The translations under genes and the position numbers were made by a program. Positions 1 to 64,000 of a DNA stretch of 64,000 nucleotides are shown here, piece by piece. Source of the stretch: Vermamoeba vermiformis (Eukaryota); NCBI GenBank assembly GCA_045837725.1, contig JBEWZL010000184.1, positions 186,001-250,000 on the forward strand, read 5' to 3'. Within the stretch, counting starts at the first letter, position 1. Each line of letters starts with the position of its first letter. The notes beneath the pieces were generated by a model. The model searched no databases and had not been told where the DNA came from. It was given only the letters and a program-made list of their open reading frames with translations.

Positions 1-1
1 T

Positions 2-262
2 GTCAAGTTAGCTACTATCGTCGTCGATGACAGCGAGCCTAGCAACACTGATGAGATCACCTACGATCACCGTGAAGGCGAGACCACGTTGGCGATCGAA
101 ACAGTGTTCCCGCCGCAGTTCAAGTACGTGTTGGTCGGTGGCAGAACACCAACAGAAGGTCACATCGCTGACTTTCGGGTCCGCGACTACAACGAGGGTA
201 GCAGCGACAAGTTGCTAGCCTTAATCTACCGCCTGAGTAATCTCAAGAGATATACACGGTAG
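2..262 (+). CDS. 3' end of a hypothetical protein (partial, runs off window start)
   Basis: Open frame from base 2 (VKLATIVVDDSEPSN...LSNLKRYTR) to TAG at 260-262; coding-like composition; no recognisable motif. Confidence 0.45.
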   Translation, partial: VKLATIVVDDSEPSNTDEITYDHREGETTLAIETVFPPQFKYVLVGGRTPTEGHIADFRVRDYNEGSSDKLLALIYRLSNLKRYTR

Positions 263-670
263 CCTTTGTTCCTACTTACTCGGGCGGCTATGGCCGTTGC
301 TGCTTGGAAGTCCACACATCTAATGGTCAAGCGACCGACTACTTCTTGAACTAAGATGCCTTTTTCTTGCAAACAATAACGATGATAACCACTGTCACTT
401 GAAGGACTGACACGGTCTGTTTGCGAGGATTCTTGTTTGGACGTCACCGAACCAAAAGTTGTAAATTGACCTTCAGAGCTATTATTGTTCAACTCTTTCA
501 TATCACCAACTAATTGCTAACAAAATAAGCTGCAGGTGTACTTAGTGGACTGGAGTATCTTCTCCTGCATGTCAACTTGTCATCAGCTTAGCAAAGGCTT
601 TTTTTGGCGTGTTTCTATTACTGTAAAGATATCAACACCACGAGACTAGCAATCGAACAACTACAAGAAA

Positions 671-2996
671 ATGATAGTAATCAAATTAGTCGTTTTACTA
701 GCCATTTGCGTCTCGTGTCGTGGATGGCTGATCCTCAATGACACCCAAATAACTTGTCCTGGAGTGATTTATCCTCATTCGATGCAAGGATCCGATATGG
801 TGGAAGGACTAGTGGTTTATGACAACAGCTCAGATATCGCAGGCAAAATTGTGGTCTCTCATATTGGATATCCAACAGCCGTCCGGGATTTGCAAAATCA
901 AGGAGCAATCGGTGTTATATTCGTAGAATTTGCACGTAAGTATAGAATATAATACCATCTAAAAGAAATTAAATAAGCGGTTAAATACTTCTAACTTTCT
1001 ACTTGTCTTTGGATAACAAATCGCAATAATTGATTATATGGCTATGTAAAGCATTAATTGGTAACCACGCACCAATATTCTTGACATTTGCGAGCTTTTT
1101 TCCGAGGATGAAATTATTTAACGAGGATCTGCCCGCGATCCACAATTTAATTCGTCAATGATTACATTCAGATATGATTGCGTTACGCAAACTATAATAA
1201 GCGTGCGAGAATCCGATTAGCTCCTGTTTCATTAACTAATTTGGAAATGTCTTTTATTTCATGACACAATGTTGTAAAAACGGGGAACAAGCGATCCGAA
1301 TCAAATATAGCAGAGAACTAATTATAACTTATTCTTATAGTTGTCCCTGGTCTTGCTATGTTTGCTGTTAGCGGAAATGAGCGCGATATAGCCATTCCCG
1401 TTTGTCAAACCTTTCAAGCGAACATCGATCTTGTCCTCGGACAAATCGTGCAACTGGATCCGACCGGTATGTCGTTGAATATTATTAATTAGCTCAATTT
1501 TAGCAAGCAACACTACAATCAAGTTGTTATTCAGCCGCAAAACCTTTACAGCAATTGCAATTTTTTGACACTGACCTTGGATCTTGTTCACAGAGCCCAA
1601 TCAGTGGGCCATTGTCAACGGCAGTCCAGTAACTATCGTATTTCAAGTGGTAGTCGCAGCATTTTGCCTCACAAACATCGTTCTTGCTATTCATCGCAGC
1701 GCATTATTTGTTCGTGCATTTGGTCCCGTAATCGGATTCGCTCAAATCTGTCTAGCATGCGAGATTATAGCCAATACAGGTACATAATAGTAATAGTATT
1801 AACAATAGTAATAACTCCTGGTGTGCTTAGCGCGACTAGTTTATGCGGCTGTAGATCCAGCCTTCACGCGTCAAATCTTCCCGTTCACAGTTGGTTACGT
1901 GCTACTCACCGTCAGCTTTCCATTCACATTTGCAGCACTGTTCTTGATGACATTCTACTGGCACGAAATGATCTCCAAGACCTCGTTGAAAATCAACAGG
2001 TTCCTTGGTCGCAGTCGCATTGCATTTTTTGTGGTGATCGGGCTGTTATTTGCCATTGAAATTGTCACCGGTCCATTCCGCACAGCAGGTGCGTAATAGC
2101 CATGATGACCTTGTAACGTTGAATAACACAACTTTTAGAGTACGATATCACCACTACCATTTTAGTGGTCGGTATTGTCTACGGCGCAGTCGCCGTGTTC
2201 GTGGCAGTGTTCTATTGGTTCACTGGCGGTCGTGTCATTGCCTACTTGGCGAGAAGATCACGTGCCAACAGTGACTTGACACTGATCATGTTACGACGAG
2301 TAAGTCACAGGCCTCAATTTGACACGTATCAACAGAAATCTCATCATTGTCCTGCAGACATCAACACGTGTTGTTGTGAGCGGTGTGTTGCTGCTCATGT
2401 TCATCGGTTCGATGGCATTCATCACCTTCCCGGCCTTCAAACAGCCCTTGGCCATCATTCTCATCTGGTTCTTGGCGTACATGTTTTTGAGTGGCACGAG
2501 CATGTTGCAAATTCTGTCGTTCTACCCTCGTCTCATGTCGTCAGTGGGCTCATCGTCCGTCAATATGAACAGAGCATCTGCTTCGTATAGAAATCAACGC
2601 TCGCTGAATAGTCGTCGCGAAGGGTCAACGCTTCAAGACCCAATTGCGAGCTCAACTAACGACGACGGCAAGATTGAAGACCTGGTCGAGTCACGCAGCT
2701 CATCGCACTCATCTGAGCCTGAAAATCAAGACAAGACTGGCCAAGGCCTGTCGATGTCATCGAACAAACCACTCGCTACGAAGAGTGCTAGCGATGTGAT
2801 TGACAAGACTATAACTGACTCTGAAGTGAAGATCATTGAAGACACGAGTGCCAGTGAGAGCTATTCCTCTGAAGATGACGTAAAAAAGGTATCAAAATCG
2901 AGTTCTGATGAAAGTCAATCGTCATCATCTGAGTCAAAAGAGCAGATTGCCGAAGAAAAGAATCAAAGCTCTTCTGAGAGCCAGAGCGATGATTAG
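671..2996 (+). CDS. Signal peptide + PA-like extracellular domain + ~6-7 TM membrane protein (GPCR-like) with Ser/acidic tail; multi-exon
   Basis: Hydrophobic N-terminus; 'DIAGKIVV...LQNQGAIGVIF...DIAIPV' resembles a PA domain; successive hydrophobic exons 1594-2520; GT-AG introns at ~936, 1467, 1779, 2089, 2300 and one probable GC-AG intron at 1537. Confidence 0.65.
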
Positions 2997-3201
2997 AACA
3001 TGTGCCTAGTTGCGATGTACAGTTATTTATTGCATGTAAATTAATAAGAATACGAGTAGCTAAAATTCAATGGCTCAACGCCAATTCGCCAATAGTGTAT
3101 CTCTGTTGTATCTCGCAACGCTTGAAATTTCTGAACCGAAACGACCCGTTTCGCGAGCTGGCATTCAATCATTCAGTTCAATTCAAGAACATACCGACAA
3201 C

Positions 3202-4393
3202 ATGCCTCGACAGTTATTCACCATTCTCATCGTAGCATATTTTACGAACGTAAGCCAAACAAACAAGTATCGGAGAATTCATTGTTTAACGACAATTCGC
3301 CAGGTGATCTACACTCAACAATGCCAAACAAATGACTTCGTCGTCACTAATGGCCAAGAAGTGTTTTTAAAAATCACCTCCACGAAAGATGTGCAAGCGT
3401 GTGGCGTCAATGTTTGGCATCCAAACTCTTTCTTTGTCTACCGACGGGAACATTCAGATTACTAACGGCAACACCATCTCTCTCCCCGACAACAGTCCTT
3501 CAAACGAACTCCAATCCCTCACTCTGAACAACGGAAAACTCTCCTTGTCACAAGATGGCGGCGTCGTCACTCTGCCAGACGACAATTCGGCCAACGAACT
3601 CCAGCAACTGTCACTATCTAATGATGGAACGAAGGTCGTGTTGAATTTGGGAGGTGGATCTGCCGATTTAACTCAATTCGCCTGCGCAGCGGGAACGTCC
3701 TCCTTGTGCACACGTTTAGCGCAGCAAGAATCCCTATTAACCAGTCTTCAATCAACAGTAACGCTACTCAGTACCAAGCTGGACTCCGTGCAACAACAAC
3801 TTTCAGACACGAACGCGCAGTTGGTGGGAACAATTATTCCCCACGGATCTGCCAACCTGCCGTCAGGATGGCTTCTTTGCAACGGAGATGCGATCAGCCG
3901 ATCCACTTATAGTCGCTTATTTGCCGTCATTGGCATCACATACGGTCTTGGAGATGGAATTTCAACGTTCAACCTGCCTGATCTCCGCGGAAGGACTGTT
4001 GTTGGCTCTGGTGCTGGTGCCGGATTGACCAACAGAACAATCAACACCAAATTTGGTTCAGAAACTGTGTCTCTGGCCGTGGAACAGCTGCCCTCTCACA
4101 ACCATCCTGGAAGTGTCACAGCGAAGGACGGCGGGCACGACCATGGAAATTTGATTGGGCGGGATAGCACTAATTACTTTCCTGCGTACTCTCAGGGCGG
4201 AGGAAGTGGCGCAGGCTATTACTTGAGACCGAACACAGAATTGCCAAATGCTGGAAATGGTGGAGCTATCCCATGGAAGATGACAGATCCTGCTCCTCAC
4301 ACGCACTCCGTTAACGTGGCCAGTCAAGGAAGCGGTGCTGCTGTCCCAATTCTACCCCCTTCAATAACTTTAAACTATGTAATTAAATATTAA
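3202..4393 (+). CDS. Secreted fibre-like protein: signal peptide, NELQ stalk repeats, coiled coil, phage tail-collar domain and HxH tip; frame break at ~3415
   Basis: ATG 3202 MPRQLFTILIVAYFTN, intron 3250-3303; collar motif GTIIPHGSANLPSGWLLCNGDAISRSTYSRLFAVIGITYG...FNLPDLRGR; HNH/HDH/HTH motifs; ends LNYVIKY. Confidence 0.8.
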
Positions 4394-4461
4394 ATCACAA
4401 CTGAACAAAGTTCATTTTTTCTTTTGACGAGCACTAGCAACCACACCTGTCATTGCACGAC

Positions 4462-5144
4462 ATGAGCGAGTTTGACCACTGTTTCGATTCTGAAGAGCTC
4501 ATCGGTACGTTTATAATATGACCATTGATAGTGCGTTACTAATATAGCTAAACTAGCCAGCGGGAATTATCCTGATTTTGGCAGGATCATTTACTTCGCG
4601 TCAAAAAAACCAAAAGATTTAAATATAGCCTTGATGAAATCCGATACTGCTACATTATTACTACCAGACCTCGATATTGAAGTAATTTTGCGAATTTTTT
4701 TGGATAGATATTGATATTTCGTTTCAGATCCCCCCTGGCAAGGGCAGGTATACAACAATTGAAGAATTTTTGAAGGAAATATACGAAGATTTACAGCATT
4801 CAGGGTAATCTCAACTTTAATAAATTGACATGTTTGTAACACCGTTTGATCCAGCGGTTACTTTGTGGATCCAGTTCAAAAAGAGAATATGCGCAAGAAA
4901 CTCGATTCATTGTATAAAGTAGGTTAAATATATGATGAATCTGATATTTAGATACTTATGCTTGCAGATGATGCGTGGCGAAGAAGGCTGCAAGTTAGTG
5001 GTGCGAGATCCGCTGGGCAACATCAGCATCGAGTGCGACGATGATAATAAAGTGCAAATAGAAGACTTTGTGCGCTCACACGATGATTGTCAAGAACTCG
5101 GTGTACCTTACGGCATTGAAGTCGCTAGACCGCAAGGAGGCTGA
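4462..5144 (+). CDS. ZPR1-like protein (single A/B-type module, no zinc finger); multi-exon
   Basis: Spliced peptide GRIIYF...DLNIALMKSDTATLLLPDLDIEIPPGKGRYTTIEEFL...KLVVRDPLGNISIE...FVRSHDDCQELG matches the ZPR1 A/B domain pattern. Confidence 0.65.
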
Positions 5145-5380
5145 CTTGTGATTGTTAATAAAACCACACTTCTTAATCCCAGTAATTTATTAATACCATC
5201 GAATATAATAGATAAGTTTAATTGCATTATTCACAGAGTCCTGAAAATGTCGCGTCGGAGCAAAAATTTTCATTTTTTTTGTTGGCCGCAGCGACGTTGT
5301 CTATTTATTCGTGCTTCGAACACTGAAGACCACGTAGCAACACTTTTAATCACCAGTGATTTCATTTAATTGGCAGCACC

Positions 5381-6528
5381 ATGCTCAGATTCGTGACACG
5401 AGGTACCATCCGTTCCTTCTTATCACAAAATGGCAAGAAAAATCAAGGGATAATTTTTGAGGTAATAATGGCGTTCATAAAATATTATTATCATACCTGG
5501 GCAATCAAAGCGATTTATTAAAATAATAGTAATTATTTGATCTGAACTCATTATTATTTTCAAATTGCAGCTTTCACATAAGAAGAAAAAGACCACATCC
5601 CTTGGTTTTTCTGCCACTTCATCTCAGAATCGCTCGCTCTTTACCAGTTTCAAAACAAGAGAAAGCGATCCGTTGAATAAAAACCAGAAAGATACTAAAG
5701 ACCCTTTCAAAGACAAGCCCGTGGCCAAAGAAGAACTTGCACGCGTCACTAGAACATTGGACGAAATTTGTGACGTCAATCAACTGCAACAAGAATCGAA
5801 AGAGAAGATCATCGAGATCTGGAAGGCTTTCCATCTCAACAAGCACTGTGTCTTTGCTACTATTGACTCCGATACATGGACCAAGCTCAGTGCTCGCATG
5901 AAAGAATTCCCTATGTTCATTTTGCCACGTACGTACTGTGCGATCCAACTGTTGTAGATCCACCATTTCACGCACCCCACTAATACTTCTACAGCATCAT
6001 ATTGACTTCATATTTATAGTACCTAAAGGCAAGGGCGTTGAGTTCATGTTAGTACAACATCAAGGCGACACATCGCTATTCACTTCATTGGCAGAGTTCA
6101 AATCTCAAGGTGTTCAAGCCAAACCTGCCTTGAAATTGAAGCACTACGCTGAACTTCAACACACTAAGGGCGTAAGTATATTATATAAAGTACCTTATAA
6201 ATTTATATTAACATGATTGTAGGTCGTTTTGATGCGTGGTGAACTTGATCCAGAGCGCGTTACACTTCTCGAAGCACAAGTAAGATAAATAAGTAAGCTA
6301 TGCATTTGAGTGTATTATACTAACCAATACTATTTGTAGTTGCTCGTCAATCAGTTACAGTTGCACTACTTGGATCCACCACGTTTGAAGCACGTTGAGA
6401 CATTCAACAAGAGACCCAACGAATTCGATTACAACGTCTTGCTCGATCAGATTTCAGTCTCTGAACTCAATCAACAAGGCGAGAAGACTGAAGCTAAGAA
6501 TAATACGAATGAAAACAAGAGCTCCTAA
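5381..6528 (+). CDS. ATP11: Mitochondrial F1-ATPase assembly factor ATP11/ATPAF1; multi-exon
   Basis: Arg-rich presequence; TLDEIC...IIEIW...FPMFILPVPK...FTSLAEFK...KGVVLMRGE...LVNQLQLHY...VETFNKRPNEFDY. Confidence 0.88.
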
Positions 6529-6687
6529 TAAATCGTTCAACTGTAATTAACCAATCAACCATTTCGATTTCTGTGGCCCTTGTTCATGCTACTTAGTTAC
6601 ATTATTATCGGACATTCGTGTTAGCAGTAGCATTAATTCTCGCTCGCGTGTTGTAGTTGAAATAACGTCGCGTATTTATTACTCGTT

Positions 6688-7408
6688 TTAATCAGCGAGG
6701 TCACCAATGTAGTATTGCGACACCATATCTTCAACAGTGGCAGGGTGCTGTTCACCATAAAAGCCTGCAACAAAATTATCAGTACGAGGTGTATCAAGGG
6801 CGCGTGGTTCATGAACGCGCCAAATCGTCAATAAAATTACCATCAGTGTTATCATTGCCCGCGTTGATAAAGATCTTATCACCTCCAGGGTGGTGGCTAA
6901 TGTAAGTAGTAACGTCGTAGACCTGATTATAGGCATCAGTATTATGGAAGGAATATTTGAAAATGAGGTTAATGAAGTGGATCCGACGCGCCACTTCTAA
7001 AATGATTGTTAAAGCGTACCTTATTTTTAATAATCAACCAACAGTCTTCTGCGCTATTGTGCTCGGCAACTTCTTTGCGGGTGTACTTCTAGACGAGTAA
7101 CGTAATTAATTTTAATTGGTAATATCAACAAAATATCGCAGACATACCTTTCCAGTAACGGCAGGCTTCTTAATGGCTAAATAAATTATGAGCATTAATA
7201 TCAGTCGTTAAGCTATTGAACGACACGGGATCAGATCGTCACCGACGTTTCACGCCCGATACTTACCAGTAATAGTGGTCTTGTTGCGAGTGCTAGTAGG
7301 GCCACTGGTCAACTTTTTAATCAAAATCCAAATGGCAACAGCGGCAACAGCAACCAAAACGATATTGGATGTGCCGAAATCTGCAACGGTCGTAGCTTGA
7401 GTCGACAT
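6688..7408 (-). CDS. Cytochrome b5-like heme-binding protein with N-terminal TM anchor; multi-exon
   Basis: [36 protein letters not shown]...GFYGEQHP...YYIGDL; hydrophobic N-terminal segment. Confidence 0.88.
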
Positions 7409-7605
7409 TATGGTCTTTTTGTATAAAATATACTTGGTGGTGCTTCTCCTTAGGCGAATAAGACAAGCCTATCGCAGCAGCTGCGAATGATTTGGTCGTC
7501 CCAACCAATTTTGATGGTCAAATTTTTGTGGCCGAGCAAAACCAAGACTTGTTGTGCGATAAATCTTACTTTTAGTTTTACAAACACACAACTACAGTAA
7601 CCAAA

Positions 7606-8436
<831 letters not shown>

Positions 8437-8721
8437 AATCTGTTTTGTTATATTTTACTTGTATAATGGGACGACTTGTTCGTATATAAAGAGTGTTAAA
8501 CCTAAATTTGACCGAGATCTGTTTGTGCACGCGCCTTTCTCGGGCGACTAGCTTGCATTGCCATATAAACCTGCACGTTAGATACTATTGGTAGGCATTA
8601 GTCTGTGTTGTAATAGATGTTGTTCAAGCTTTGGTTCTTTATGTGAGCCCACACTGGCTGGCATAAAGGCGAAGGAAATTAAGTTGTTCGTTTTAAGTTT
8701 TTGAATTATTGACGGATCAAC

Positions 8722-9036
8722 ATGAAAGCTATCACTTGCTTGCTTATCACCGCCCTCGTGGCCGTGTGCTTGATACAATTGGCTTCAGCTGCTTTGCCTG
8801 TTAAGAACCTCAACAAGAAAGGAGTGAAGATTGGAGACAAAACCATCTGCCCTGTCAGCGGCAAGGTCATCACTGTTGCTGCGGATACACCCAAAGAACT
8901 CTATGATGGCGTTACATACTATTTTTGCTGCGCTCACTGTGCAGAGAAGTTCTTGAAGCACCCTGATTTATACGTTGATCCTCTCAAGAGCCACCCCGAG
9001 GTCCTTTTGACCCGTGAAGATGTATTAAATAACTAA
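8722..9036 (+). CDS. Small secreted YHS/TRASH metal-binding domain protein, intronless
   Basis: Signal peptide then CPVSGKVI...YDGVTYYFCCAHCAEKFLKHPDLY. Confidence 0.8.
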   Translation: MKAITCLLITALVAVCLIQLASAALPVKNLNKKGVKIGDKTICPVSGKVITVAADTPKELYDGVTYYFCCAHCAEKFLKHPDLYVDPLKSHPEVLLTREDVLNN

Positions 9037-9532
9037 TTATTAAATAGGATATTATTTGTGAATATAGGAAAATATTGAATATTATTTTCGATTTTTCTCG
9101 ATCAACCGGAGTTCTGATATTTCAGCATTACTAATTAATCCAGGCACACTAGAGCAATGGCCTATTCAGAACAAATAATGATTTCTTTTTTGGCAGCTAA
9201 CTAAGCAATAATCGAAAGGTCTTCTTGCAAGCACTGGAATCTTCGGCGCACTCCAGAAACAATACTTCAATTTCAACTGCAACAGGCTGTTACTGTGTAT
9301 TTGTCATCAACGGGTAGTCTCGAGACAGAAGATTCTAATCTGCGGAGCCGGAGATCGTATTTAGTTATTCGGGAATTCTTGGACCCTCCAAATTTACGTG
9401 GCATCGCGACTAATTATTATTCTTTCAAGACTTCCGGCAAATATAAATAGCAGAAAAAAATGGCAGTTTAATTCAACAATCAAAACAGTGTACAGCACCA
9501 CAAGTCTACAGCTCTTCAACAAGAACTACAAG

Positions 9533-10960
9533 ATGTCCGTAACTATTAAGATCACCTTCAACGACGACTTGCGCCGTGTTACCTTACCCTCAACTACTAC
9601 ATTCGACGAACTCAAGAACCGTCTTAGCCAAATGTTCTCCAACTACGTTTTGAGCAACCGTTTGAGCTACATCGACGACGAGGACGATCGCGTTACCATT
9701 CAAACTACTGAAGAGCTGCAAGAAGCTTTCCGCTTGTCTCGAGGAGGTGTCTTGCGTTTATTTGTCGAAGAGAATTTCGATGAAGAAGACGAAGACGCTG
9801 ACTACGAAGAACTTGACTCAGATGACGAATCTGACGACCGAGTACACTCTGCAATTTGCGACAACTGTGACGAAAGAATCGTCGGCATTCGTTACAAATG
9901 CGGAAATTGCGCCGATTACGATCTCTGCCAATCTTGTGAAAAGCAAGACGGTGTTCACGACGCCACTCACCTCTTCATCAAGATCCGCTCTCCTCTCTCT
10001 CCTTGGGCCTCACCCGTGAGGTAAGTTATTAATTTTACTTATTAAACAGACAAGAAATTGTATATTCCGTTGATGATCAGAATCTAATCATAATTCGTCA
10101 TTAGAGTTTTGTTGCCCAACTTGTACCCTCAACAACAACACCAACAATTGCCTTGCTGGTTCCGCCGCGCACAACAATGTGCTGCTCAGTACGCTGAATG
10201 CCAAAAGCAACGCGAAGTTCAACGTGAGCAATACGAACAACATGCTCGACGCGTCCAACAAGCTCGTCAACAATGGTTCGAACAACTTCAAGCTCAACGT
10301 GCCGCTCAAGCCTCCAATGGCTGCCCTCGTTTCGCCGGTCAATGCGACCGCCCTGCTACCTCCGAGCAATCTCCCTTCGCCAACTTCTTCCAACACTTGA
10401 TCCAACAGATCGAAGCACTCAACGAGCGCGAGGAAGAAGAGACCAACACCAACACCAATTCCAACAACAACAATAACAACAATACCAATGAAAACACCGA
10501 GCAACCCAACCCTTTCAGAGTTGTCATTCACTTCCGCAACAACGAAGAGCAAAAAGAGGAACAAAAAGAAGAGAAGACTGAACAACAACAAACTCAGCCT
10601 GACGTCACTTCCTCTGAAGCTCTCGTCGAGGATGTTGTTGAAGACGCTCCCAAGCAACAATCCTACCAACCCCAAGAGAACCAGCCTATTTTGACCGACG
10701 CCCAACCCGAGCCAAGTGCCCCTGTTGTTGAAGAGCCCAAGCAACAAGTCGTTGAACAAGCCAAGCCCGTTGAGCCCAGCGCACCTATCGTCGAGTCTCT
10801 GCCCGTTGAAGAGAAGCCTAAGCGCGAATTGACTCGCTTCGAACAGCTCTTGAACACTCTCGAAGACATGGGCTTCACTGACCGACGCAAGAACATTGAA
10901 GTGCTCGTCAGAACTTCTGGCAACTTGGAGGCTGCTGTTCAATCACTGATCTCTTTCTAA
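9533..10960 (+). CDS. p62/SQSTM1/NBR1-like selective autophagy receptor (PB1-ZZ-UBA); one intron ~10021-10104
   Basis: PB1 (IKITFNDDLRR...YIDDEDDRVTI), ZZ finger (HSAICDNC...RYKCGNCADYDLCQSC...H..HLF), C-terminal UBA (LEDMGFTDRRKNIEVL...GNLEAAV). Confidence 0.88.
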
Positions 10961-11224
10961 GCGATAGCAATACCAACACTTTAAACTGTTTTGTAACTAA
11001 GCATTCATATTGTACAAACAAACTAATCAAACATTGTAAATAGTTGAGATTCAGTAAAGCAACTTTATAAAACAAATGTGCGTCATTTTTGTGATACTAC
11101 AGCCTGCTTGTGCATTCAAAGGCACGATACCGAGAATAATCACGTGCTTAATTTCAAATTTGTTAAAATAAGTGCCAAGCTTCTGAGAGCTTCTGTCCAA
11201 CACGTAACAAACAGAACAACACAA

Positions 11225-13232
11225 ATGTTCAACATTCAAAACTACATTGACGGAAAGTTCCAAGACGCAGCAAGTGGCAAATGGATTGATAATTATGAGC
11301 CTGCCACGGGCAAGGTCTATTCTCACGTTCCGGATTCAGATGAGACAGATCTGCAACAAGCTTATCTCGCTGCTAAGAAGGCCTTTGCGAGTTGGTCAAA
11401 ATTAACCAAGGAAACACGATCATCTTATTTATACAAAATCGCTGACGGGATCGAGAAGAGATTTGTAAGTGACCTTTGGTTTAATACTGTTTTAACGAGA
11501 AGCTAATTAAAAAAATACGCAATAATATCAATCAAGCACAGCTTAGTATAATCAATAATGTCCGAGAAGTTGGAAAATATTGATAATATTTATTATTAGA
11601 TTTTCAATTATTCGTTGCATTTATTGAAAATTCCTGCGCATATTAACGGAGATTAATAGGATGAATTTGCTGCCGCCGAAGCTAAAGATACAGGAAAGCC
11701 ATTGACATTGGCTAAAAATATGGACATTTCAAGAGCCATCGCTAATTTTAGGTACGGATCCGCACTTTTCTAGTAATCAGGTTCAGTGCTAATATTAAAT
11801 ACTCGCAGATTTTTCGCCGGCGCCGTTTTACACCACGAAGAAATGTCAACGGAGATGGACGGCGTGGCCATCAATTACACAGTCAGACAACCAGTACGTG
11901 CCACACTGAATTTTACCTGCCATTTAAGTCTAATGAATTACTCTAATAATCGTTAATAGGTCGGTGTTGTCGGTCTTATCTCCCCGTGGAATCTTCCTCT
12001 TTATTTATTGTCCTGGAAGGTAGCACCAGCCATCTCAGGTACGTGTCACCCCTTCTATTGCGCACTATGACGTGCCTAACACAATACCAATCGCTAGTCG
12101 GCAACACTGTTGTTTGCAAGCCCAGTGAAATGACATCTGTCACTGCCTGGTTGATGTGTCAAGTCATGCAAGAAGTTGGTTTGCCGCAAGGTGTTGTCAA
12201 CGTTGTCTGCGGTGTAAGTATTATTAATAGTACAAGCATTGTTATGGATAATCATAATTAATATTGATGTATTAGTACGGCCACAAAGCCGGCCAAGCAA
12301 TGGTCGTGCACGAAGATATTCGATTGATTTCATTCACTGGCGGCACTAAGACCGCTGAGTCCATCATCAAGAGCAGTGCACCGTTCTACAAGAAGTTGTC
12401 GCTGGAGTTGGGTGGCAAGAATCCTAACGTTATCTTTGACGACTGCAATATCGATCAATGTGTCGAGACTACAATCCGCAGCAGTTTTCTCAATCAAGGA
12501 GAGATCTGTTTGTGTGGTTCGAGAATTTACGTGCAAGAATCAATCTACGAAGAGTTCTTGCGCAAATTTTTGGCAAAGATTCGTGAGATGAAGATTGGCA
12601 ATCCTTTTGAGGCCACTACCAATGTCGGCGCATTGATTACTAAAGAACACATGGCCAAGGTCTTGTCGTACATTGAAATTGCCAAGAAAGACGGCAAAGT
12701 CGAGATTGGGGGCGGCAGACCTGACAATTTGCCCGACGAGTTGCGTGACGGTTATTTTGTGGCCCCAACTGTCATCACTGGTGAGTGCTTTAGATCGACA
12801 AAGGTACACGTACAAAGGACTAATTTATGGTTCTTAGGTGTTTCACAACAATCAGCGTGCATTCAAGATGAAATTTTTGGTCCTGTGGTCACAGTGTCTA
12901 CTTTCAAGACCGAAGAGGAGGCCATTGAACTCGCTAATGGCGTTAAATACGGCCTCGCAGCGTGTGTTTGGACTGAAAACGTGCGTCGTGCCAATCGAGT
13001 CGCATTAGCACTGCACGCAGGCACTGTCTGGGTCAACTGCTGGCTCGCTCGTGACTTGCGGTAAGACCCAACTTGAGACTAGTACGTATTAATACGAGAG
13101 CTAATGGATTGATTGCACAGAGTTCCATTCGGTGGCACTAAACACTCGGGCATTGGCCGTGAAGGAGGTAACTTCTCGATTGATTTTTACACCGAGCACA
13201 AGACCGTCTGTTTGAAGTACGCCGAGAAATAA
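11225..13232 (+). CDS. ALDH8A1: 2-aminomuconic semialdehyde dehydrogenase (ALDH8A1-like); multi-exon
   Basis: [67 protein letters not shown]. Confidence 0.9.
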
Positions 13233-13409
13233 TTTTTGATGCATTGACAGCTGAGTAACATTGTAGTAATAAACCAAGCACTTTAATTAACGAACACGTG
13301 CTGTTCTCCCTATTGATAGCATCTTTTTGTGGATCGATCCTCGTTTAGTGCAAACTTTACCAGCTGTTAAGTGGTACTTTGGCTCTATGAACTCGTGCTT
13401 GCTCATGCA

Positions 13410-13736
13410 TCAGTTCTTCTTGGACTCGTCAACAATAGAAGTACTGGGCAAGCAGTAAGTATTGGTAGCACAATAATGTTATGCACGCACGTACATAAGT
13501 GGCATTTCTGGTGCTAACATGGGCACGCGATCCACCACGGATTGCAGTTCGGCGATGTTCTGATTGGCTGATGTTTGGTGCAGTGTTATTTGACGACGAA
13601 CAAAGCACGATTGAAGTGGTGGATTGCGAACAGTAGTGTTGTCTTCTGTTGTGACGACAAACGGATTTGACGATTGATAGAGCGCTGAAATTGGGTTTAT
13701 GGCGCTTTGGTTGTTATTGGAATTATTGTTTTGCAT
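13410..13736 (-). CDS. Small hypothetical protein (~91 aa, 2 coding exons)
   Basis: ORF MQNNNSNNNQ...; intron GTACGT...CCCAG (13494-13444) leads in frame to ITSIVDESKKN-stop; probable 5'UTR intron upstream. Confidence 0.45.
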
Positions 13737-14032
13737 CTATATGATAATAATAAATTAGATCTGGGGCGTTTGGATCCTTTGATAACAAAAAAACTAAATA
13801 ATTTATTTTAAAATTGATGCTTAGCGTTTCTGCAGTGTTCCATGCATTGTAAATAACAGTATGGATATTTTAACGTACTGTGCATATGCTAGCTGATTTG
13901 TGTTGTTGTATTGGGAGTAATTACGAAAATACCGCCAAAAGTAAAATGGCTTATTTGAATTATTTTATTTACAATATTGCGCCATTCGCAAAATTAATTC
14001 GCCTATTATACATGGTTAATATTTGTTTAAAA

Positions 14033-14260
14033 TTAGTGAGCGTTATTCAGCATCTGCTGTAATTGTTGTTGCGTGTAGCCGATGCGGTTATCTGCCGATG
14101 ATTTGAGCTTAGTTCGAGTTGTAATATTTTTAGAAGGGTCGTCTGCGTCTTCTTCTTGCAGTCCATTATTCGCGTGCTTGGATTTGACAGTCTGGAGCAA
14201 GTCTTCTACGTCGTCGCGATCTCCTTTGATTTCAATGCGAGTAGGTTTCCTTCGAAGCAT
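14033..14260 (-). CDS. CDC26: Anaphase-promoting complex subunit CDC26/APC12
   Basis: N-terminal MLRRKPTRIEIK..D signature; 75 aa. Confidence 0.85.
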   Translation of the reverse strand: MLRRKPTRIEIKGDRDDVEDLLQTVKSKHANNGLQEEDADDPSKNITTRTKLKSSADNRIGYTQQQLQQMLNNAH

Positions 14261-14385
14261 TATCTATATAATATAAGCTATTTGATTCTTATAGAGCTTT
14301 TGTGTATTATCACAAAGGGAGGCAATAAAATAATTAGCAAAATTTCCTCGGTCATTATTTTCAGCACCAAATCGATAAAATCACC

Positions 14386-14765
14386 ATGAATCAAGCAATA
14401 ATATTGTACAGAAACATATTAAAGAATATTAAGAAGCTGCCGCAAGAATCACGCAGCTATTATCGAAATCACACCAGATCTGTAAGCGAAACATTTCATG
14501 ATTAAACATCACGCCTCAAATATTTATTTTATTATTTCCAATAATTATTATTGAATATTTATGATTTATTTTGTAGCATTTCGTTGCTCATAAAGTCGAG
14601 GATGACCCAGAAAGAATTTCATTATTAATTAAAAAAGGCTATGACAGCATGACTTGGATTTTAAATAAAGTAAGTCCTTATTATATTATTATTACTATTT
14701 GGTAAATAATTATGATTACTAATCCGTTTGTTAAGTACCTCGGCAAACAAGGACCACGCACGTGA
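14386..14765 (+). CDS. LYRM9: LYR-motif protein (LYRM9-like); 3 exons
   Basis: MNQAIILYRNILKNIKKLP...YY...|HFVAHKVEDDPERISLLIKKGYDSMTWILNK|Y. Confidence 0.75.
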
Positions 14766-14912
14766 TGTCAAACGATCAATTATGTAATTAATACTGCACA
14801 ATAGCAACAGTCTAATACGACAATATCATATCAATATTAAGTCTTCAATGTACATACAGAATAAACGGCTGAAATAAGACAGATCTGGTGTCGAAAGAGG
14901 TTTGTTTTTATG

Positions 14913-15872
14913 TTACATTCGGCGCTGTTTATTGATTGGTTGATTTTCATCGTTAAATGCCGCTTGACTGGCAGTGCGTTTCTTATTTGAAGTTTGACCA
15001 CTTTGCGGCGCTAGAATATTGTTGCCCGTATTGGACAGTACTTGAGTTCGAACTTTTAGTACTTTAGCAGGGACTGGCTTCGAGACAGATAATTGTCGCG
15101 CGAGTAATTGTGATGAAGAGCGATTGGTCAGCGATGAGTGCTGTGATCGGTGATAGGGTCGATGATGATATGGGATAAACGGGCCTTTGATGGTTGTCCG
15201 AGGGGTGTTTGAAGATGTCGGTGTTGAATTGAATAGACTGTCAAAGGTCTCACGGTCCAATGCGTTTTTTGGTTGTTTTGTCGTGCTGTTAACTGGTACC
15301 ACGATCATGGGGCCATCGCCATCTTGTTTTTTGTGGCTTGTTACAGTGTTATGTGTTTGCTTCTTACTATCATGGCCTTCTTTGTTGTTTTGAGCTTTAT
15401 TGGTCTGCTCTGCGCGCATGTCAAGCAAAAGTTTGATGTCGCCTGTCTTTGCGGCTCGGTCTGTGGCTTCAGTTAGCGACTGGATCCGCTGTACAATCTG
15501 TTTGATGTCGTTATTAATGCCGACCACCTCCTTCTCGATAACACTGTCGAGGGGTTGTTTGTCTTGTGGAAGTAGCTCAAGTTCTTGAAGGTCTTGTCGG
15601 ATGTACTTGAGATTTTTGTGACAAATGACAAGCTCGTTGAAAACTTTTGCTTCGCTGCCAACTTTTTTGTATTTTTTGCGTATCAATGCAAGTTTTTCGT
15701 TCAGTTTTACTAACTGATGAAAGTTTGTGTAGTAGAAAACTGGTTTTAGATTGAAATGATCTTCAATTATTTTGATTTTATCGTTGTAACGAGGATTCCA
15801 GTCTTTTCGCACAGTAGCTCCTGTAGTTTTCTTCTTCTCGGTTTTGAGAGTAATGTACTCTATTCCAAGCAT
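14913..15872 (-). CDS. Hypothetical nuclear protein with coiled coil and C-terminal bipartite NLS-like motif (true start uncertain)
   Basis: 319-codon ORF; ends KKRTASQAAFNDENQPINKQRRM. Confidence 0.6.
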   Translation of the reverse strand: MLGIEYITLKTEKKKTTGATVRKDWNPRYNDKIKIIEDHFNLKPVFYYTNFHQLVKLNEKLALIRKKYKKVGSEAKVFNELVICHKNLKYIRQDLQELELLPQDKQPLDSVIEKEVVGINNDIKQIVQRIQSLTEATDRAAKTGDIKLLLDMRAEQTNKAQNNKEGHDSKKQTHNTVTSHKKQDGDGPMIVVPVNSTTKQPKNALDRETFDSLFNSTPTSSNTPRTTIKGPFIPYHHRPYHRSQHSSLTNRSSSQLLARQLSVSKPVPAKVLKVRTQVLSNTGNNILAPQSGQTSNKKRTASQAAFNDENQPINKQRRM

Positions 15873-16006
15873 TATTAATTATTATTTTAAGATTTTTGGC
15901 GCATTTTTGGTAATTTTGTCTTTGATTTTGGTACCTCAATTTACCTTCTGGTTCCGTATTAAAGACCATTGATTTTTTAGGATAATATTTTTCCATTATG
16001 TTTTTT

Positions 16007-16007
<1 letters not shown>

Positions 16008-16084
<77 letters not shown>
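16008..16084. repeat. Poly(dT) tract, 77 nt
   Basis: Uninterrupted T run between divergently transcribed genes. Confidence 0.95.
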
Positions 16085-16178
16085 CGCGCTGTGTTGCGCC
16101 ATTCTTGCAAAAATTATTTTTATTTCACAGCTAACTTGAAGCCTCGACCACAAGGCTACTAACGCACGCGCAACCACC

Positions 16179-17673
16179 ATGTCGCTGCGTACATTAAAGC
16201 TACAGACCCTTGGTCTGGTGATATGTGGCAGTGCGATATTGCTGATGCTCATATCATTTTTGGGGTTGCCTGATGACAGATCTTCGGTCGAGTACATCCA
16301 TCGTCCTATGCTCTCGACTATCAAAAATACAAGTTATAAGGATGATTCGGAGTGCGCACATACTAATCAAGGCAAATTCTTGATTGTAGACAATAAAGGT
16401 ACGTGTAAATAATTATTTTGAATTTATGTAGTAAATTGAGAAAGTGGCTTGAATGATTGTTAATATTTATAATTAACATATATTTTGATACTAAATAATT
16501 AATTTATTCCATATTTAAGGTATGGTGTGCCCTAGAGAAGAGATAAATTTGTTTGGATGTTGCAATAACACAAATACGGATCGCATGCCTTATTCTTGCG
16601 AGACTTGCGAGGAAAAATCATTTTGTTGCAGCGTATATGAATATTGCGTCTCTTGTTGCCTTAATCCAGTCGATGTAAGTTTCTAACCTCGTTCGATCCC
16701 GCTAAATTTATTTTGCCTTTGTATTGCTATGAAATCAAGTACCATCATTAACATAATATTATAGAATCAATTCCTTGAAAAAAGAAAAGACTCCTCGTTC
16801 AGAAAAACCCTTCCAAAAGGACAGATGTGGTTGTGGGCTCTCGAAGACGATTTTGAATTCTGTACTGCACAATGCCGCACCTCCTCGCGCACAGTGATCC
16901 ATCAGAACACATTCAAATCACCACTGAAACATTGTTACGGCCCTAGCGGACCTTCGCTTACAAATGACGGTGTAGATCGCACCGCTGAAAAACGAGAACG
17001 TGAAGTCGAGCAGAGCACGAAGAATAAGAAGGCACACACCGTGGTACATCACGACGACATTGATCAGAAGACCACTGAGCACTCGCAGTTCGAGCTCATG
17101 GACAAAGGTGGCAAGTCAAAAATTAACAACGACGCGAGTGACGCTAAAACTACGACTGTGGATCTGGTGCAAGACGGAGCTGGCCACGAGAACAAAGACG
17201 AAGAGGTCGTGGTGGAGAAGCAGAGTGTTGCCAGCGATGAAGTGCTCGATAAGATCTCAGAGGGCGTTAGGAACACTGATGACAAGCATGACACGCGCAG
17301 TGACACCAGTGCTGACACGATGAGCGACGAGTTCACGGAGATTTTAGCGCGATTGAAGCGCGTTGAAGAAGAGAAAAAGGCGCTGGAAGAAGAGAATAGA
17401 AGATTAAAAGATCGCGCTCACTCAGATGTTGACACGACTGGATCGAACCAGAAAATCACAAGCAGCTCTAAAGGTGACAATAGCGAGGTGGTCGTAGAAG
17501 CAGTGAGTCATGACATGGAACATCAATACGTCTACGATCAGAGCGTGCAGATCAACGGCAGTGCTAAGCGCAGTCCTGCGGTCAGCAGCAAGTTTATTCG
17601 CTTTAGTTATTATATGATGTACATTACAACCGCATTCTCTATTTGGCTCAGTTATTACTGGGATATGGTGTAA
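16179..17673 (+). CDS. SPRING1: SPRING1/C12orf49 (UPF0454)-like Cys-rich protein with long C-terminal extension; 3 exons
   Basis: N-terminal TM; C..TNQGK.LIVD..G.VC...GCC...YSC.TC...CC.VYEYCVSCCL.P...DDFEFC.AQCRTSS..V.HQN.F....HCYG. Confidence 0.85.
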
Positions 17674-17920
17674 TGACATTTGTTCGTCGGAGATCGAACT
17701 CGATCGGAATTTTGATCCGCTGTTTGTACAAATTGTAAATAAAGTCTACAACGTTTCCATAGTCAATATTATTATATTACATTAAATGTCATCAATGGAA
17801 TACAGGTATCTTGTTTATCGAAACTTTCTTGATTTTGTGTGACCAGTAATTTTTTAGTTGTTAATTTATCCCGCCGAGCTCACAGCGACTACAAGTAAAC
17901 AGTATTATTGATGTTTAATT

Positions 17921-20181
17921 ATGGACATACAAAGCTTGCTTAATAATAAGAAGAGGCGGCTCTCCGAAGGTGACTCACCGCCCACAAAGCGCCAAAAAAT
18001 GGACGAAGAAGTTTTTAGCGACGAAACGTTAGAAGAAGATGACGACAGCTTATCTCCTGATAATATGGTTCGTAGAAAATACTTAAAATTAATAAATATT
18101 AACAAGAGATTTTTACACACTTTTTTAATTAAACCTTCGGAGATGCAAACTTTAATTTACTTTGACACCGTGTCAAATGAATCTTTGTTGGCACCAATGA
18201 CTAATATTAATTATGCTCTAAATACAGAAATTCACCGACCCCTCAATCATTGCTGCGAGACTCGAAAACGACGAAGAAGTAGATCTGACCGGCATTGAAT
18301 ATTTAATGTTAAATGAAGAGCGGCTCATGCGCAGTAATATCAATTGGAATCGACTATGGAATGCTCTCAAGCACAATACTACGCTAAAGAGGCTCGACAC
18401 AGGCTTTTGTTATGGCCACAATATTTGTAACCCTATTGAGGACAGCCACTGCATCGAATTAGGCGAAGCTTTGAAAGAAAACAATACATTAGAGGAGTTA
18501 TATCTGGATTGGCATAGCTTCACTTCTGTGGGCGTGGGTTACATAGCTGAAGGATTGAAAGTCAACAAAAAACTTCATTCGTTAGTTTTGGCTACCAATG
18601 ACTTGGACTTCAGTGCATTCAAAGCACTTGGCGAAGCATTGGCAGTGAATACTGCGCTCAAGACACTCGATGTATCGCAGCTTGGCAGTATTGAAGGAGA
18701 TCCAGCTGATTTTTTGGTCTTCTGCGAGGCTCTGAAAACAAATACGACTCTGCAGCATTTAAATATGGATGAGTGTTGTCTTGATGAAGAAGTCGATGAT
18801 GCACTGCAAGAGGCTCTTAAAGTCAATCCGCGTCTTGAAGTTGACCAACCGACAATCCTTACAACACCTGGCCGTAAAAAGAAGAAGCAGAAAATCGATC
18901 AAGATGAAGCTAGTGCTGCTGATGAGGCCGGAGCTAAGGCGTCTAATGTCAATAGCATGGCAGAAGGAGCTAAGAGTGACGCTGAAGATCTGCAGTCGCC
19001 GTTCAGTGAACGATCCGCTCGTCGCGCCAAATTAACAGCCCGTGCTAATATTGCACCGCTGGTGGCTAAGAAGACTAGAAAGAAGCGCAAGAGTAACGAC
19101 ACTGCCAATAACGAAGTTAAAATTAGCGAAAGCGAAGCTAAAAATAGCAGCAACGAAATTAAGAACGAGGATCTGCCCGCCAAAGTCCAAAATGACGCTA
19201 ATAATAACGACGTTAAAGAACCTATCACTAAGAAGGCTAGGAACACTAAGACGGCTCTTAATAAGCAGCAGAACACTGTTAAGAGTTTTGGACTTCGACG
19301 AAAACAACGAAAAGCGAAGTTGTTTGCTCAAAGCATGATCAAGCCGTTGATGATTAGGAAAACAAGGAAGAGAAGAAAGAACGGCGAGAATACTAACGAA
19401 GAAGAGACGAGCAAGAGCGATAATATTGATAATAAGAGCCAAGCTAGTCCGACTAGACTGCAGCGAAGAGCGAAATTGCTTGCTGAAGCTAGTATAACGC
19501 CGCTAGTGCTCAAGAAGAGTAGGAAGAAGCGAATGGCGTTAGAAGAAGAGAATAACAACAATAAGAAGAGTTATTCGCGGAAAAATAACGGCATTAAAGA
19601 AGAGAAGGTGATGAAGCCGAGGAAATACATGAAGAAGCGAGAGAATAAGAGCGAAGACAAACAAATTAATAACGCGAACGTTCTTAATAAATAACAACAA
19701 TAATATCGAGATTAAAGTGCCTGAAAATCAACGAAAGGCGAAATATTTTGCTCGCGCCAATATTACGCCCTTAATGATTAGAAAGACGAGGAAAAAGAGG
19801 AAAGATGCAACAAAGGAGAGCAAAGAAGGCATTAATGAAGAGAATACTACGAAGAGTACTGAAAGGAGAGCGAAATTAGTGGCGCGAAAATCAATTAGGC
19901 CGCTAGTACTTAAAAAAACGAGAAAGAGACGAGAGAATAGCGAAGAAAAGGCTGAAAAGAGTAGCCCTATTAAAGAAAAGCGAGAAGTGAAGGTCCCGCG
20001 AGGTCCTGGTAGGCCGCCAAAGAAAAGAGGATTTAAGGGCGAATCCACATCCAGATCAAACCAAGAAACGAAGTCAAAGCAGATTATAGCGTTCAAACCC
20101 AAGAGACAAAGGCACAAATTTATACCTTATCAAGTTAAGCATAAAGAGCTACCTCGACGACGAACAAAGAATGAAAACTGA
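17921..20181 (+). CDS. RI/NLRC3-type LRR protein with basic repeats and AT-hook; frame break at ~19690
   Basis: Repeated (E)ALK.NTTL..L.L LRRs 18360-18840; five RRAK...PL..KKTRKKR repeats continue across the break; PGRPPKK AT-hook. Confidence 0.75.
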
Positions 20182-21450
20182 ATTTTGGACTTCTGATCGG
20201 ACGTATGTAGAATAAATCAACAATTGAGCGAAATGACGAATATTAATGTCTTGTTATTAGTTTACTATCGAGATTAATAATAATACGATTGCTGCATCGA
20301 TGTCTAATCGAAGATTTTGATCATTATTAACTCAAGTTGGATTTTACGTTAGATATCTTACTCAATAGCCTCTGGGATGATAGACCGGATATGAAGAGTC
20401 GTGCATGCATGTACACGAGCAACGGAACTAGCCACGCCACGTTTGACAAGTGTTTCCGCGCCTCCCAGTCGATTGACGATCGCTGTACCGTAGAGAAAGC
20501 CGTCATATAGTACTGATAATGACAATAACAATGCGATTAAATGCTTGTGAGATGTCGGCGAACCAGTACTGAAGTCCTTAAGAATGATTTGCTTTAGTAA
20601 ACGGTGGATCGGAGTTGTAACTCTTTCAATGCTCAGCTACACCTCAAATAGGACCTATTCCGTATTTATCGAGCTCTTGTCACATTCTGTAAACAATCTG
20701 TCCGTGTAAAGGTTTACGTGTATTTTCGACCAGTTCACTCACGGTGCTAATTATTATGATCTCGTTACCGCAGAAGAGAGCACAGCTCGTGCTTCCTAAT
20801 TCATATAATTCTTATATATACTTGTATGACTATCGAGAATAGGCTGGTAGCTTTGCCAAGCATGCAGCTTGGAGCTTCCTCAAGTTGGGCATGGAGGTAA
20901 TCCGTCTATAATTAGTCTGATTCCGATATTATTTTAGGCAACGTATAACCTCCAATCACATATAATTTAGCAGTTCGTATCAGTTGTTCTACAATTTTAA
21001 AAATTAATCGAATCTGCTTCTTTGTTCAATAACAGTTATTCCTCTTAATTTGAATAGTTGTGAATTCCATATTTTCTTTCCGTAAATATTTGTATGATCT
21101 TGCTTTAATTAATTCATTCATAACTTACCGGATGTATCTAAGTTACTTTCCAGCAGCCGATTTTGTGTTCGGCGCGTGAAATAATTGCTTTAACATTGTT
21201 TAATCGGTTAAATTTATTAATCACTCTGAAATCTGCCTTATAAGGCATTTAAAAGCTATTTTAAAATTCGATCTCGAATAATTTTTCCGCCTTTTACTCC
21301 CTACGAGGTGCATGGACAGGAACAATATTTTTTTGGCAGGTTCTTCGTAATCATTTAATACAGCACACAGGATTGCGACACCACACCTCGCCACAGTACA
21401 TCCGAGTTTTGTAATTCGACCTCAATTTCAAAACTGTTTCAGTTGCAGCA

Positions 21451-24400
21451 ATGTCCTCGACACCACTGTTGAGTCAAAGGACCCGTCGTCACTCAGTTGA
21501 TGCATTTACTAGTCCTCGCAGCGAGCACTTAACTGCTTCTGAGGCAGATTTAGGTCGCGAACGAGATCTTTCTCCGTTACGCAGTCCTTCAGATACTATT
21601 TATCCACCTAGACCATCAAGCGTAGACAATACACCTACTACTAAGAAGCGACGATTAACCTGGAGCACAGTTAAAAGCCACTTAAACAGGTCAGGTCCAA
21701 TTACGCTTCCAGACTCATGGAAAAATTCATCCTCCGATTCCATTTCAAAACGCAGCTCGGTACGTACTTTACGAATAATATTATTATAGTAGTGCATAGA
21801 ATCTCGCCTTTAACTTCATTCTGTTCCAATTCCAAACTTGTAAACTTTGCTCGATCTCCATGCAACTTGACTAATTATCCTATTTAGAGCTTTAAGATAT
21901 CATCCCATACAGACGTAAGTGTATTATAGCTATCATTCATTTTGTACTTAATTTGACGGTCTTTGAACCCAGTCCGGTACCGAGTCATTTTCCGAAGAAG
22001 AAATGGAGTCAATTGATGCGCTATTGGCTCAGTTAGTGTCTGAGAATCAAGGTAAGAGATTAGAGATTAAGGAATTGCTATCAGATTCATTTGACAAGAA
22101 TTAAGTAATTTGTGACTCACATCTGATTTATTACCTCATTTAGAAAAAGGCTTTGTCGACAACTTCTTATGGACCAGCAGCTATTTCATCGAGTCAGTAG
22201 CACTATTAGAACGTCTTATCGATTTGTATCCTTTATCAACCTAAAATTGAATTACTTTCTAATTGCGTTCTAGTATTTTTAGACCTTAACTCAACGGCTT
22301 AGGTACCACAGACCTGCAGGCGACATTGATGTGGCTTCGGAAATGGTTACGAGGTTCAGGTAAGTCAATTTATCAAATACTCTCAATCGAATTTTATACG
22401 TCTATATTTAGCGCTCGCATCTAACTTACTCGTGCCTAGACTCATCAATACGATTAAGAAAATGATCGACATGCAGTGTCATACATCAAATGAGACTTCA
22501 ATAACATGGCACAACAGACTTTTGGCATTTATCGACGAATTGAACAAAGGAAGCGAATCTGATCAGAGTTGCGCTGCACATTTGAAGCAGAGACTCGATG
22601 AGATTAAAGGAAGCACGAAGCCAGTGGAGAATAATGAAGTTCAGAAATCTCCTTCTCTGATTGGGGAAGCGAATCCAGGCAAGGCGGATGCAGTTGCTTA
22701 TGTTTCTAGCGAGAAGTTCAATATTATGCAAGACAGTGCTATTGACATAGCAGAACAGCTTACTTTAAGAGACTACGAAATGTTTCAAGCTATTTCTATT
22801 GAAGTGTTTCAGAAGAAACGATTCGAAAAAGAAATGGAAGATCTGACTTCACCTTTGGGCTTGTTTATTGCTAAGTTTAACGAGGTACCTTTCAAATTCT
22901 ATACTCCAATTAATAGACCTAATCTCGATATCAGATTTCCCTTTGGATTGGAACGCAGATCGTTTCTGCTTCAAACAGCGACGGAAACAAAGAGCTCATT
23001 GCGCGCTTCATCGAGATTATGCGCGAGCTCAGAAAGTTAAACAATTTCAATGCGGTTATGGCTTTCTACTCCGCACTTAATCTCGGCTCAGTCTCTGGAT
23101 TCGTAACCAGATGCTTTGCTGCTCTGCCGGATGATCTGGCGCAATTCTTTAATCAGATTAAAAAGTTGATGGACCACTCAATGAACTTCAAATCATACAG
23201 AGAGACACTCGAGATGGCTGAGCCTCCATGTATTCCTTATTTGGGTAAGTCGAAATAACCCGATAAATAATTCCGCAAATCGGTCATTTTCAGTTGAAAT
23301 CGATATTAATTTGCTTATTTAGGATTAATTATGCGTGATCTGATGCATCTCGAAGAACTTCCGTCAACAGAAGATAACATGATTAACTGGCACAAATTGT
23401 CACGTGTTGGCAAGACCCTTGCCCAGCTCGCAAAATTTCACAAGTCCCCCTATCAATTCGCGGCTATTCCTCACATTCAAAAGTTCTTGCGGAATATTCC
23501 CAAGTACAGCGTGATATTGAGCGAGAATCAGCTGTACACATTGTCCCGCGCCATCATCAACGACGAGGCTGATGCTAGCGAGGCCCTGTCCAGGATAGAC
23601 GCGCCTAAATTGATCCCCACGACCTCGGACACTAATCTGCACGAGGCCCACAGCGACCACGACATGTTGCCCGACAGAAATGCGTTGTTCTCTGTGCCGC
23701 CCTGGGTCATCAAACGTGAGGTGCGCGATGAAGACGGCAACAGAACGACATTTGAAGAGGTGATTGGCGAGCACACTGTGATCTGCATCTTCATGCGACA
23801 ATTTGCTTCGTAAGCAGTTAGACATCCTGGTGTAAATGATAGGAAATTTACTTACAATTGTTTTTTTTGAATTAGCCCGCCAAAGTCTGCCTCAACGTTA
23901 AGTCAGATCAAGCCATTTTTGAACGAGTTAGGTGTTAAACTCATTGCCATTGGCAGTGGGAACGCTAATTCAGCGGCTGGATTTAAAATTCAAGCCGGTT
24001 TTGGTACGTGGAGTCACATCCAGCTTCGAATCCACAATTACTAACCATGAATCTCCAGAGGGCGAGCTCTTCTTCGATGAGGCACTCCATCTTATAGAGG
24101 ACTTTAAGGTCAAGCGCGGTTGGAACAAAGCTCAAGGCAGAAGAAATTTGAATCGCTCAAAAATCGCCTCTATTCTTGGATGCGACGAAAATGAGGGCTT
24201 AGGCGACGTAAAGTAAGTCGGACATAGCACTATAATATCTTCTTTATTGACACTATGCTTAATAGTCAACTTGGCGGTACATTCTTGTTACGCGGAGAAA
24301 AGATCTTGTTCGAACATTTGGAGCAGTTCGCGGGCGACAATGTGGACCCCATTCAGATCTTAAGGAAAGCAGGTGCTGGTCAAGAACTGCTTGATCGTAT

Positions 24401-24725
24401 TGGCCTCGATACCCCCAAGTTCAACGCCGGTACTGCTGATGTTTCGAAAACTGAAAAGAAGATCCAAAAACTCGAAGAAAAGCTGTCGCGCTTACGTTCA
24501 AAGTCGTCTACTGCCTCTGATAGCGCCAAACAACAGACTAGCGACAATGCAGGCATTGCTACGATTAAGAAGGCTATCGTCAATCTGAAGGCGAGTTTTG
24601 GTAAGGCAAAGTCTGCATCGCCTGAAATTAAGCGCATTAGAGACCAGCATAAAGAAGCGATGATTCAAATCAAATTGGAATATTACAAGAAAAAATTAGA
24701 TGCCGAGCAACACATCTACCAGTAG
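21451..24725 (+). CDS. RasGEF (REM + CDC25 domain) fused to a C-terminal AhpC/TSA-2 (PRXL2-like) thioredoxin-fold domain; multi-exon
   Basis: REM FVDNFLWTSSYF..LLERLIDLY; CDC25 DIAEQLTL.DY, LNNFNAVMA, NFKSYRETL..PPCIPYLG, INWHKL; then VICIFMRQF, LGVKLIAIG, QLGGTFL, HLEQFAGD. Confidence 0.85.
22226..22302 (+). other. U12-type (minor spliceosome) GT-AG intron
   Basis: 5' site GTATCCTTT; branch CCTTAAC at 22284-22290, 12 nt from the 3' end; removal restores ...LIDL|YHR. Confidence 0.85.
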
Positions 24726-25075
24726 AGAGTTGTTGCGACCTGGAAAACATAACATGTAAATAGGTGTACAATAAAATGGTTAATATAGCCTTGTTGGAAG
24801 ATCGGGAGATCAATTTGCTGGCAGATCGAGCGCGGAGTGACGGCAGTGCTGTGGTTTTGATTACTACAGTATCAGCATCAAGAATGATGTCTGATTATAC
24901 GGAACTTATAATATTGCAAATAAGGCGCTGAATGGTGCTACACAACTGTCTTCTCAGCGGAGTTGAAATTTCTTAATTCGGAGTTTGTTGGTGTGATTGG
25001 TGTGACACGATTGCAAGTCATTTTTATTCCAACTTTGATAACGAATACAACACAAAGTATATTTTGATCGTCATA

Positions 25076-25485
25076 ATGTCAACGACAACTCAACAAGCAT
25101 CGACAACCAACCGAGATGTGTTCAACACCGGTGGTTATTCTACCGAGCCTAACACCGTTGCTTTGAAACGAAAACCTAATTGGGCCCTAGTTACACCAGC
25201 TCTTGCAGGTAGCACTACTGCATTAAGTAAGTATATTCGACTATAAGTTGATTTTTAAATTAATTATTGGTGATCTCACTCGTTCACTGAACAGCTTGGA
25301 TCATTACACGTAAATATGCACCGAAGAAGACCGGTCTTATAGTAGGCACTGTCATTGCCGGATTCGCAATTCATGCCATAGCAACTATGTACGCGTTCCG
25401 ATCCCTTATTTTCTTAATTTGTACATATTTCTGACCGTTATAATTTAGGGGCTACGCCACATCTAATGAAAATACTAGCAAATAA
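25076..25485 (+). CDS. Small 2-TM hypothetical protein; 3 exons
   Basis: MSTTTQQ...KPNWALVTPALAG...|WIITRKYAPKKTGLIVGTVIAGFAIHAIATM|GYATSNENTSK with canonical introns. Confidence 0.6.
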
Positions 25486-25708
25486 TTGTATTTAAATAAA
25501 TTTGTAATATTCTACGACAAAACAGACGATCCTTAGACATCTAGCTTCTATTACGTTACAAGCCAATATTTTGGCTTATTTTCAGAAACTTAACGATATT
25601 CTTTCGACTATTATCGATATTCAAACAGCTCTATATTTAATACAAGAATTTATTGTGGATCCAGAGTCTATGAACAGATCATCCTATTTACTTGCGAGCA
25701 CACTATAA

Positions 25709-26288
25709 TTAGTCCTTCATGTCCTCTGAATCAGCACCGCGCATGTACAAGACGTTGTTGCATCGAATTAACACTTCACCCAAGTTACCAGCAAACTTTC
25801 CGTCAATAAATTCTTCAGTGTTGGCCAACTATCGATAAATCAGTAAATATGCATATTAATAATAATTGCAATATGGCGATTTATGGCTGCACCGATTCAT
25901 TGCTGAAGCACGATCGAGCCAAAAAAATTAATAAATTTTTGTAATAATTTTAATGAGCCTAGAATACTGCCAATAATTCTAATAATATTATATTAAAATT
26001 ATATACATACCCTCAAGTTCATATAATTATCAGTTGATACTAAAACGCCTTTGTATTCCATTCCCCACTTCAGCTTAACGAGAACGGATTTGCCGCTGAG
26101 TTCTTTCAAAAAGGGCTTAGGGTTAACCAACGTGGCCTATATTAATAATAAATAATTAATATTAATAATATTCGATCGCTTCTGAATAAAGAGCGAATCC
26201 ACAAACTAATATCGTGATCGTCGCTGTTTGATTATTTCATCATATTTCCTAATAATATTAGCGAATATCTAACAATACTTACGGCCAT
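25709..26288 (-). CDS. SNRPF: Small nuclear ribonucleoprotein Sm F; 3 exons
   Basis: [48 protein letters not shown]...[13 protein letters not shown]. Confidence 0.96.
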
Positions 26289-26516
26289 AGTGGTCTTGCT
26301 GCGTTAGTTTGTGGTGAAAGTGCTGTTTTGCTTTTGCTAGCCTTTTTCCGCGCGCAACATGACCGAACATTTTTCAGCTTTGACCCCCTACGAATACTCC
26401 AAACGTATATACTGAACCATACATATTGAAGTAAGTTGTGCAGTGTGAACTAGAAAGAAATAGCGACAAAACTAAGTGCTAGCGGTAATATATTTTACTT
26501 TATGACAGCGATCGCG

Positions 26517-27514
26517 TTAAGGATAATAGGTGGCGACCAATACAGGATGTTGCACAGCGGTCTGAGAGTTCGGTGGAGTGTTGTAGGTGTGCGCCAGTAC
26601 GTAGTATTGATAAGTGCCTGCAGCGGGTACTTGATACACCGCCACAAATGCACAATTCAACGTCCACGTGCCAGCAGGCGAGGTGAAGTTCGGTGAGCCC
26701 AAGTCACAGATGCCGGCATTGTCTGGGGTTGTAGGAGTGGTGCCTGTACGCACTTCGACCCAGTAAGCCGTGTTTGCAGGACTCTGTACCGTTATGCGAG
26801 CAGAAAAGTGCAATACAATCGTGCCATTGGCAGGCACGGCGATAGATTGGCTGACAACAACTTGCCAAGTCGCTGGTGGTCCAAACCCTGCGGACACTGA
26901 GACATCGCTACCAACGACACTAACCATGCGCGGAATTGGCAGGGTAACTTGATTGGTGTCGGAGATAGACAAGGTATTGTCGGTTAATGAAAGTGTTTGA
27001 AGTTCGTTTGTGGATGACGCATCTGGCAGGGTGATTGAATTTCCATTGGCGATTGAAAGCGTCTTTGAATCAGGCGACAAAGACAGATTTTGCAATTCAT
27101 TCGTGGCGCTTGCATCGGGTAATTGCACAGCATTGCCATTTAGAATTGCCAATTCGCCGTTGTTGAGAGTCAAAGTTTGAAGTTCATTAGTAGCGCTGTT
27201 GTCGGGGAGTTGAATTGAATTGCCATTGCTGAGCGATACCTCGCCACTAGCACTGAGAGATAACGATTGCTTGCCATTTTGAATTTCAGAGCAGATGTTG
27301 ATTCCTCCGCACGTCTTGACCTCAGTAGGCGAGTTAATAGTCAAATATTCCACGCCATTATTTTGCACTGAGAATTGACTCGAAGAGCATTGTTGGGCAA
27401 GCACTAGAATTATATATAATGAGCAAAAACCACCGGAGGCGATCAAGTTTGAAGCTTACCTTGCACTGAAGCGCCAATCAGCAATAAATAAATAAGCACG
27501 CTGGTGTTATGCAT
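26517..27514 (-). CDS. Secreted fibre-like protein (paralog of 3202-4393) with NELQ stalk repeats and a beta-rich head
   Basis: MHNTSVLIYLLLIGASVQ|VLAQQC signal peptide with intron ~27459-27405; three LPDxSxTNELQ repeats; beta-strand-rich C-terminal domain ending VATYYP. Confidence 0.75.
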
Positions 27515-27690
27515 CGCAATCATTAACCAAACAATGACATTTATCCGATTTCAAATCGTACACAAGTCAATTCGCCTGTGCATTTTTTCGTTGTTTTCAT
27601 CGGGCTACGTTCAATTCTCCAGTTTGTGCGTAGTTGCACTAATACGCGCAACCAGATTCAAACACATATTGACTAAAGCGCTTCGATTGA

Positions 27691-28070
27691 TCACTTCTTG
27701 CCCGTGTCATTGGCGAGGGGATCTGGTTCGAAAGTGTTCTGGTCAATTAATTCGTCAATTTTGCGCTGTATGTCCTCCAAGATGCGCTCTTCGCCTTGGA
27801 TGAGCACGTGTGTCTCGTCGAGGTCCGTGACTCCAAATTTAAGAGTATTTTGTAATGACAATACGAATTGTTTAATTGGCTCATCACTAAATAATTAAAA
27901 TATTAGGTAATAGCAATAATACTTTAATAAATGGTAATTATAATATTTATTATTAATAATAATCAATAATTAGGCCATTATTAATTAAAAACGAAATACT
28001 AAGAAAAAGTTTGAGACACAATTACTTACCAAGTTACTAATATGCCTCGTGTAGCAGTAATTGTGGACAT
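27691..28070 (-). CDS. GTF2H5: TFIIH subunit TFB5/GTF2H5; 2 exons
   Basis: RGILVTC|DEPIKQFVLSL...DLDETHVLI...IDELIDQNTF. Confidence 0.88.
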
Positions 28071-28202
28071 TATGGTGAATATTGTAGAGAAAAGTTGTTG
28101 AAAAAAAAGAAAATAACCTGCGCGCGGCACGTGACGTTTTAGAGCACCGTTACCGCCAAGTAAAACGGGGGGGGATAACAGGATAATAAAAATTATTTTT
28201 TT

Positions 28203-28234
28203 TTAAAAAAAAAAAAAATTTTTTTTTTTTTTAA
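28203..28234. repeat. Perfect 32-bp palindrome TT-A14-T14-AA flanked by G runs
   Basis: A at 28205-28218, T at 28219-28232; G8 at 28167-28174, G5 at 28235-28239. Confidence 0.8.
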
Positions 28235-28665
28235 GGGGGAGAATCAATCTGTGAACGAAGCGCGAAGAAAGTTCTTGATCGAGTTATAACGCGCAATCCG
28301 TTGTTGATATATAATTTATGAAGCATTGAAGAAGTGCGGCTTATTTTCGTTATTCCTCGTTTTAAATCAGTGAACATTGCGATCTTGCGCATCAAGCTTG
28401 AATCATTCGCCGCACTATCGGCGAGCCGTGGAATAGCACCAACTCCCTAAATTAATGAAAAATTGAATTTGATTAATGAAATTTTCGCCGGTTAAAATTT
28501 GATTCTAATCGCGCGGTTCTAATTGTCGGCATCTAGTTCATTGTTCACCACACACCGAACACTTTATTTATTATTTCGTGCGTACTATATTCACTAGCTG
28601 TATTTGAGCGTGGAATGCAATAGTACTGACGTGGATCAAGCGAAACAAAAACCACAAAATCCGAG

Positions 28666-31600
28666 ATGGAAACCAATACAATCACGGAGCACACCAATAA
28701 TTACGACAGTCAAACCGAAGGTACCAAATATAATTTTGGTTTAATCACTAATTTCTGATTTATTTGACCGTTTATTTGATCGGTTTTTAATAATATTATT
28801 GCAGATTTGACCGACGACAATCTGTTTCCCTATTTAAACTGGGAGACATTCTTCAAGACAGCCGGGTTCAATGATATTCTAGTGAAGCAGTACACTCAGC
28901 TCTTCAAAAAGCATGAAATTGAATACGACATGATCAACGATCTGACCCACGATGTTTTGTTGCAAATGGGGGTTAATAAGGCTGGTCATCGAATTAAAAT
29001 TTTGCGCATGAGATATAAGCACAATTTTGATATTGAAGGTAAGCCACAATGATCAAAATGATCTATTAATTAAATTGCAATTTACGCGATTGCGAGTACA
29101 AACGGTCTTATTTTAGCGATCATATAGCAACATCATGCATCAATTTTTATTCATTTTTAATTATATTGCTGATTGAATTAGATATGCACGCAATTTTGAC
29201 AAATCTGACATGTACTGACTAAGCTGTATTTAGAACCGCTAGATAATGGCGCACAAGACGAATTTGTACAGCGCATGTACGAGTTGTCACATTCTCATCG
29301 CCCACAAGCGCCGTTACAAGCAGGTACGAATTTTGATAAATTTTTATTAGATGTACAGCGATAATTTTTATTGTTGAGGCAATCTTTACTAATATAATAT
29401 GAATCGAGTAGATAGCCCGCGTAAATACGAGTTACCTAATGGCAGACCGGCCTCTGGTTCATGTAAGTTCTGCAGACTTTCGTACTTTGATTTTGTAACG
29501 GATGCGCTCATTGTTACCGCGAATTTGCTCGTGCAAGTGATACCGTAATATTGATTATCTATCTCAGACTTGCCACAATCCCTGCCAGACCTCGCTACAG
29601 CTGCTAAGACAAAGGCCGATTCTCCGTCTTCAACTCCGGTTCAAGGTACGCGCTGGATCTATTTAATTAGCATTGAGAAATACATGCTTGGCGTTAATAG
29701 GCTATTTTTAATATCATGACGCCATGTTGAGCGATGAATAACGAAGTTTAATTTTGAAAAACTGCGGATCTGATCCCGCCCACTCAAATTTATGTAACAA
29801 TATGAATGTAATGTTATTTATATCTTACATTAGGTTCGCCGGCAGTCAAAAAAGTGAATGCTAAACTCGCTCCTACCACTCAAACTAAGCAAGCTTTGAG
29901 ATCTAGCGAAGATACAGGACGCAGATCCACCATTGCTTTGCCTGTTAATCCTCTTACTGGTACGTTTTGACATTGCCATACTAGTCTATATTCATATTTT
30001 CGAGCAAGCGAATCGAATCCTAAATTTCTAAGATTTCAGTACGAAATTTAAAAATTGATATCCTAGCATTACAAATCCGAATATAATTGAATATTAATAT
30101 ATATTGTTGGAAGCAGGTAGCGCCAGTTCACCATCAGTTCCTCATGCGGGCATTAAATACTACCTCAACGACGAAGTAATCAAGCACAAGTTGCCAGCGG
30201 AGACCAATTCAGTGCAATCGTTCTCGCAAGCAGTGAATCAGAAGCATGGACTGCACGAATTCGCTGTATTCGCCGTGGACAGCGAGAACAAGTTGAAGGT
30301 AGTCAAAGCAGATCAGGCCTTGAACGAGGAGGATGTGTATTACGTGATTGAGAACAACCGTCTCGATGCTATTTCAAAGCGCATCGAAAAGAAGGTTAAA
30401 AAGGGTACGTAGTTATATTAGCATTATACTTTAAGGTTGCGCTCGTTGGTGGATCGAAACTAAAAATCAGATCTTTAGAGCAAAATTAGCTAGACCCTTA
30501 ATTAACGTAATATTATTATACAGATGTTGAAATGACCTTAGCTAGCAAAGGAGGCCGCCTAGTATATAATTCAGACAATAATCCACTCAAAGTTGATTTC
30601 ATTCCTGACTCGGATCTGTACATGAATCAAATGGGCCGTATTGGCATGTGCATGGCTCCTGGAAGGTACGTTAATACTGAAGGGTAGTGAGTGCCTATGT
30701 TAACAATAACGGTTTATAGAAAGAAGAAAAAGAAGGCTCACGATTGGGACCGAGATCTGGCCAAGGACTTGGATCGCATCCGCACCACTTACGGCGCAGA
30801 TGTGTTTGTCTCGTTGATCCGACACTCAGAGCTGCACGAACTTCAAATTCAGAACTTATTTGACGAGGTTGAAGCTCGTAAAATGGAGTCGATTCACTTC
30901 CCGATCAAAGACAAGTGGATCCCGAACTCGATGGAAGGGCTCATCTACTTGGTCGATGCGATCATTCAGCGCCTTAAAGAGGGCAAAGCAGTCGTTGTGC
31001 ATTGCAACGGTGGCAAGGGTCGAACAGGAACAGGTGCGTGCTGACTACTCGTGCTCATTATAGTCTCATTACTGATTATGGCAATGCAGTGGTGGTCGCT
31101 ACATTGGTCGGTCTCGGCAAGAAAGTGCACCACGCCATTGATGTCGTGCGCAAGTCACGTCCTGGCACTATTCGCAATCCGATGCAGATCATGTACGTCA
31201 AGCGATTCAAATCAGCTTGGCGCGCCTACAAGAAGAAACAAGCGCGCATCAACATGGGCCTGCCTGTGGTACGTGACACCGCTAATATATTGCACGAGCA
31301 GCGACTGATTCATTCCTATTAGGACGGCTATATTGATGATGAATTGTCATCGTCTTCATCGAGCTCAATTGACTTGACTGATGTTGACGCTGAATTTAAA
31401 GTATATCAAGTAAGATAGCGGGACATTAGTACGGTTTTCTAACGTATTGTCATATATTCTCAGAACACATTAGACGCTGCTAATAACAACGGCGTAAGTC
31501 CTACCGTTAAAGTTGACGATGCTGGATCCAGCGACGACGAAGAGAAGTTGAGGAAAATTCAGTTGAAAGCAGCCAATGCCCATATGGGCAATCAACGCAT

Positions 31601-32111
31601 CGAGAAGCTTAAGAAGGACAAGGACCGCAAGAAGTTGACTGACTCGTCTTCGAAAAAAGACGGCAAAGATAAGAACTCGTTCGCGGAGGACAAGAAGAGC
31701 GACAAAGAAGATTCCATGTCCAAAGAAGCTGCAAAGACTGCAAAGAAAGAAGAAAAAGAAAAACTCAAGCGCGAAGCTAAAGAGGCCAAAGAAGAGCGCA
31801 AAAAAGAGAAAAAACGACGCAGCGACGAGCGCAAGGATAAAGACGGGTCGAGTGACAGCGCCGCGGCCAGAACAAACTCGCGCATTCAGGTCTATTCTAA
31901 GGACGGCGCTGCCAATACGAAGAGCGACACAGTGACCAGTCCTCGCGCGGAGAGTTCGAACAACATCACGGCCAATGTCACGCTCCAAGCGACTTCGGGC
32001 ACGACGAGCGACAAAAAGGAGAGTCCCAAGGGCACTGACGCAGCGTCGAATGGCGTGTTGGTGGCACCTGTCAACTTGTCATCACCGAGTGACACGAATG
32101 GAGCGGTGTGA
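28666..32111 (+). CDS. SAM domain + CDKN3-like dual-specificity phosphatase + Lys/Glu-rich tail; multi-exon
   Basis: SAM (YTQLFKKHEI...LLQMGVNKAGHRIKIL); GRIGMCMAPG...WDRDL..DL, HFPIKD, CX5R signature HCNGGKGRTG, RPGTIRNPMQ. Confidence 0.85.
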
Positions 32112-32488
32112 GTGGCTGGTGGCACGTGAAAGATTTGCCTAATTTAGTAAGTGAATCAAAACTTGAATTTTTACTTTGACTTGTATTATAATAAATTAAA
32201 TGGATTGGCATCGTAATCCATTAATAATGAACAATAATCAACTTCATCGCAATCCAGCGAGAGTTAATAACGGTTTGCGTGATCTGCAGATGCGGATCAT
32301 TTTTATTAAATATCCAGAGCGCTTATAAATATGCCACGCACAGTTTTTGTTTACGTAAGAGAACGTCTAATGCGAAGCAGCCTAAAGACATTTGACGGTC
32401 AATTTGCAGGCGGGTTTGGCAAAAAAAGTTGTTCGTCGTTCTAGTTTCTTAATACCGCCTCACTGGCAGCACCACAGGCGACATAGAC

Positions 32489-33025
32489 ATGCTTCACCTT
32501 GACTCTGCCAAGCAAAGTTCAACAACGCAAATGGATGTCAAGAAACCGACGCTAAATTATCTTCCAGACTATGTTGAACGAGAACTTTTCAAATTTGCAC
32601 TCACCGATACAATGACCATATTTGAATCACACCGTATTACTCCAAAATATCGCTCTCTTGGCGAATTGGTCGAATGGTACAGGAAAATACCCAAAGAAAA
32701 ATACAAATCCGACGAAGAACTTTTCAATTGGGCAGTGCAACATTCAATTCAATCACCCTCGCTTGAAATATTACAGACATGCCTAAATGTAGAGATTTTT
32801 GAAGCACCTTCACATGAGCAATACCGACGAGAAGTGATCGAGATGGGAAAACGACCTTGCACAATGCAAGAGCTTGGAAACCACCTCCTTCAACACCTTG
32901 CGGCACGCAGAAAAGCATACCAAGAGCCTGAATTTCCAGGACTGAGTCGTCAAGACATACTCGAGTGCCGCACATTTCTGGCTTGCTTAATAAGGCACCC
33001 TCTGCCAAATGTAAATAGTCCTTAA
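32489..33025 (+). pseudogene. Orphan tandem family copy 1 (truncated, possible pseudogene)
   Basis: Homologous to copies 2/3 but IRYMREVGEI is replaced by one codon, and a 23-nt insertion introduces a stop after NSP. Confidence 0.55.
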
Positions 33026-33281
33026 TAGGTTATTTTTTTGTTTTTTATGCGAGGGATCTGGAATTTCAACAAAGGGCCTGAAGAAGGGTTCAGCGCCTAA
33101 TTTGCAAAAGGCTAGCTATAGATAGAACATGTACATTATTAGTGTAATAGATACATTACTAGTAAACCTACCACAAAGCTGAATCAGTTCCGTACGTGAC
33201 ATCCACCGTGCAAAGTACTTCGTTCATTTTGTTGTTCCAAGTTGTGGTTTCGACTAACAAAGTACTAACAATAGCAATACA

Positions 33282-34022
33282 ATGAAATTTGATGGTCGTT
33301 TGCGGAATTTACAAAAAAAGTTGTTCATTGTTCAATTATTTTATACGCCTCACTTGCAGCACCGCAACAAAGACGTGTTTCAAATTGATTCAAATATTAC
33401 TAAGCAAAGTTCGATAACGGATATGGATTCAGAGAAAGCTAAGACGAGATATTATCAAAATCTTCCCTTTGTGGAACGAGAACTTTTCAGATTTGCACTC
33501 ACCGATAAAATGACCATATTTGAATCACACCTTATTAATCCGCAGCATCGGTCTCTTGACGAAATGGTTGAATGGTACAGGAAAATACCCAAAGAAAAAT
33601 ACAAATCCGCCGAAGAACTGTTCAACTGGGCACTGCAACGTTCAATTCAATCACCTTCACTTGATAAATTACAGACATGTCTCAATGTGGAGATCTTGGA
33701 GGCCCCTTCATTTGAGCAATACCGACGAGAAGTGATCGAGATGGGAAAACGACCTTGCACAAGACAGGAGCTTGCAGAGCACCTCTTTCGACACATCGAA
33801 GCGTGTAACAAAGCAAACCAAGAGCTTGAATTTCCAGGACTTACTCTTCAAGACATAGACGAGTGTCGCATTTTTCTGATTCGCTACATGCGCGAAGTGG
33901 GCGAGATCTGCTTAATAAGGCACCCTCTGCCAAATGTAAATAGTCCTTATGCGAGGGACTACATTGTAGAAGGTCGTGTGAACACTACATCTGCCGTGGA
34001 GTCTATCGCGACACCCAAATAA
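33282..34022 (+). CDS. Orphan tandem family copy 2, intronless (start may be ATG 33423)
   Basis: Shared core ERELF.FALTD...VEWYRKIPKEKYKS.EELF.WA...QYRR..IEMGKRPCT.QEL...EFPGL..QDI.ECR..CLIRHP. Confidence 0.65.
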   Translation: MKFDGRLRNLQKKLFIVQLFYTPHLQHRNKDVFQIDSNITKQSSITDMDSEKAKTRYYQNLPFVERELFRFALTDKMTIFESHLINPQHRSLDEMVEWYRKIPKEKYKSAEELFNWALQRSIQSPSLDKLQTCLNVEILEAPSFEQYRREVIEMGKRPCTRQELAEHLFRHIEACNKANQELEFPGLTLQDIDECRIFLIRYMREVGEICLIRHPLPNVNSPYARDYIVEGRVNTTSAVESIATPK

Positions 34023-34263
34023 CTTGAGGAAGTCCAAGTCAAGTCTGCGGAGACAATACGATAGAACTTGTACATTATTGATATAAATAATTATAAATAT
34101 AAATAGTTAACATACGACGCAAATTGTTCCGACTAACAAAATACTAACAATAGCAACGCAATAAATTTTGACGGTCAAATTTGCAGGTGGGCTACGCAAA
34201 AAAGTTGTTCATCGTTCATGTTTCTTAATACCGCCTCACTTGCAGCACCACAAGCAACAAAGA

Positions 34264-34884
34264 ATGTTTCAAATTGATTCTGATCTTGCCAAGCAAAGGC
34301 CATTCGCGGAAGCTCAGACAATAAATTATCAAGTTCCAGAGTACGAGGAACGAGAACTTTACAGATTTGCACTCACCGACACAACGACGCTACTTCAATC
34401 ATTCTGTATTTCTCCGAAATATGGCTCTCTTCACAAAGTGGTCGAATGGTACAGGAAAATACCAAAAGAAAAATACAAATCCGCCGAAGAACTTTTCGAC
34501 TGGGCAATGCAACGTTCAATTCAATCACCCTCGCTTGATATGCTACAGAAATTTATCAACGTGGAGATCTTTGAAGCACCTTCGCATGAGCAATACCGAC
34601 GAAAATTGATCGAGATGGGAAAACGACCTTGCACAATGCAGGAGCTTGGAAACCACCTCTTTCGACACCTTGAAGCATGCAACAAAGCATACCAAGAGCC
34701 TGAATTTCCAGGACTGAGTCTTCAAGACATTCTCGAGTGTCGCAAATTTCTGATTCGCTACATGCGCGAAGTGGGCGAGATCTGCTTAATAAGGCATCCG
34801 ATGTTCCTAAATAGTCTTTATGCGAAAGACTACATTGTGGATGACCATGCGAACGTTACATCTGCAGCGCACAACTCCAGCTAA
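34264..34884 (+). CDS. Orphan tandem family copy 3, intronless
   Basis: Same conserved core as copies 1/2; first in-frame ATG at 34264. Confidence 0.65.
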   Translation: MFQIDSDLAKQRPFAEAQTINYQVPEYEERELYRFALTDTTTLLQSFCISPKYGSLHKVVEWYRKIPKEKYKSAEELFDWAMQRSIQSPSLDMLQKFINVEIFEAPSHEQYRRKLIEMGKRPCTMQELGNHLFRHLEACNKAYQEPEFPGLSLQDILECRKFLIRYMREVGEICLIRHPMFLNSLYAKDYIVDDHANVTSAAHNSS

Positions 34885-34975
34885 TCTTGCCGAAGAGTCC
34901 AATGAACCTCATCTGAATGTTTAAGAATGTTCTCAAGCATATTGTACATATAGTCCTAATATATTGTATGTTTAT

Positions 34976-35758
34976 TTACAAATTGAGTTCGTTCTTGGAC
35001 GCGTTGCTGAACAGATCGCGCATTCGATCCATCAAGCCGATCAACGAGCCGGCGACCTTGGACTCTCTGAGCACTTCAGGGACGTCAGGATGAGGATGCG
35101 TAGGTACCAATCGTCTCGATACTTCCATTCTGCTCGCCATATCTTCCAGCTGCTTGACAGTAAGCTTGGCGCGGAGTTGAGGGAATTGTTCCTCTTCTTC
35201 CTCGCGGATGTGGTGCTGATGGAAATCAAATCGCGATTAACGTGACGTTTAAAACATAGTAATTGCATTTTTACTTACAGTGTACTTCTTATAAGCGAAC
35301 TCTACGGTCTCAGCCCAATTCGGGTCAGATGGTTCCAACTTTTCAAGTTCTCGCATTCTAAATAAGTCAGAAATCGATTTAATAGGCGCTATAACCACTT
35401 CACTTACGCGTTATCGAGTTGAAGGTGCTCGCGCAAGACGTGTTGCTTCTCATCAGATCCATGATCCAAAAGAGAAGGATAGTAAGGGTACACATCCTAC
35501 CAATATGAATTATAAATATCAAATTTAGTAATATTATGTATAATACATACGACTTCTTCAGTCATTGAGTGAATCGCAAGCATGCGAATTAATTGCGAGG
35601 CGTATTCAGTTCTCTTCAATGGATCTTCAGTGCCACGAAGTCTAAATAAAGTTAATTATTATATTGATGTATTACTTTATTAGTGCTTACTTGTTAAAGG
35701 TATGATCAATGGCACGGTGGTCCTGGACCAAAATTTCAATCGGATCTTTTCCAGACAT
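34976..35758 (-). CDS. Hemerythrin/HHE cation-binding domain protein; 5 exons
   Basis: DPIEILVQDHR...LAIHSMTEE..VYP...EH...HHIREEEEEQFPQL...PTHPHP...DRMRD. Confidence 0.85.
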
Positions 35759-35998
35759 TCTGTTGAGTTGTTGTTTTTTAAGTTGTAATTTGCAACAATA
35801 ATGAATAATGACTGCTTTTATATCTGCAGGTGGTGCAGGATATCGCCAGGAGTCGCGCCATGATTGAAAATAGGAATAAAACCGCTTGAAATTTGGTTGA
35901 AAAGTGGTGGCAAATAAAAATGAACGGATCTGGCGTTTAAAATATCTCCGTAGTTAAAGATTGATTAAATCTTACTTTGTTTTCGAGGTATTTACATG

Positions 35999-38900
35999 TT
36001 AAGCAAGCGTATTGTTCAGTTGCACGAGAGCTTTGCTGCATCTGATCAGACATTCTCGCCACGACATGACCACGTCATGATCATCGCGCAGATTTCTGTC
36101 AATAACTTGTTGATTGACTTTGGCTTCGAGGTACTGTGGCAGAAGTCTAAGGCCCAATTCTGGTGTGTGGTAGTGCGGATCTATCTCCTCGCCCATGTCC
36201 ACGAACATCAACACGGCTGCGTGCAAGTACAAATGGCCTTCAATCAGCTGAATGACAAGGGCTTGGGCTGAGAGTGCGGCGTCGTGCGGATTGTGTTTGA
36301 CGTCTTCAATGACACGCGTCAAATCTTTGAGTGCCTGTTCGTCGCGCCACAGCTCGCCATCAGTTTTAGCACGCTTCATCTTGGCCACATCCCCGGCCAC
36401 AATAGCTGACACGACTAATCGAGCACGTGTCCAGAGCTCCGATTTTGATGCAATTTGTGCCACTAAGCCTCGTCGCAGAGCCAAGGCAATGACGCGTGCG
36501 TGAGCTACTGCACCAATGTGCGTGAGTGCTGTTTGAGCTTCGAGACCAGTGCTCAGAATAGCTGTGGCAAGTGAGGGTTTGTGTCGGCCAATGAACTCAG
36601 TGAGGGCATCCTTCTTGATGTACTTGTCGATCTTGTCGCGCCACACAGCGTCCACAATCTTCTCGTGCATAAATGTCTTTGCAATGAGTGGCTCAAGTGC
36701 TGCTAGCCACATTGCACTCAACTCGTCAGCAGCGCTCTCGTTGTTGTCTGGCGCTTGACTCCACAACAGCACGAGCGACAACAATTGCTCGATTTGTTGC
36801 GTGAACTGCTTGTCATCGTTGTGATTTAGTGACTGCACGAGTTCGTTGAACAACTCGCGCTTGGCTTGAATTGTCTCAAGTTTCTCAGGCTTGATCTCCT
36901 TGCCAAACACCGTGCCTACGATGAACTCCGAAGACAAAGTTTCAGCCGTGGACATGTCTCGATTGAACAGGGCCTTGTCTTCTTTGCTGTTACCGTAGAG
37001 ACTCGCATGGTTCTTCAACAGCTTGAGCACCAAGATCTTCGCATTGACGTTGACATCGGCACTTTCATTCAACACCACTCGGTCTCGAATGAATTTGAGC
37101 ACTTCAACTCGATGTTCGTCTTCGACAGGTGGTTCTTCTTCGCTGTTAGCCGGCGCTTTCAAAGCCGCATCGATAGCGGTAAGGATCTTCTCGAGATAAA
37201 ATACAGCCCAGTCCAAATCCTGTTCGGTGATTGGCCAATGGCCGTGGTGTCCCTGCTGCTTCTTGTTCAAATACGAGTCAAGGTCTAGCGAGACTGTAGC
37301 GTCCTTGGGGAGACTGTGCACGTGTTAAATAAGTCATTGAGACCGCGGCAAATGCATACCTTAGCAAGGGCTTGAGACACCTGTCAATTGACACGCGCAA
37401 CAACACGTGCAAATCCAGCACGAGCTGTGACATGTCAACGTCAGCACCGCCTTTGCTCTTCTTCGGGAAGTCATTCCATTCTTGTTCTTGTTGCAACAAG
37501 ACCACGAGTTGATGTACGACACGCAAGTTGATGCCATTGGAGATCATTTCAAGCAAAGTTTCATTCAACTAAACAAAAGCTATTAGTTCAAAGTTGCCAG
37601 GCAATTGTTGACTTACCTTTGTGTAGCTATTGAATGCCTTCCATATCGAGTTAATGTAGTAGGTTACATCTACACCATTGAGCAAGCTCACAAACTCGCC
37701 GTTCAACAGTGAAGTAGCACTTTGCACAGTCAACAAGTGGTCGTGGATGCGTTCAAAATGTGCCGCTAGCGAGCCATAAGACAACGTGCCAGGGTCCGCA
37801 TGCTTCTTTCTGTTACGTCCCTTGCCTTTACTCGGCGTGTTTGGCTCGCTCTTGTCTTCTCGTTGAGTGACGTATTGAATGGCGTCACCGATGATCAACA
37901 GCTTGATGTCGAGTGGCATATTCACCGCTAAGTCATTGATCGTTGCGTCTTCAATGACTTTTTTCAGGTCAGCGAGGTCAAGTCTCTCAAAGTACTTGGT
38001 AGCCGCAGCAGATCTGGATGCGAATTAACATTGAATAATTATGGCAACTAAATGAACTGGTACCTCTTTTGCAAGTCCTCGTGCGACAAGTTCTTCTTGA
38101 AGATGAGTGAGTGGATTAATGTCTTGAACATCCAGCTCAGTGACAGTGTCATCGGTGGATTGAACAAATCGTTGATACTAACAAGGCATTATTAGTATGT
38201 TCATTATCTACGGTCAATAGTACTACTACTTACTTTTGCAGCACTTTGGCAATCAAAAACACGTTTTGTTCAGTGATGACACGTGTCAATGTCTCAGCGG
38301 CGCTCTCGGGACTCTGTTGCAAGGCCTTGAAGTCAGGCTTGGGAATGATCTTGGTCCACTTGCCGAGCAGTTCCATCATCTTGTCCAAGTGTGAGATCTC
38401 TTGGTCATTCTAAGCAAAGTATTAGATCTATTCTATTCGAACCAATAAGGAGCTTACGTTTGCCTTGTTCTTCGTCTTCAAGGCCAATTGGGTCTCGCGC
38501 ATCAAGAAATACAAGTACGTCAAGGAGTTAGCATTAGTGCCATTGACCTTGGTCTCAATAGCTTTTAAGTCTTCCAACAACCGTGCTGGCTGTTCTAAGA
38601 CAGCGTGCTCGTATTCTTTCATGTGGTATTGAAGGGTCTCAAACTCTTTTGCGTGTTCGAGTAGCCATGACAAATGCTCGATTATAATCTGTGAAAGCAT
38701 TAGAAATAAGCGCTAGTCAGTATTAATGGAGGAACGTACCTGATAAGGCTCGGGCTGATGGTATCTCGTGGCCAAACTGACAGCAGTGCGGAACTGGTCC
38801 AAGCTCTCGGAGTGAGTCATTTGATGAATCATCTCTTTGCGATAAGTCTCGTCCATGCCAAATTTAGTCACATCAATGTCCACTGACAGACTCTTTAACT

Positions 38901-41900
38901 CGCGCACTTTGCTGAAGTCACGCAATTGGTCTTGATAGTACTTGATGTGGATCAACAGCTCGTTAGCTAAGGTCTCATTCTCGGCTGCTGTCTTCATAGC
39001 ACTAGCTGCGCCAATAGTGCCCTTGCTCATCTTTGCCTCAACCTTTTGCATGTGATGCTCGACAAATTCGAGGGCGGCGTTAGGCGAGTAGTTGTAGAGC
39101 TTGGAGCCCAACTTGTCTTGGATGTAACCCTTGTGCGTCAGTAGTTCCAAGCAGTAATAATAACACGCTAACTTGGTGCTAAATTCACTGGCATGTGCGT
39201 TGTCTCCATTGTGCGCTATCAGCGAGTCGAACAAAGACTTAGCAGTCTCGGCCTGAAGTATGTTAGACATTGTACAAGAATTGACAAGGCTTACTCGTTC
39301 GAGGCTCATTAAATAAGCAAAGAAAAGCTGAATATCGCTGTGAAGGGCTTTTTCAGCAAGGTCCAATGTTGCCTTTGCACGAGACTTCTGTGCACTGAAA
39401 GTAATTGTGCTGAGCTTGAACAATGTCTGCTTCAATGCGAACACTAGGGACTCATTGGTCGGTGCCTTGAACCGCGAGTACAAACTACGAGATTAGTTAG
39501 TAAGAGCCGTACAATATAGTCTCAATGACGTACTCGTCGCCAGCAACATAGCCAGCATTGTTCACCGAATAGAACGGATGGAAGCGCAGTCTATCGGGCA
39601 CACTGTAGTCATGTGCAAAATTGCGCATCAAGTCAGAGCTGTCGAGCTCGAGTAACTTCTTCAAGCACAAATGCAAGAACTGCGTGCTGTTGGCCAGAAT
39701 CAAGTTCATCTCGCGACTGGGCTTGATCCTCTGCCCAGACTCTTGCTTGTCATTCTCGTCTTCGTATAACTCATCGTCGCCAATCAAGTCTTCATCGTCA
39801 CTCACGACTTCATTCTCTTGCTCTTCTAGTGTATGTGACGATTGAATCTCGTGCAGGAGATTTTTGGCCTCGTTGTCAGTGATGGTAAGACCTAACTGTT
39901 GGCACTGTTGTCTGTTCTCAAGTGCTCGCCAGTACGAGATCAATGACTCAATTTCACGCTTGGAGCAGTGGCACAACGCGAAGGACAGCAATTGCATACG
40001 AGTGTCCAGGTCTTTGAACTCTTCAGTCAAGGCCAATTTCTTGCACACGGTCCAGATCGGCTTATACTGCACATCGATCAGCTCCTTGCACATCTTGCTC
40101 GCGTAGTTCCAATCATTCCTCTTGAACGCTGCTCGTGCTTCAAGCAATGCAACCATTTGAAGGTCTTCTTTGGTTCGGAGGCCAAGTAGCTCAGCTGCTT
40201 CGTTGAAATCTTGACGCTTCAAGTATGATCTACAGCCAGTTAGATCTCAAGGCCTACGTGTTCACGATACTTACTCTGGGCGGTCACTTAAAGCCTTCTT
40301 AATCAGATTCATTCTGTTCTTTTCTAATCTGATTTTCACAGGTAACATCTTCAGTCCTAACGAGGACAACTTTCTCACCGCTTGAATGAGGTTCAGCTCT
40401 TTACGCACTTCGATGCTCGGGCTCGGCATCAATCTCAAGCTGTTGAAAATGTTAGTCGGCCGAAATTATCTTCAAGACAGTGCGTACCAGTCCTCGGCTG
40501 AGTTCATCTCCGATTGATACGGGTCCGTGCAAGAGTTGAAGTACTCGGCAGCGACTTCGAGAACAATGTGCTCGGTGTTTTCTGCCAGAGCCAAGTACTC
40601 ACGAGCCAACTTGAATTCTGCGGCATGCCGTTAGAAAAAAGCACTCTAAATGTAAGATACTTACTGCCAGCACGCAACAAGCTCTGAAGATAGATCGCAT
40701 AAAGCTGGTCTCGCTTGATAAAAGTAAATACATTATCAACTAGCCACAAGAGGTCTTTGAGAATGTCACGCCACTGATTGTCATTCAAAGCAGGATGTGA
40801 CTTGACGCCCTTATTAGCGATCTTTGTCAAAAGCTTTACAATCATGTCAGACTGAGTTTTGGTGACTTCCAAAAAGAATTTAGCAGGCTTTTCTTGGTTA
40901 CTGTAATAGAACATTAGGACAAGAATAACGAGTGTTAGCGAGACATACTATTTGGTCAATCTTTCCATGGCCGAGAGATGTTTCTCGAACAAGTCAACAC
41001 GGTCCTGAAGATCTTGGACCTCGAGCTCAGCATCACTGGATGGAGCAGGCAAGCACTGCGAAACTATTAGCTTCAGTTCGCTATAGGAATCCTTTCTTAC
41101 CTCAAAGATAGTGTTCATTTGCAGCTCTGCGCTAGGTCCTGTTTGAGGGCACGCGTACATGCACTCCAATGCAAGGCGTAATAACTGGTTGTGGTTCTCG
41201 ATGATTCTGCCGCCAGGTGGCTCAGGACCAACAGGACGACTTTGTTGGAAGACCTTTGTGCACAGTGACAGCTTGCCTTTTTCAGATACTTCGACCATCC
41301 AATTGCCCAAAAGAACTACATCGAGTTAGCAAAATAAAGTAATGCATTGCGTGATCGTACCAATTCCTGGAGTGGTTGTCTTAAGGATCTTGACGTACGG
41401 CAATACGCGGTGTTGAATGTCATCGATGATAGTCTCTTCCGTGCTGTCAGCCAAGAACAACGAGATGCGCGCATAAGGTGACAGCTTATCGAGTTCCTTC
41501 AGCTTGACATCACGTGCACATTCATACACGAGCATAGTGAGCTGTTCGAGGTCATCGCGCAGAGTCTCCAGCCCTTGCACTCCGTTCTGGATGGCTAATT
41601 GCACGAGCGCAAGTGCGTTCTCAACCAAGCCAGTCTTATCTTCAATAAGAAGTGCTTTGGCCGAGTACCACAGGGTCAAACTTTCACTCGATTCAGGGTA
41701 CTGCGCGACAACGCCCTTGGGAAGCGGAACGAGTAATTTCATCTCTTGCACAGCTTCAAATGGTACGGCATAGATATCTTGACTTGGGAAGCGGAGCACT
41801 CCTTCAATGATCCATCGCTTGATTTCAGCACGCACAATCTCGTCGTTGTATTCTGACTCGTAGCTGACTTGTTTCAGTGAAACGCTAGCTTTGTTCTTGA

Positions 41901-44900
41901 AGTGACTGTCGAACGCCTTCAACACATCTTCGACTTTGATTACACTGCCCTCAAAGTTAATCTGTTTGAGGATATTCGCCTGCTCGCTCCAGTCTTCTTC
42001 GCGCCATTTTCTCGTTTCCCATTCGCCTTCAATGCTACTTTGTGCGCCAGGCAGAAGGTCGCTGTAGCGATGAGGATCAACTGTTTCGGGAATATGGTGC
42101 AAGATGTCAAGGCGATGTGGCAGTGTCTGTGAGCTGTGGTACGTGAACAAGATGTCAATGGCGTGGAACTTTTCTTCGAAACCGAAGTTGATGGCGGCAT
42201 TGACCAAGTTGCACGTTCTGAAGTGCAAGTAGTGCTTGGGATTATAGTACTCAGGTTCCGTGATGATAGCAGAATAAGTCTCGAGCCTGTCCAAGTAACG
42301 CAAGAAAACCAATCGATAGTAGACCAAATCCAATTCTTCAGGGCTTAACCTAAGAATGAAATTAGCCCGTTTCCAATCTTAGACTCATGACTCATTACTT
42401 ACTTGATATTTTCATCGTGCACAGGCTGCTTCTTTTCAGTTTCATCATCACTGTCTGACTCTTCGACAATCTTTGACTTCGGCGTTGTAATCTTCAAGCC
42501 ATACAACAGCAAGGCCTTGGCTCCCGCCAGTGTCGCTGGAACTCGTTCTTTGCACTCACGCAACACCCAATTCAAGTCTTTGATCTTGCTCAAGAAATCT
42601 TGAATGGAGTGCTTGGTGACTGGACTCGTGGCCCAACGCTTTTGGTACACGGGATCAGGATTCAAATTGTAGATTCTAGCCAATGTCAATGCATCGCCGT
42701 ACTCTTCAGCGTCTATCTTCGAGATGAACAGGCGCTCAGGTGTTGTGTTGCTAAGTGACAACAATCTGAAAGTGAATTGATCTTTGACACGCTTGTCAAG
42801 GGGCCATGATTCGTTGTCATCGCTCGAGGGCAGAATAGCGGCCATAGTACTCTTAATGATTGATCCTAGCGTAGACCCAGGCTTCGTTTGATTTTTAGCC
42901 AACGTTCCTTGTTTCTTGTCGTCTGGTTTTTCAGGCTTCTTCGTGTCTTGTTTATTTTCTTCCTCCGTTTCCTCATCACTGTCATTTTGTTGCTCGGCAT
43001 TCTCATCGAAATCTGCCGCTACTTGAACTGTTTCTTTCACGCATTCTGAGATGAAAAATCTGCAACTGGGATTAGTATTGATGAAAATTTTGGATGTCAT
43101 TTAGTCACTTTTACCTTCCATCAATAGCTCGAGTGACATGAGTGTCAGGTGCAAATACTTCAGGCTGTGAGCCCAACAGATTCGTCAATTCATTGCTGTC
43201 ATCAACAGGACCGACGACAATAGTCCAGCCTCCTTGACCGACGATTGTCAACTTGTTGAGATCCCACCAAGCAATATCACGAACAACTAAACAGTGTTAG
43301 CATTGATGTAGCGTGTTGTATATGAATCTTACTTGATTGATCGTTGCTGCCTTTAGTGACATTTGTTTTTGCCGTTGTTTGATTGGTGGCACTGTACAAG
43401 GCTTGAGAAGTCCATCGTTTGATTCTCAATAGTTTGTTAACGTCCCAAATGACAACTAGACCGTCAAGATCCAATGTCGCAAGGAAATTTCCGTCGGGCG
43501 AGAAACAAACTTTGTGCACGATGACTTGACCTTTTTGAGTGCTGAGCTGGTATGCCCTTCGTGCGGAAGATATCCAGCCTATAATATGTTTATAAGGACA
43601 CCTTTCTAATATAAATCATGTTATCCATACCTTTGTTAACGGGCTTGATGTTCTCATCTTGAGGTGGAAACACGCGCTCATAAAACGGTTCTTCGTCAAG
43701 AACTTTCCACAACGAGACTTGACTGGCTGTCGCTGAATCTAGTGTGATTAAAGTGAGTATTAAGAGCTAGTAATATATAATAATATGCACGTACTATTAT
43801 TCAATTCTCCGCCACCGCCAATCGCAATCAATTTCTTCTCGTGATGATAATCCATGCACGTCGAGACGAAATGTAAATTCTCCAAGTTGAGAATAGTGTC
43901 TGCTTTTTTATATGGTGGTAATACCAACTTTTGTGCTAGTGCTACCGGCTCGGATCTACCAACAAAAATTAGCTTGTGTAACGGATCCATATTGCAGTTA
44001 CTTACTTGAGGGTCTTTGAGATAAATATGCGCAATAACATTCCTTGATAGTCCAGCAAGAACAATTCCTCGCTAAATTTAGTTATTAGAATGATTGAAAA
44101 GAGAATTTAATTCTGTTCTCGTACCACTGCGGATCTATTGCTGAAGGACGGCTAATTAAAGCAGCGATAGATGATATTGAAGGTACACCATGAAGTACTA
44201 CACGACGTGGTGCTTCTGGAGGGAAAACTAAAAATAGTTCCGATCCACTAGCCAAAGCCAGCCACTGACCGCCAAATGCCAACGAGAATTTCTGCCACTG
44301 ATCCGTGGCATTAGGCACTATAGTAATACTTATTAGTATACTACCAAAATAACATCTGAATTTTTTATATTAATGTATTTGCAAACAAGTTAAATCTTAA
44401 TTTTGACCTGATCTCACCTTTAAACTGAAATTGGTTCATGTGGAAATCATCGTTATCAAATCTAAGCTGTATTGTATCCAATTGTGATATCGCCAATGCA
44501 CTTCCATCATCGCTAATCAAGATCTGGTGAGGTTGTTTTTCTTTCAAGAAATTTTGGTAGGCCAAGGGCAGAGCCGTCGTACTGCCCGAGCTGAATTTTT
44601 TAAATAATCCAATGGCATTAATTATACCGCCAATATAGTCTAAATACAAAATTGACGTCAGATCTGGCTGCTCGTGAAAACCCAACGTGTAGTCAATTTA
44701 ACTTACTCTTTCCAGTATCAATAATTTTATTTGGTATTTTAATCCATTTTTTCTTCGCGACTTGGTGGTTCTGAAAGCGAATATTAATTTTGAAAAATTA
44801 AAATTATTTTCAGATGCAAATAATTACCTTTAAAATAACCTCTTGGTCAATTACAGACAAGTCATATAAAATTGAGTTTCTTTTAGCATTTTCCTCGTGG

Positions 44901-44932
44901 TCATTGCTATTTCTGCTTGTATTTGACTCCAT
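35999..44932 (-). CDS. NBAS: NBAS/Sec39-like NRZ tethering complex subunit; many exons
   Basis: N-terminal ILYDL and WD40-like region (FSPDG.FLA); TTPERLF..KIDAEEYGDAL.LA..YNL.PD.VYQ.RW...SIQDFLSKIKD..WVL.EC.ERVP; YLDRLETY; LFTYH...LPHRL.IL..IPET..P..Y..LLP. Confidence 0.9.
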
Positions 44933-45191
44933 TGGATGGGTGACGTCAGATCAAGATCCAAAACTTTGCTTTGCTCGAAACACGATCCTAATCTACAATC
45001 ACCATAACGATAAATATACACTACTAATAGTGTGGTATACAATGTGCTTAATAGTTTGAAAGAAAATCGTTGACCTGCCGTGCAATTTTTCCGTTGTCCG
45101 TGCAGCCCATTATTTTTTTATTTGAATTGAAGAGACCAAAGGCCGAGGTGTAGAAAATATATTTATACTTTGGTGCTCTATCGATAACAAT

Positions 45192-48100
45192 ATGGGACAG
45201 GAAATATCCGCCCCTAATAATGAGTTCGATCTAAGTCAGATGGGACAAGGCCAGAACTCCACAGACACGACCAAATATTACAAAACACGCAATGTATATA
45301 CAACGTTTGAAACAGAAGAAGAATTTGCAGACGATGCTTATTTCACTGAAGAGCTGTCGCGTGGCGGCATCTTGAGCACGTACAGGGCCAAAACGAAAAA
45401 CTTCTTGCGTAAATGCTTGAATTTATTCTTAATAGAGACATGGGCATTTATGATAACGCTCGGTATTGTCCTTGCCTTCACGGGCTTGTTTGTAGATTAC
45501 GTTATTATCCAACTTTATGAACGTAAGTAAAAACAGAAAATCGAAAAAATTATTTAAAAATTCAGATAATATCAATATTAACGTGATATCGATAAATAAT
45601 ACGTTAACTTATCGATTTTCGCAGTGCAAGTCAGGTTTGCAGAGTTACCAGGCAATTTTGTTGGCGGATGGGTTCTGTGGACATTTTACAGCTTATTCTT
45701 CGCGTCTATTTCCATAGGATGCGTGTTATTTATCAGTCCATATGCTGCTGGTAAGAATTATACGAATAAAATCAAATTCCCTTCAAAACTAATCGAAGAT
45801 CCGATCAGGATCTGGCATTCCCGAAATGAAAGTAGTGCTTTCAGGCATGGACCTGCCGCACTATCTATCATTTAGAACATTAGTAGCCAAAGTCGTGGGC
45901 TTAATTACCGCCGCCGCTGGAGGTATGTGATCCGAAATGTCACTCGATATCTTTTAATAATATTCGAAATCCAATTCCCCTAATAATATTGCAGTATATG
46001 ACTAATAATATGGCGCGTTATTCAAGAGTTATTAATAATCATTATTAGGTTACTCGATCGGAAAAGAAGGTCCAATGACGCATATATCATCAATCGTTTG
46101 CAGTCTGTTAACCAAAATACCGATTTTCAAGCGCATTAAAATGGTAAATACGCTAAATAACATAATCATAATAATATGACTCTTAATTAACCTTATAAAT
46201 AGAATGACGCATTGGTATTGCAATACATGGCTGCTGCTGCGTCAGTCGGTATTCAGATGGCCGTTGGTGCGTCGATTGGAGGTACGTGATATCTTATTTA
46301 CATAAAGAAATTTCGTCCGCTTAAAAATAATTTTTTGGGATCTATTTATCGGACAGCAGTGGGATCTTGTGAACTAACTTGTTGATTCGAATAGGTGTTC
46401 TGTTTAGTATTGAAGTAACAGCTACGTACTATCTTGTCGAGAACTTGTGGCGAGCATTTTTTGTCGTGGGAACAACGGAGTTGATTTTCCGCTTGATCCA
46501 TCGATTAGGTACATCGCTACTATTAATTCTTTTAACTATATACTAATATGATTATTATTAAGGATTCCTCGCGCTATTCGTGACACTTAATTGGGACGTG
46601 TATGATTTTGATTGGGCTGAAATTTTGACATTCGCAGTGGTTGGATTTATCGCGGGCATATTCGGTATGTAATACGATTATATCAATATTGCCTTTCTAA
46701 TAATATAATAGGTGCTGGCTTCACTCGCTTGCTGACTTATGTCTTCCAATTGAGTCGTACCTGGACGCGTGTCAGTGCGACCAAACAAGCGTAAGACAAC
46801 ACCATTATTTCTTGCCTCGTAATTACATTCTAAACTTTATTGCTTAATAGTGTATATATTCGATGCATATTGGTCGCATTAGTCATTGCTATTTTTGCTT
46901 ATCCATTCCCACTGCTCCGAGTAAGTAACATTAATTAAATTGGAAGTATTAAATTTTTGCTGTAGAATGACCTGCAAGGAGTATTGGAATATTTGCTGGA
47001 CAAACAAAGTGTCACAGATTGGGGTGGTCTATTTGGCATTCTTATCGCTAAATTGCTGTTCACTTTGTTCTCGCTCGGTTTCACGAGTATTCCAGCTGGT
47101 GTGTACGCACCAGTGTTCACTATGGGCGCAGTATTTGGTCGCTTGTTAGGAGAGATCGTCGTGTATTTGTTGCCATCACTCAACTTGCAACCTGCTTCTG
47201 TATCTATTATTGGTAAGCTGCGAGTCTGATCCGCAAAATCGAAAATTTCGCTTAAAAATTCTATTTAGCTGCTGCGGCGATGAGCGCTAGTGTTACGAGA
47301 ACTATTTCTACAGCGGTAATCGTTATTGAACTCACGCAACAATTGAAGTTGTTCTTCCCTGTTTTGGTAAGCAAGATCAAATCCGCTGAACTAACTAGAT
47401 CTAACGTACAATGTTTAGATTTCCATCTTGGTCGCTATGAGCGTAGGCAAGTTGTTGAGCGAAGGAATTTACGACATTTTGATTCGACAACGTGACTTGC
47501 CTGAAATGCCTCGCTTTACTTTGTACAATACGTAAGTACTGGTACTTGCTCGCAGACTAATATAACTAATCTTGCATATTATAGTTCATACAACAAGCGA
47601 GCCATGGACGTGATGAGAACTGAATTAAAGACACTCAGTCTCAGCTCTACTTTCAATGACGTCATCAACTTGTTGAACAACTCGTTATTGACCTCATTCC
47701 CGTTAATCGATGGTACGCTTAGTCTAATATAATATTGGCCTAGTACTTAACATCTATTGTAGAGCACGGTATTTTCTTGGGTTCTATTTCTAGAAACAGC
47801 CTCGAGAAGTTACTAGAAGACAACAATTTTAACTGGATCCGATCCAATCGCGACGAGTCCTTGGTAAGCTTATCATCATCTTAATATCCATTATAGTTAT
47901 TTTTTAACCAATGTTTTAGTCTATGGCTGAGTTGCTGGATCGCGAGGCTAAATTGAATGCCCTTGCTGATTTTGATAAGCTCGACACTGGTCTTCAAGTC
48001 TACGTGAACACTAATGCCACGAACAACAACAATACTAATGTCGTCGTTACTATGCCACAACCACAGCCTATCCTTCATAGTCCGCCATCCTCGCCTGAGA

Positions 48101-48624
48101 AATCAGTGGATATTGAGAACGGCAGCAAAACTAACGGAACAGGTAAGAATACTGCTTATAAAAGTATATTTATATTAACAATGTATTTGATAGAAAACTC
48201 GTCGGTTATCAGCGAGGAACCAAACGGATCTGATGTACAGCACGTAGCGCAAATCAACGACATTGTACCGTTCATTTTTACCACTAGAAGACTATCATCA
48301 CGTGCTCATAGGTAAGTCTAGCTTATACATTGCTAAATATGGCAATCAAATCTTCATTGAATCATGGCAAACTTTGAATAGCCCGGGCGACGTACCAGCG
48401 AATCTTTACAAAGCAGGCCACTAACGTATTACATTACTCGTAGGACTACTGTTGAAGTGGACAGCACGGTGATGCAAGTCACATCCGAGACTTCGCTCTA
48501 CAAAGTACACTTTTTGTTCGCCATGTTGGGCCTAAGTCACTTGTACATAACTTCGCGTGGAAAGCTTGTGGGTATTATCACGCGTAATGACTTGATCAAA
48601 TCGATCAACAATTACTCAAAGTAA
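45192..48624 (+). CDS. CLC family chloride channel with two CBS domains; many exons
   Basis: GSGIPEMK, GKEGP, GVLFSIEVT, PAGVYAPVF.MGA.FGRL.G, TRTISTAVI..ELT, IYD; C-terminal CBS (KVHFLFAMLGL.HLYITS.GKLVGIITR). Confidence 0.93.
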
Positions 48625-48816
48625 ATAAACTCAGCGAAAGAATTTTTAATGCAGTTTTTTTTGTGGCGAGATCTAAACGGCGAGCCAAAAAAGTGTCAAG
48701 CTCATGTCATGTCAGTATGTCAAAAATAAGGAAGCGCCTGCGTCGCGTGATATTCTAACGCGAATTATTTTGCTTAGCAGTACACTATCAATAGTGATTT
48801 TTGGTCTGAAAGCAAA

Positions 48817-51470
48817 ATGGCGAACTGGTACGTGGTCGTGCAAGGAGCAGATCCTTATTTGAAGGTTGGAAATGTCAAAACTATTAACGTTTCATTTGAT
48901 TCGGTACGTAACGATAGCTAATTACGTCATTACACGTGGAGGAGTTGATTTATCGGTGACATCTGTCGGGACAGAAACTTATTAATTTATTAATTGACTG
49001 CAGCTCTTGGAAATTAATCAAAAAATAAGAAGCCCTCAAACAGGTAACGTCATTATTATTTTTTCGAATTTTTAAATGAGCGTAAAACGGTTGTAAAAAT
49101 GTAAACCCAAAAATACGCCTCAATTAATATTTTTATTGTCAGGAGTTGAGGTTAAAGACCGCAAATGGATGTTAAAGACATATCCACAATGCTTTATTGC
49201 TTCAGAACTTGTAGAATGGCTGCTAAAGCAGAAGTTCACAGAAACTCGTGAACAAGCTGTAGGACTGAGCAGTTATCTTGTGGATAAGCAAAGCTTCCAC
49301 GCAGTTAACAGCGGTAATTAATCAAGCATTAATTTTCTCGCAAGTTATTTATAATGTGAATTGCAGAGCACAAATTTAAAGATGAGGATCTCTATTTCAC
49401 CTTCGATGACTTAGAAACCAGCCAAAAGGTATTTATTCAACTAAAATATATCTGTTCATATTTATGCCCTATCTGTTAGATTATCTGTTCCAAGTTAACC
49501 GTTACATTTTTTCTGATCTAACTCTCGTGCAGAATCTCAGCGATAGCAAAGCCCGAGCCACTAGTAGAACATCAACGCCGGCGAAACCATCTCTAAATAC
49601 TTTAATCAAGCAAGCATTGTCATCACAACCAGGAAGTGGAACCTTCTTACCAACAGTCGGAGAAGGAGGAGGACCGCAATGCCGCGTCTGTAAATTTGAA
49701 TTAAACGAGAAATGGAATTTCTGCCCAAATTGCGCGACGCACGTCAACAGAGAGGTAAGCTCGGAATTATTCAGACAAGGATCAACAATATTAATTTTCT
49801 CCGATTTTAGCTTGACGTACTCGATGCTAGCCAAAAGCTGATTAAAGAACAAGCCGAAAAGCTTCAACAACTTCAAGGCGCCGACACTCTTATTACAAAT
49901 TTACAAGCTCAAATTGAAGATCTGAGGAAGCAGAACGATGGTCTGAAAGCTAAACTTGACGAGCCACAAAACAAGCCGTTTGCTGCTGCCATTCAACCTA
50001 CACTTGTCGCACAACCACAGAAGCCCGCTGAAGAACAGCCAGCACCGACTCAACAACCTACATTGGTCCCGCAACAACAGACTCAAACGCCCGTGCAACC
50101 AACTCAACCTACCCAGACACCTGTCACTGTTGCTGCGACACCTGTCACCCCACCGCCAACACAGCCAACTACAGTAGCTCAGCCTACGAACCTGTTGCTA
50201 AAGAACCTGAGCCTGTCAAAGAAGACAAAACGCAATCCGAAGGTCCCAAGTCCACGGGATTTGTCATGCCTCCGCCGAAGTACATTCACAAGGATACCAC
50301 GCCCTCTACTACGCCTACTCAGCCCACGCAACCTGCTGCTACGACATCTCAAAAAGTTGGTGGTTGGACATCGAGCGCGCCTAACAGCAACCCCGGCTCA
50401 TTACACACGAGCAATGAGGCCAGCACGAATAACAGTCTTGCTGCTAACACCAGTGCTGCTCCTTCAAACCCAACACCCGCTGCTACACCAACACCTGCTA
50501 CCAACACTACTGCCCCGTTAAACACCAGTGGTAGCAACAATTCAGCTCCAACTTCGACGACTCCCGCAACAACTCCTTCGCAACCTGCTGCGTCTGGATG
50601 GACTAAAGGTAATATAATACAGTTCTTTTCTAAGAAATGCCGACGACTAACGAAATTTAATTGAACCAGCTCGTATTGTGCCCAGCGGAGGCTTTACACC
50701 TGCAGTTCCTAAAGGATTTGTTGCTCAGCCCTCGACTACCACTACTTCAACAACTACGACTGTTAACCAACAACAAGGTAGCTCATAATCGATTGGTTTT
50801 ACTATTTGACAATTTTGTAAGATTAATATAAAGCAGTTAGTGAACCCAAGTCGGCTCCATTAAATAAGGAACCTTTACCTAAACAACAGAATGGGGAGGT
50901 AGAAGTCATTAAAACGACTTACGGCAAGAAAGCGGTGGTAAAGCAACTCCCGACCGTCGAAAATAAAATCAAAAGTGATGCTGAATTGGGCATCGATGGC
51001 AGTAGTAAGTAGAATTTGATTTTTATAAGCGCAAGATATGAATTCTAATCAACTATATATTAGATTTCGATAGCATAGTTGGATCTCAATTCGGCCACAT
51101 TACTGGCCCAATCTCGGCAATTATAACCGGGACTGTTCAACGACCAGAGACTCTAGGAAGTGCTAAATTAGCTACACTATACCAAGTCGACGTCTTCAGA
51201 GGGCAATATGAATGGACCGTATTCAGGAGGTTCGGGCAATTCAAAGATCTGGACAAGTCTTGGAAAAGCAAAAAAGTCAAGGTTATACCGCTTCCCATAT
51301 TTAGCAAGAAGGCAGACCCCGAAGCGAAACGTGAAGGAGTTGAAAAGTACCTGCATAACCTGCTCATGAGCGACGATACTGCCCTACATCCGCTTCTGGT
51401 GAACTTCCTATTGCCGATTCAAATGGACGACACTAAACCAAGAAAGATGGATAACCTGAGTTTGAATTAA
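48817..51470 (+). CDS. DEP domain + zinc ribbon + Pro/Thr-rich linker + PX-like domain protein; frame break at ~50187
   Basis: DEP (VKDRKWMLKTYPQCFIASELVEWL...FKDEDLYF); C..C...WNFCPNC; PX-like (YQVDV...WTVFRRFGQFKDL...LP...R.EGVEKYL.NL....HPLLVNFL). Confidence 0.75.
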
Positions 51471-51709
51471 AAGCGAAATTTATTTGGTGCCCATTTGATC
51501 TGGTGGTTAAACCGAAATTGCTGCGAGAATCTGTTGAGTCACTGAATGGTCCGGATAATACCCGCAATTACATGTCCTTGCCCTCTATGATCCCTCAATC
51601 GGTAACAATGATCTTAAGTTGTTTGTGGATGTGGAGAGATACAATCTCCTTCTAAATAAGCTCCTATTCCTTTCAAAAGGTGTTATAAATTAGATTAATT
51701 GTATTGGCA

Positions 51710-53690
51710 TGAGAGACAGTCTCAATATCATCGGTGACTTCGGTTTGGGTGCATCCGTCCCGCTTCTCAAAAAGACTGAAATACGAAACGAGTCAGGTCA
51801 GAGTTCTCCTTGTGGTTAGAATTGCATCACATTTTCTTCGATTTGGCAACAGAAGAATATCCGTAGCATTTCCTCATTCTGTTCTTGGACGGCATCTGAT
51901 CAGAATGTCGCAAGGCTTCAGACACGCGCTAATCGAACGCTGGTCAGCTCCTATAATTAGGAGAATTCCGCACGTGAGTTTGAAACTTAAGGACCAAGAC
52001 TGAACCGCGTAGGTTAAGCCACGTTCGCAACAGACATTTTCCGCTTTGACTTTTTTCACTCCTCGTAAAACAAAGCAACCACAACAGATACGATGGCAAA
52101 CAGCTGGCACGACGAAAAGCAGTAAGTTCAATATTAGATTTTCTATTATTACCGCGGGGCTTTCTTTGACTCACAATAATTTGGCTCATCGGATGAGAAC
52201 GTCACCTCATCTGAAAACATTTGTATTCACATTAATATGGCCGTTTCAATTACCCCCTTGCTATAATTAATATATCCTACCTTTCCCCCCCACAGTTAAC
52301 GAATTTTGACCATTGCAATCAAATTAACTTGGACTAATTGTTGTCATCCGCAGTTGGAGCGTCTTGTGCTTCGATCAATCGACTAACGCATGCTGGCTTC
52401 TTGACAAACGAACGGAAACCGTTGTTATGAACAGCCGCGCCATAGGAGATTTGCTCAACTACAGTTACAACTCGGTGAGGTAAGCTTGGTGCCGCCGCGG
52501 AGGAATTTTCACCCCTATTTTCGGGTGCCTCACGGCTACAGAGCATGACTCTGACATCTCTTGATGCGTAAACCCATAGACATACTAATGCCTACCATGC
52601 CCGAGTGATGGAGGCGTTAATAGAATATTTCTTGAGTTTTTTAGAATAATAATTAAAAATACTGGATCAAAATATGTATCAACCGACCAGTATCTAACTG
52701 CATATCAAACATTACGATACTAACTACATGGTTTTCAAACAGAGAACGTATGACCAAAGTATGGGACAAAGATAACGAGTTCCGCGTGTTGGATGTAATG
52801 CACTTGGACGAATTAAGCTCCGGCGCAAAAAGAAGCAAGTTCGGACCTCTTTCATTCTTGGAAGTTGCAATCAACCATAAAGTAGGTGCAAGGAATCGCG
52901 GTCATGATTGCTGCCTCTGTTTTGTGGATGTTGGCGCGCAGTCTCCCGACACCCACAGTCCAGCGGCATCATATTATTTCAGCACTATAATATAATTTTA
53001 GAGCCTGGCACTAATCTTTTTTGAATTAGATCAAACGCTTGAACTTCGAGAAACCTCGCCAAACCAAAGAGGAGTTTATGAGCAAAGTCCTTCAAAAGCT
53101 CTCTATATTGGGCCTCGTCGCCGAGGTGGATACCCGAGACAAAGTTACTGTTTCAATTATGGTGAGACATCACGATCCAGCCCGTCCAGGACTTTTCACT
53201 CACAAATTATTAATAGAGCACCGGCTTGACCCCTGTACCGCGCGGCACTGTCAACGCAGGTGGAGACAAGGAAAAGAAACAACAAGAAGCATCAAGCCCG
53301 CCACAGGCCAAGGATGGAAACAGAAGCCCGAGATCTGAAGGACCTGCTAAATCTGAGGAAGAGGGCAATTTTACCGTCGAGAACTTCCTCAAGAACTCAC
53401 AAAAATTTGACAACGCGTTAGAAAATATGCTGGAGTCGATTTCAAAGGGCCCATCTAACGGAAATAGCAGAAAACGAAAAAGTCCGGTGGATGACGACGA
53501 AGAGTTCGAACCTTCTCGACCTAAAAAGCGACGAGCATCAGATAGAAGCTCAAGTAGCGTAGCTTCTGACGCGTCAGTTCAATCGGCAGAAGAAGATTCT
53601 CCTCATCACATCGTGACGTCGGTTGAAGAGGACGTAAACTTGTTTCTTCGTTACACTCTCCTCGCTGAACGAACGCCTATGGTACACTAA
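51710..53690 (+). CDS. Hypothetical multi-exon protein with basic NLS-like C-terminus (5' structure uncertain)
   Basis: Exon-like blocks with GT/AG boundaries at 52354-52474, 52744-52880, 53030-53146 and 53218-53690; RKRKSP and KKRR motifs. Confidence 0.4.
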
Positions 53691-53922
53691 ATCATGTTCA
53701 TGACCACCTTGTTATTTATTGTAAATAAACCTTGTAAATTATTTTGTAATTGGATCATCCACAGACTGACACTTGTTTCGCGGTAGTAAGAAACGGTTTA
53801 TAAACAAATAGGGGTAAATTTACAATTAAACAAAATCGCTCGCAATGAGATAGTTCACATTGCTAGCAGAAGCAGGCAATAGTTGAAAATTTGGATTGTG
53901 GGAAGAGGTTTACGCGGATTCG

Positions 53923-55425
53923 TTATTGTGTCTGATCTGCTTCTCCTTCACCTTCGCCGCCCTCAGTATTTTCTTGATCAACTTGCTCGACTTGTTCGGC
54001 TTCTCCTTCTTGTTCCGGTTGTTCAGCTTGACTCACGCTCTGCTCTCCGTCGACGGTGTTTTGAGTTTGATCTTGCATGCTTTCCACGACAGACTCAGGA
54101 ATCTCTTCGTTAGGTGTCTGTGGCTCACCGTGATCAATCATTTGCTCTTGGCCTTCGCCATCATTGGTTAGCTCGCCTTGCTGAGCCTGCAGTTGTTCAA
54201 GTGCTGCTTGATGAATCTCGTACGCCATTGCCTATGCGATTTATTCAGTTGTTTGTTGTTCTACGGCAATTGTAGCACTCAATTTCGATAAAACTTACGT
54301 GTTCGGTGCTCATATGATTGGGATCGTGCTCGGAATGGCCTGACTGATCCATAACAGCGGTGGTGATAATACTTCCGTCTTGCTGACCTACTTAAAGGGT
54401 CAGTACATGAATTGACATACTACGGAATAGTCTTAGATAGCGGTGTTAGTTATATAATGCTACTTACCATTAAATAGAGTGTACGTGTTCTTGTAGGTTG
54501 GGTTGTAGGGTGTTAAGTAAGATGGAATATATTTAACATCGGGGTGCTATAGTAGTGTTATAGGTGAGTACTAGTATAAATAGAACACAGTGGCAGCCCG
54601 ACGAACCTTATGTGTCATGTGAAATTTGAGCGCGCCTTCCGTGCCATACGCCTTTCGACAATTAATCACCTGATACATAGCATTAGTTCCATTGACTTAC
54701 ATAGACATCCTTATGCAGTTTTATGCTCTTGAGAGTCTTATTAACAATTACCTGACACATGAAAGGTCGGTCGACGCTGCTAGCCTTCCTTCGCGTACGT
54801 TTTTTCGAATTTGTTGGTGTTCCTGAATATGTTCGCCGATCTTCTTCGGGTATTTGTGAATGGGCTGTAAGAATGTATTTATACCACTTTTCGCAGTCCT
54901 ATTGGAAAATTTTTCAGCTTTTTCGTTCGGATGAGAATTAGATGTAACGCTTGTTAGGGAAGGAAAGATAGAACTGAATATTCTATTTAGTACTCAATAT
55001 TATAATATCGTCCTATCCACCCATTCACCAGAATATTTTATTAAAATTAGCTTCTTATTAGTTTTATTTATTTATGAATTTTATAATGACCGACCCTTTT
55101 TTGATTTATTCGCCAATCGCGCTAAAATATTGTACCACATTTCGTCGGTGTATATATTATTATTAATATAGAAATGATACAAACCTCAGCAGTCCTTCCC
55201 AACTTTTCAGCGATCACCGTCCAAGGCTTTTCTCTTTGCTCTGCATGAATCACGATAAATAATCGCTCAGTATCCTCGATAGTCCAATAACCAGCCTATG
55301 CAAATACAATATTAGAATTTTTGTCGCAGATACAGCCATCTCATCGACCGATAACTCACCGTTGGTCGTTGTTCTTCTGTAGGCTTCTCCTCTTCGAGAG
55401 GTGCTTCACCAGGAAGCTCAGCCAT
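53923..55425 (-). CDS. Myb/SANT + C2H2 zinc finger transcription factor with acidic/Gln-rich tail; multi-exon
   Basis: GYWTIEDTERL...PWTVIAEKLGRTAE|DCEKWY; KKRTRRKASSVDRPFMCQ|VINCRKAYGTEGALKFHMTHK|H. Confidence 0.8.
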
Positions 55426-55828
55426 CGTTCTTTAATTGGTCCGAGAACAAATAAGAAATTTAGAGCCCGCGGACAAAGCTGTTTTCGTTTGTTACCGTTG
55501 CTAGCAACGTCAATACGAATACCAACCAGATGACGCTCTTTGCCATGGGCATTACTTAGCAGACACGTCTATTTCAATTGGGTTTCATCGCATTGGTTAA
55601 AGGGTGCTTGATGCTGCACATCCTCTTAAAAATTGAAAGTATCCGAGCACTAAGTACATGATCACAAATAACAAGATGATCAACGATAAATTAGAATGCT
55701 TTAATGGGTTGCGTTCTATTGTAATTACTTAACATTTTTGAAATCCAGCGGAAGGTCACCTCCAAAACGAACTTGACAGCGACTTTTTGTCAGTCCCCTT
55801 TATTTCAAACTTCTTGACACCACGAATC

Positions 55829-58763
55829 ATGAAGATGAATCATGGAGTGCGCATCAGTATTACCCTTCTAGTACTGGTGTGCTCGATCAGCTCAGTGCTT
55901 AGTGTCTCGTGGTGGAATATTTCTGACGCAGCTCTACGAAACCTTCCCGTAAATGAATTTGCATCCTTAACAGCGGAAGAGCTTGGATCCATCCCTCCTC
56001 GAGTAAGTTGAGTTCATACTTGGAATTAATTAAATTAATTATGCAGTTGTAATTAATTGCGCTATTGTAGTCATTCTCGTGGATTTTGATAGCACAAATA
56101 AGCGCTATACCACCAGAAGCGTTCAGTGGTGCTAACTCCTCTCACCTTTCTGGATTGACAGATTCGTGTCGTGGTTTGACATCGAGTCAAGTAGGCAATA
56201 TACGAGGACCAGCATTCAATGGAATAACATCACGCTGCTTCAATGAGTTCACTGAAACCACTTACGCGGGCTTGACAAGCGAACATGTCATCAACTTCAG
56301 CGACTCCGTTTGCCGGGGTAAGTGACTACGAAAAAACATTTTACAACGTCTAATGTGCGTTATTAGGGATGGCTCAGATCACGAGAATACCGAACTTTGC
56401 CTTCATTAGCATGACTCCTCAGTGCGTGGCAGTGTTGGGAGGCACTAGTTGTCGAGCATTGAGCAGTAACATGCTAGCCTCAATCTCTCGAACAGCCTTA
56501 CAAGCATTGACCTCGAGTTGCTTGAACAATTTTGCGGAGAATATATTCGCGCAAAGCACGGCTGACCTCATCTCATCGCTGCCAAGTAGTGCGTGCAGTG
56601 GAATGAGAGCACGACATCTTGCGAACATGTTTGCCCCTGCTGCTTATGGCTTCACAACTGAATGTGTGGCTCAATTCACTTGGCAAACGTGTGAAGGTCT
56701 GATCTCAACTGTGGTCCAGAACTTGTCTCCTCGTGGAGTGGCTGGTCTGACGACAACTTGTGTTCGAGATGTGCCGCAAACAGGTTTCTCGACAATGCCC
56801 GGAGAACTCTTCGCACACTTCAATCCAGTGGCTTGTCAAGGTTTTCAACGAGAGCACATGCGGAACATGCCACCAGTGGCCGCGCCATACTTTTCACCTC
56901 AATGCGTCGGCAACTTCTCTGGCGGTGCTGGCAGTGCGTGCAGAGGGTTGACTGCGGATTTCGTTACTCTGTTGACGCCACAAGCGATCAGTGCCATCGG
57001 ATCCAACTGCATGTGGAGCATTGCTGGAGAAATTTTCGCTTCTTTAACACCTCAACAATATGCAGCATTAAGTCCGCAAGGATGCAGTGGTCTCGCCAAT
57101 TATCAAGCCTCGTTCTTTCCTTTAAGTGCCGCGACAGCACTTACCAAAGAGTGCATCAGTGCCTTTGGATTTAGCTCCGCTGGTGTTTGTGCTGGACTTC
57201 GTGCCGATTTCTTGCGAGCAATGCCGGCAGAAAATATGCGTTATTTGTCACCCGGCTGCATGCGTAACTTGCCTGGAGTGTCACTGCAACAACTTACGAG
57301 CGAGCACTTGCGAAATTTCAACCCGGAAGGCTGCCGTGATTTCCGACTTCCACATTTGCAGAACTTGCCGCCAACAGCTGCATCAGGCCTCACAGCTGCG
57401 TGTCTTCAATTATTTTCAACGGGCTTTTGGGGTGCTTGCAGTGGTCTTTCACAGTTCTTCGTTGGCAACATGTCAGCGGATGCGTTTTCAGGGTTCAATT
57501 CAACTTGTATTTCGAACACTGGACGAAGAGCTTTTGCGTCAATCAACAGTGCTCAAGTCCGACAGATAACTCCCCAAGCATTCGCTGGGTTTGATGTGCT
57601 GCACATGTTGGATATGAACGAGGAAGTGCAGTTTGCGATGAGTGTCGCGCAGATCCAACATCTGACTCCGCGAGGATTTAGCGGTTTTAGACCTGGTCCT
57701 CTTGGCGCATTAATCGAAAGCAACGGCCTCCCTCTCGTCAATCTTTTGCCCGCAGCTCAGACCGCCTTGTACCCTCCTGAATTCGTTACTCGTAAGTGGT
57801 AGTCGCACGGTGAAAGAGTCCTAATAATTTTTCTCAGAATTCAAGTCGTACGTGCCGAGCAAAGTGCCTTTGATGACTTCGTGGGGTGATGTTTCTACTA
57901 ATTTGGCTGGTGCAAGTTGGCTTCAGATAACTTTGTTGCAATCACCAGCACCACTTAATGCCGAGCATATCGTACAATTGGCTCCTTCAACTGCTGCAGG
58001 ACTGCGTGCTGATCAAATAAGGGATATTCATTACACTCACTTTGGTCAATTTACGCCCCAACAAGCACAAAACTTCACCGCTGATATGACGGCAGCGTTG
58101 TCTAGCGTGCAGTTGCAGTCAATACAGCCGAACACATTTGGCAATATAAGTCTTGCGGGCATTAGTGGCCTCCCAGCTTCGCTTATTCCATATGTGACCG
58201 TCGATCAAATCGTGCAGTTGACACGTGCTCAGATGTTCCAAATGAGCTGCTCTCAATTGAACGCCTTCACTGACGCACAAATACAAGTCTTTACACCTGC
58301 TCAGGCTGCCAACTACCGACCAGTAAGTCGTAATATTGCTCGTTTACGTGGTCTAACGCTTGGTTGCAGTTTTTGCGCAGTTGTGCCATGCGTGCCCCGA
58401 CGACTTTTACCAACCCCACAATTGCACATCCTACAGCAGCTCCACATGGAATTAATGCCATCATCGAGTCCCCGACAACGATTATGCCGTTACGTAAGTA
58501 GTGGTGATAAACCTAACCACGCCAATTTTGAACTAACGTCCTTTGAAGTTGTGGGTCTGCTTGTGCCTGGCATCACCGTGTTGACGATAGTGATTATAGT
58601 AATAATCATCGTGGTAAAGCGGCGACAAATGCAACGACGACAGAATGGAGGCATTGAGAATATGATTGGCCAGCCTTACTACGTTGAGGGATCTGGCTGG
58701 ATGCGGATTGTGGATGCTGATGATCAAAATGTTATGATGGTTCCATATAACGCAATGAATTAA
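55829..58763 (+). CDS. Type I membrane protein with Cys-containing ~24-aa solenoid repeats; multi-exon
   Basis: Signal peptide; repeats such as LSP.gc.GL....C; TM VVGLLVPGITVLTIVIIVIIIVV followed by KRR; short cytoplasmic tail. Confidence 0.75.
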
Positions 58764-59061
58764 ACATTTTGTACTTATCAATGGTTCTTTATCGTGCCTG
58801 AATGGTTTTTGCAGCCTGAGGGTGAAACCCTAATTTTAGACATAATTCTCAGGCGTGAAGGCCTTATTAGCCACAATTGCAAGATTCAACTTGCTCCATT
58901 GCATTCAAGCAAGTGAGGATCGTTCACGTGATTCTTTCCTTATCCGACATCGTTCATGAAACAATCGGAACAACAATCAATCTTTTTGAAAATCCACGCA
59001 AAGTTAGTGTTATTTAACATTCAACAAGAAGAAGAAGCTGCTCGTTTGTTACTCCTTAACA

Positions 59062-62000
59062 ATGAGTGGCAACAAGATGTGGATCCTGGCTATCTTTATA
59101 GCGCTGGTGAGCATAGTGCTCTATCAGTACACGCTCCCGATTACACACGCACGTAGCGCTGCAAAAAATAAAGAAAAAGCCCCAGAGCGAAATATTATAG
59201 TTGTTGGAGGTGGCTTAGCTGGCATGAGTGCAGCGATCGAGGTAAAAATTTTTTCCGTGCCAATTTTTCCTTGTAAAAATATTTATTTAAATATATAGGC
59301 CGAGTTGCACGGTGCTAAGGTGACGATTATCGACAAAGAGCCAAAGTAAGTCCAATTTTAATTTCATGAATTTTTTGGATCTGCATGCTCAGTTTTAAAT
59401 TAGCTTCGGAGGCAATTCCGCGAAAGCTTCGTCAGGTAATTACCAAATAGAGCTATAATCAAGTTTAGATTTAACGATGACACCTTTCAGGAATTAATGG
59501 TGTCCTCACCAAAGCCCAAAGATTAGCTAGCATTGATGATAACGTGGAAGAGTTCATTAAGGACACTCTTAAATCAGGACAAGGTGACTACTTCATAAAA
59601 ATCTACAAGCAAATAGCTGACTATTTTTAGGCCTTTCGGATGTGAAGTTGGTTGAAGTTTTAGCGCAAGACTCAACCACTGCCATTGACTGGGTCACCTT
59701 GTTTGGCGTGGATCTCGACGTTTTGTCAAAATGCGGCGGACATTCAGTAAGTTTAGGACAGTATTTCCTTTTTAGTCGATCTGACCGGATTTAGTTCCCC
59801 CGTACGCACCGCTCGAGCGTTGATGAGCGAGGTCGTCCTCGTAACATTGGCTGGGAGATCGTATCAAAGCTCATTGACTACATTAACTCTTTGCCTGATG
59901 ATAGAATCAAAACTATTTACGGCGCTAAAATGACCAAATTGATTACCAATGGCAATGGAGACGTTGTCGGAGTTAAATACCTCGATTTGACGTCGAAGAA
60001 TGAAATTAGCTTGTACGCCGATGCTGTCGTATTGGCTACCGGAGGGTAATTCACAAAAAATTACGCTTGGAATAATCGTATTAATTTTCATTTATTAGTT
60101 ACTCGCGAGATCCCGAGTTGTTGAACAAATACGCCCCGACTATTGCCAAGTTGCCTTCAACCAACGGTAACTTCGCTACTGGTGACGGAGTTAAAGTCGC
60201 TCAAGAAATTGGAGCTAACTTATCGCTGATGGACAAAGTTCAAATTCACCCGACTGGTTTTGTTGATCCCAAGGATCCTAACAACCCGACCAAATGGTTA
60301 GGCCCCGAGGCCTTGCGTGCCAGTGGTGGTATCTTGCTCAACACCAAGGGAGAACGATTCGTGAACGAGTTGGGATTGCGCGATCACGTGACACACGAGA
60401 TCTTCAAGCACTGTCACCCGATGAAACTTGCTGACGGTACTGACGGCCCTGTAGCTTCTTACATCGTGCTCAACGACGAGGCTGTCAACTTGTTCCAAGC
60501 CCCTGTGCTCGAATTCTATCGATGTAAGTTCATCGTATTTGGCTCTATAAGCACGTGTCTAACGCTTTTTCGTAGCCAAGGGATTCGTTCAAGATTTCCC
60601 TAATGCCCAAGCCATGGCAGCTGCTTTGAATATGGACTTCGAGATTGTCAAGTCAACCATCGAGAACTATCGCAAATACAAAGAGGCCAAGAAAGATCCC
60701 TTCGGCAAAGACACCTTCCCCGTTGTGTTCTCAGTCGATGAGCCTCTTCACGTCGCTCTGATTACACCCTCTATTCACTACACTATGGGCGGTCTCACAA
60801 TTGACTCACAAGGACAAGTCCTCAAAAAGGGTACAAAGGAAGGCGAGCACGTTCCTATCAAGGGTTTGTTCGCTGCTGGTGAAGTCACTGGTGGATTGCA
60901 CGGTGAGAACAGATTGGCTGGTAACTCACTCTTGGAATGTGTTGTGTTTGGCCGTCGTGCTGCCAAGTCTGCTGTTGGTACTTACGAACACCCTTATCAC
61001 GAACAATACATCCCTGCTTTCCAGAAGATTAAAGCTATCGTTGGCGAACAAAGGTAAGAGCTACAAATAATCCATCCATGATCTAACTTGTATAGATTCT
61101 CTGAAAAGCCCTACCTTCGTGTTCTCCACGGTCGTGACGCTTCTTACCATCAAAGCAAGATGCCCGATGCTGTCGTGTTCCCTAACACCACCGAAGAAGT
61201 AAGCGAGATTGTCAAAGTCTGCCACGAGTACGGCATTCCCATCGTTCCTTACGGCGTCGGTTCTGCCTTGGAAGGTCACGTGCACGCCATCAAGGGTGGT
61301 CTTACCATTGATATGAGCACGATGAACAACGTCGTCAAGTTCCACGCTGGCGATATGTCCGTGACAGTTCAAGCTGGCATTCGTCGTAAAGCTTTGAACA
61401 CTTGGTTAGAAGACAAGAAAGTGTTTTTCCCTATCGACCCTGGTGCCGATGCTTCGGTAAGTGGTTTAAAGAATCACGTGACGTTTGACTAACCGTGCCG
61501 CAGATCGGTGGTATGACTGCTACGGGTGCTTCTGGCACATTGGCTGTAGGCTACGGCACAATGCGCGAGAACGTCATTCGCCTCAAAGTCGTGTTGCCTG
61601 ATGGCCGAATCATGAATACTGCTTCTCGTGCTCGCAAGTCATCTGCTGGCTACGATTTGACTCACTTGTTTATCGGCTCTGAAGGCACTTTGGGTGTCAT
61701 CACCGAGATCACTCTGAAGGTCTATCGCATTCCTCCTGGCATTGCTGCTGCTGTTTGCTCATTCGAGCAGTAAGTTTAGCTTTCTTAAAGCTAGATTAGG
61801 CATAGTCTAACCTGTCTCCGTAGTGTCGGTGATGCTGCCAACACTGTCATTCAAGCCTCGCAAGAAGGCATCAAGGCTCACAGAATTGAGTTGCTCAACT
61901 CTGAAGCTATTCGTGCCGTCAACATGAAGTTCAATTTGACGTACACCGTTGGTCCTAAACTCTTCTTGGAGTTCCACGGCAATGACGATGGGGTTGTCGC

Positions 62001-62520
62001 AGATATTTCACAGAAATTCATCAAGATCGCCACTGACAACCACGCCATTAACTGTCAAATGACCGTTGACAGCAAGGAACGTGACACGTTGTGGCAAGCC
62101 AGACACGGCGCTTACTGGGCCTCTGCTTCTTTGTGCCGTGGCTGCAAGTTGTACGTGACTGACGTGTGCGTGCCCATCAGCAGACTGTCCGAGTGCGTTG
62201 TTGAGACTGACGATGACTTCAAGACCTCTCATTTGAAGGGTCCGTTATTGGGCCACGTTGGTGACGGCAACTTCCACTTGATGATCCCAATCGACCCCAA
62301 GAATCCGAGGGACTTGCCTGAGGCTCAACGACTCAACGAACGACTTGTCAAACGTGCTATTAGTATGGAAGGTACTTCGACTGGTGAGCACGGTGTTGGT
62401 TTGGGCAAGATTCCATGGGTCTTGTTGGAGCGCGGTGAAATTGCCGTGGAATTGATGCGCAACATCAAGAAGTCGTTTGATCCGAAAGGAATTATGAACC
62501 CTGGCAAGATTTTTGAATAG
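59062..62520 (+). CDS. Fusion: N-terminal anchor + soluble FAD fumarate reductase (Osm1/flavocytochrome c type) + FAD-linked D-lactate dehydrogenase (LDHD/DLD1 type); multi-exon
   Basis: [147 protein letters not shown]. Confidence 0.88.
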
Positions 62521-62700
62521 GCACGTAGTTTAATTTTGATAAATGTAAATTTTTCCTTTGCGTATTCGGTTGCAGATATTTGCAGTGAGTCATTTTTTGC
62601 AAAACAAACAAACAGCGGACTTATTAGACCCGCACACGGTCAGATAATACACAACACGTAAGTTATAGCAAAGCGACAGAATTCTCAGTTTGTGCACGAT

Positions 62701-64000
62701 ATGACACAGCAACTCGACCTAGATCAGAGTTCTTTTTTTAACATTTACGAACTGGTCGGAACGATTATTGGTATTTTAGCAGAGCAAAAAGAAGGCAAAG
62801 CTATTTTTAATATCGGAATGGTATCTAAAAAGTAAGTGTTATTTTCGAGGTCGCCAATGGCTGGTTTAAAGCGATAATTTGCAGGCATAATGAGTACGTT
62901 CACTCTTTAAAAATGTGGAAGTGCTTCCACAATCAAGCGTTGGCATACGACAAGAATGACCGGATCAGTACTCCTTTCGTCAGATCAATAATTAATCACA
63001 CCAACGATCTTCGATTTGCATTAGATATTTACTCTAACAATACCATAAAGCAATATAATGCACTTCAAAAACTGAACCAGCTAATTCGGGATTCAGAAAG
63101 CATACGAGATTTAGTCTCCCGATCAGAGCTGCTTCCTTACTTAGTGCGGCTGCTGGAATCTGCAAATGACAATAGAATATTACAAGTACGTAGAGCTGTG
63201 CTTGCAGTAATACTTGCGTTACTCACATTCCTGCAGCGCGAAGTGATCATCATTTTTACGAACATAGCTGCCGGCACAATGGAGCACCAGCAGAGTGTAA
63301 TTGATGCCGGAGCTTTTAAACCACTGCTACAACTGTTTAAAGTAGATAACATTGATATACAAGGAGAGTGTGCTTTGGCACTGAGCAACACAATACACCG
63401 CAATGTGAAGGTTGAAAGGTTTGTTTCCATCATACTGTTTCACTAACGATTCCTTAGTTGAGCAACGAGCTGTTCGAATCAGGAGTACTTGACGTGATTC
63501 ATCATATTCTAGAATTCAGTAAGAACAACTTTGCTGCCCTAAACTGCATGTTTCTTTGTGAAAATCTTGGCAAAGTTAGCCCCCGCATGTTGAACCTGCT
63601 GCTGCCTACCATTCCTTTCGTAGTGAATACACTCGTAGCACCTCATTACGAGAAAAGGACTAGAGACCAAGCTTGTTCGTTTCTTCGTGAGCTAATTCTC
63701 ATAAACTTAACACTACCTTTTGAGCGCCTTCAACAAACGAAGAATGCTTTACAGACCATCGTTAACTTGATGACGTAAGTAAATAGCAGCCAGTGGTAGT
63801 GCAGATGAATTTGTTACCCAAAGTGATTATCTTATTTAGCACTCAACTCTCGGCATTGGTTGTTCTAAAGGAGATAGTTTTCAAGGGCTCCACTATGCAC
63901 ATTCAAGAAATTTTGAGCGCAGGATTCATGAATCAGGCAAAAAACATACTTAGGAGTCAATTCATCAACGTTGGCTATGTGCGATCGGTACTTTGGATCC
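62701..64000 (+). CDS. Importin-alpha-like armadillo repeat protein (partial, runs off window end)
   Basis: LLPYLVRLL...LQ.EV...FTNIAAGT.EHQQSVIDAGA...LLQL...IDIQGECALALSN. Confidence 0.7.

What the first reader, a model, noticed from the sequence alone, without database searches (positions are those of the whole stretch)
3202..27514. Eukaryotic secreted fibre family with shared cap/stalk and swapped heads, one a phage tail-fibre tip
Seen: two genes 22 kb apart on opposite strands (3202-4393 +, 26517-27514 -). Each has a signal peptide interrupted by a spliceosomal intron, a homologous cap (QQCQTNDFVVTNGQEVFLKITSTKDVQACGVNV vs QQCSSSQFSVQNNGVEYLTINSPTEVKTCGGINI) and ~29-aa stalk repeats (LPDxSxxNELQxLSL...NG..I.LP). 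After the stalk they diverge completely: one has a coiled coil + tail collar + HxH tip, the other a beta-sandwich-like head. Knowledge: a constant stalk with a variable receptor-binding head is how trimeric phage and injection-system fibres are built. From memory (not a search), the NELQ repeat resembles repeats in Bacteroidota fibre-like surface proteins. Inference: a horizontally acquired, domesticated modular adhesin/lectin system, perhaps for prey recognition or the cell/cyst coat.
Basis: partly seen in the sequence, partly recalled or inferred. Interest (0 to 1): 0.82.

Follow-up and report, generated by a model that had tools for sequence, protein, structure and literature searches.

The report
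Secreted trimeric fibre genes, phage-like parts
A eukaryote carries two related genes for secreted three-chain fibre proteins that share a cap and a bacterial or phage-type stalk but end in different binding heads, and one of the two genes is broken.

Summary
The two genes are real paralogs (tblastn E 1.7e-19) lying among core eukaryotic genes. Each has a signal-peptide exon, a GTAAGC..AG intron of 54 or 56 nt, a Cys-bearing cap and 29-31-aa NELQ repeats. Gene 1 ends in a long helix, a phage tail collar domain (Pfam E 2.9e-22) and an HxH tip related to T4 gp12 and cyanophage tail fibres. Gene 2 ends in a TNF/C1q-like jelly roll (model-level match, Z 11.5) and is predicted to form a full-length homotrimer (score 0.89, best control 0.00).

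It removes the third conserved Cys. No RNA read lay on gene 1. Gene 1 is probably a recent pseudogene.

The family is larger than these two genes. 30 of the best 150 hits to a cap profile carry the cap behind a signal peptide, and their heads fall into about 11-12 sequence types, including C1q-like and Collar. NELQ stalks without the cap are common in Bacteroidota-type proteins and on viral contigs.

Best reading: a domesticated, modular lectin/adhesin fibre family with bacterial or phage-derived parts. Function and expression are untested.

The parts
3202..3249 (+). Gene 1 exon 1: start codon and signal-peptide part (MPRQLFTILIVAYFTN)
3250..3303 (+). Gene 1 putative intron, 54 nt, GTAAGC..CAG, phase 0. 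It is in frame and stop-free, so it is not required for the frame.
   Evidence: The splice-site type matches host introns seen. No RNA read covers it.
3304..3414 (+). Gene 1 cap in frame A (VIYTQQC...ACGVNV), holding the first two conserved Cys
3412..3418 (+). Frame break of gene 1. Frame A runs on to a stop at 3463-3465, and the homologous reading continues in frame B. The third cap Cys is missing.
   Evidence: The DNA contig shows no difference here.
3412..3457 (+). Candidate 46-nt GT..AG stretch that would restore the frame if spliced. It has a non-consensus donor (GTTTGG) and would remove sequence homologous to coding sequence of relatives.
   Evidence: Not supported by any read.
3416..3664 (+). 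Gene 1 stalk in frame B: a half unit plus two NELQ units (30-aa spacing)
3698..3808 (+). Gene 1 long helix (residues 97-133 of window:3410-4390), a coiled-coil candidate
   Evidence: block-mean pLDDT about 74-93
3827..4000 (+). Gene 1 phage tail collar domain (PF07484)
   Evidence: E 2.9e-22, 78.8 bits against a cut-off of 24
4001..4393 (+). Gene 1 tip with three HxH motifs (residues 230, 243, 297), then the stop codon
   Evidence: weak Gp10_C match; alignment to 8kec covers two of the HxH motifs
27460..27514 (-). Gene 2 exon 1: start codon and signal peptide (MHNTSVLIYLLLIGASVQ plus one base)
27404..27459 (-). Gene 2 intron, 56 nt, GTAAGC..TAG, phase 1. It is required to join the start codon to the cap frame.
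   Evidence: Not tested with RNA.
27267..27403 (-). Gene 2 cap (QQC...TCGGINIC) with three conserved Cys
26937..27266 (-). Gene 2 stalk: a half unit plus three NELQ units (spacings 29 and 31 aa)
   Evidence: Periodic inter-chain contacts appear in the trimer model.
26517..26936 (-). Gene 2 head, a TNF/C1q-like jelly roll (residues about 156-294), then the stop codon

Best explanation
The two genes are paralogs of a family of secreted homotrimeric fibre proteins in a eukaryote.

Each protein has four parts:
- a cleavable signal peptide;
- a family-specific N-terminal cap of about 35 aa with three conserved Cys;
- a stalk of 29-31-aa NELQ repeats of the type found in Bacteroidota and on viral contigs;
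- a C-terminal trimeric head.

Inferred mechanism. Three chains intertwine along their whole length. The head binds a ligand, most likely a surface glycan of bacteria or of the cell's own coat. The Cys cap ties the chains together or anchors the fibre. This works like phage receptor-binding fibres, Bdellovibrio MAT fibres and C1q or collectins.

Gene 2 is intact and carries a TNF/C1q-like head. Gene 1 carries a helix, a phage tail collar and an HxH tip, but a frame break between cap and stalk has recently inactivated it.

The stalk and the Collar head most likely came from bacteria or phages. They were joined to a eukaryotic signal-peptide exon and cap, and the family then diversified by exchange and divergence of heads.

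Shown: the gene anatomy, the homologies, the eukaryotic setting and the size of the family. Model-level only: the head fold of gene 2 and the trimer. Inferred: secretion, direction of transfer, ligand and biological role.
For: Paralogy and anatomy.

Eukaryotic setting.
- Tfb5 ends 177 nt upstream of gene 2.
- ATP11, PB1-ZZ-UBA, Sec39, SPRING1, RasGEF and PX genes are in the window.
- A spliced, expressed gene starts about 70 nt after gene 1, on the same independent DNA contig.
- GC 0.49-0.50 and GC3 0.48, against host exons at GC 0.40-0.50 and GC3 0.39-0.61.

Phage and bacterial parts.
- Collar: E 2.9e-22.
- 26 PHROG families match gene 1; 20 of the 25 shown are tail proteins, best E 2.7e-29.
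- PDB sequence matches: cyanophage A-1(L) tail fibre 8kec E 2e-8, T4 gp12 E 8e-7. Foldseek returns the same entries.
- H230 and H232 are invariant, and H243 and H245 nearly so, in 32 aligned sequences.
- NELQ repeats of the same 29-aa period occur in long uninterrupted ORFs with Collar, Peptidase_S74 or Fib_succ_major ends and on 57 viral-contig loci.
- 3 of 3 organism-named NELQ hits are Bacteroidota.

Gene 2 head.
- AF2 block-mean pLDDT over the head is 56-81.
- VIA-align: Z 11.5 to the Pgp3 C-terminal domain, 10.5 to the TNF-like lectin PLTL, 8.9 to the Bdellovibrio Bd2734 tip, 8.7 to BclA and 8.1 to C1q.

Trimer.
- Score 0.89; best of 3 controls 0.00.
- The mark was reached by 21 of 30 proteins solved as pairs of one chain and by 0 of 23 solved as single chains.
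- The runs agree in at least 95% of contacts, and the partner's pLDDT is at least 82.
- Contacts run through cap, stalk and head.

Family.
- The cap profile finds 204 proteins at E<=1e-3. 30 of the best 150 match the cap part.
- 25 have a signal peptide directly before the first Cys, and none has the Bacteroidota N-domain.
- 20 heads fall into 12 BLASTP clusters.
- P0083 is cap + helix + Collar.
- P0007, P0190 and P0203 have C1q or BclA_C-like heads.
Against: - Gene 1 is frame-broken and lacks the third conserved Cys.
- No read of three RNA runs lay on 3010-4416, while the next gene had a depth of 1.7-5.5. This is weak evidence: most reads were only 95-99% like the window, so they come from another strain, and coverage was low.
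- Gene 2 could not be tested for expression or splicing.
- The trimer score may partly reflect memory of solved TNF-like trimers. The job also had three copies, unlike the calibration, and on eukaryotes only 1 of 7 proteins with no older solved relative reached the mark.
- The gene 2 head has no Pfam hit and no phmmer hit among 303 family proteins. Its fold rests on a model of middling confidence.
- The Collar tree is unresolved. Gene 1 pairs with a Myxococcales protein at SH-aLRT 88, and P0083 sits elsewhere. Donor and number of acquisitions are therefore open.
- The cap-bearing relatives come from unnamed short contigs, so their eukaryotic origin is assumed.
- No ligand, localisation or phenotype data exist.
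Confidence: 0.6

Rival explanations
1. The proteins are structural parts of the cell coat, cyst wall or an extracellular matrix. The fibres would be cross-linked through the Cys cap, and the heads would serve self-assembly rather than recognition of foreign surfaces.
For: - BclA and ExsFA, spore-surface proteins with the same head fold, are among the matches (Z 8.7 and 8.8).
- The cap has three conserved Cys.
- The family has many members.
Against: - High head diversity, about 12 sequence types among 20 heads, is more typical of recognition modules.
- Lectin-type matches rank as high or higher: PLTL Z 10.5 and the Bd2734 tip Z 8.9.
Confidence: 0.2
2. The family is native to eukaryotes, or moved from eukaryotes or their viruses into bacteria and phages. 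Or the pieces reached this eukaryote through a giant virus or virophage rather than directly from bacteria.
For: - The cap has no bacterial or viral relative.
- The head fold resembles the C1q-like heads of collagen-like proteins of giant viruses.
- Virophage OLV genes with a Phage Tail Collar Domain are tabulated in PMC3671162 (passage read).
- The Collar tree is unresolved.
Against: - NELQ stalks are far more numerous, longer (500-2600 aa) and more varied in bacterial-type uninterrupted ORFs.
- Collar relatives number at least 2874 among the 8000 candidates scored. Every organism-named row in the 120 listed is bacterial.
- No cap-bearing protein was found on viral contigs, though that test was weak.
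Confidence: 0.12
3. Both loci are decaying relics of a transfer, with no present function. Gene 2 is intact only by chance.
For: - Gene 1 is frame-broken and had no RNA reads.
- No expression data exist for gene 2.
Against: - Gene 2 keeps a 313-codon spliced frame with signal peptide, all three cap Cys and a head that models confidently as a trimer.
- Many relatives sit on contigs barely longer than their ORF, as transcripts would. For example P0188 has 463 aa on 1476 nt and P0195 has 325 aa on 1047 nt. In these the signal peptide is continuous with the cap.
Confidence: 0.08
4. The genes are bacterial contamination or an assembly chimera.
For: The best sequence relatives of the stalk and the Collar domain are bacterial or viral.
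Against: - An independent contig of a DNA run spans 2604-5026, joining gene 1 to an expressed, spliced eukaryotic gene. The run may be the assembly's own source.
- Tfb5 abuts gene 2.
- Gene 2 needs a spliceosomal-type intron.
- Composition matches the host exons.
Confidence: 0.02

Closest known systems
Bdellovibrio mosaic adhesive trimer (MAT) fibres (PMC10769870, passages read)
   Same: - Surface or secreted trimeric fibres with a conserved N-terminal part, an intertwined beta stalk and swapped C-terminal tips, some of them TNF-like lectin tips.
- The Bd2734 tip (8okw) matches the gene 2 head at Z 8.9.
- They are used by a predator to recognise prey surfaces.
   Different: - MAT fibres are bacterial, about 600-1100 aa, and have their own N-domain.
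- The window proteins have no NCBIfam Bdello_MAT_N hit. Only the Bacteroidota-type relatives hit it, weakly: E 6e-6, 26 bits against a cut-off of 60.
- Here the genes are eukaryotic, short (about 300 aa), have introns and carry a different cap.
Phage short and long tail fibres with a collar domain: T4 gp12 and the cyanophage A-1(L) tail fibre 8kec
   Same: The gene 1 C-terminal half shares the Collar domain and HxH motifs.
   Different: There is no phage context. The protein has a eukaryotic signal peptide, a cap and NELQ repeats in front. The gene is frame-broken.
Bacteroidota NELQ-repeat surface proteins, some named 'tail fiber protein' by their source (for example P0002, P0016, P0027)
   Same: The same 29-aa NELQ unit, and the same principle of variable C-terminal ends, including Collar.
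   Different: They start with a conserved N-domain of about 140 aa (QAPQxFxYQAV...) that the window genes lack. They carry 6 to more than 15 repeats, have no Cys cap and have no introns.
C1q, collectin and other TNF-superfamily secreted trimers; spore-surface BclA
   Same: A secreted protein with an N-terminal Cys-bearing region, an extended trimeric stalk and a jelly-roll trimeric head. Family members P0007, P0190 and P0203 hit Pfam C1q or BclA_C.
   Different: The stalk is not collagen (no Gly-X-Y). The gene 2 head has no sequence match to C1q.
Plasmodiophora brassicae secreted candidate effector Pb4_109755, annotated 'Phage Tail Collar Domain' (PMC9530463, table passage read)
   Same: A eukaryotic secreted protein with a Collar domain.
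   Different: It is only a table entry of 191 aa. Its sequence was not compared here, and no cap or NELQ stalk is known for it.

Membership tests
Pfam PF07484 Phage Tail Collar Domain (gene 1) | Profile match above the gathering score | tested here: met
   78.8 bits against a cut-off of 24, E 2.9e-22, covering the whole 57-position profile
T4 gp12-type receptor-binding tip (gene 1) | Conserved HxH motifs after the collar. That they bind metal on the three-fold axis is recalled, not tested. | tested here: met
   HNH at 230, HDH at 243, HTH at 297. H230 and H232 are invariant and H243 and H245 nearly invariant in 32 sequences. 8kec aligns over two of the motifs.
T4 gp12-type receptor-binding tip (gene 1) | Homotrimer | not tested
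The monomer model of the tip has low confidence.
TNF/C1q-like jelly-roll superfamily (gene 2 head) | Jelly-roll fold of about 130 aa | tested here: met
   Model-level only. Z 11.5 (rmsd 3.1, 122 aligned) to 4jdn_A, 10.5 to 9ib6_A, 8.8 to EDA 1rj7 and 8.1 to C1q 5hba. Block-mean pLDDT over the head is 56-81.
TNF/C1q-like jelly-roll superfamily (gene 2 head) | Sequence membership (Pfam C1q, TNF or BclA_C) | tested here: not met
   No such Pfam hit at E<=1. Other family members (P0007, P0190, P0203) do hit C1q or BclA_C.
TNF/C1q-like jelly-roll superfamily (gene 2 head) | Homotrimer through the head | tested here: met
   Prediction only. Score 0.89, best of 3 controls 0.00. The mark was reached by 21 of 30 proteins solved as pairs of one chain and by 0 of 23 solved as single chains. 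The lowest-error contacts are in residues 156-293. The pass may be from memory of solved trimers.
Bdellovibrio MAT superfamily | MAT N-terminal domain (NCBIfam NF053851) | tested here: not met
   No NCBIfam hit for either window protein at E<=0.01
Bdellovibrio MAT superfamily | Intertwined trimeric fibre with an exchangeable C-terminal tip | tested here: met
   Trimer model with contacts along the whole chain. 12 head clusters among 20 heads.
Bacteroidota-type NELQ-repeat proteins | 29-aa repeat with LPDxSxTNELQxLS | tested here: met
Bacteroidota-type NELQ-repeat proteins | Conserved N-terminal domain of about 140 aa before the repeats | tested here: not met
   It is replaced by a signal peptide and Cys cap. 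None of the 25 cap-bearing proteins has it.
Defence collagens (C1q, collectins) | Collagen Gly-X-Y stalk | tested here: not met
   The stalk consists of NELQ repeats

The most novel reading that the evidence does not exclude
A lineage of microbial eukaryotes runs its own diversified set of secreted trimeric recognition fibres. A eukaryote-invented Cys cap is fused to a phage or bacterial stalk, and the heads are interchangeable (TNF/C1q-like, Collar, and about ten others). This would be an innate prey or pathogen recognition system analogous to C1q and collectins, assembled from phage receptor-binding parts.
Probability: 0.3. Interest if true: 0.8.

Novelty: new variant of a known kind. Interest (0 to 1): 0.6.

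Why it matters
Modular trimeric fibres with swapped tips are how phages and predatory bacteria recognise cell surfaces. Finding the same building plan, partly with the same parts, in a secreted gene family of a eukaryote would give two things:
- a clear case of foreign receptor-binding modules being domesticated behind a host signal peptide;
- a testable candidate for how a microbial eukaryote tells bacteria apart.

The about 35-aa cap is a marker for the family. It recovered 30 cap-bearing representatives among the best 150 hits, and most of their heads have no Pfam match, so they are candidate binding domains still to be characterised.

Tried and rejected
- **Whole genome:** none is held.
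- **Run index:** no RNA holder is listed for window 3000-4700.
- **First guess 'animal' dropped.** The ALDH8-like neighbour is 89% identical to an unnamed metagenome protein. The next hits are 61% and 59% to unnamed EukProt transcriptomes, then 57% to a fungus and 56% to an echinoderm. The lineage is poorly sampled and I leave it unnamed.
- **Cap alignment A2** was too variable for a metagenome scan.
- **Metagenome scan with gene 2** gave 30 loci. The three read in detail (L002, L004, L010) are long bacterial-type ORFs without a cap.
- **GTDB scan with gene 1** gave only 2 marginal loci, because the patterns were too specific.
- **Cap-only scan of viral contigs:** nothing, a weak test (one search was an error because the query was too short).
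- **Collar tree of 48 rows:** unresolved.
- **phmmer of the gene 2 head** against 303 family proteins: no hit (one search printed nothing).
- **ESM Atlas:** best score 0.83, leads only.
- **The 46-nt GT..AG stretch as a rescue of gene 1: judged unlikely.** Its donor is GTTTGG, while all 6 host donors seen have A at the third position (and the downstream gene's sequence).
- **Literature.** Searches for 'tail collar' with rotifer, HGT, metazoa or amoeba, for 'phage tail collar' + eukaryot + secreted, and for 'NELQ' found no description of this family. The only related items are the Plasmodiophora table entry and the virophage OLV entries.
- **Not read:** the supplements of PMC10769870 (further tip domains) and of the HGT compendia PMC13342648 and PMC12637581. 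They may list related genes.

Full report
**1. What is in the sequence**

Gene 1 (+ strand) starts at ATG 3202. Exon 1 (3202-3249) encodes MPRQLFTILIVAYFTN. It is followed by 54 nt that begin GTAAGC and end CAG (3250-3303). The cap follows from 3304: VIYTQQCQTNDFVVTNGQEVFLKITSTKDVQACGVNV.

Gene 2 (- strand) starts at ATG 27514. Exon 1 is 27514-27460. The intron is 56 nt, GTAAGC..TAG (27459-27404, phase 1). Exon 2 runs to the stop at 26519-26517. The spliced CDS is 942 nt and in frame.

Gene 2 needs its intron, because the unspliced ORF 26517-27455 has no ATG before the cap. Gene 1's 54 nt are in frame and free of stops, so that intron rests only on splice-site form and length.

Host introns seen here have donors GTAAGT, GTACGT and GTAATT. 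They are about 46-62 nt long, with one of about 205 nt. Two were seen as RNA joints next to gene 1. The others come from aligning an 89%-identical ALDH protein to the window.

The two genes are clearly homologous. Gene 2 protein against gene 1 DNA gives E 1.7e-19, with 53% identity over 79 aa in the stalk and 40% over 30 aa in the cap. The reverse comparison gives E 5.5e-18. There is no third copy in the window.

The repeat unit is (L)PDxSxTNELQxLSL...NGN..., with spacings of 30 aa in gene 1 (two units) and 29 and 31 aa in gene 2 (three units). Each set is preceded by a half unit.

**2.

The cap frame runs into a stop at 3463-3465. The stalk, helix and Collar lie in another frame (ORF 3371-4393). 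tblastn places the switch between 3389 and 3405.

I set gene 1 by eye against gene 2 (TCGGINIC SEIQN GKQSLSLS), P0190 (ACGVNVC EQLQQ GVQQLSLE) and P0010. Gene 1 reads ACGVNV, then one base, then GIQTLSLS. The six codons that include the third conserved Cys are missing except for one base.

A DNA contig assembled independently from a public run spans 2604-5026 with no difference and no indel at a word depth of about 446. That run may be the assembly's own source. The break is therefore not an obvious assembly error.

A 46-nt GT..AG stretch (3412-3457) would restore the frame. Two things count against it. Its donor GTTTGG differs from all 6 host donors seen, which have A at the third position (and the downstream gene's sequence). 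It would also delete sequence that is coding in relatives.

Three RNA runs carrying the same species label gave no read on 3010-4416, while the neighbouring gene at 4417-4818 had a depth of 1.7-5.5. This is weak evidence. 45 of 49, 62 of 67 and 32 of 34 laid reads were only 95-99% like the window, so the RNA comes from another strain, and coverage was low.

I read gene 1 as a recently inactivated copy. The 327 codons after the break are still open.

**3. The setting is eukaryotic**

Pfam-supported neighbours:
- Tfb5, ending 177 nt upstream of gene 2;
- ATP11;
- a PB1-ZZ-UBA (NBR1-like) gene;
- Sec39/NBAS;
- SPRING1;
- RasGEF and PX;
- an ALDH8-like gene with several introns.

The gene just after gene 1 is expressed and spliced, with a 52-nt GT..AG joint at 4504-4555.

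GC is 0.50 for gene 1 and 0.49 for gene 2, with GC3 0.48 in both. Host exons have GC 0.40-0.50 and GC3 0.39-0.61.

My first guess of an animal did not hold. The ALDH fragment is 89% identical to an unnamed metagenome protein. The next hits are 61% and 59% to unnamed EukProt transcriptomes, then 57% to a fungus and 56% to an echinoderm. The organism belongs to a poorly sampled eukaryotic lineage, and I leave it unnamed.

**4. The heads**

Gene 1:
- Collar PF07484, E 2.9e-22, and a weak Gp10_C match.
- 26 PHROG families match; 20 of the 25 shown are tail proteins, best E 2.7e-29.
- PDB sequence matches to the cyanophage A-1(L) tail fibre (8kec, E 2e-8) and T4 gp12 (E 8e-7). Foldseek returns the same entries and the T4 gp37 needle.
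- The AF2 model has a helix at residues 97-133 (block-mean pLDDT about 74-93) and a confident Collar. The tip is of low confidence, as expected for one chain of an intertwined trimer.
- Three HxH motifs. Two of them lie on invariant or nearly invariant columns of a 32-sequence alignment.

Gene 2:
- No Pfam, NCBIfam or PHROG hit.
- The AF2 monomer has block-mean pLDDT of 56-81 over the head and below 50 in the stalk.
- Residues 153-294 aligned against 48,161 PDB representatives match TNF/C1q-like jelly rolls:

| Match | Z |
|---|---|
| Chlamydial Pgp3 C-terminal domain (rmsd 3.1, 122 aligned) | 11.5 |
| TNF-like lectin PLTL | 10.5 |
| Bdellovibrio Bd2734 tip | 8.9 |
| EDA | 8.8 |
| BclA | 8.7 |
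| C1q | 8.1 |

- In the viral structure library the same head resembles the C1q-like ends of phage proteins and of collagen-like proteins of giant viruses.

**5. Trimer**

Three copies of gene 2's mature protein gave a score of 0.89 (runs 0.88, 0.90, 0.89), with the best of 3 controls at 0.00. The mark was reached by 21 of 30 proteins solved as pairs of one chain and by 0 of 23 solved as single chains. The runs agree in at least 95% of contacts, and the partner's pLDDT is at least 82.

Confident contacts run through the cap (residues 1-49), periodically through the stalk, and through the head.

Caveats from the tool:
- the job held three copies, unlike the calibration;
- on eukaryotes only 1 of 7 proteins without an older solved relative reached the mark;
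- a pass may reflect memory of solved TNF-like trimers.

It supports a homotrimeric fibre but does not prove one.

**6. The family**

A word-based search with gene 2 found 43 proteins. A profile of the cap and first half unit (A2, 7 rows) scored against 1.84 billion representatives found 204 proteins at E<=1e-3, 38 at <=1e-10 and 5 at <=1e-30.

Of the best 150, 31 match the cap part of the profile. One of these (P0289) has no Cys cap on inspection, which leaves 30. A pattern check found 25 proteins with a hydrophobic signal peptide directly before the first cap Cys, after dropping one false match (P0204). None of them has the Bacteroidota N-domain.

I cut heads after the last NELQ unit, or at residue 60 where no unit was found. 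This gave 20 heads of 70 aa or more, in 12 BLASTP clusters at E<1e-3. Two caveats apply:
- the five-member cluster may be linked through leftover cap sequence;
- gene 2 and P0005 are one diverged type by full-length alignment.

Recognisable head types:
- Collar: gene 1 and P0083, which is signal peptide + cap + helix + Collar with no NELQ unit;
- C1q or BclA_C-like: P0007, P0190, P0203.

The rest have no Pfam match.

All cap-bearing relatives are unnamed and sit on short contigs. Many contigs are barely longer than the ORF: 463 aa on 1476 nt, 325 aa on 1047 nt, 326 aa on 1080 nt. In these the signal peptide is continuous with the cap. That is what spliced transcripts would look like, but I could not fetch their DNA.

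**7. Where the parts come from**

NELQ units of the same period fill long uninterrupted ORFs of 500-2600 aa. These begin with a signal peptide and a conserved domain of about 140 aa, and they end in Collar, the S74 chaperone of trimeric tail spikes, Fib_succ_major and other domains.

The three hits that carry an organism name are all Bacteroidota. NELQ repeats also lie on 57 loci of contigs classed as viral. In one of them the neighbouring ORF matches a tail-fibre PHROG.

Collar relatives number at least 2874 among the 8000 candidates scored. A tree of Collar plus tip (48 rows) is unresolved. Gene 1 pairs with a protein its source names as a Myxococcales tail fibre protein (SH-aLRT 88, not starred). 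P0083 lies elsewhere, and a single origin is not excluded.

The cap has no relative outside the signal-peptide-bearing group.

My reading: the stalk and the Collar head were acquired from bacteria or phages, the cap and signal-peptide exon are host-side additions, and the heads then diversified. This rests on distribution, not on a rooted tree.

**8. How it most likely works**

Inferred: the protein is secreted. Three chains intertwine, and the cap's three Cys tie the chains together or anchor the fibre. The head binds a surface ligand, most likely a glycan.

The closest working models are Bdellovibrio MAT fibres, which carry TNF-like lectin tips and are used on prey (PMC10769870, passages read), phage receptor-binding fibres, and C1q or collectins. 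The window proteins fail the defining N-domain of MAT and of the Bacteroidota proteins, and they lack a collagen stalk. They therefore work like these families without being members.

**9. Novelty**

My text searches found no description of this family. The nearest items are a Plasmodiophora secreted candidate effector listed with a Phage Tail Collar Domain (PMC9530463, table passage) and virophage OLV genes with that domain (PMC3671162, table passage). I did not read the supplements of the MAT paper or of the HGT compendia.

I rate it a new variant of a known kind, with interest 0.6. It is held back by the broken gene 1, the lack of expression data and the unnamed relatives.

Noticed in passing
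window 4465-4820: The gene directly after gene 1 is expressed in all three RNA runs and shows a 52-nt GT..AG joint (4504-4555) and a second joint of about 46 nt near 4680-4726. Every covered position that differs does so in all reads, so the RNA runs labelled as the same species come from a strain 1-5% different from the window.
   Followed up: partly
window 56354-58763: Two adjacent long ORFs (482 and 311 aa) without a Pfam match. They carry a regular Cys-containing repeat pattern and end in a hydrophobic membrane-span-like stretch followed by KRRQ. This is possibly a large repeat-bearing surface protein.
   Followed up: no
window 18222-19694: A 490-aa ORF with a leucine-rich-repeat-like first half and a Lys-rich repeated second half. 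It has no Pfam match, and the region has strong AT skew (0.27).
   Followed up: no
window 5458-5569: RNA reads skip 110 nt with non-canonical ends (GA..GC) and one extra letter, inside the ATP11-like gene. This is probably an intron whose ends are blurred by strain differences.
   Followed up: no
protein P0182: A cap-bearing relative whose head of about 400 aa is built of repeats with a recurring FHC.D..C motif. It has no Pfam match, so it is another head type with no family assignment.
   Followed up: no
proteins P0002 and P0016: The N-terminal domain of the Bacteroidota-type NELQ proteins weakly matches NCBIfam Bdello_MAT_N (E 6e-6, below cut-off). This hints that these proteins and the Bdellovibrio MAT fibres may be distantly related.
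   Followed up: no

Follow-up and report, generated by a model that had tools for sequence, protein, structure and literature searches.

A fumarate reductase (FRD) and an LDHD-type dehydrogenase (DLD) are joined in Vermamoeba vermiformis as one spliced polypeptide, a real fusion, encoded on the + strand at 59062–62520 of the window, the 64-kb stretch of DNA that was analyzed. By the gene model and the spliced contigs, the gene has 11 exons and 10 introns and encodes 981 aa, from the start ATG at 59062 to the stop codon ending at 62520, with no internal stop in the spliced frame. By sequence comparison, the architecture is conserved in Vermistella, a third lineage, and Aduncisulcus. We suggest, with belief and doubt about equally balanced, that the single chain is a tethered D-2-hydroxyacid:fumarate oxidoreductase whose halves communicate by means of an exchangeable flavin or by docking transiently.

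The ten introns of the gene model are all GT-AG, with lengths of 42–58 nt, and all ten are absent from contigs drawn from three studies. The 42-nt GT-AG intron at the junction (61054–61095, + strand), which lies inside the N-terminus of the dehydrogenase, carries a CTAAC branch site, and its removal links exon 8 in frame to RFSEKPYL. It is spliced out in contigs of X1, X5, and X9, three of the four runs compared among the 23 listed, with short-side overlaps of 255, 201, and 255 letters, and one X9 contig of 1136 nt extends from 60576 to 61769. The remaining introns, at 59242–59298, 59346–59403, 59436–59490, 59584–59630, 59747–59794, 60046–60098, 60524–60575, 61457–61503, and 61770–61823 (all + strand), were predicted and are seen as GT-AG joints. 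The spliced contigs, with no listed piece holding the whole gene, together span 59026–62536 (+ strand), the X1 pieces running from 59026 to 62531 and an X5 piece to 62536, with zero depth in the outer bins; this is an approximate transcript extent, as true ends are not provable from contigs. That X1, X5, and X9 are RNA runs is our guess, the listed runs carrying no record of RNA type, but the absence of all introns from the contigs shows that they derive from mRNA. In X21, which consists of raw reads of a relative at about 90%, the junction joint is not listed, and a loose-end consensus of 15 reads, translated by hand, gives GESRFSEKPS, the junction of the relative. Of the 40 nucleotide differences listed, 34 are synonymous vs 23% at random, where the 40 are part of 348 differences and all lie within 59094–61267. 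The 64-kb window gave no Rfam match. ATP11 is also encoded in the window, and therefore the host probably has respiring mitochondria, with other electron acceptors available.

Exon 8 (60576–61053) encodes the C-terminus of the FRD and then the first helix of the dehydrogenase domain, which, in the alignment of the 94% identical relative P0245, falls at the beginning of the region matched in mouse LDHD. In relatives, one of them 94% and one 55% identical, the genomic ORFs P0242, P0243, and P0008 lack the junction intron, and these intronless junctions sit on contigs of 474–530 kb. Thus, the splicing in three studies and the architecture kept in relatives uphold the initial annotation, which had described a single in-frame fusion with a canonical 42-nt intron and no intergenic gap. 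That neighboring genes or a mis-assembly were linked by a chance GT-AG pair can practically be dismissed: no evidence in support of it was found, and it is refuted by that splicing and by the intronless junctions in genomic ORFs, as well as by the full-length, transcript-derived protein of Vermistella.

It is very unlikely, too, that the gene yields a separate FRD and dehydrogenase, as a polyprotein cleaved in the linker or by intron retention or an internal start. The linker looks flexible, and a retained junction intron, with two in-frame stops, would halt translation directly after residue 541. However, the intron-retained form is unlisted in the compared contigs, though contigs lose rare variants, and the intron is missing in both close and distant relatives. 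The dehydrogenase had been said to have no start of its own, and its domain does begin inside exon 8, right behind the FRD and without a mitochondrial presequence; nevertheless, an in-frame ATG lies at 61160 (M563), and initiation there would cost the LDHD fold some 35 residues.

The N-terminal half (aa 43–515, exons 1–8; 59188–60976, + strand) is an Osm1/Frd1-type soluble FRD by Pfam FAD_binding_2, TIGR01813, and its match to 5GLG. With P0245 as the query, TIGR01813 scores 404.9 bits vs a cut-off of 285.45, and the FRD half matches Osm1 (5GLG) with E = 2.6e-88 and TM = 0.91. The catalytic set of Osm1/Fcc3, given for Osm1 as H281, E301, R304, R326, H435, and R477 in PMC6242907, is kept in all six positions (H290, E310, R313, R334, H449, and R494), and it is also complete in the fusion of Vermistella antarctica. 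The alignment used, A3, has 70 rows. Osm1 has a second pocket that enables it to oxidize free reduced flavins and to accept electrons from the flavoenzyme Ero1. Five of nine pocket residues are identical in the FRD half (K83, S85, L307, F379, and Y380), with W306 for F297, I174 for P162, T304 for W295, and V376 for N359. Standalone FRDs conserve this pocket equally well, so it would allow coupling without being a sign of it. No CxxCH motif was found in the fusion, which is thus without the N-terminal tetrahaem domain of Fcc3 proper. A Pfam scan of P0245 detected neither an ApbE nor a b5-reductase domain, both of which were detected in controls, and a flavinylation-motif pattern had one match, inside the dehydrogenase domain, the same pattern catching only one of four ApbE-bearing controls.

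The C-terminal half (aa ~525–981, from the end of exon 8 to exon 11; 61004–62517, + strand) is an LDHD/DLD1-type FAD- and metal-dependent D-2-hydroxyacid dehydrogenase, as shown by Pfam FAD_binding_4 and FAD-oxidase_C and by the match to LDHD. Mouse LDHD is its closest solved relative (E = 2.6e-134, TM = 0.94, about 46% identity). The five catalytic residues of mouse LDHD defined in PMC10589216, R347, H398, H405, E442, and H443, are all kept in subsite A as R843, H894, H901, E938, and H939, and the Vermistella fusion likewise has five of five. The two domain assignments made initially thus agree with the Pfam matches, and every catalytic motif named at that time is present. As a D2HGDH, this half scores 154 bits vs 452 for LDHD, and the pocket positions are hydrophobic rather than polar and positively charged; as a GlcD, it scores 317.7 with TIGR00387 vs the equivalog cut-off of 567.9. 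Both assignments were rejected.

What is the substrate of the dehydrogenase half? In subsite B, all four residues differ from those of mouse LDHD (V101 to L599, W351 to Y847, S365 to V861, and I407 to M903), all the replacements being hydrophobic, and A363 is replaced by the bulkier L859, a position occupied by Tyr in GlcD. These replacements could point to another donor, such as glycolate, a branched D-2-hydroxyacid, or D-2-hydroxyglutarate/D-malate, any of which would be compatible with coupling, and even for mouse LDHD, D-lactate is a poorer substrate than several branched hydroxyacids (PMC10589216). The score for LDHD far beyond that for D2HGDH, the fully hydrophobic pocket, and the GlcD score below the cut-off nevertheless make such a donor rather unlikely.

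We propose that the LDHD-type domain would oxidize D-lactate, or some other small, hydrophobic D-2-hydroxyacid, taking the hydride onto its FAD and releasing pyruvate. The electrons would then move on to the FAD of the Osm1-type domain, most likely carried by an exchangeable flavin that occupies the second pocket or passed on while the domains dock transiently on the short flexible linker, a rigid interface being a less likely route, and the FRD domain would turn fumarate into succinate. The net reaction would be D-lactate + fumarate → pyruvate + succinate, with no requirement for O2, quinone, NAD, or cytochrome c. Standard potentials put the driving force for this reaction at about 0.22 V. 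Coupling is favored because the halves are equally conserved, are on one mRNA and ORF, and have complete catalytic residues, because most of the nucleotide differences listed are synonymous, because the FRD family commonly bears an electron-donor module on the same chain, and because an anaerobic metamonad has the architecture as well. We count against it the lack of a defined domain orientation in the predicted model and the unconserved linker, the lack of a built-in relay cofactor (CxxCH, ApbE, or b5-reductase), the persistence of the Aduncisulcus fusion without a canonical D-lactate site, and the other electron acceptors that the host probably has.

The linker (about aa 515–524; 60974–61003, + strand) has pLDDT <50 at P0245 residues 515–519 and shares only 1 of 13 residues with that of Vermistella. 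In the AlphaFold model, both domains are predicted with confidence, but the linker is of low confidence, pTM is 0.61, and no relative orientation of the domains is defined. The N-terminal hydrophobic segment (aa 7–24; 59080–59133, + strand), recognized initially and predicted to be a signal peptide or signal anchor, has a Kyte–Doolittle value of 2.08 over 19 aa, the maximum of the whole protein. It is present in P0245 and in the Vermistella fusion, and since it occurs in 33 of 64 standalone FRDs tested and is absent from the Aduncisulcus fusion, it is not a feature special to the fusion, and the ER and the intermembrane space, suggested initially, are candidate locations only.

These observations bear on a different explanation, in which the dehydrogenase, having lost its own presequence, rides on the N-terminal signal of the FRD to a shared compartment without coupling. 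Its electrons would then go to cytochrome c, ETF, or O2, and the partners of the FRD would be free flavins, Ero1, or Erv1, as they are for Osm1. The unconserved, low-confidence linker, the undefined orientation, and the segment as an ancestral FRD feature are what one would expect of such co-targeting, both halves are joined in just 3 of the best 150 matches, and Osm1 serves Erv1 and Ero1 (PMC5638582 and PMC6242907). On the other hand, the fusion has been retained over about 45% divergence, with short and similar motif-to-motif spacing across the linker (55, 55, and 65 residues among the fusions), the Aduncisulcus fusion has no N-terminal signal that could make shared targeting its reason, and the fusion of donor to acceptor parallels the b5-reductase fusions of the family, whose module was found at the same C-terminal position in 11 of 30 long homologues scanned. 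We consider this main alternative, shared targeting with separate electron routes, unlikely, though of some weight. The initial statement that LDHD normally passes electrons to cytochrome c or ETF is less settled than claimed, the physiological oxidant of mammalian LDHD being stated as unknown in PMC10589216. More improbable is a direct wiring of the two domains, docked within one chain or between the chains of a dimer, at an FAD–FAD distance of no more than about 14 Å and independent of free flavin. In its favor, the linker is short, and Osm1 binds the flavoenzyme Ero1 directly at the would-be haem-domain site, but the FADs are >20 Å apart in the Osm1–Ero1 docking model, the linker is not conserved, and AlphaFold does not orient the domains with confidence.

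P0245 and like database proteins have 978 aa and are 94% identical to the fusion. The halves diverge evenly, with FRD/DLD identities of 95%/95% to P0245 and 54%/55% to Vermistella. The full-length protein of Vermistella antarctica (Amoebozoa; EP01104 P014710) has the same full architecture at 52% identity, with both active sites intact. The same order of FAD_binding_2, FAD_binding_4, and FAD-oxidase_C is found in 'Fumarate reductase 1' (GKT22817.1) of the anaerobic metamonad Aduncisulcus paluster. Its dehydrogenase half is eroded, with the equivalent of R347 lost, Asp for E442, and 27% identity, and its best structure match is LDHD at 103 bits vs 89 for D2HGDH, a small margin; a single-sequence fold of the protein has pLDDT 32. 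This protein suggests that the fusion can be maintained even when the canonical D-lactate site has been lost. Among relatives, separate proteins predominate. A metagenome scan with P0008 gave 22 loci with 27–42% identity to the dehydrogenase part, none with an FRD, and missed the contig of P0008 itself; a prokaryote genome scan with P0245, a six-pattern exact search that is weak on absence, gave four loci, none with both halves; and the ESM Atlas at 0.77, where small clusters are invisible, gave FRD clusters only and none joining both families. The FRD trees did not place the fusion proteins with resolution, and in a literature search for the fusion, no account of an FRD-DLD protein came up. 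Somewhat more tentatively than the coupling itself, we suggest an undescribed quinone- and NAD-independent single-chain D-lactate:fumarate oxidoreductase that is old, common to amoebozoans and a metamonad by descent or transfer, and would pass electrons between two unrelated FAD folds, so that phagotrophs could clear D-lactate from prey or methylglyoxal and form succinate in anoxia.

The fusion extends the modular soluble FRD family with a new variant, adding a further electron-input module to haems, b5 reductase with ApbE, and FMN-binding domains, and among the modules seen here the dehydrogenase alone would draw its electrons from a carbon substrate, not from NADH or a carrier. Were the two halves coupled, the fusion would have an enzyme activity for which we found no description and would provide a simple two-flavin model for electron transfer between unrelated folds. 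A soluble FRD, directly or through free flavin, is a testable candidate for the oxidant of LDHD-type enzymes in some eukaryotes. The fusion probably allows O2-free disposal of D-lactate by the cell, a hint that protists whose mitochondria are ordinary may have an anaerobic capacity that has gone unnoticed. It would be overlooked because databases name these fusions by one half only.

How does the fusion compare with known systems? The Aduncisulcus and Vermistella fusions are known as database entries only, and that of Aduncisulcus, unlike the V. vermiformis protein, has a longer linker, no N-terminal segment, and a divergent dehydrogenase site. With Osm1/Frd1 (5GLG, 5ZYN, and 6KU6), the fusion has in common the fold, the six catalytic residues, five of nine residues of the second-flavin pocket, a hydrophobic N-terminus, and the lack of a haem domain; however, Osm1 is a single domain that receives its electrons from free flavins, Ero1, or Erv1, whereas the fusion carries a complete dehydrogenase. 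With LDHD/DLD1 (mouse LDHD, 8JDC/8JDE), it shares the fold, metal ligands, catalytic residues, and the hydrophobic character of the side-chain pocket, but the pocket residues differ, and the fusion has no presequence of its own for this domain and is joined to a candidate electron acceptor. Shewanella Fcc3 (1QJD) has the catalytic residues and the flavin and clamp domains in common with it, along with an N-terminal tetrahaem wire, while the fusion is without CxxCH. Lactate-to-fumarate coupling in Shewanella is by a multi-protein membrane chain rather than a single polypeptide. Kinetoplastid NADH:fumarate reductases, built as ApbE-FRD-b5 reductase, and the FRD-b5R fusions have the same FRD core and a C-terminal donor flavoenzyme. 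The kinetoplastid enzyme requires covalent FMN, for which the fusion has no evident site, and the donor in the fusion is a VAO/PCMH-family hydroxyacid dehydrogenase, with no ApbE, instead of an NADH-oxidizing b5 reductase.

The window is eukaryotic DNA with a G+C content of about 42%, and its GT-AG introns are short. The fusion gene runs on the forward strand from an ATG at 59062 to a stop codon at 62520, and its 10 introns of 42–58 nt leave a frame of 981 amino acids without internal stops. Exon-by-exon Pfam scans place FAD_binding_2 in exons 7 and 8; exons 9 and 10 carry FAD_binding_4, and exon 11 carries FAD-oxidase_C. With P0245, the complete 94% identical relative, as the query, the helix at the 3' end of exon 8 (11 residues) falls where the alignment to mouse LDHD begins, so the domain boundary lies inside exon 8, 5' of the 42-nt intron at 61054–61095. 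Thus, exon 8 carries both the end of the fumarate reductase (FRD) and the first helix of the dehydrogenase, as the initial annotation had claimed. Since this junction intron has two in-frame stops when read through, the fusion requires that it be spliced.

The evidence for splicing comes from 4 of the 23 sequencing runs listed; each of the 10 introns is seen in contigs as a GT-AG joint. The junction intron is spliced out in X1, X5, and X9, which come from three studies, with 201–255 letters on the short side, and this bears out the claim of an in-frame 42-nt GT-AG intron there. That these three runs are RNA is a guess, yet the introns are gone; a single X9 contig covers 60576 to 61769, and no single piece covers the whole gene. 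X21, raw RNA reads from a relative of about 90% identity, has no joint listed at the junction, and the consensus of its loose ends (15 reads), translated by hand, is GESRFSEKPS, matching the junction of P0245. Among the differences listed (40 of 348), 36 of 40 fall on the third codon position and 34 of 40 are synonymous, versus 23% expected.

Both halves are matched by 12 of the 382 proteins fetched. Nine of these fall within a single cluster of 32 members, about 94% identical to the window protein, and five of the nine are complete 978-residue proteins with the database name 'D-lactate dehydrogenase (cytochrome)'. The genomic ORFs P0242 and P0243 of this cluster, on contigs of 474–530 kb, cross the junction without an intron, so the fusion lies within a single exon in the 94% relative; they end by reading into the equivalent of intron 9 of the window gene. 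P0008, a 316-residue fragment of 55% identity on a 528-kb contig, likewise has no intron at the junction and ends at the same point. P0118, from Vermistella antarctica (Amoebozoa, Discosea), is complete, with 1017 residues and 52% overall identity, and P0256 from Aduncisulcus paluster (Metamonada, Fornicata; GenBank GKT22817.1), named 'Fumarate reductase 1', has the same three Pfam domains. The fusion is real and conserved. It is also rare, with 3 in the best 150 of 46,895 matches when all 50% representatives were searched, and 2 in the best 120 of 4,317 matches to the junction region, and more members could sit inside the Vermistella 50% cluster or beneath the matches listed. The junction intron, present in the window and missing from the 94% identical relative, is a recent gain or loss.

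The closest match to the N-terminal half is yeast Osm1 (E 2.6e-88; TM 0.91), and this half scores above the TIGR01813 cut-off. The six Osm1 residues whose mutation reduces activity (PMC6242907) are all kept in the window protein, in Vermistella and Aduncisulcus, and in every one of 30 standalone FRDs. In the second-flavin pocket of Osm1, 5 of 9 residues are identical and 2 are hydrophobic swaps. For the C-terminal half, mouse LDHD is the top match (E 2.6e-134; TM 0.94), and all five LDHD residues whose mutation abolishes activity (PMC10589216) are present in the window and Vermistella proteins. Thus, the catalytic motifs of both halves look intact, as first described. The Aduncisulcus dehydrogenase half keeps the three histidines but lacks the arginine and has aspartate in place of the glutamate. 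Because the side-chain pocket is hydrophobic, yet different from that of LDHD at every position, D-lactate is a likely but not certain substrate. Three other DLD fusions, each a single sequence and a possible gene-model chimera, join it to an apparent short-chain dehydrogenase (P0346, by eye), an apparent NAD-dependent 2-hydroxyacid dehydrogenase (P0372, by eye), and an aminotransferase (P0310).

The N-terminal hydrophobic segment is found in the window and Vermistella proteins and in 33 of 64 standalone FRDs, and not in Aduncisulcus. The Osm1 N-terminus targets both the ER and mitochondria (PMC5638582); a KDEL-type or peroxisomal C-terminal signal was looked for in the window protein, and none was found. 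That the fusion co-targets the two halves without coupling them is a less likely possibility. In the FRDs from Willaertia, from Naegleria, and from an unnamed cluster (P0253, P0264, and P0273), the N-terminus is longer by 390–480 residues, in which Pfam finds nothing at E 1e-6. A bacterial MAG contig, L023, carries at 450–2012 (+) a standalone FRD gene without introns, whose product has a hydrophobic N-terminus and 47% identity to the window FRD; the 3' end of this gene is duplicated at 2200–2520. The adjoining genes resemble gas-vesicle genes.

Most likely, the dehydrogenase half would oxidize D-lactate to pyruvate and the FRD half would reduce fumarate to succinate, an electron flow that is downhill by roughly 0.22 V. 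An AlphaFold model of P0245 with 70 sequences (pLDDT 88.6, pTM 0.61, linker 515–519 of low confidence) predicts two well-folded domains whose relative orientation is not fixed, and direct docking of the two domains seems improbable to us. The second pocket of Osm1 is where free reduced flavins are oxidized, and the enzyme takes electrons from Ero1 whether or not the two bind directly (PMC6242907), so a tethered donor with an exchangeable flavin would be the simplest relay. We give coupling by this relay an even chance. The kinetoplastid NADH:fumarate reductase requires covalent FMN (bioRxiv 10.1101/2020.12.30.424822). Prey cell walls, discussed as a D-lactate source for phagotrophic euglenozoans (PMC7052976), or methylglyoxal (PMC10589216) could feed the fusion enzyme.

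In a dehydrogenase tree of 55 rows, with Aduncisulcus and near-copies excluded, the window protein groups with P0245, P0008, and Vermistella in a single clade (bootstrap 93, not fully settled; SH-aLRT 83). Its sister (100/98) comprises standalone enzymes of Pharyngomonas and Naegleria and one unnamed protein, not those of dictyostelids. The FRD tree is without resolution, with the fusion rows scattered, and does not reject one fusion clade (p-AU 0.39 for four rows, 0.23 for five). A single origin of the window, P0008, and Vermistella fusions is thus supported by the dehydrogenase half only. The Aduncisulcus dehydrogenase half is a very long branch, and constraining all five fusions together gave a likelihood 16 units above a quick free search (p-AU 0.78); it may share this origin or have had a second one.

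The window also holds eukaryotic genes of ordinary kinds that show no evident connection with the fusion: ATP11 (5541–5954, +), an NBR1-like PB1-ZZ-UBA protein (9365–10957, +), an aldehyde dehydrogenase (11048–13061, +), a RasGEF (22923–23255, +), a CDKN3-like phosphatase (30691–31041, +), and Sec39/NBAS (41329–42378, −). The nearest named relative points to an amoebozoan host, and the presence of ATP11 suggests that it has respiring mitochondria. Upstream of the fusion, a gene at 55742–58763 (+), whose two long ORFs have no Pfam match, encodes a long, cysteine-rich protein of imperfect repeats that has a signal-like N-terminus and, at its other end, a membrane helix; downstream, an armadillo-repeat, importin-alpha-like gene (Pfam Arm; 62700–64000, +) is interrupted by the window end. 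An ORF at 3371–4390 (+) has a phage tail Collar domain (PF07484, E 3e-22) on this eukaryotic contig, possibly acquired laterally, and three consecutive similar-looking ORFs of 190–254 residues at 32453–34881 (+), with no Pfam match, are perhaps a tandem gene family.

The suggestion that the FRD-DLD fusion had no earlier description agrees with the literature searched, which lay outside most subscription journals; supplementary protein tables of protist genome papers could mention it. Passages of PMC13632651, bioRxiv 10.1101/2021.05.20.444135, and PMC7052976 describe no such fusion. Each half is a member of a well-studied family; their combination, and the activity that it implies, seem not to have been described before. 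A b5-reductase module occupies the same C-terminal position in 11 of 30 long FRD homologues scanned, four of which also have ApbE. The soluble FRD family thus often has its donor module fused at this position, where the window protein has the dehydrogenase as a putative donor.
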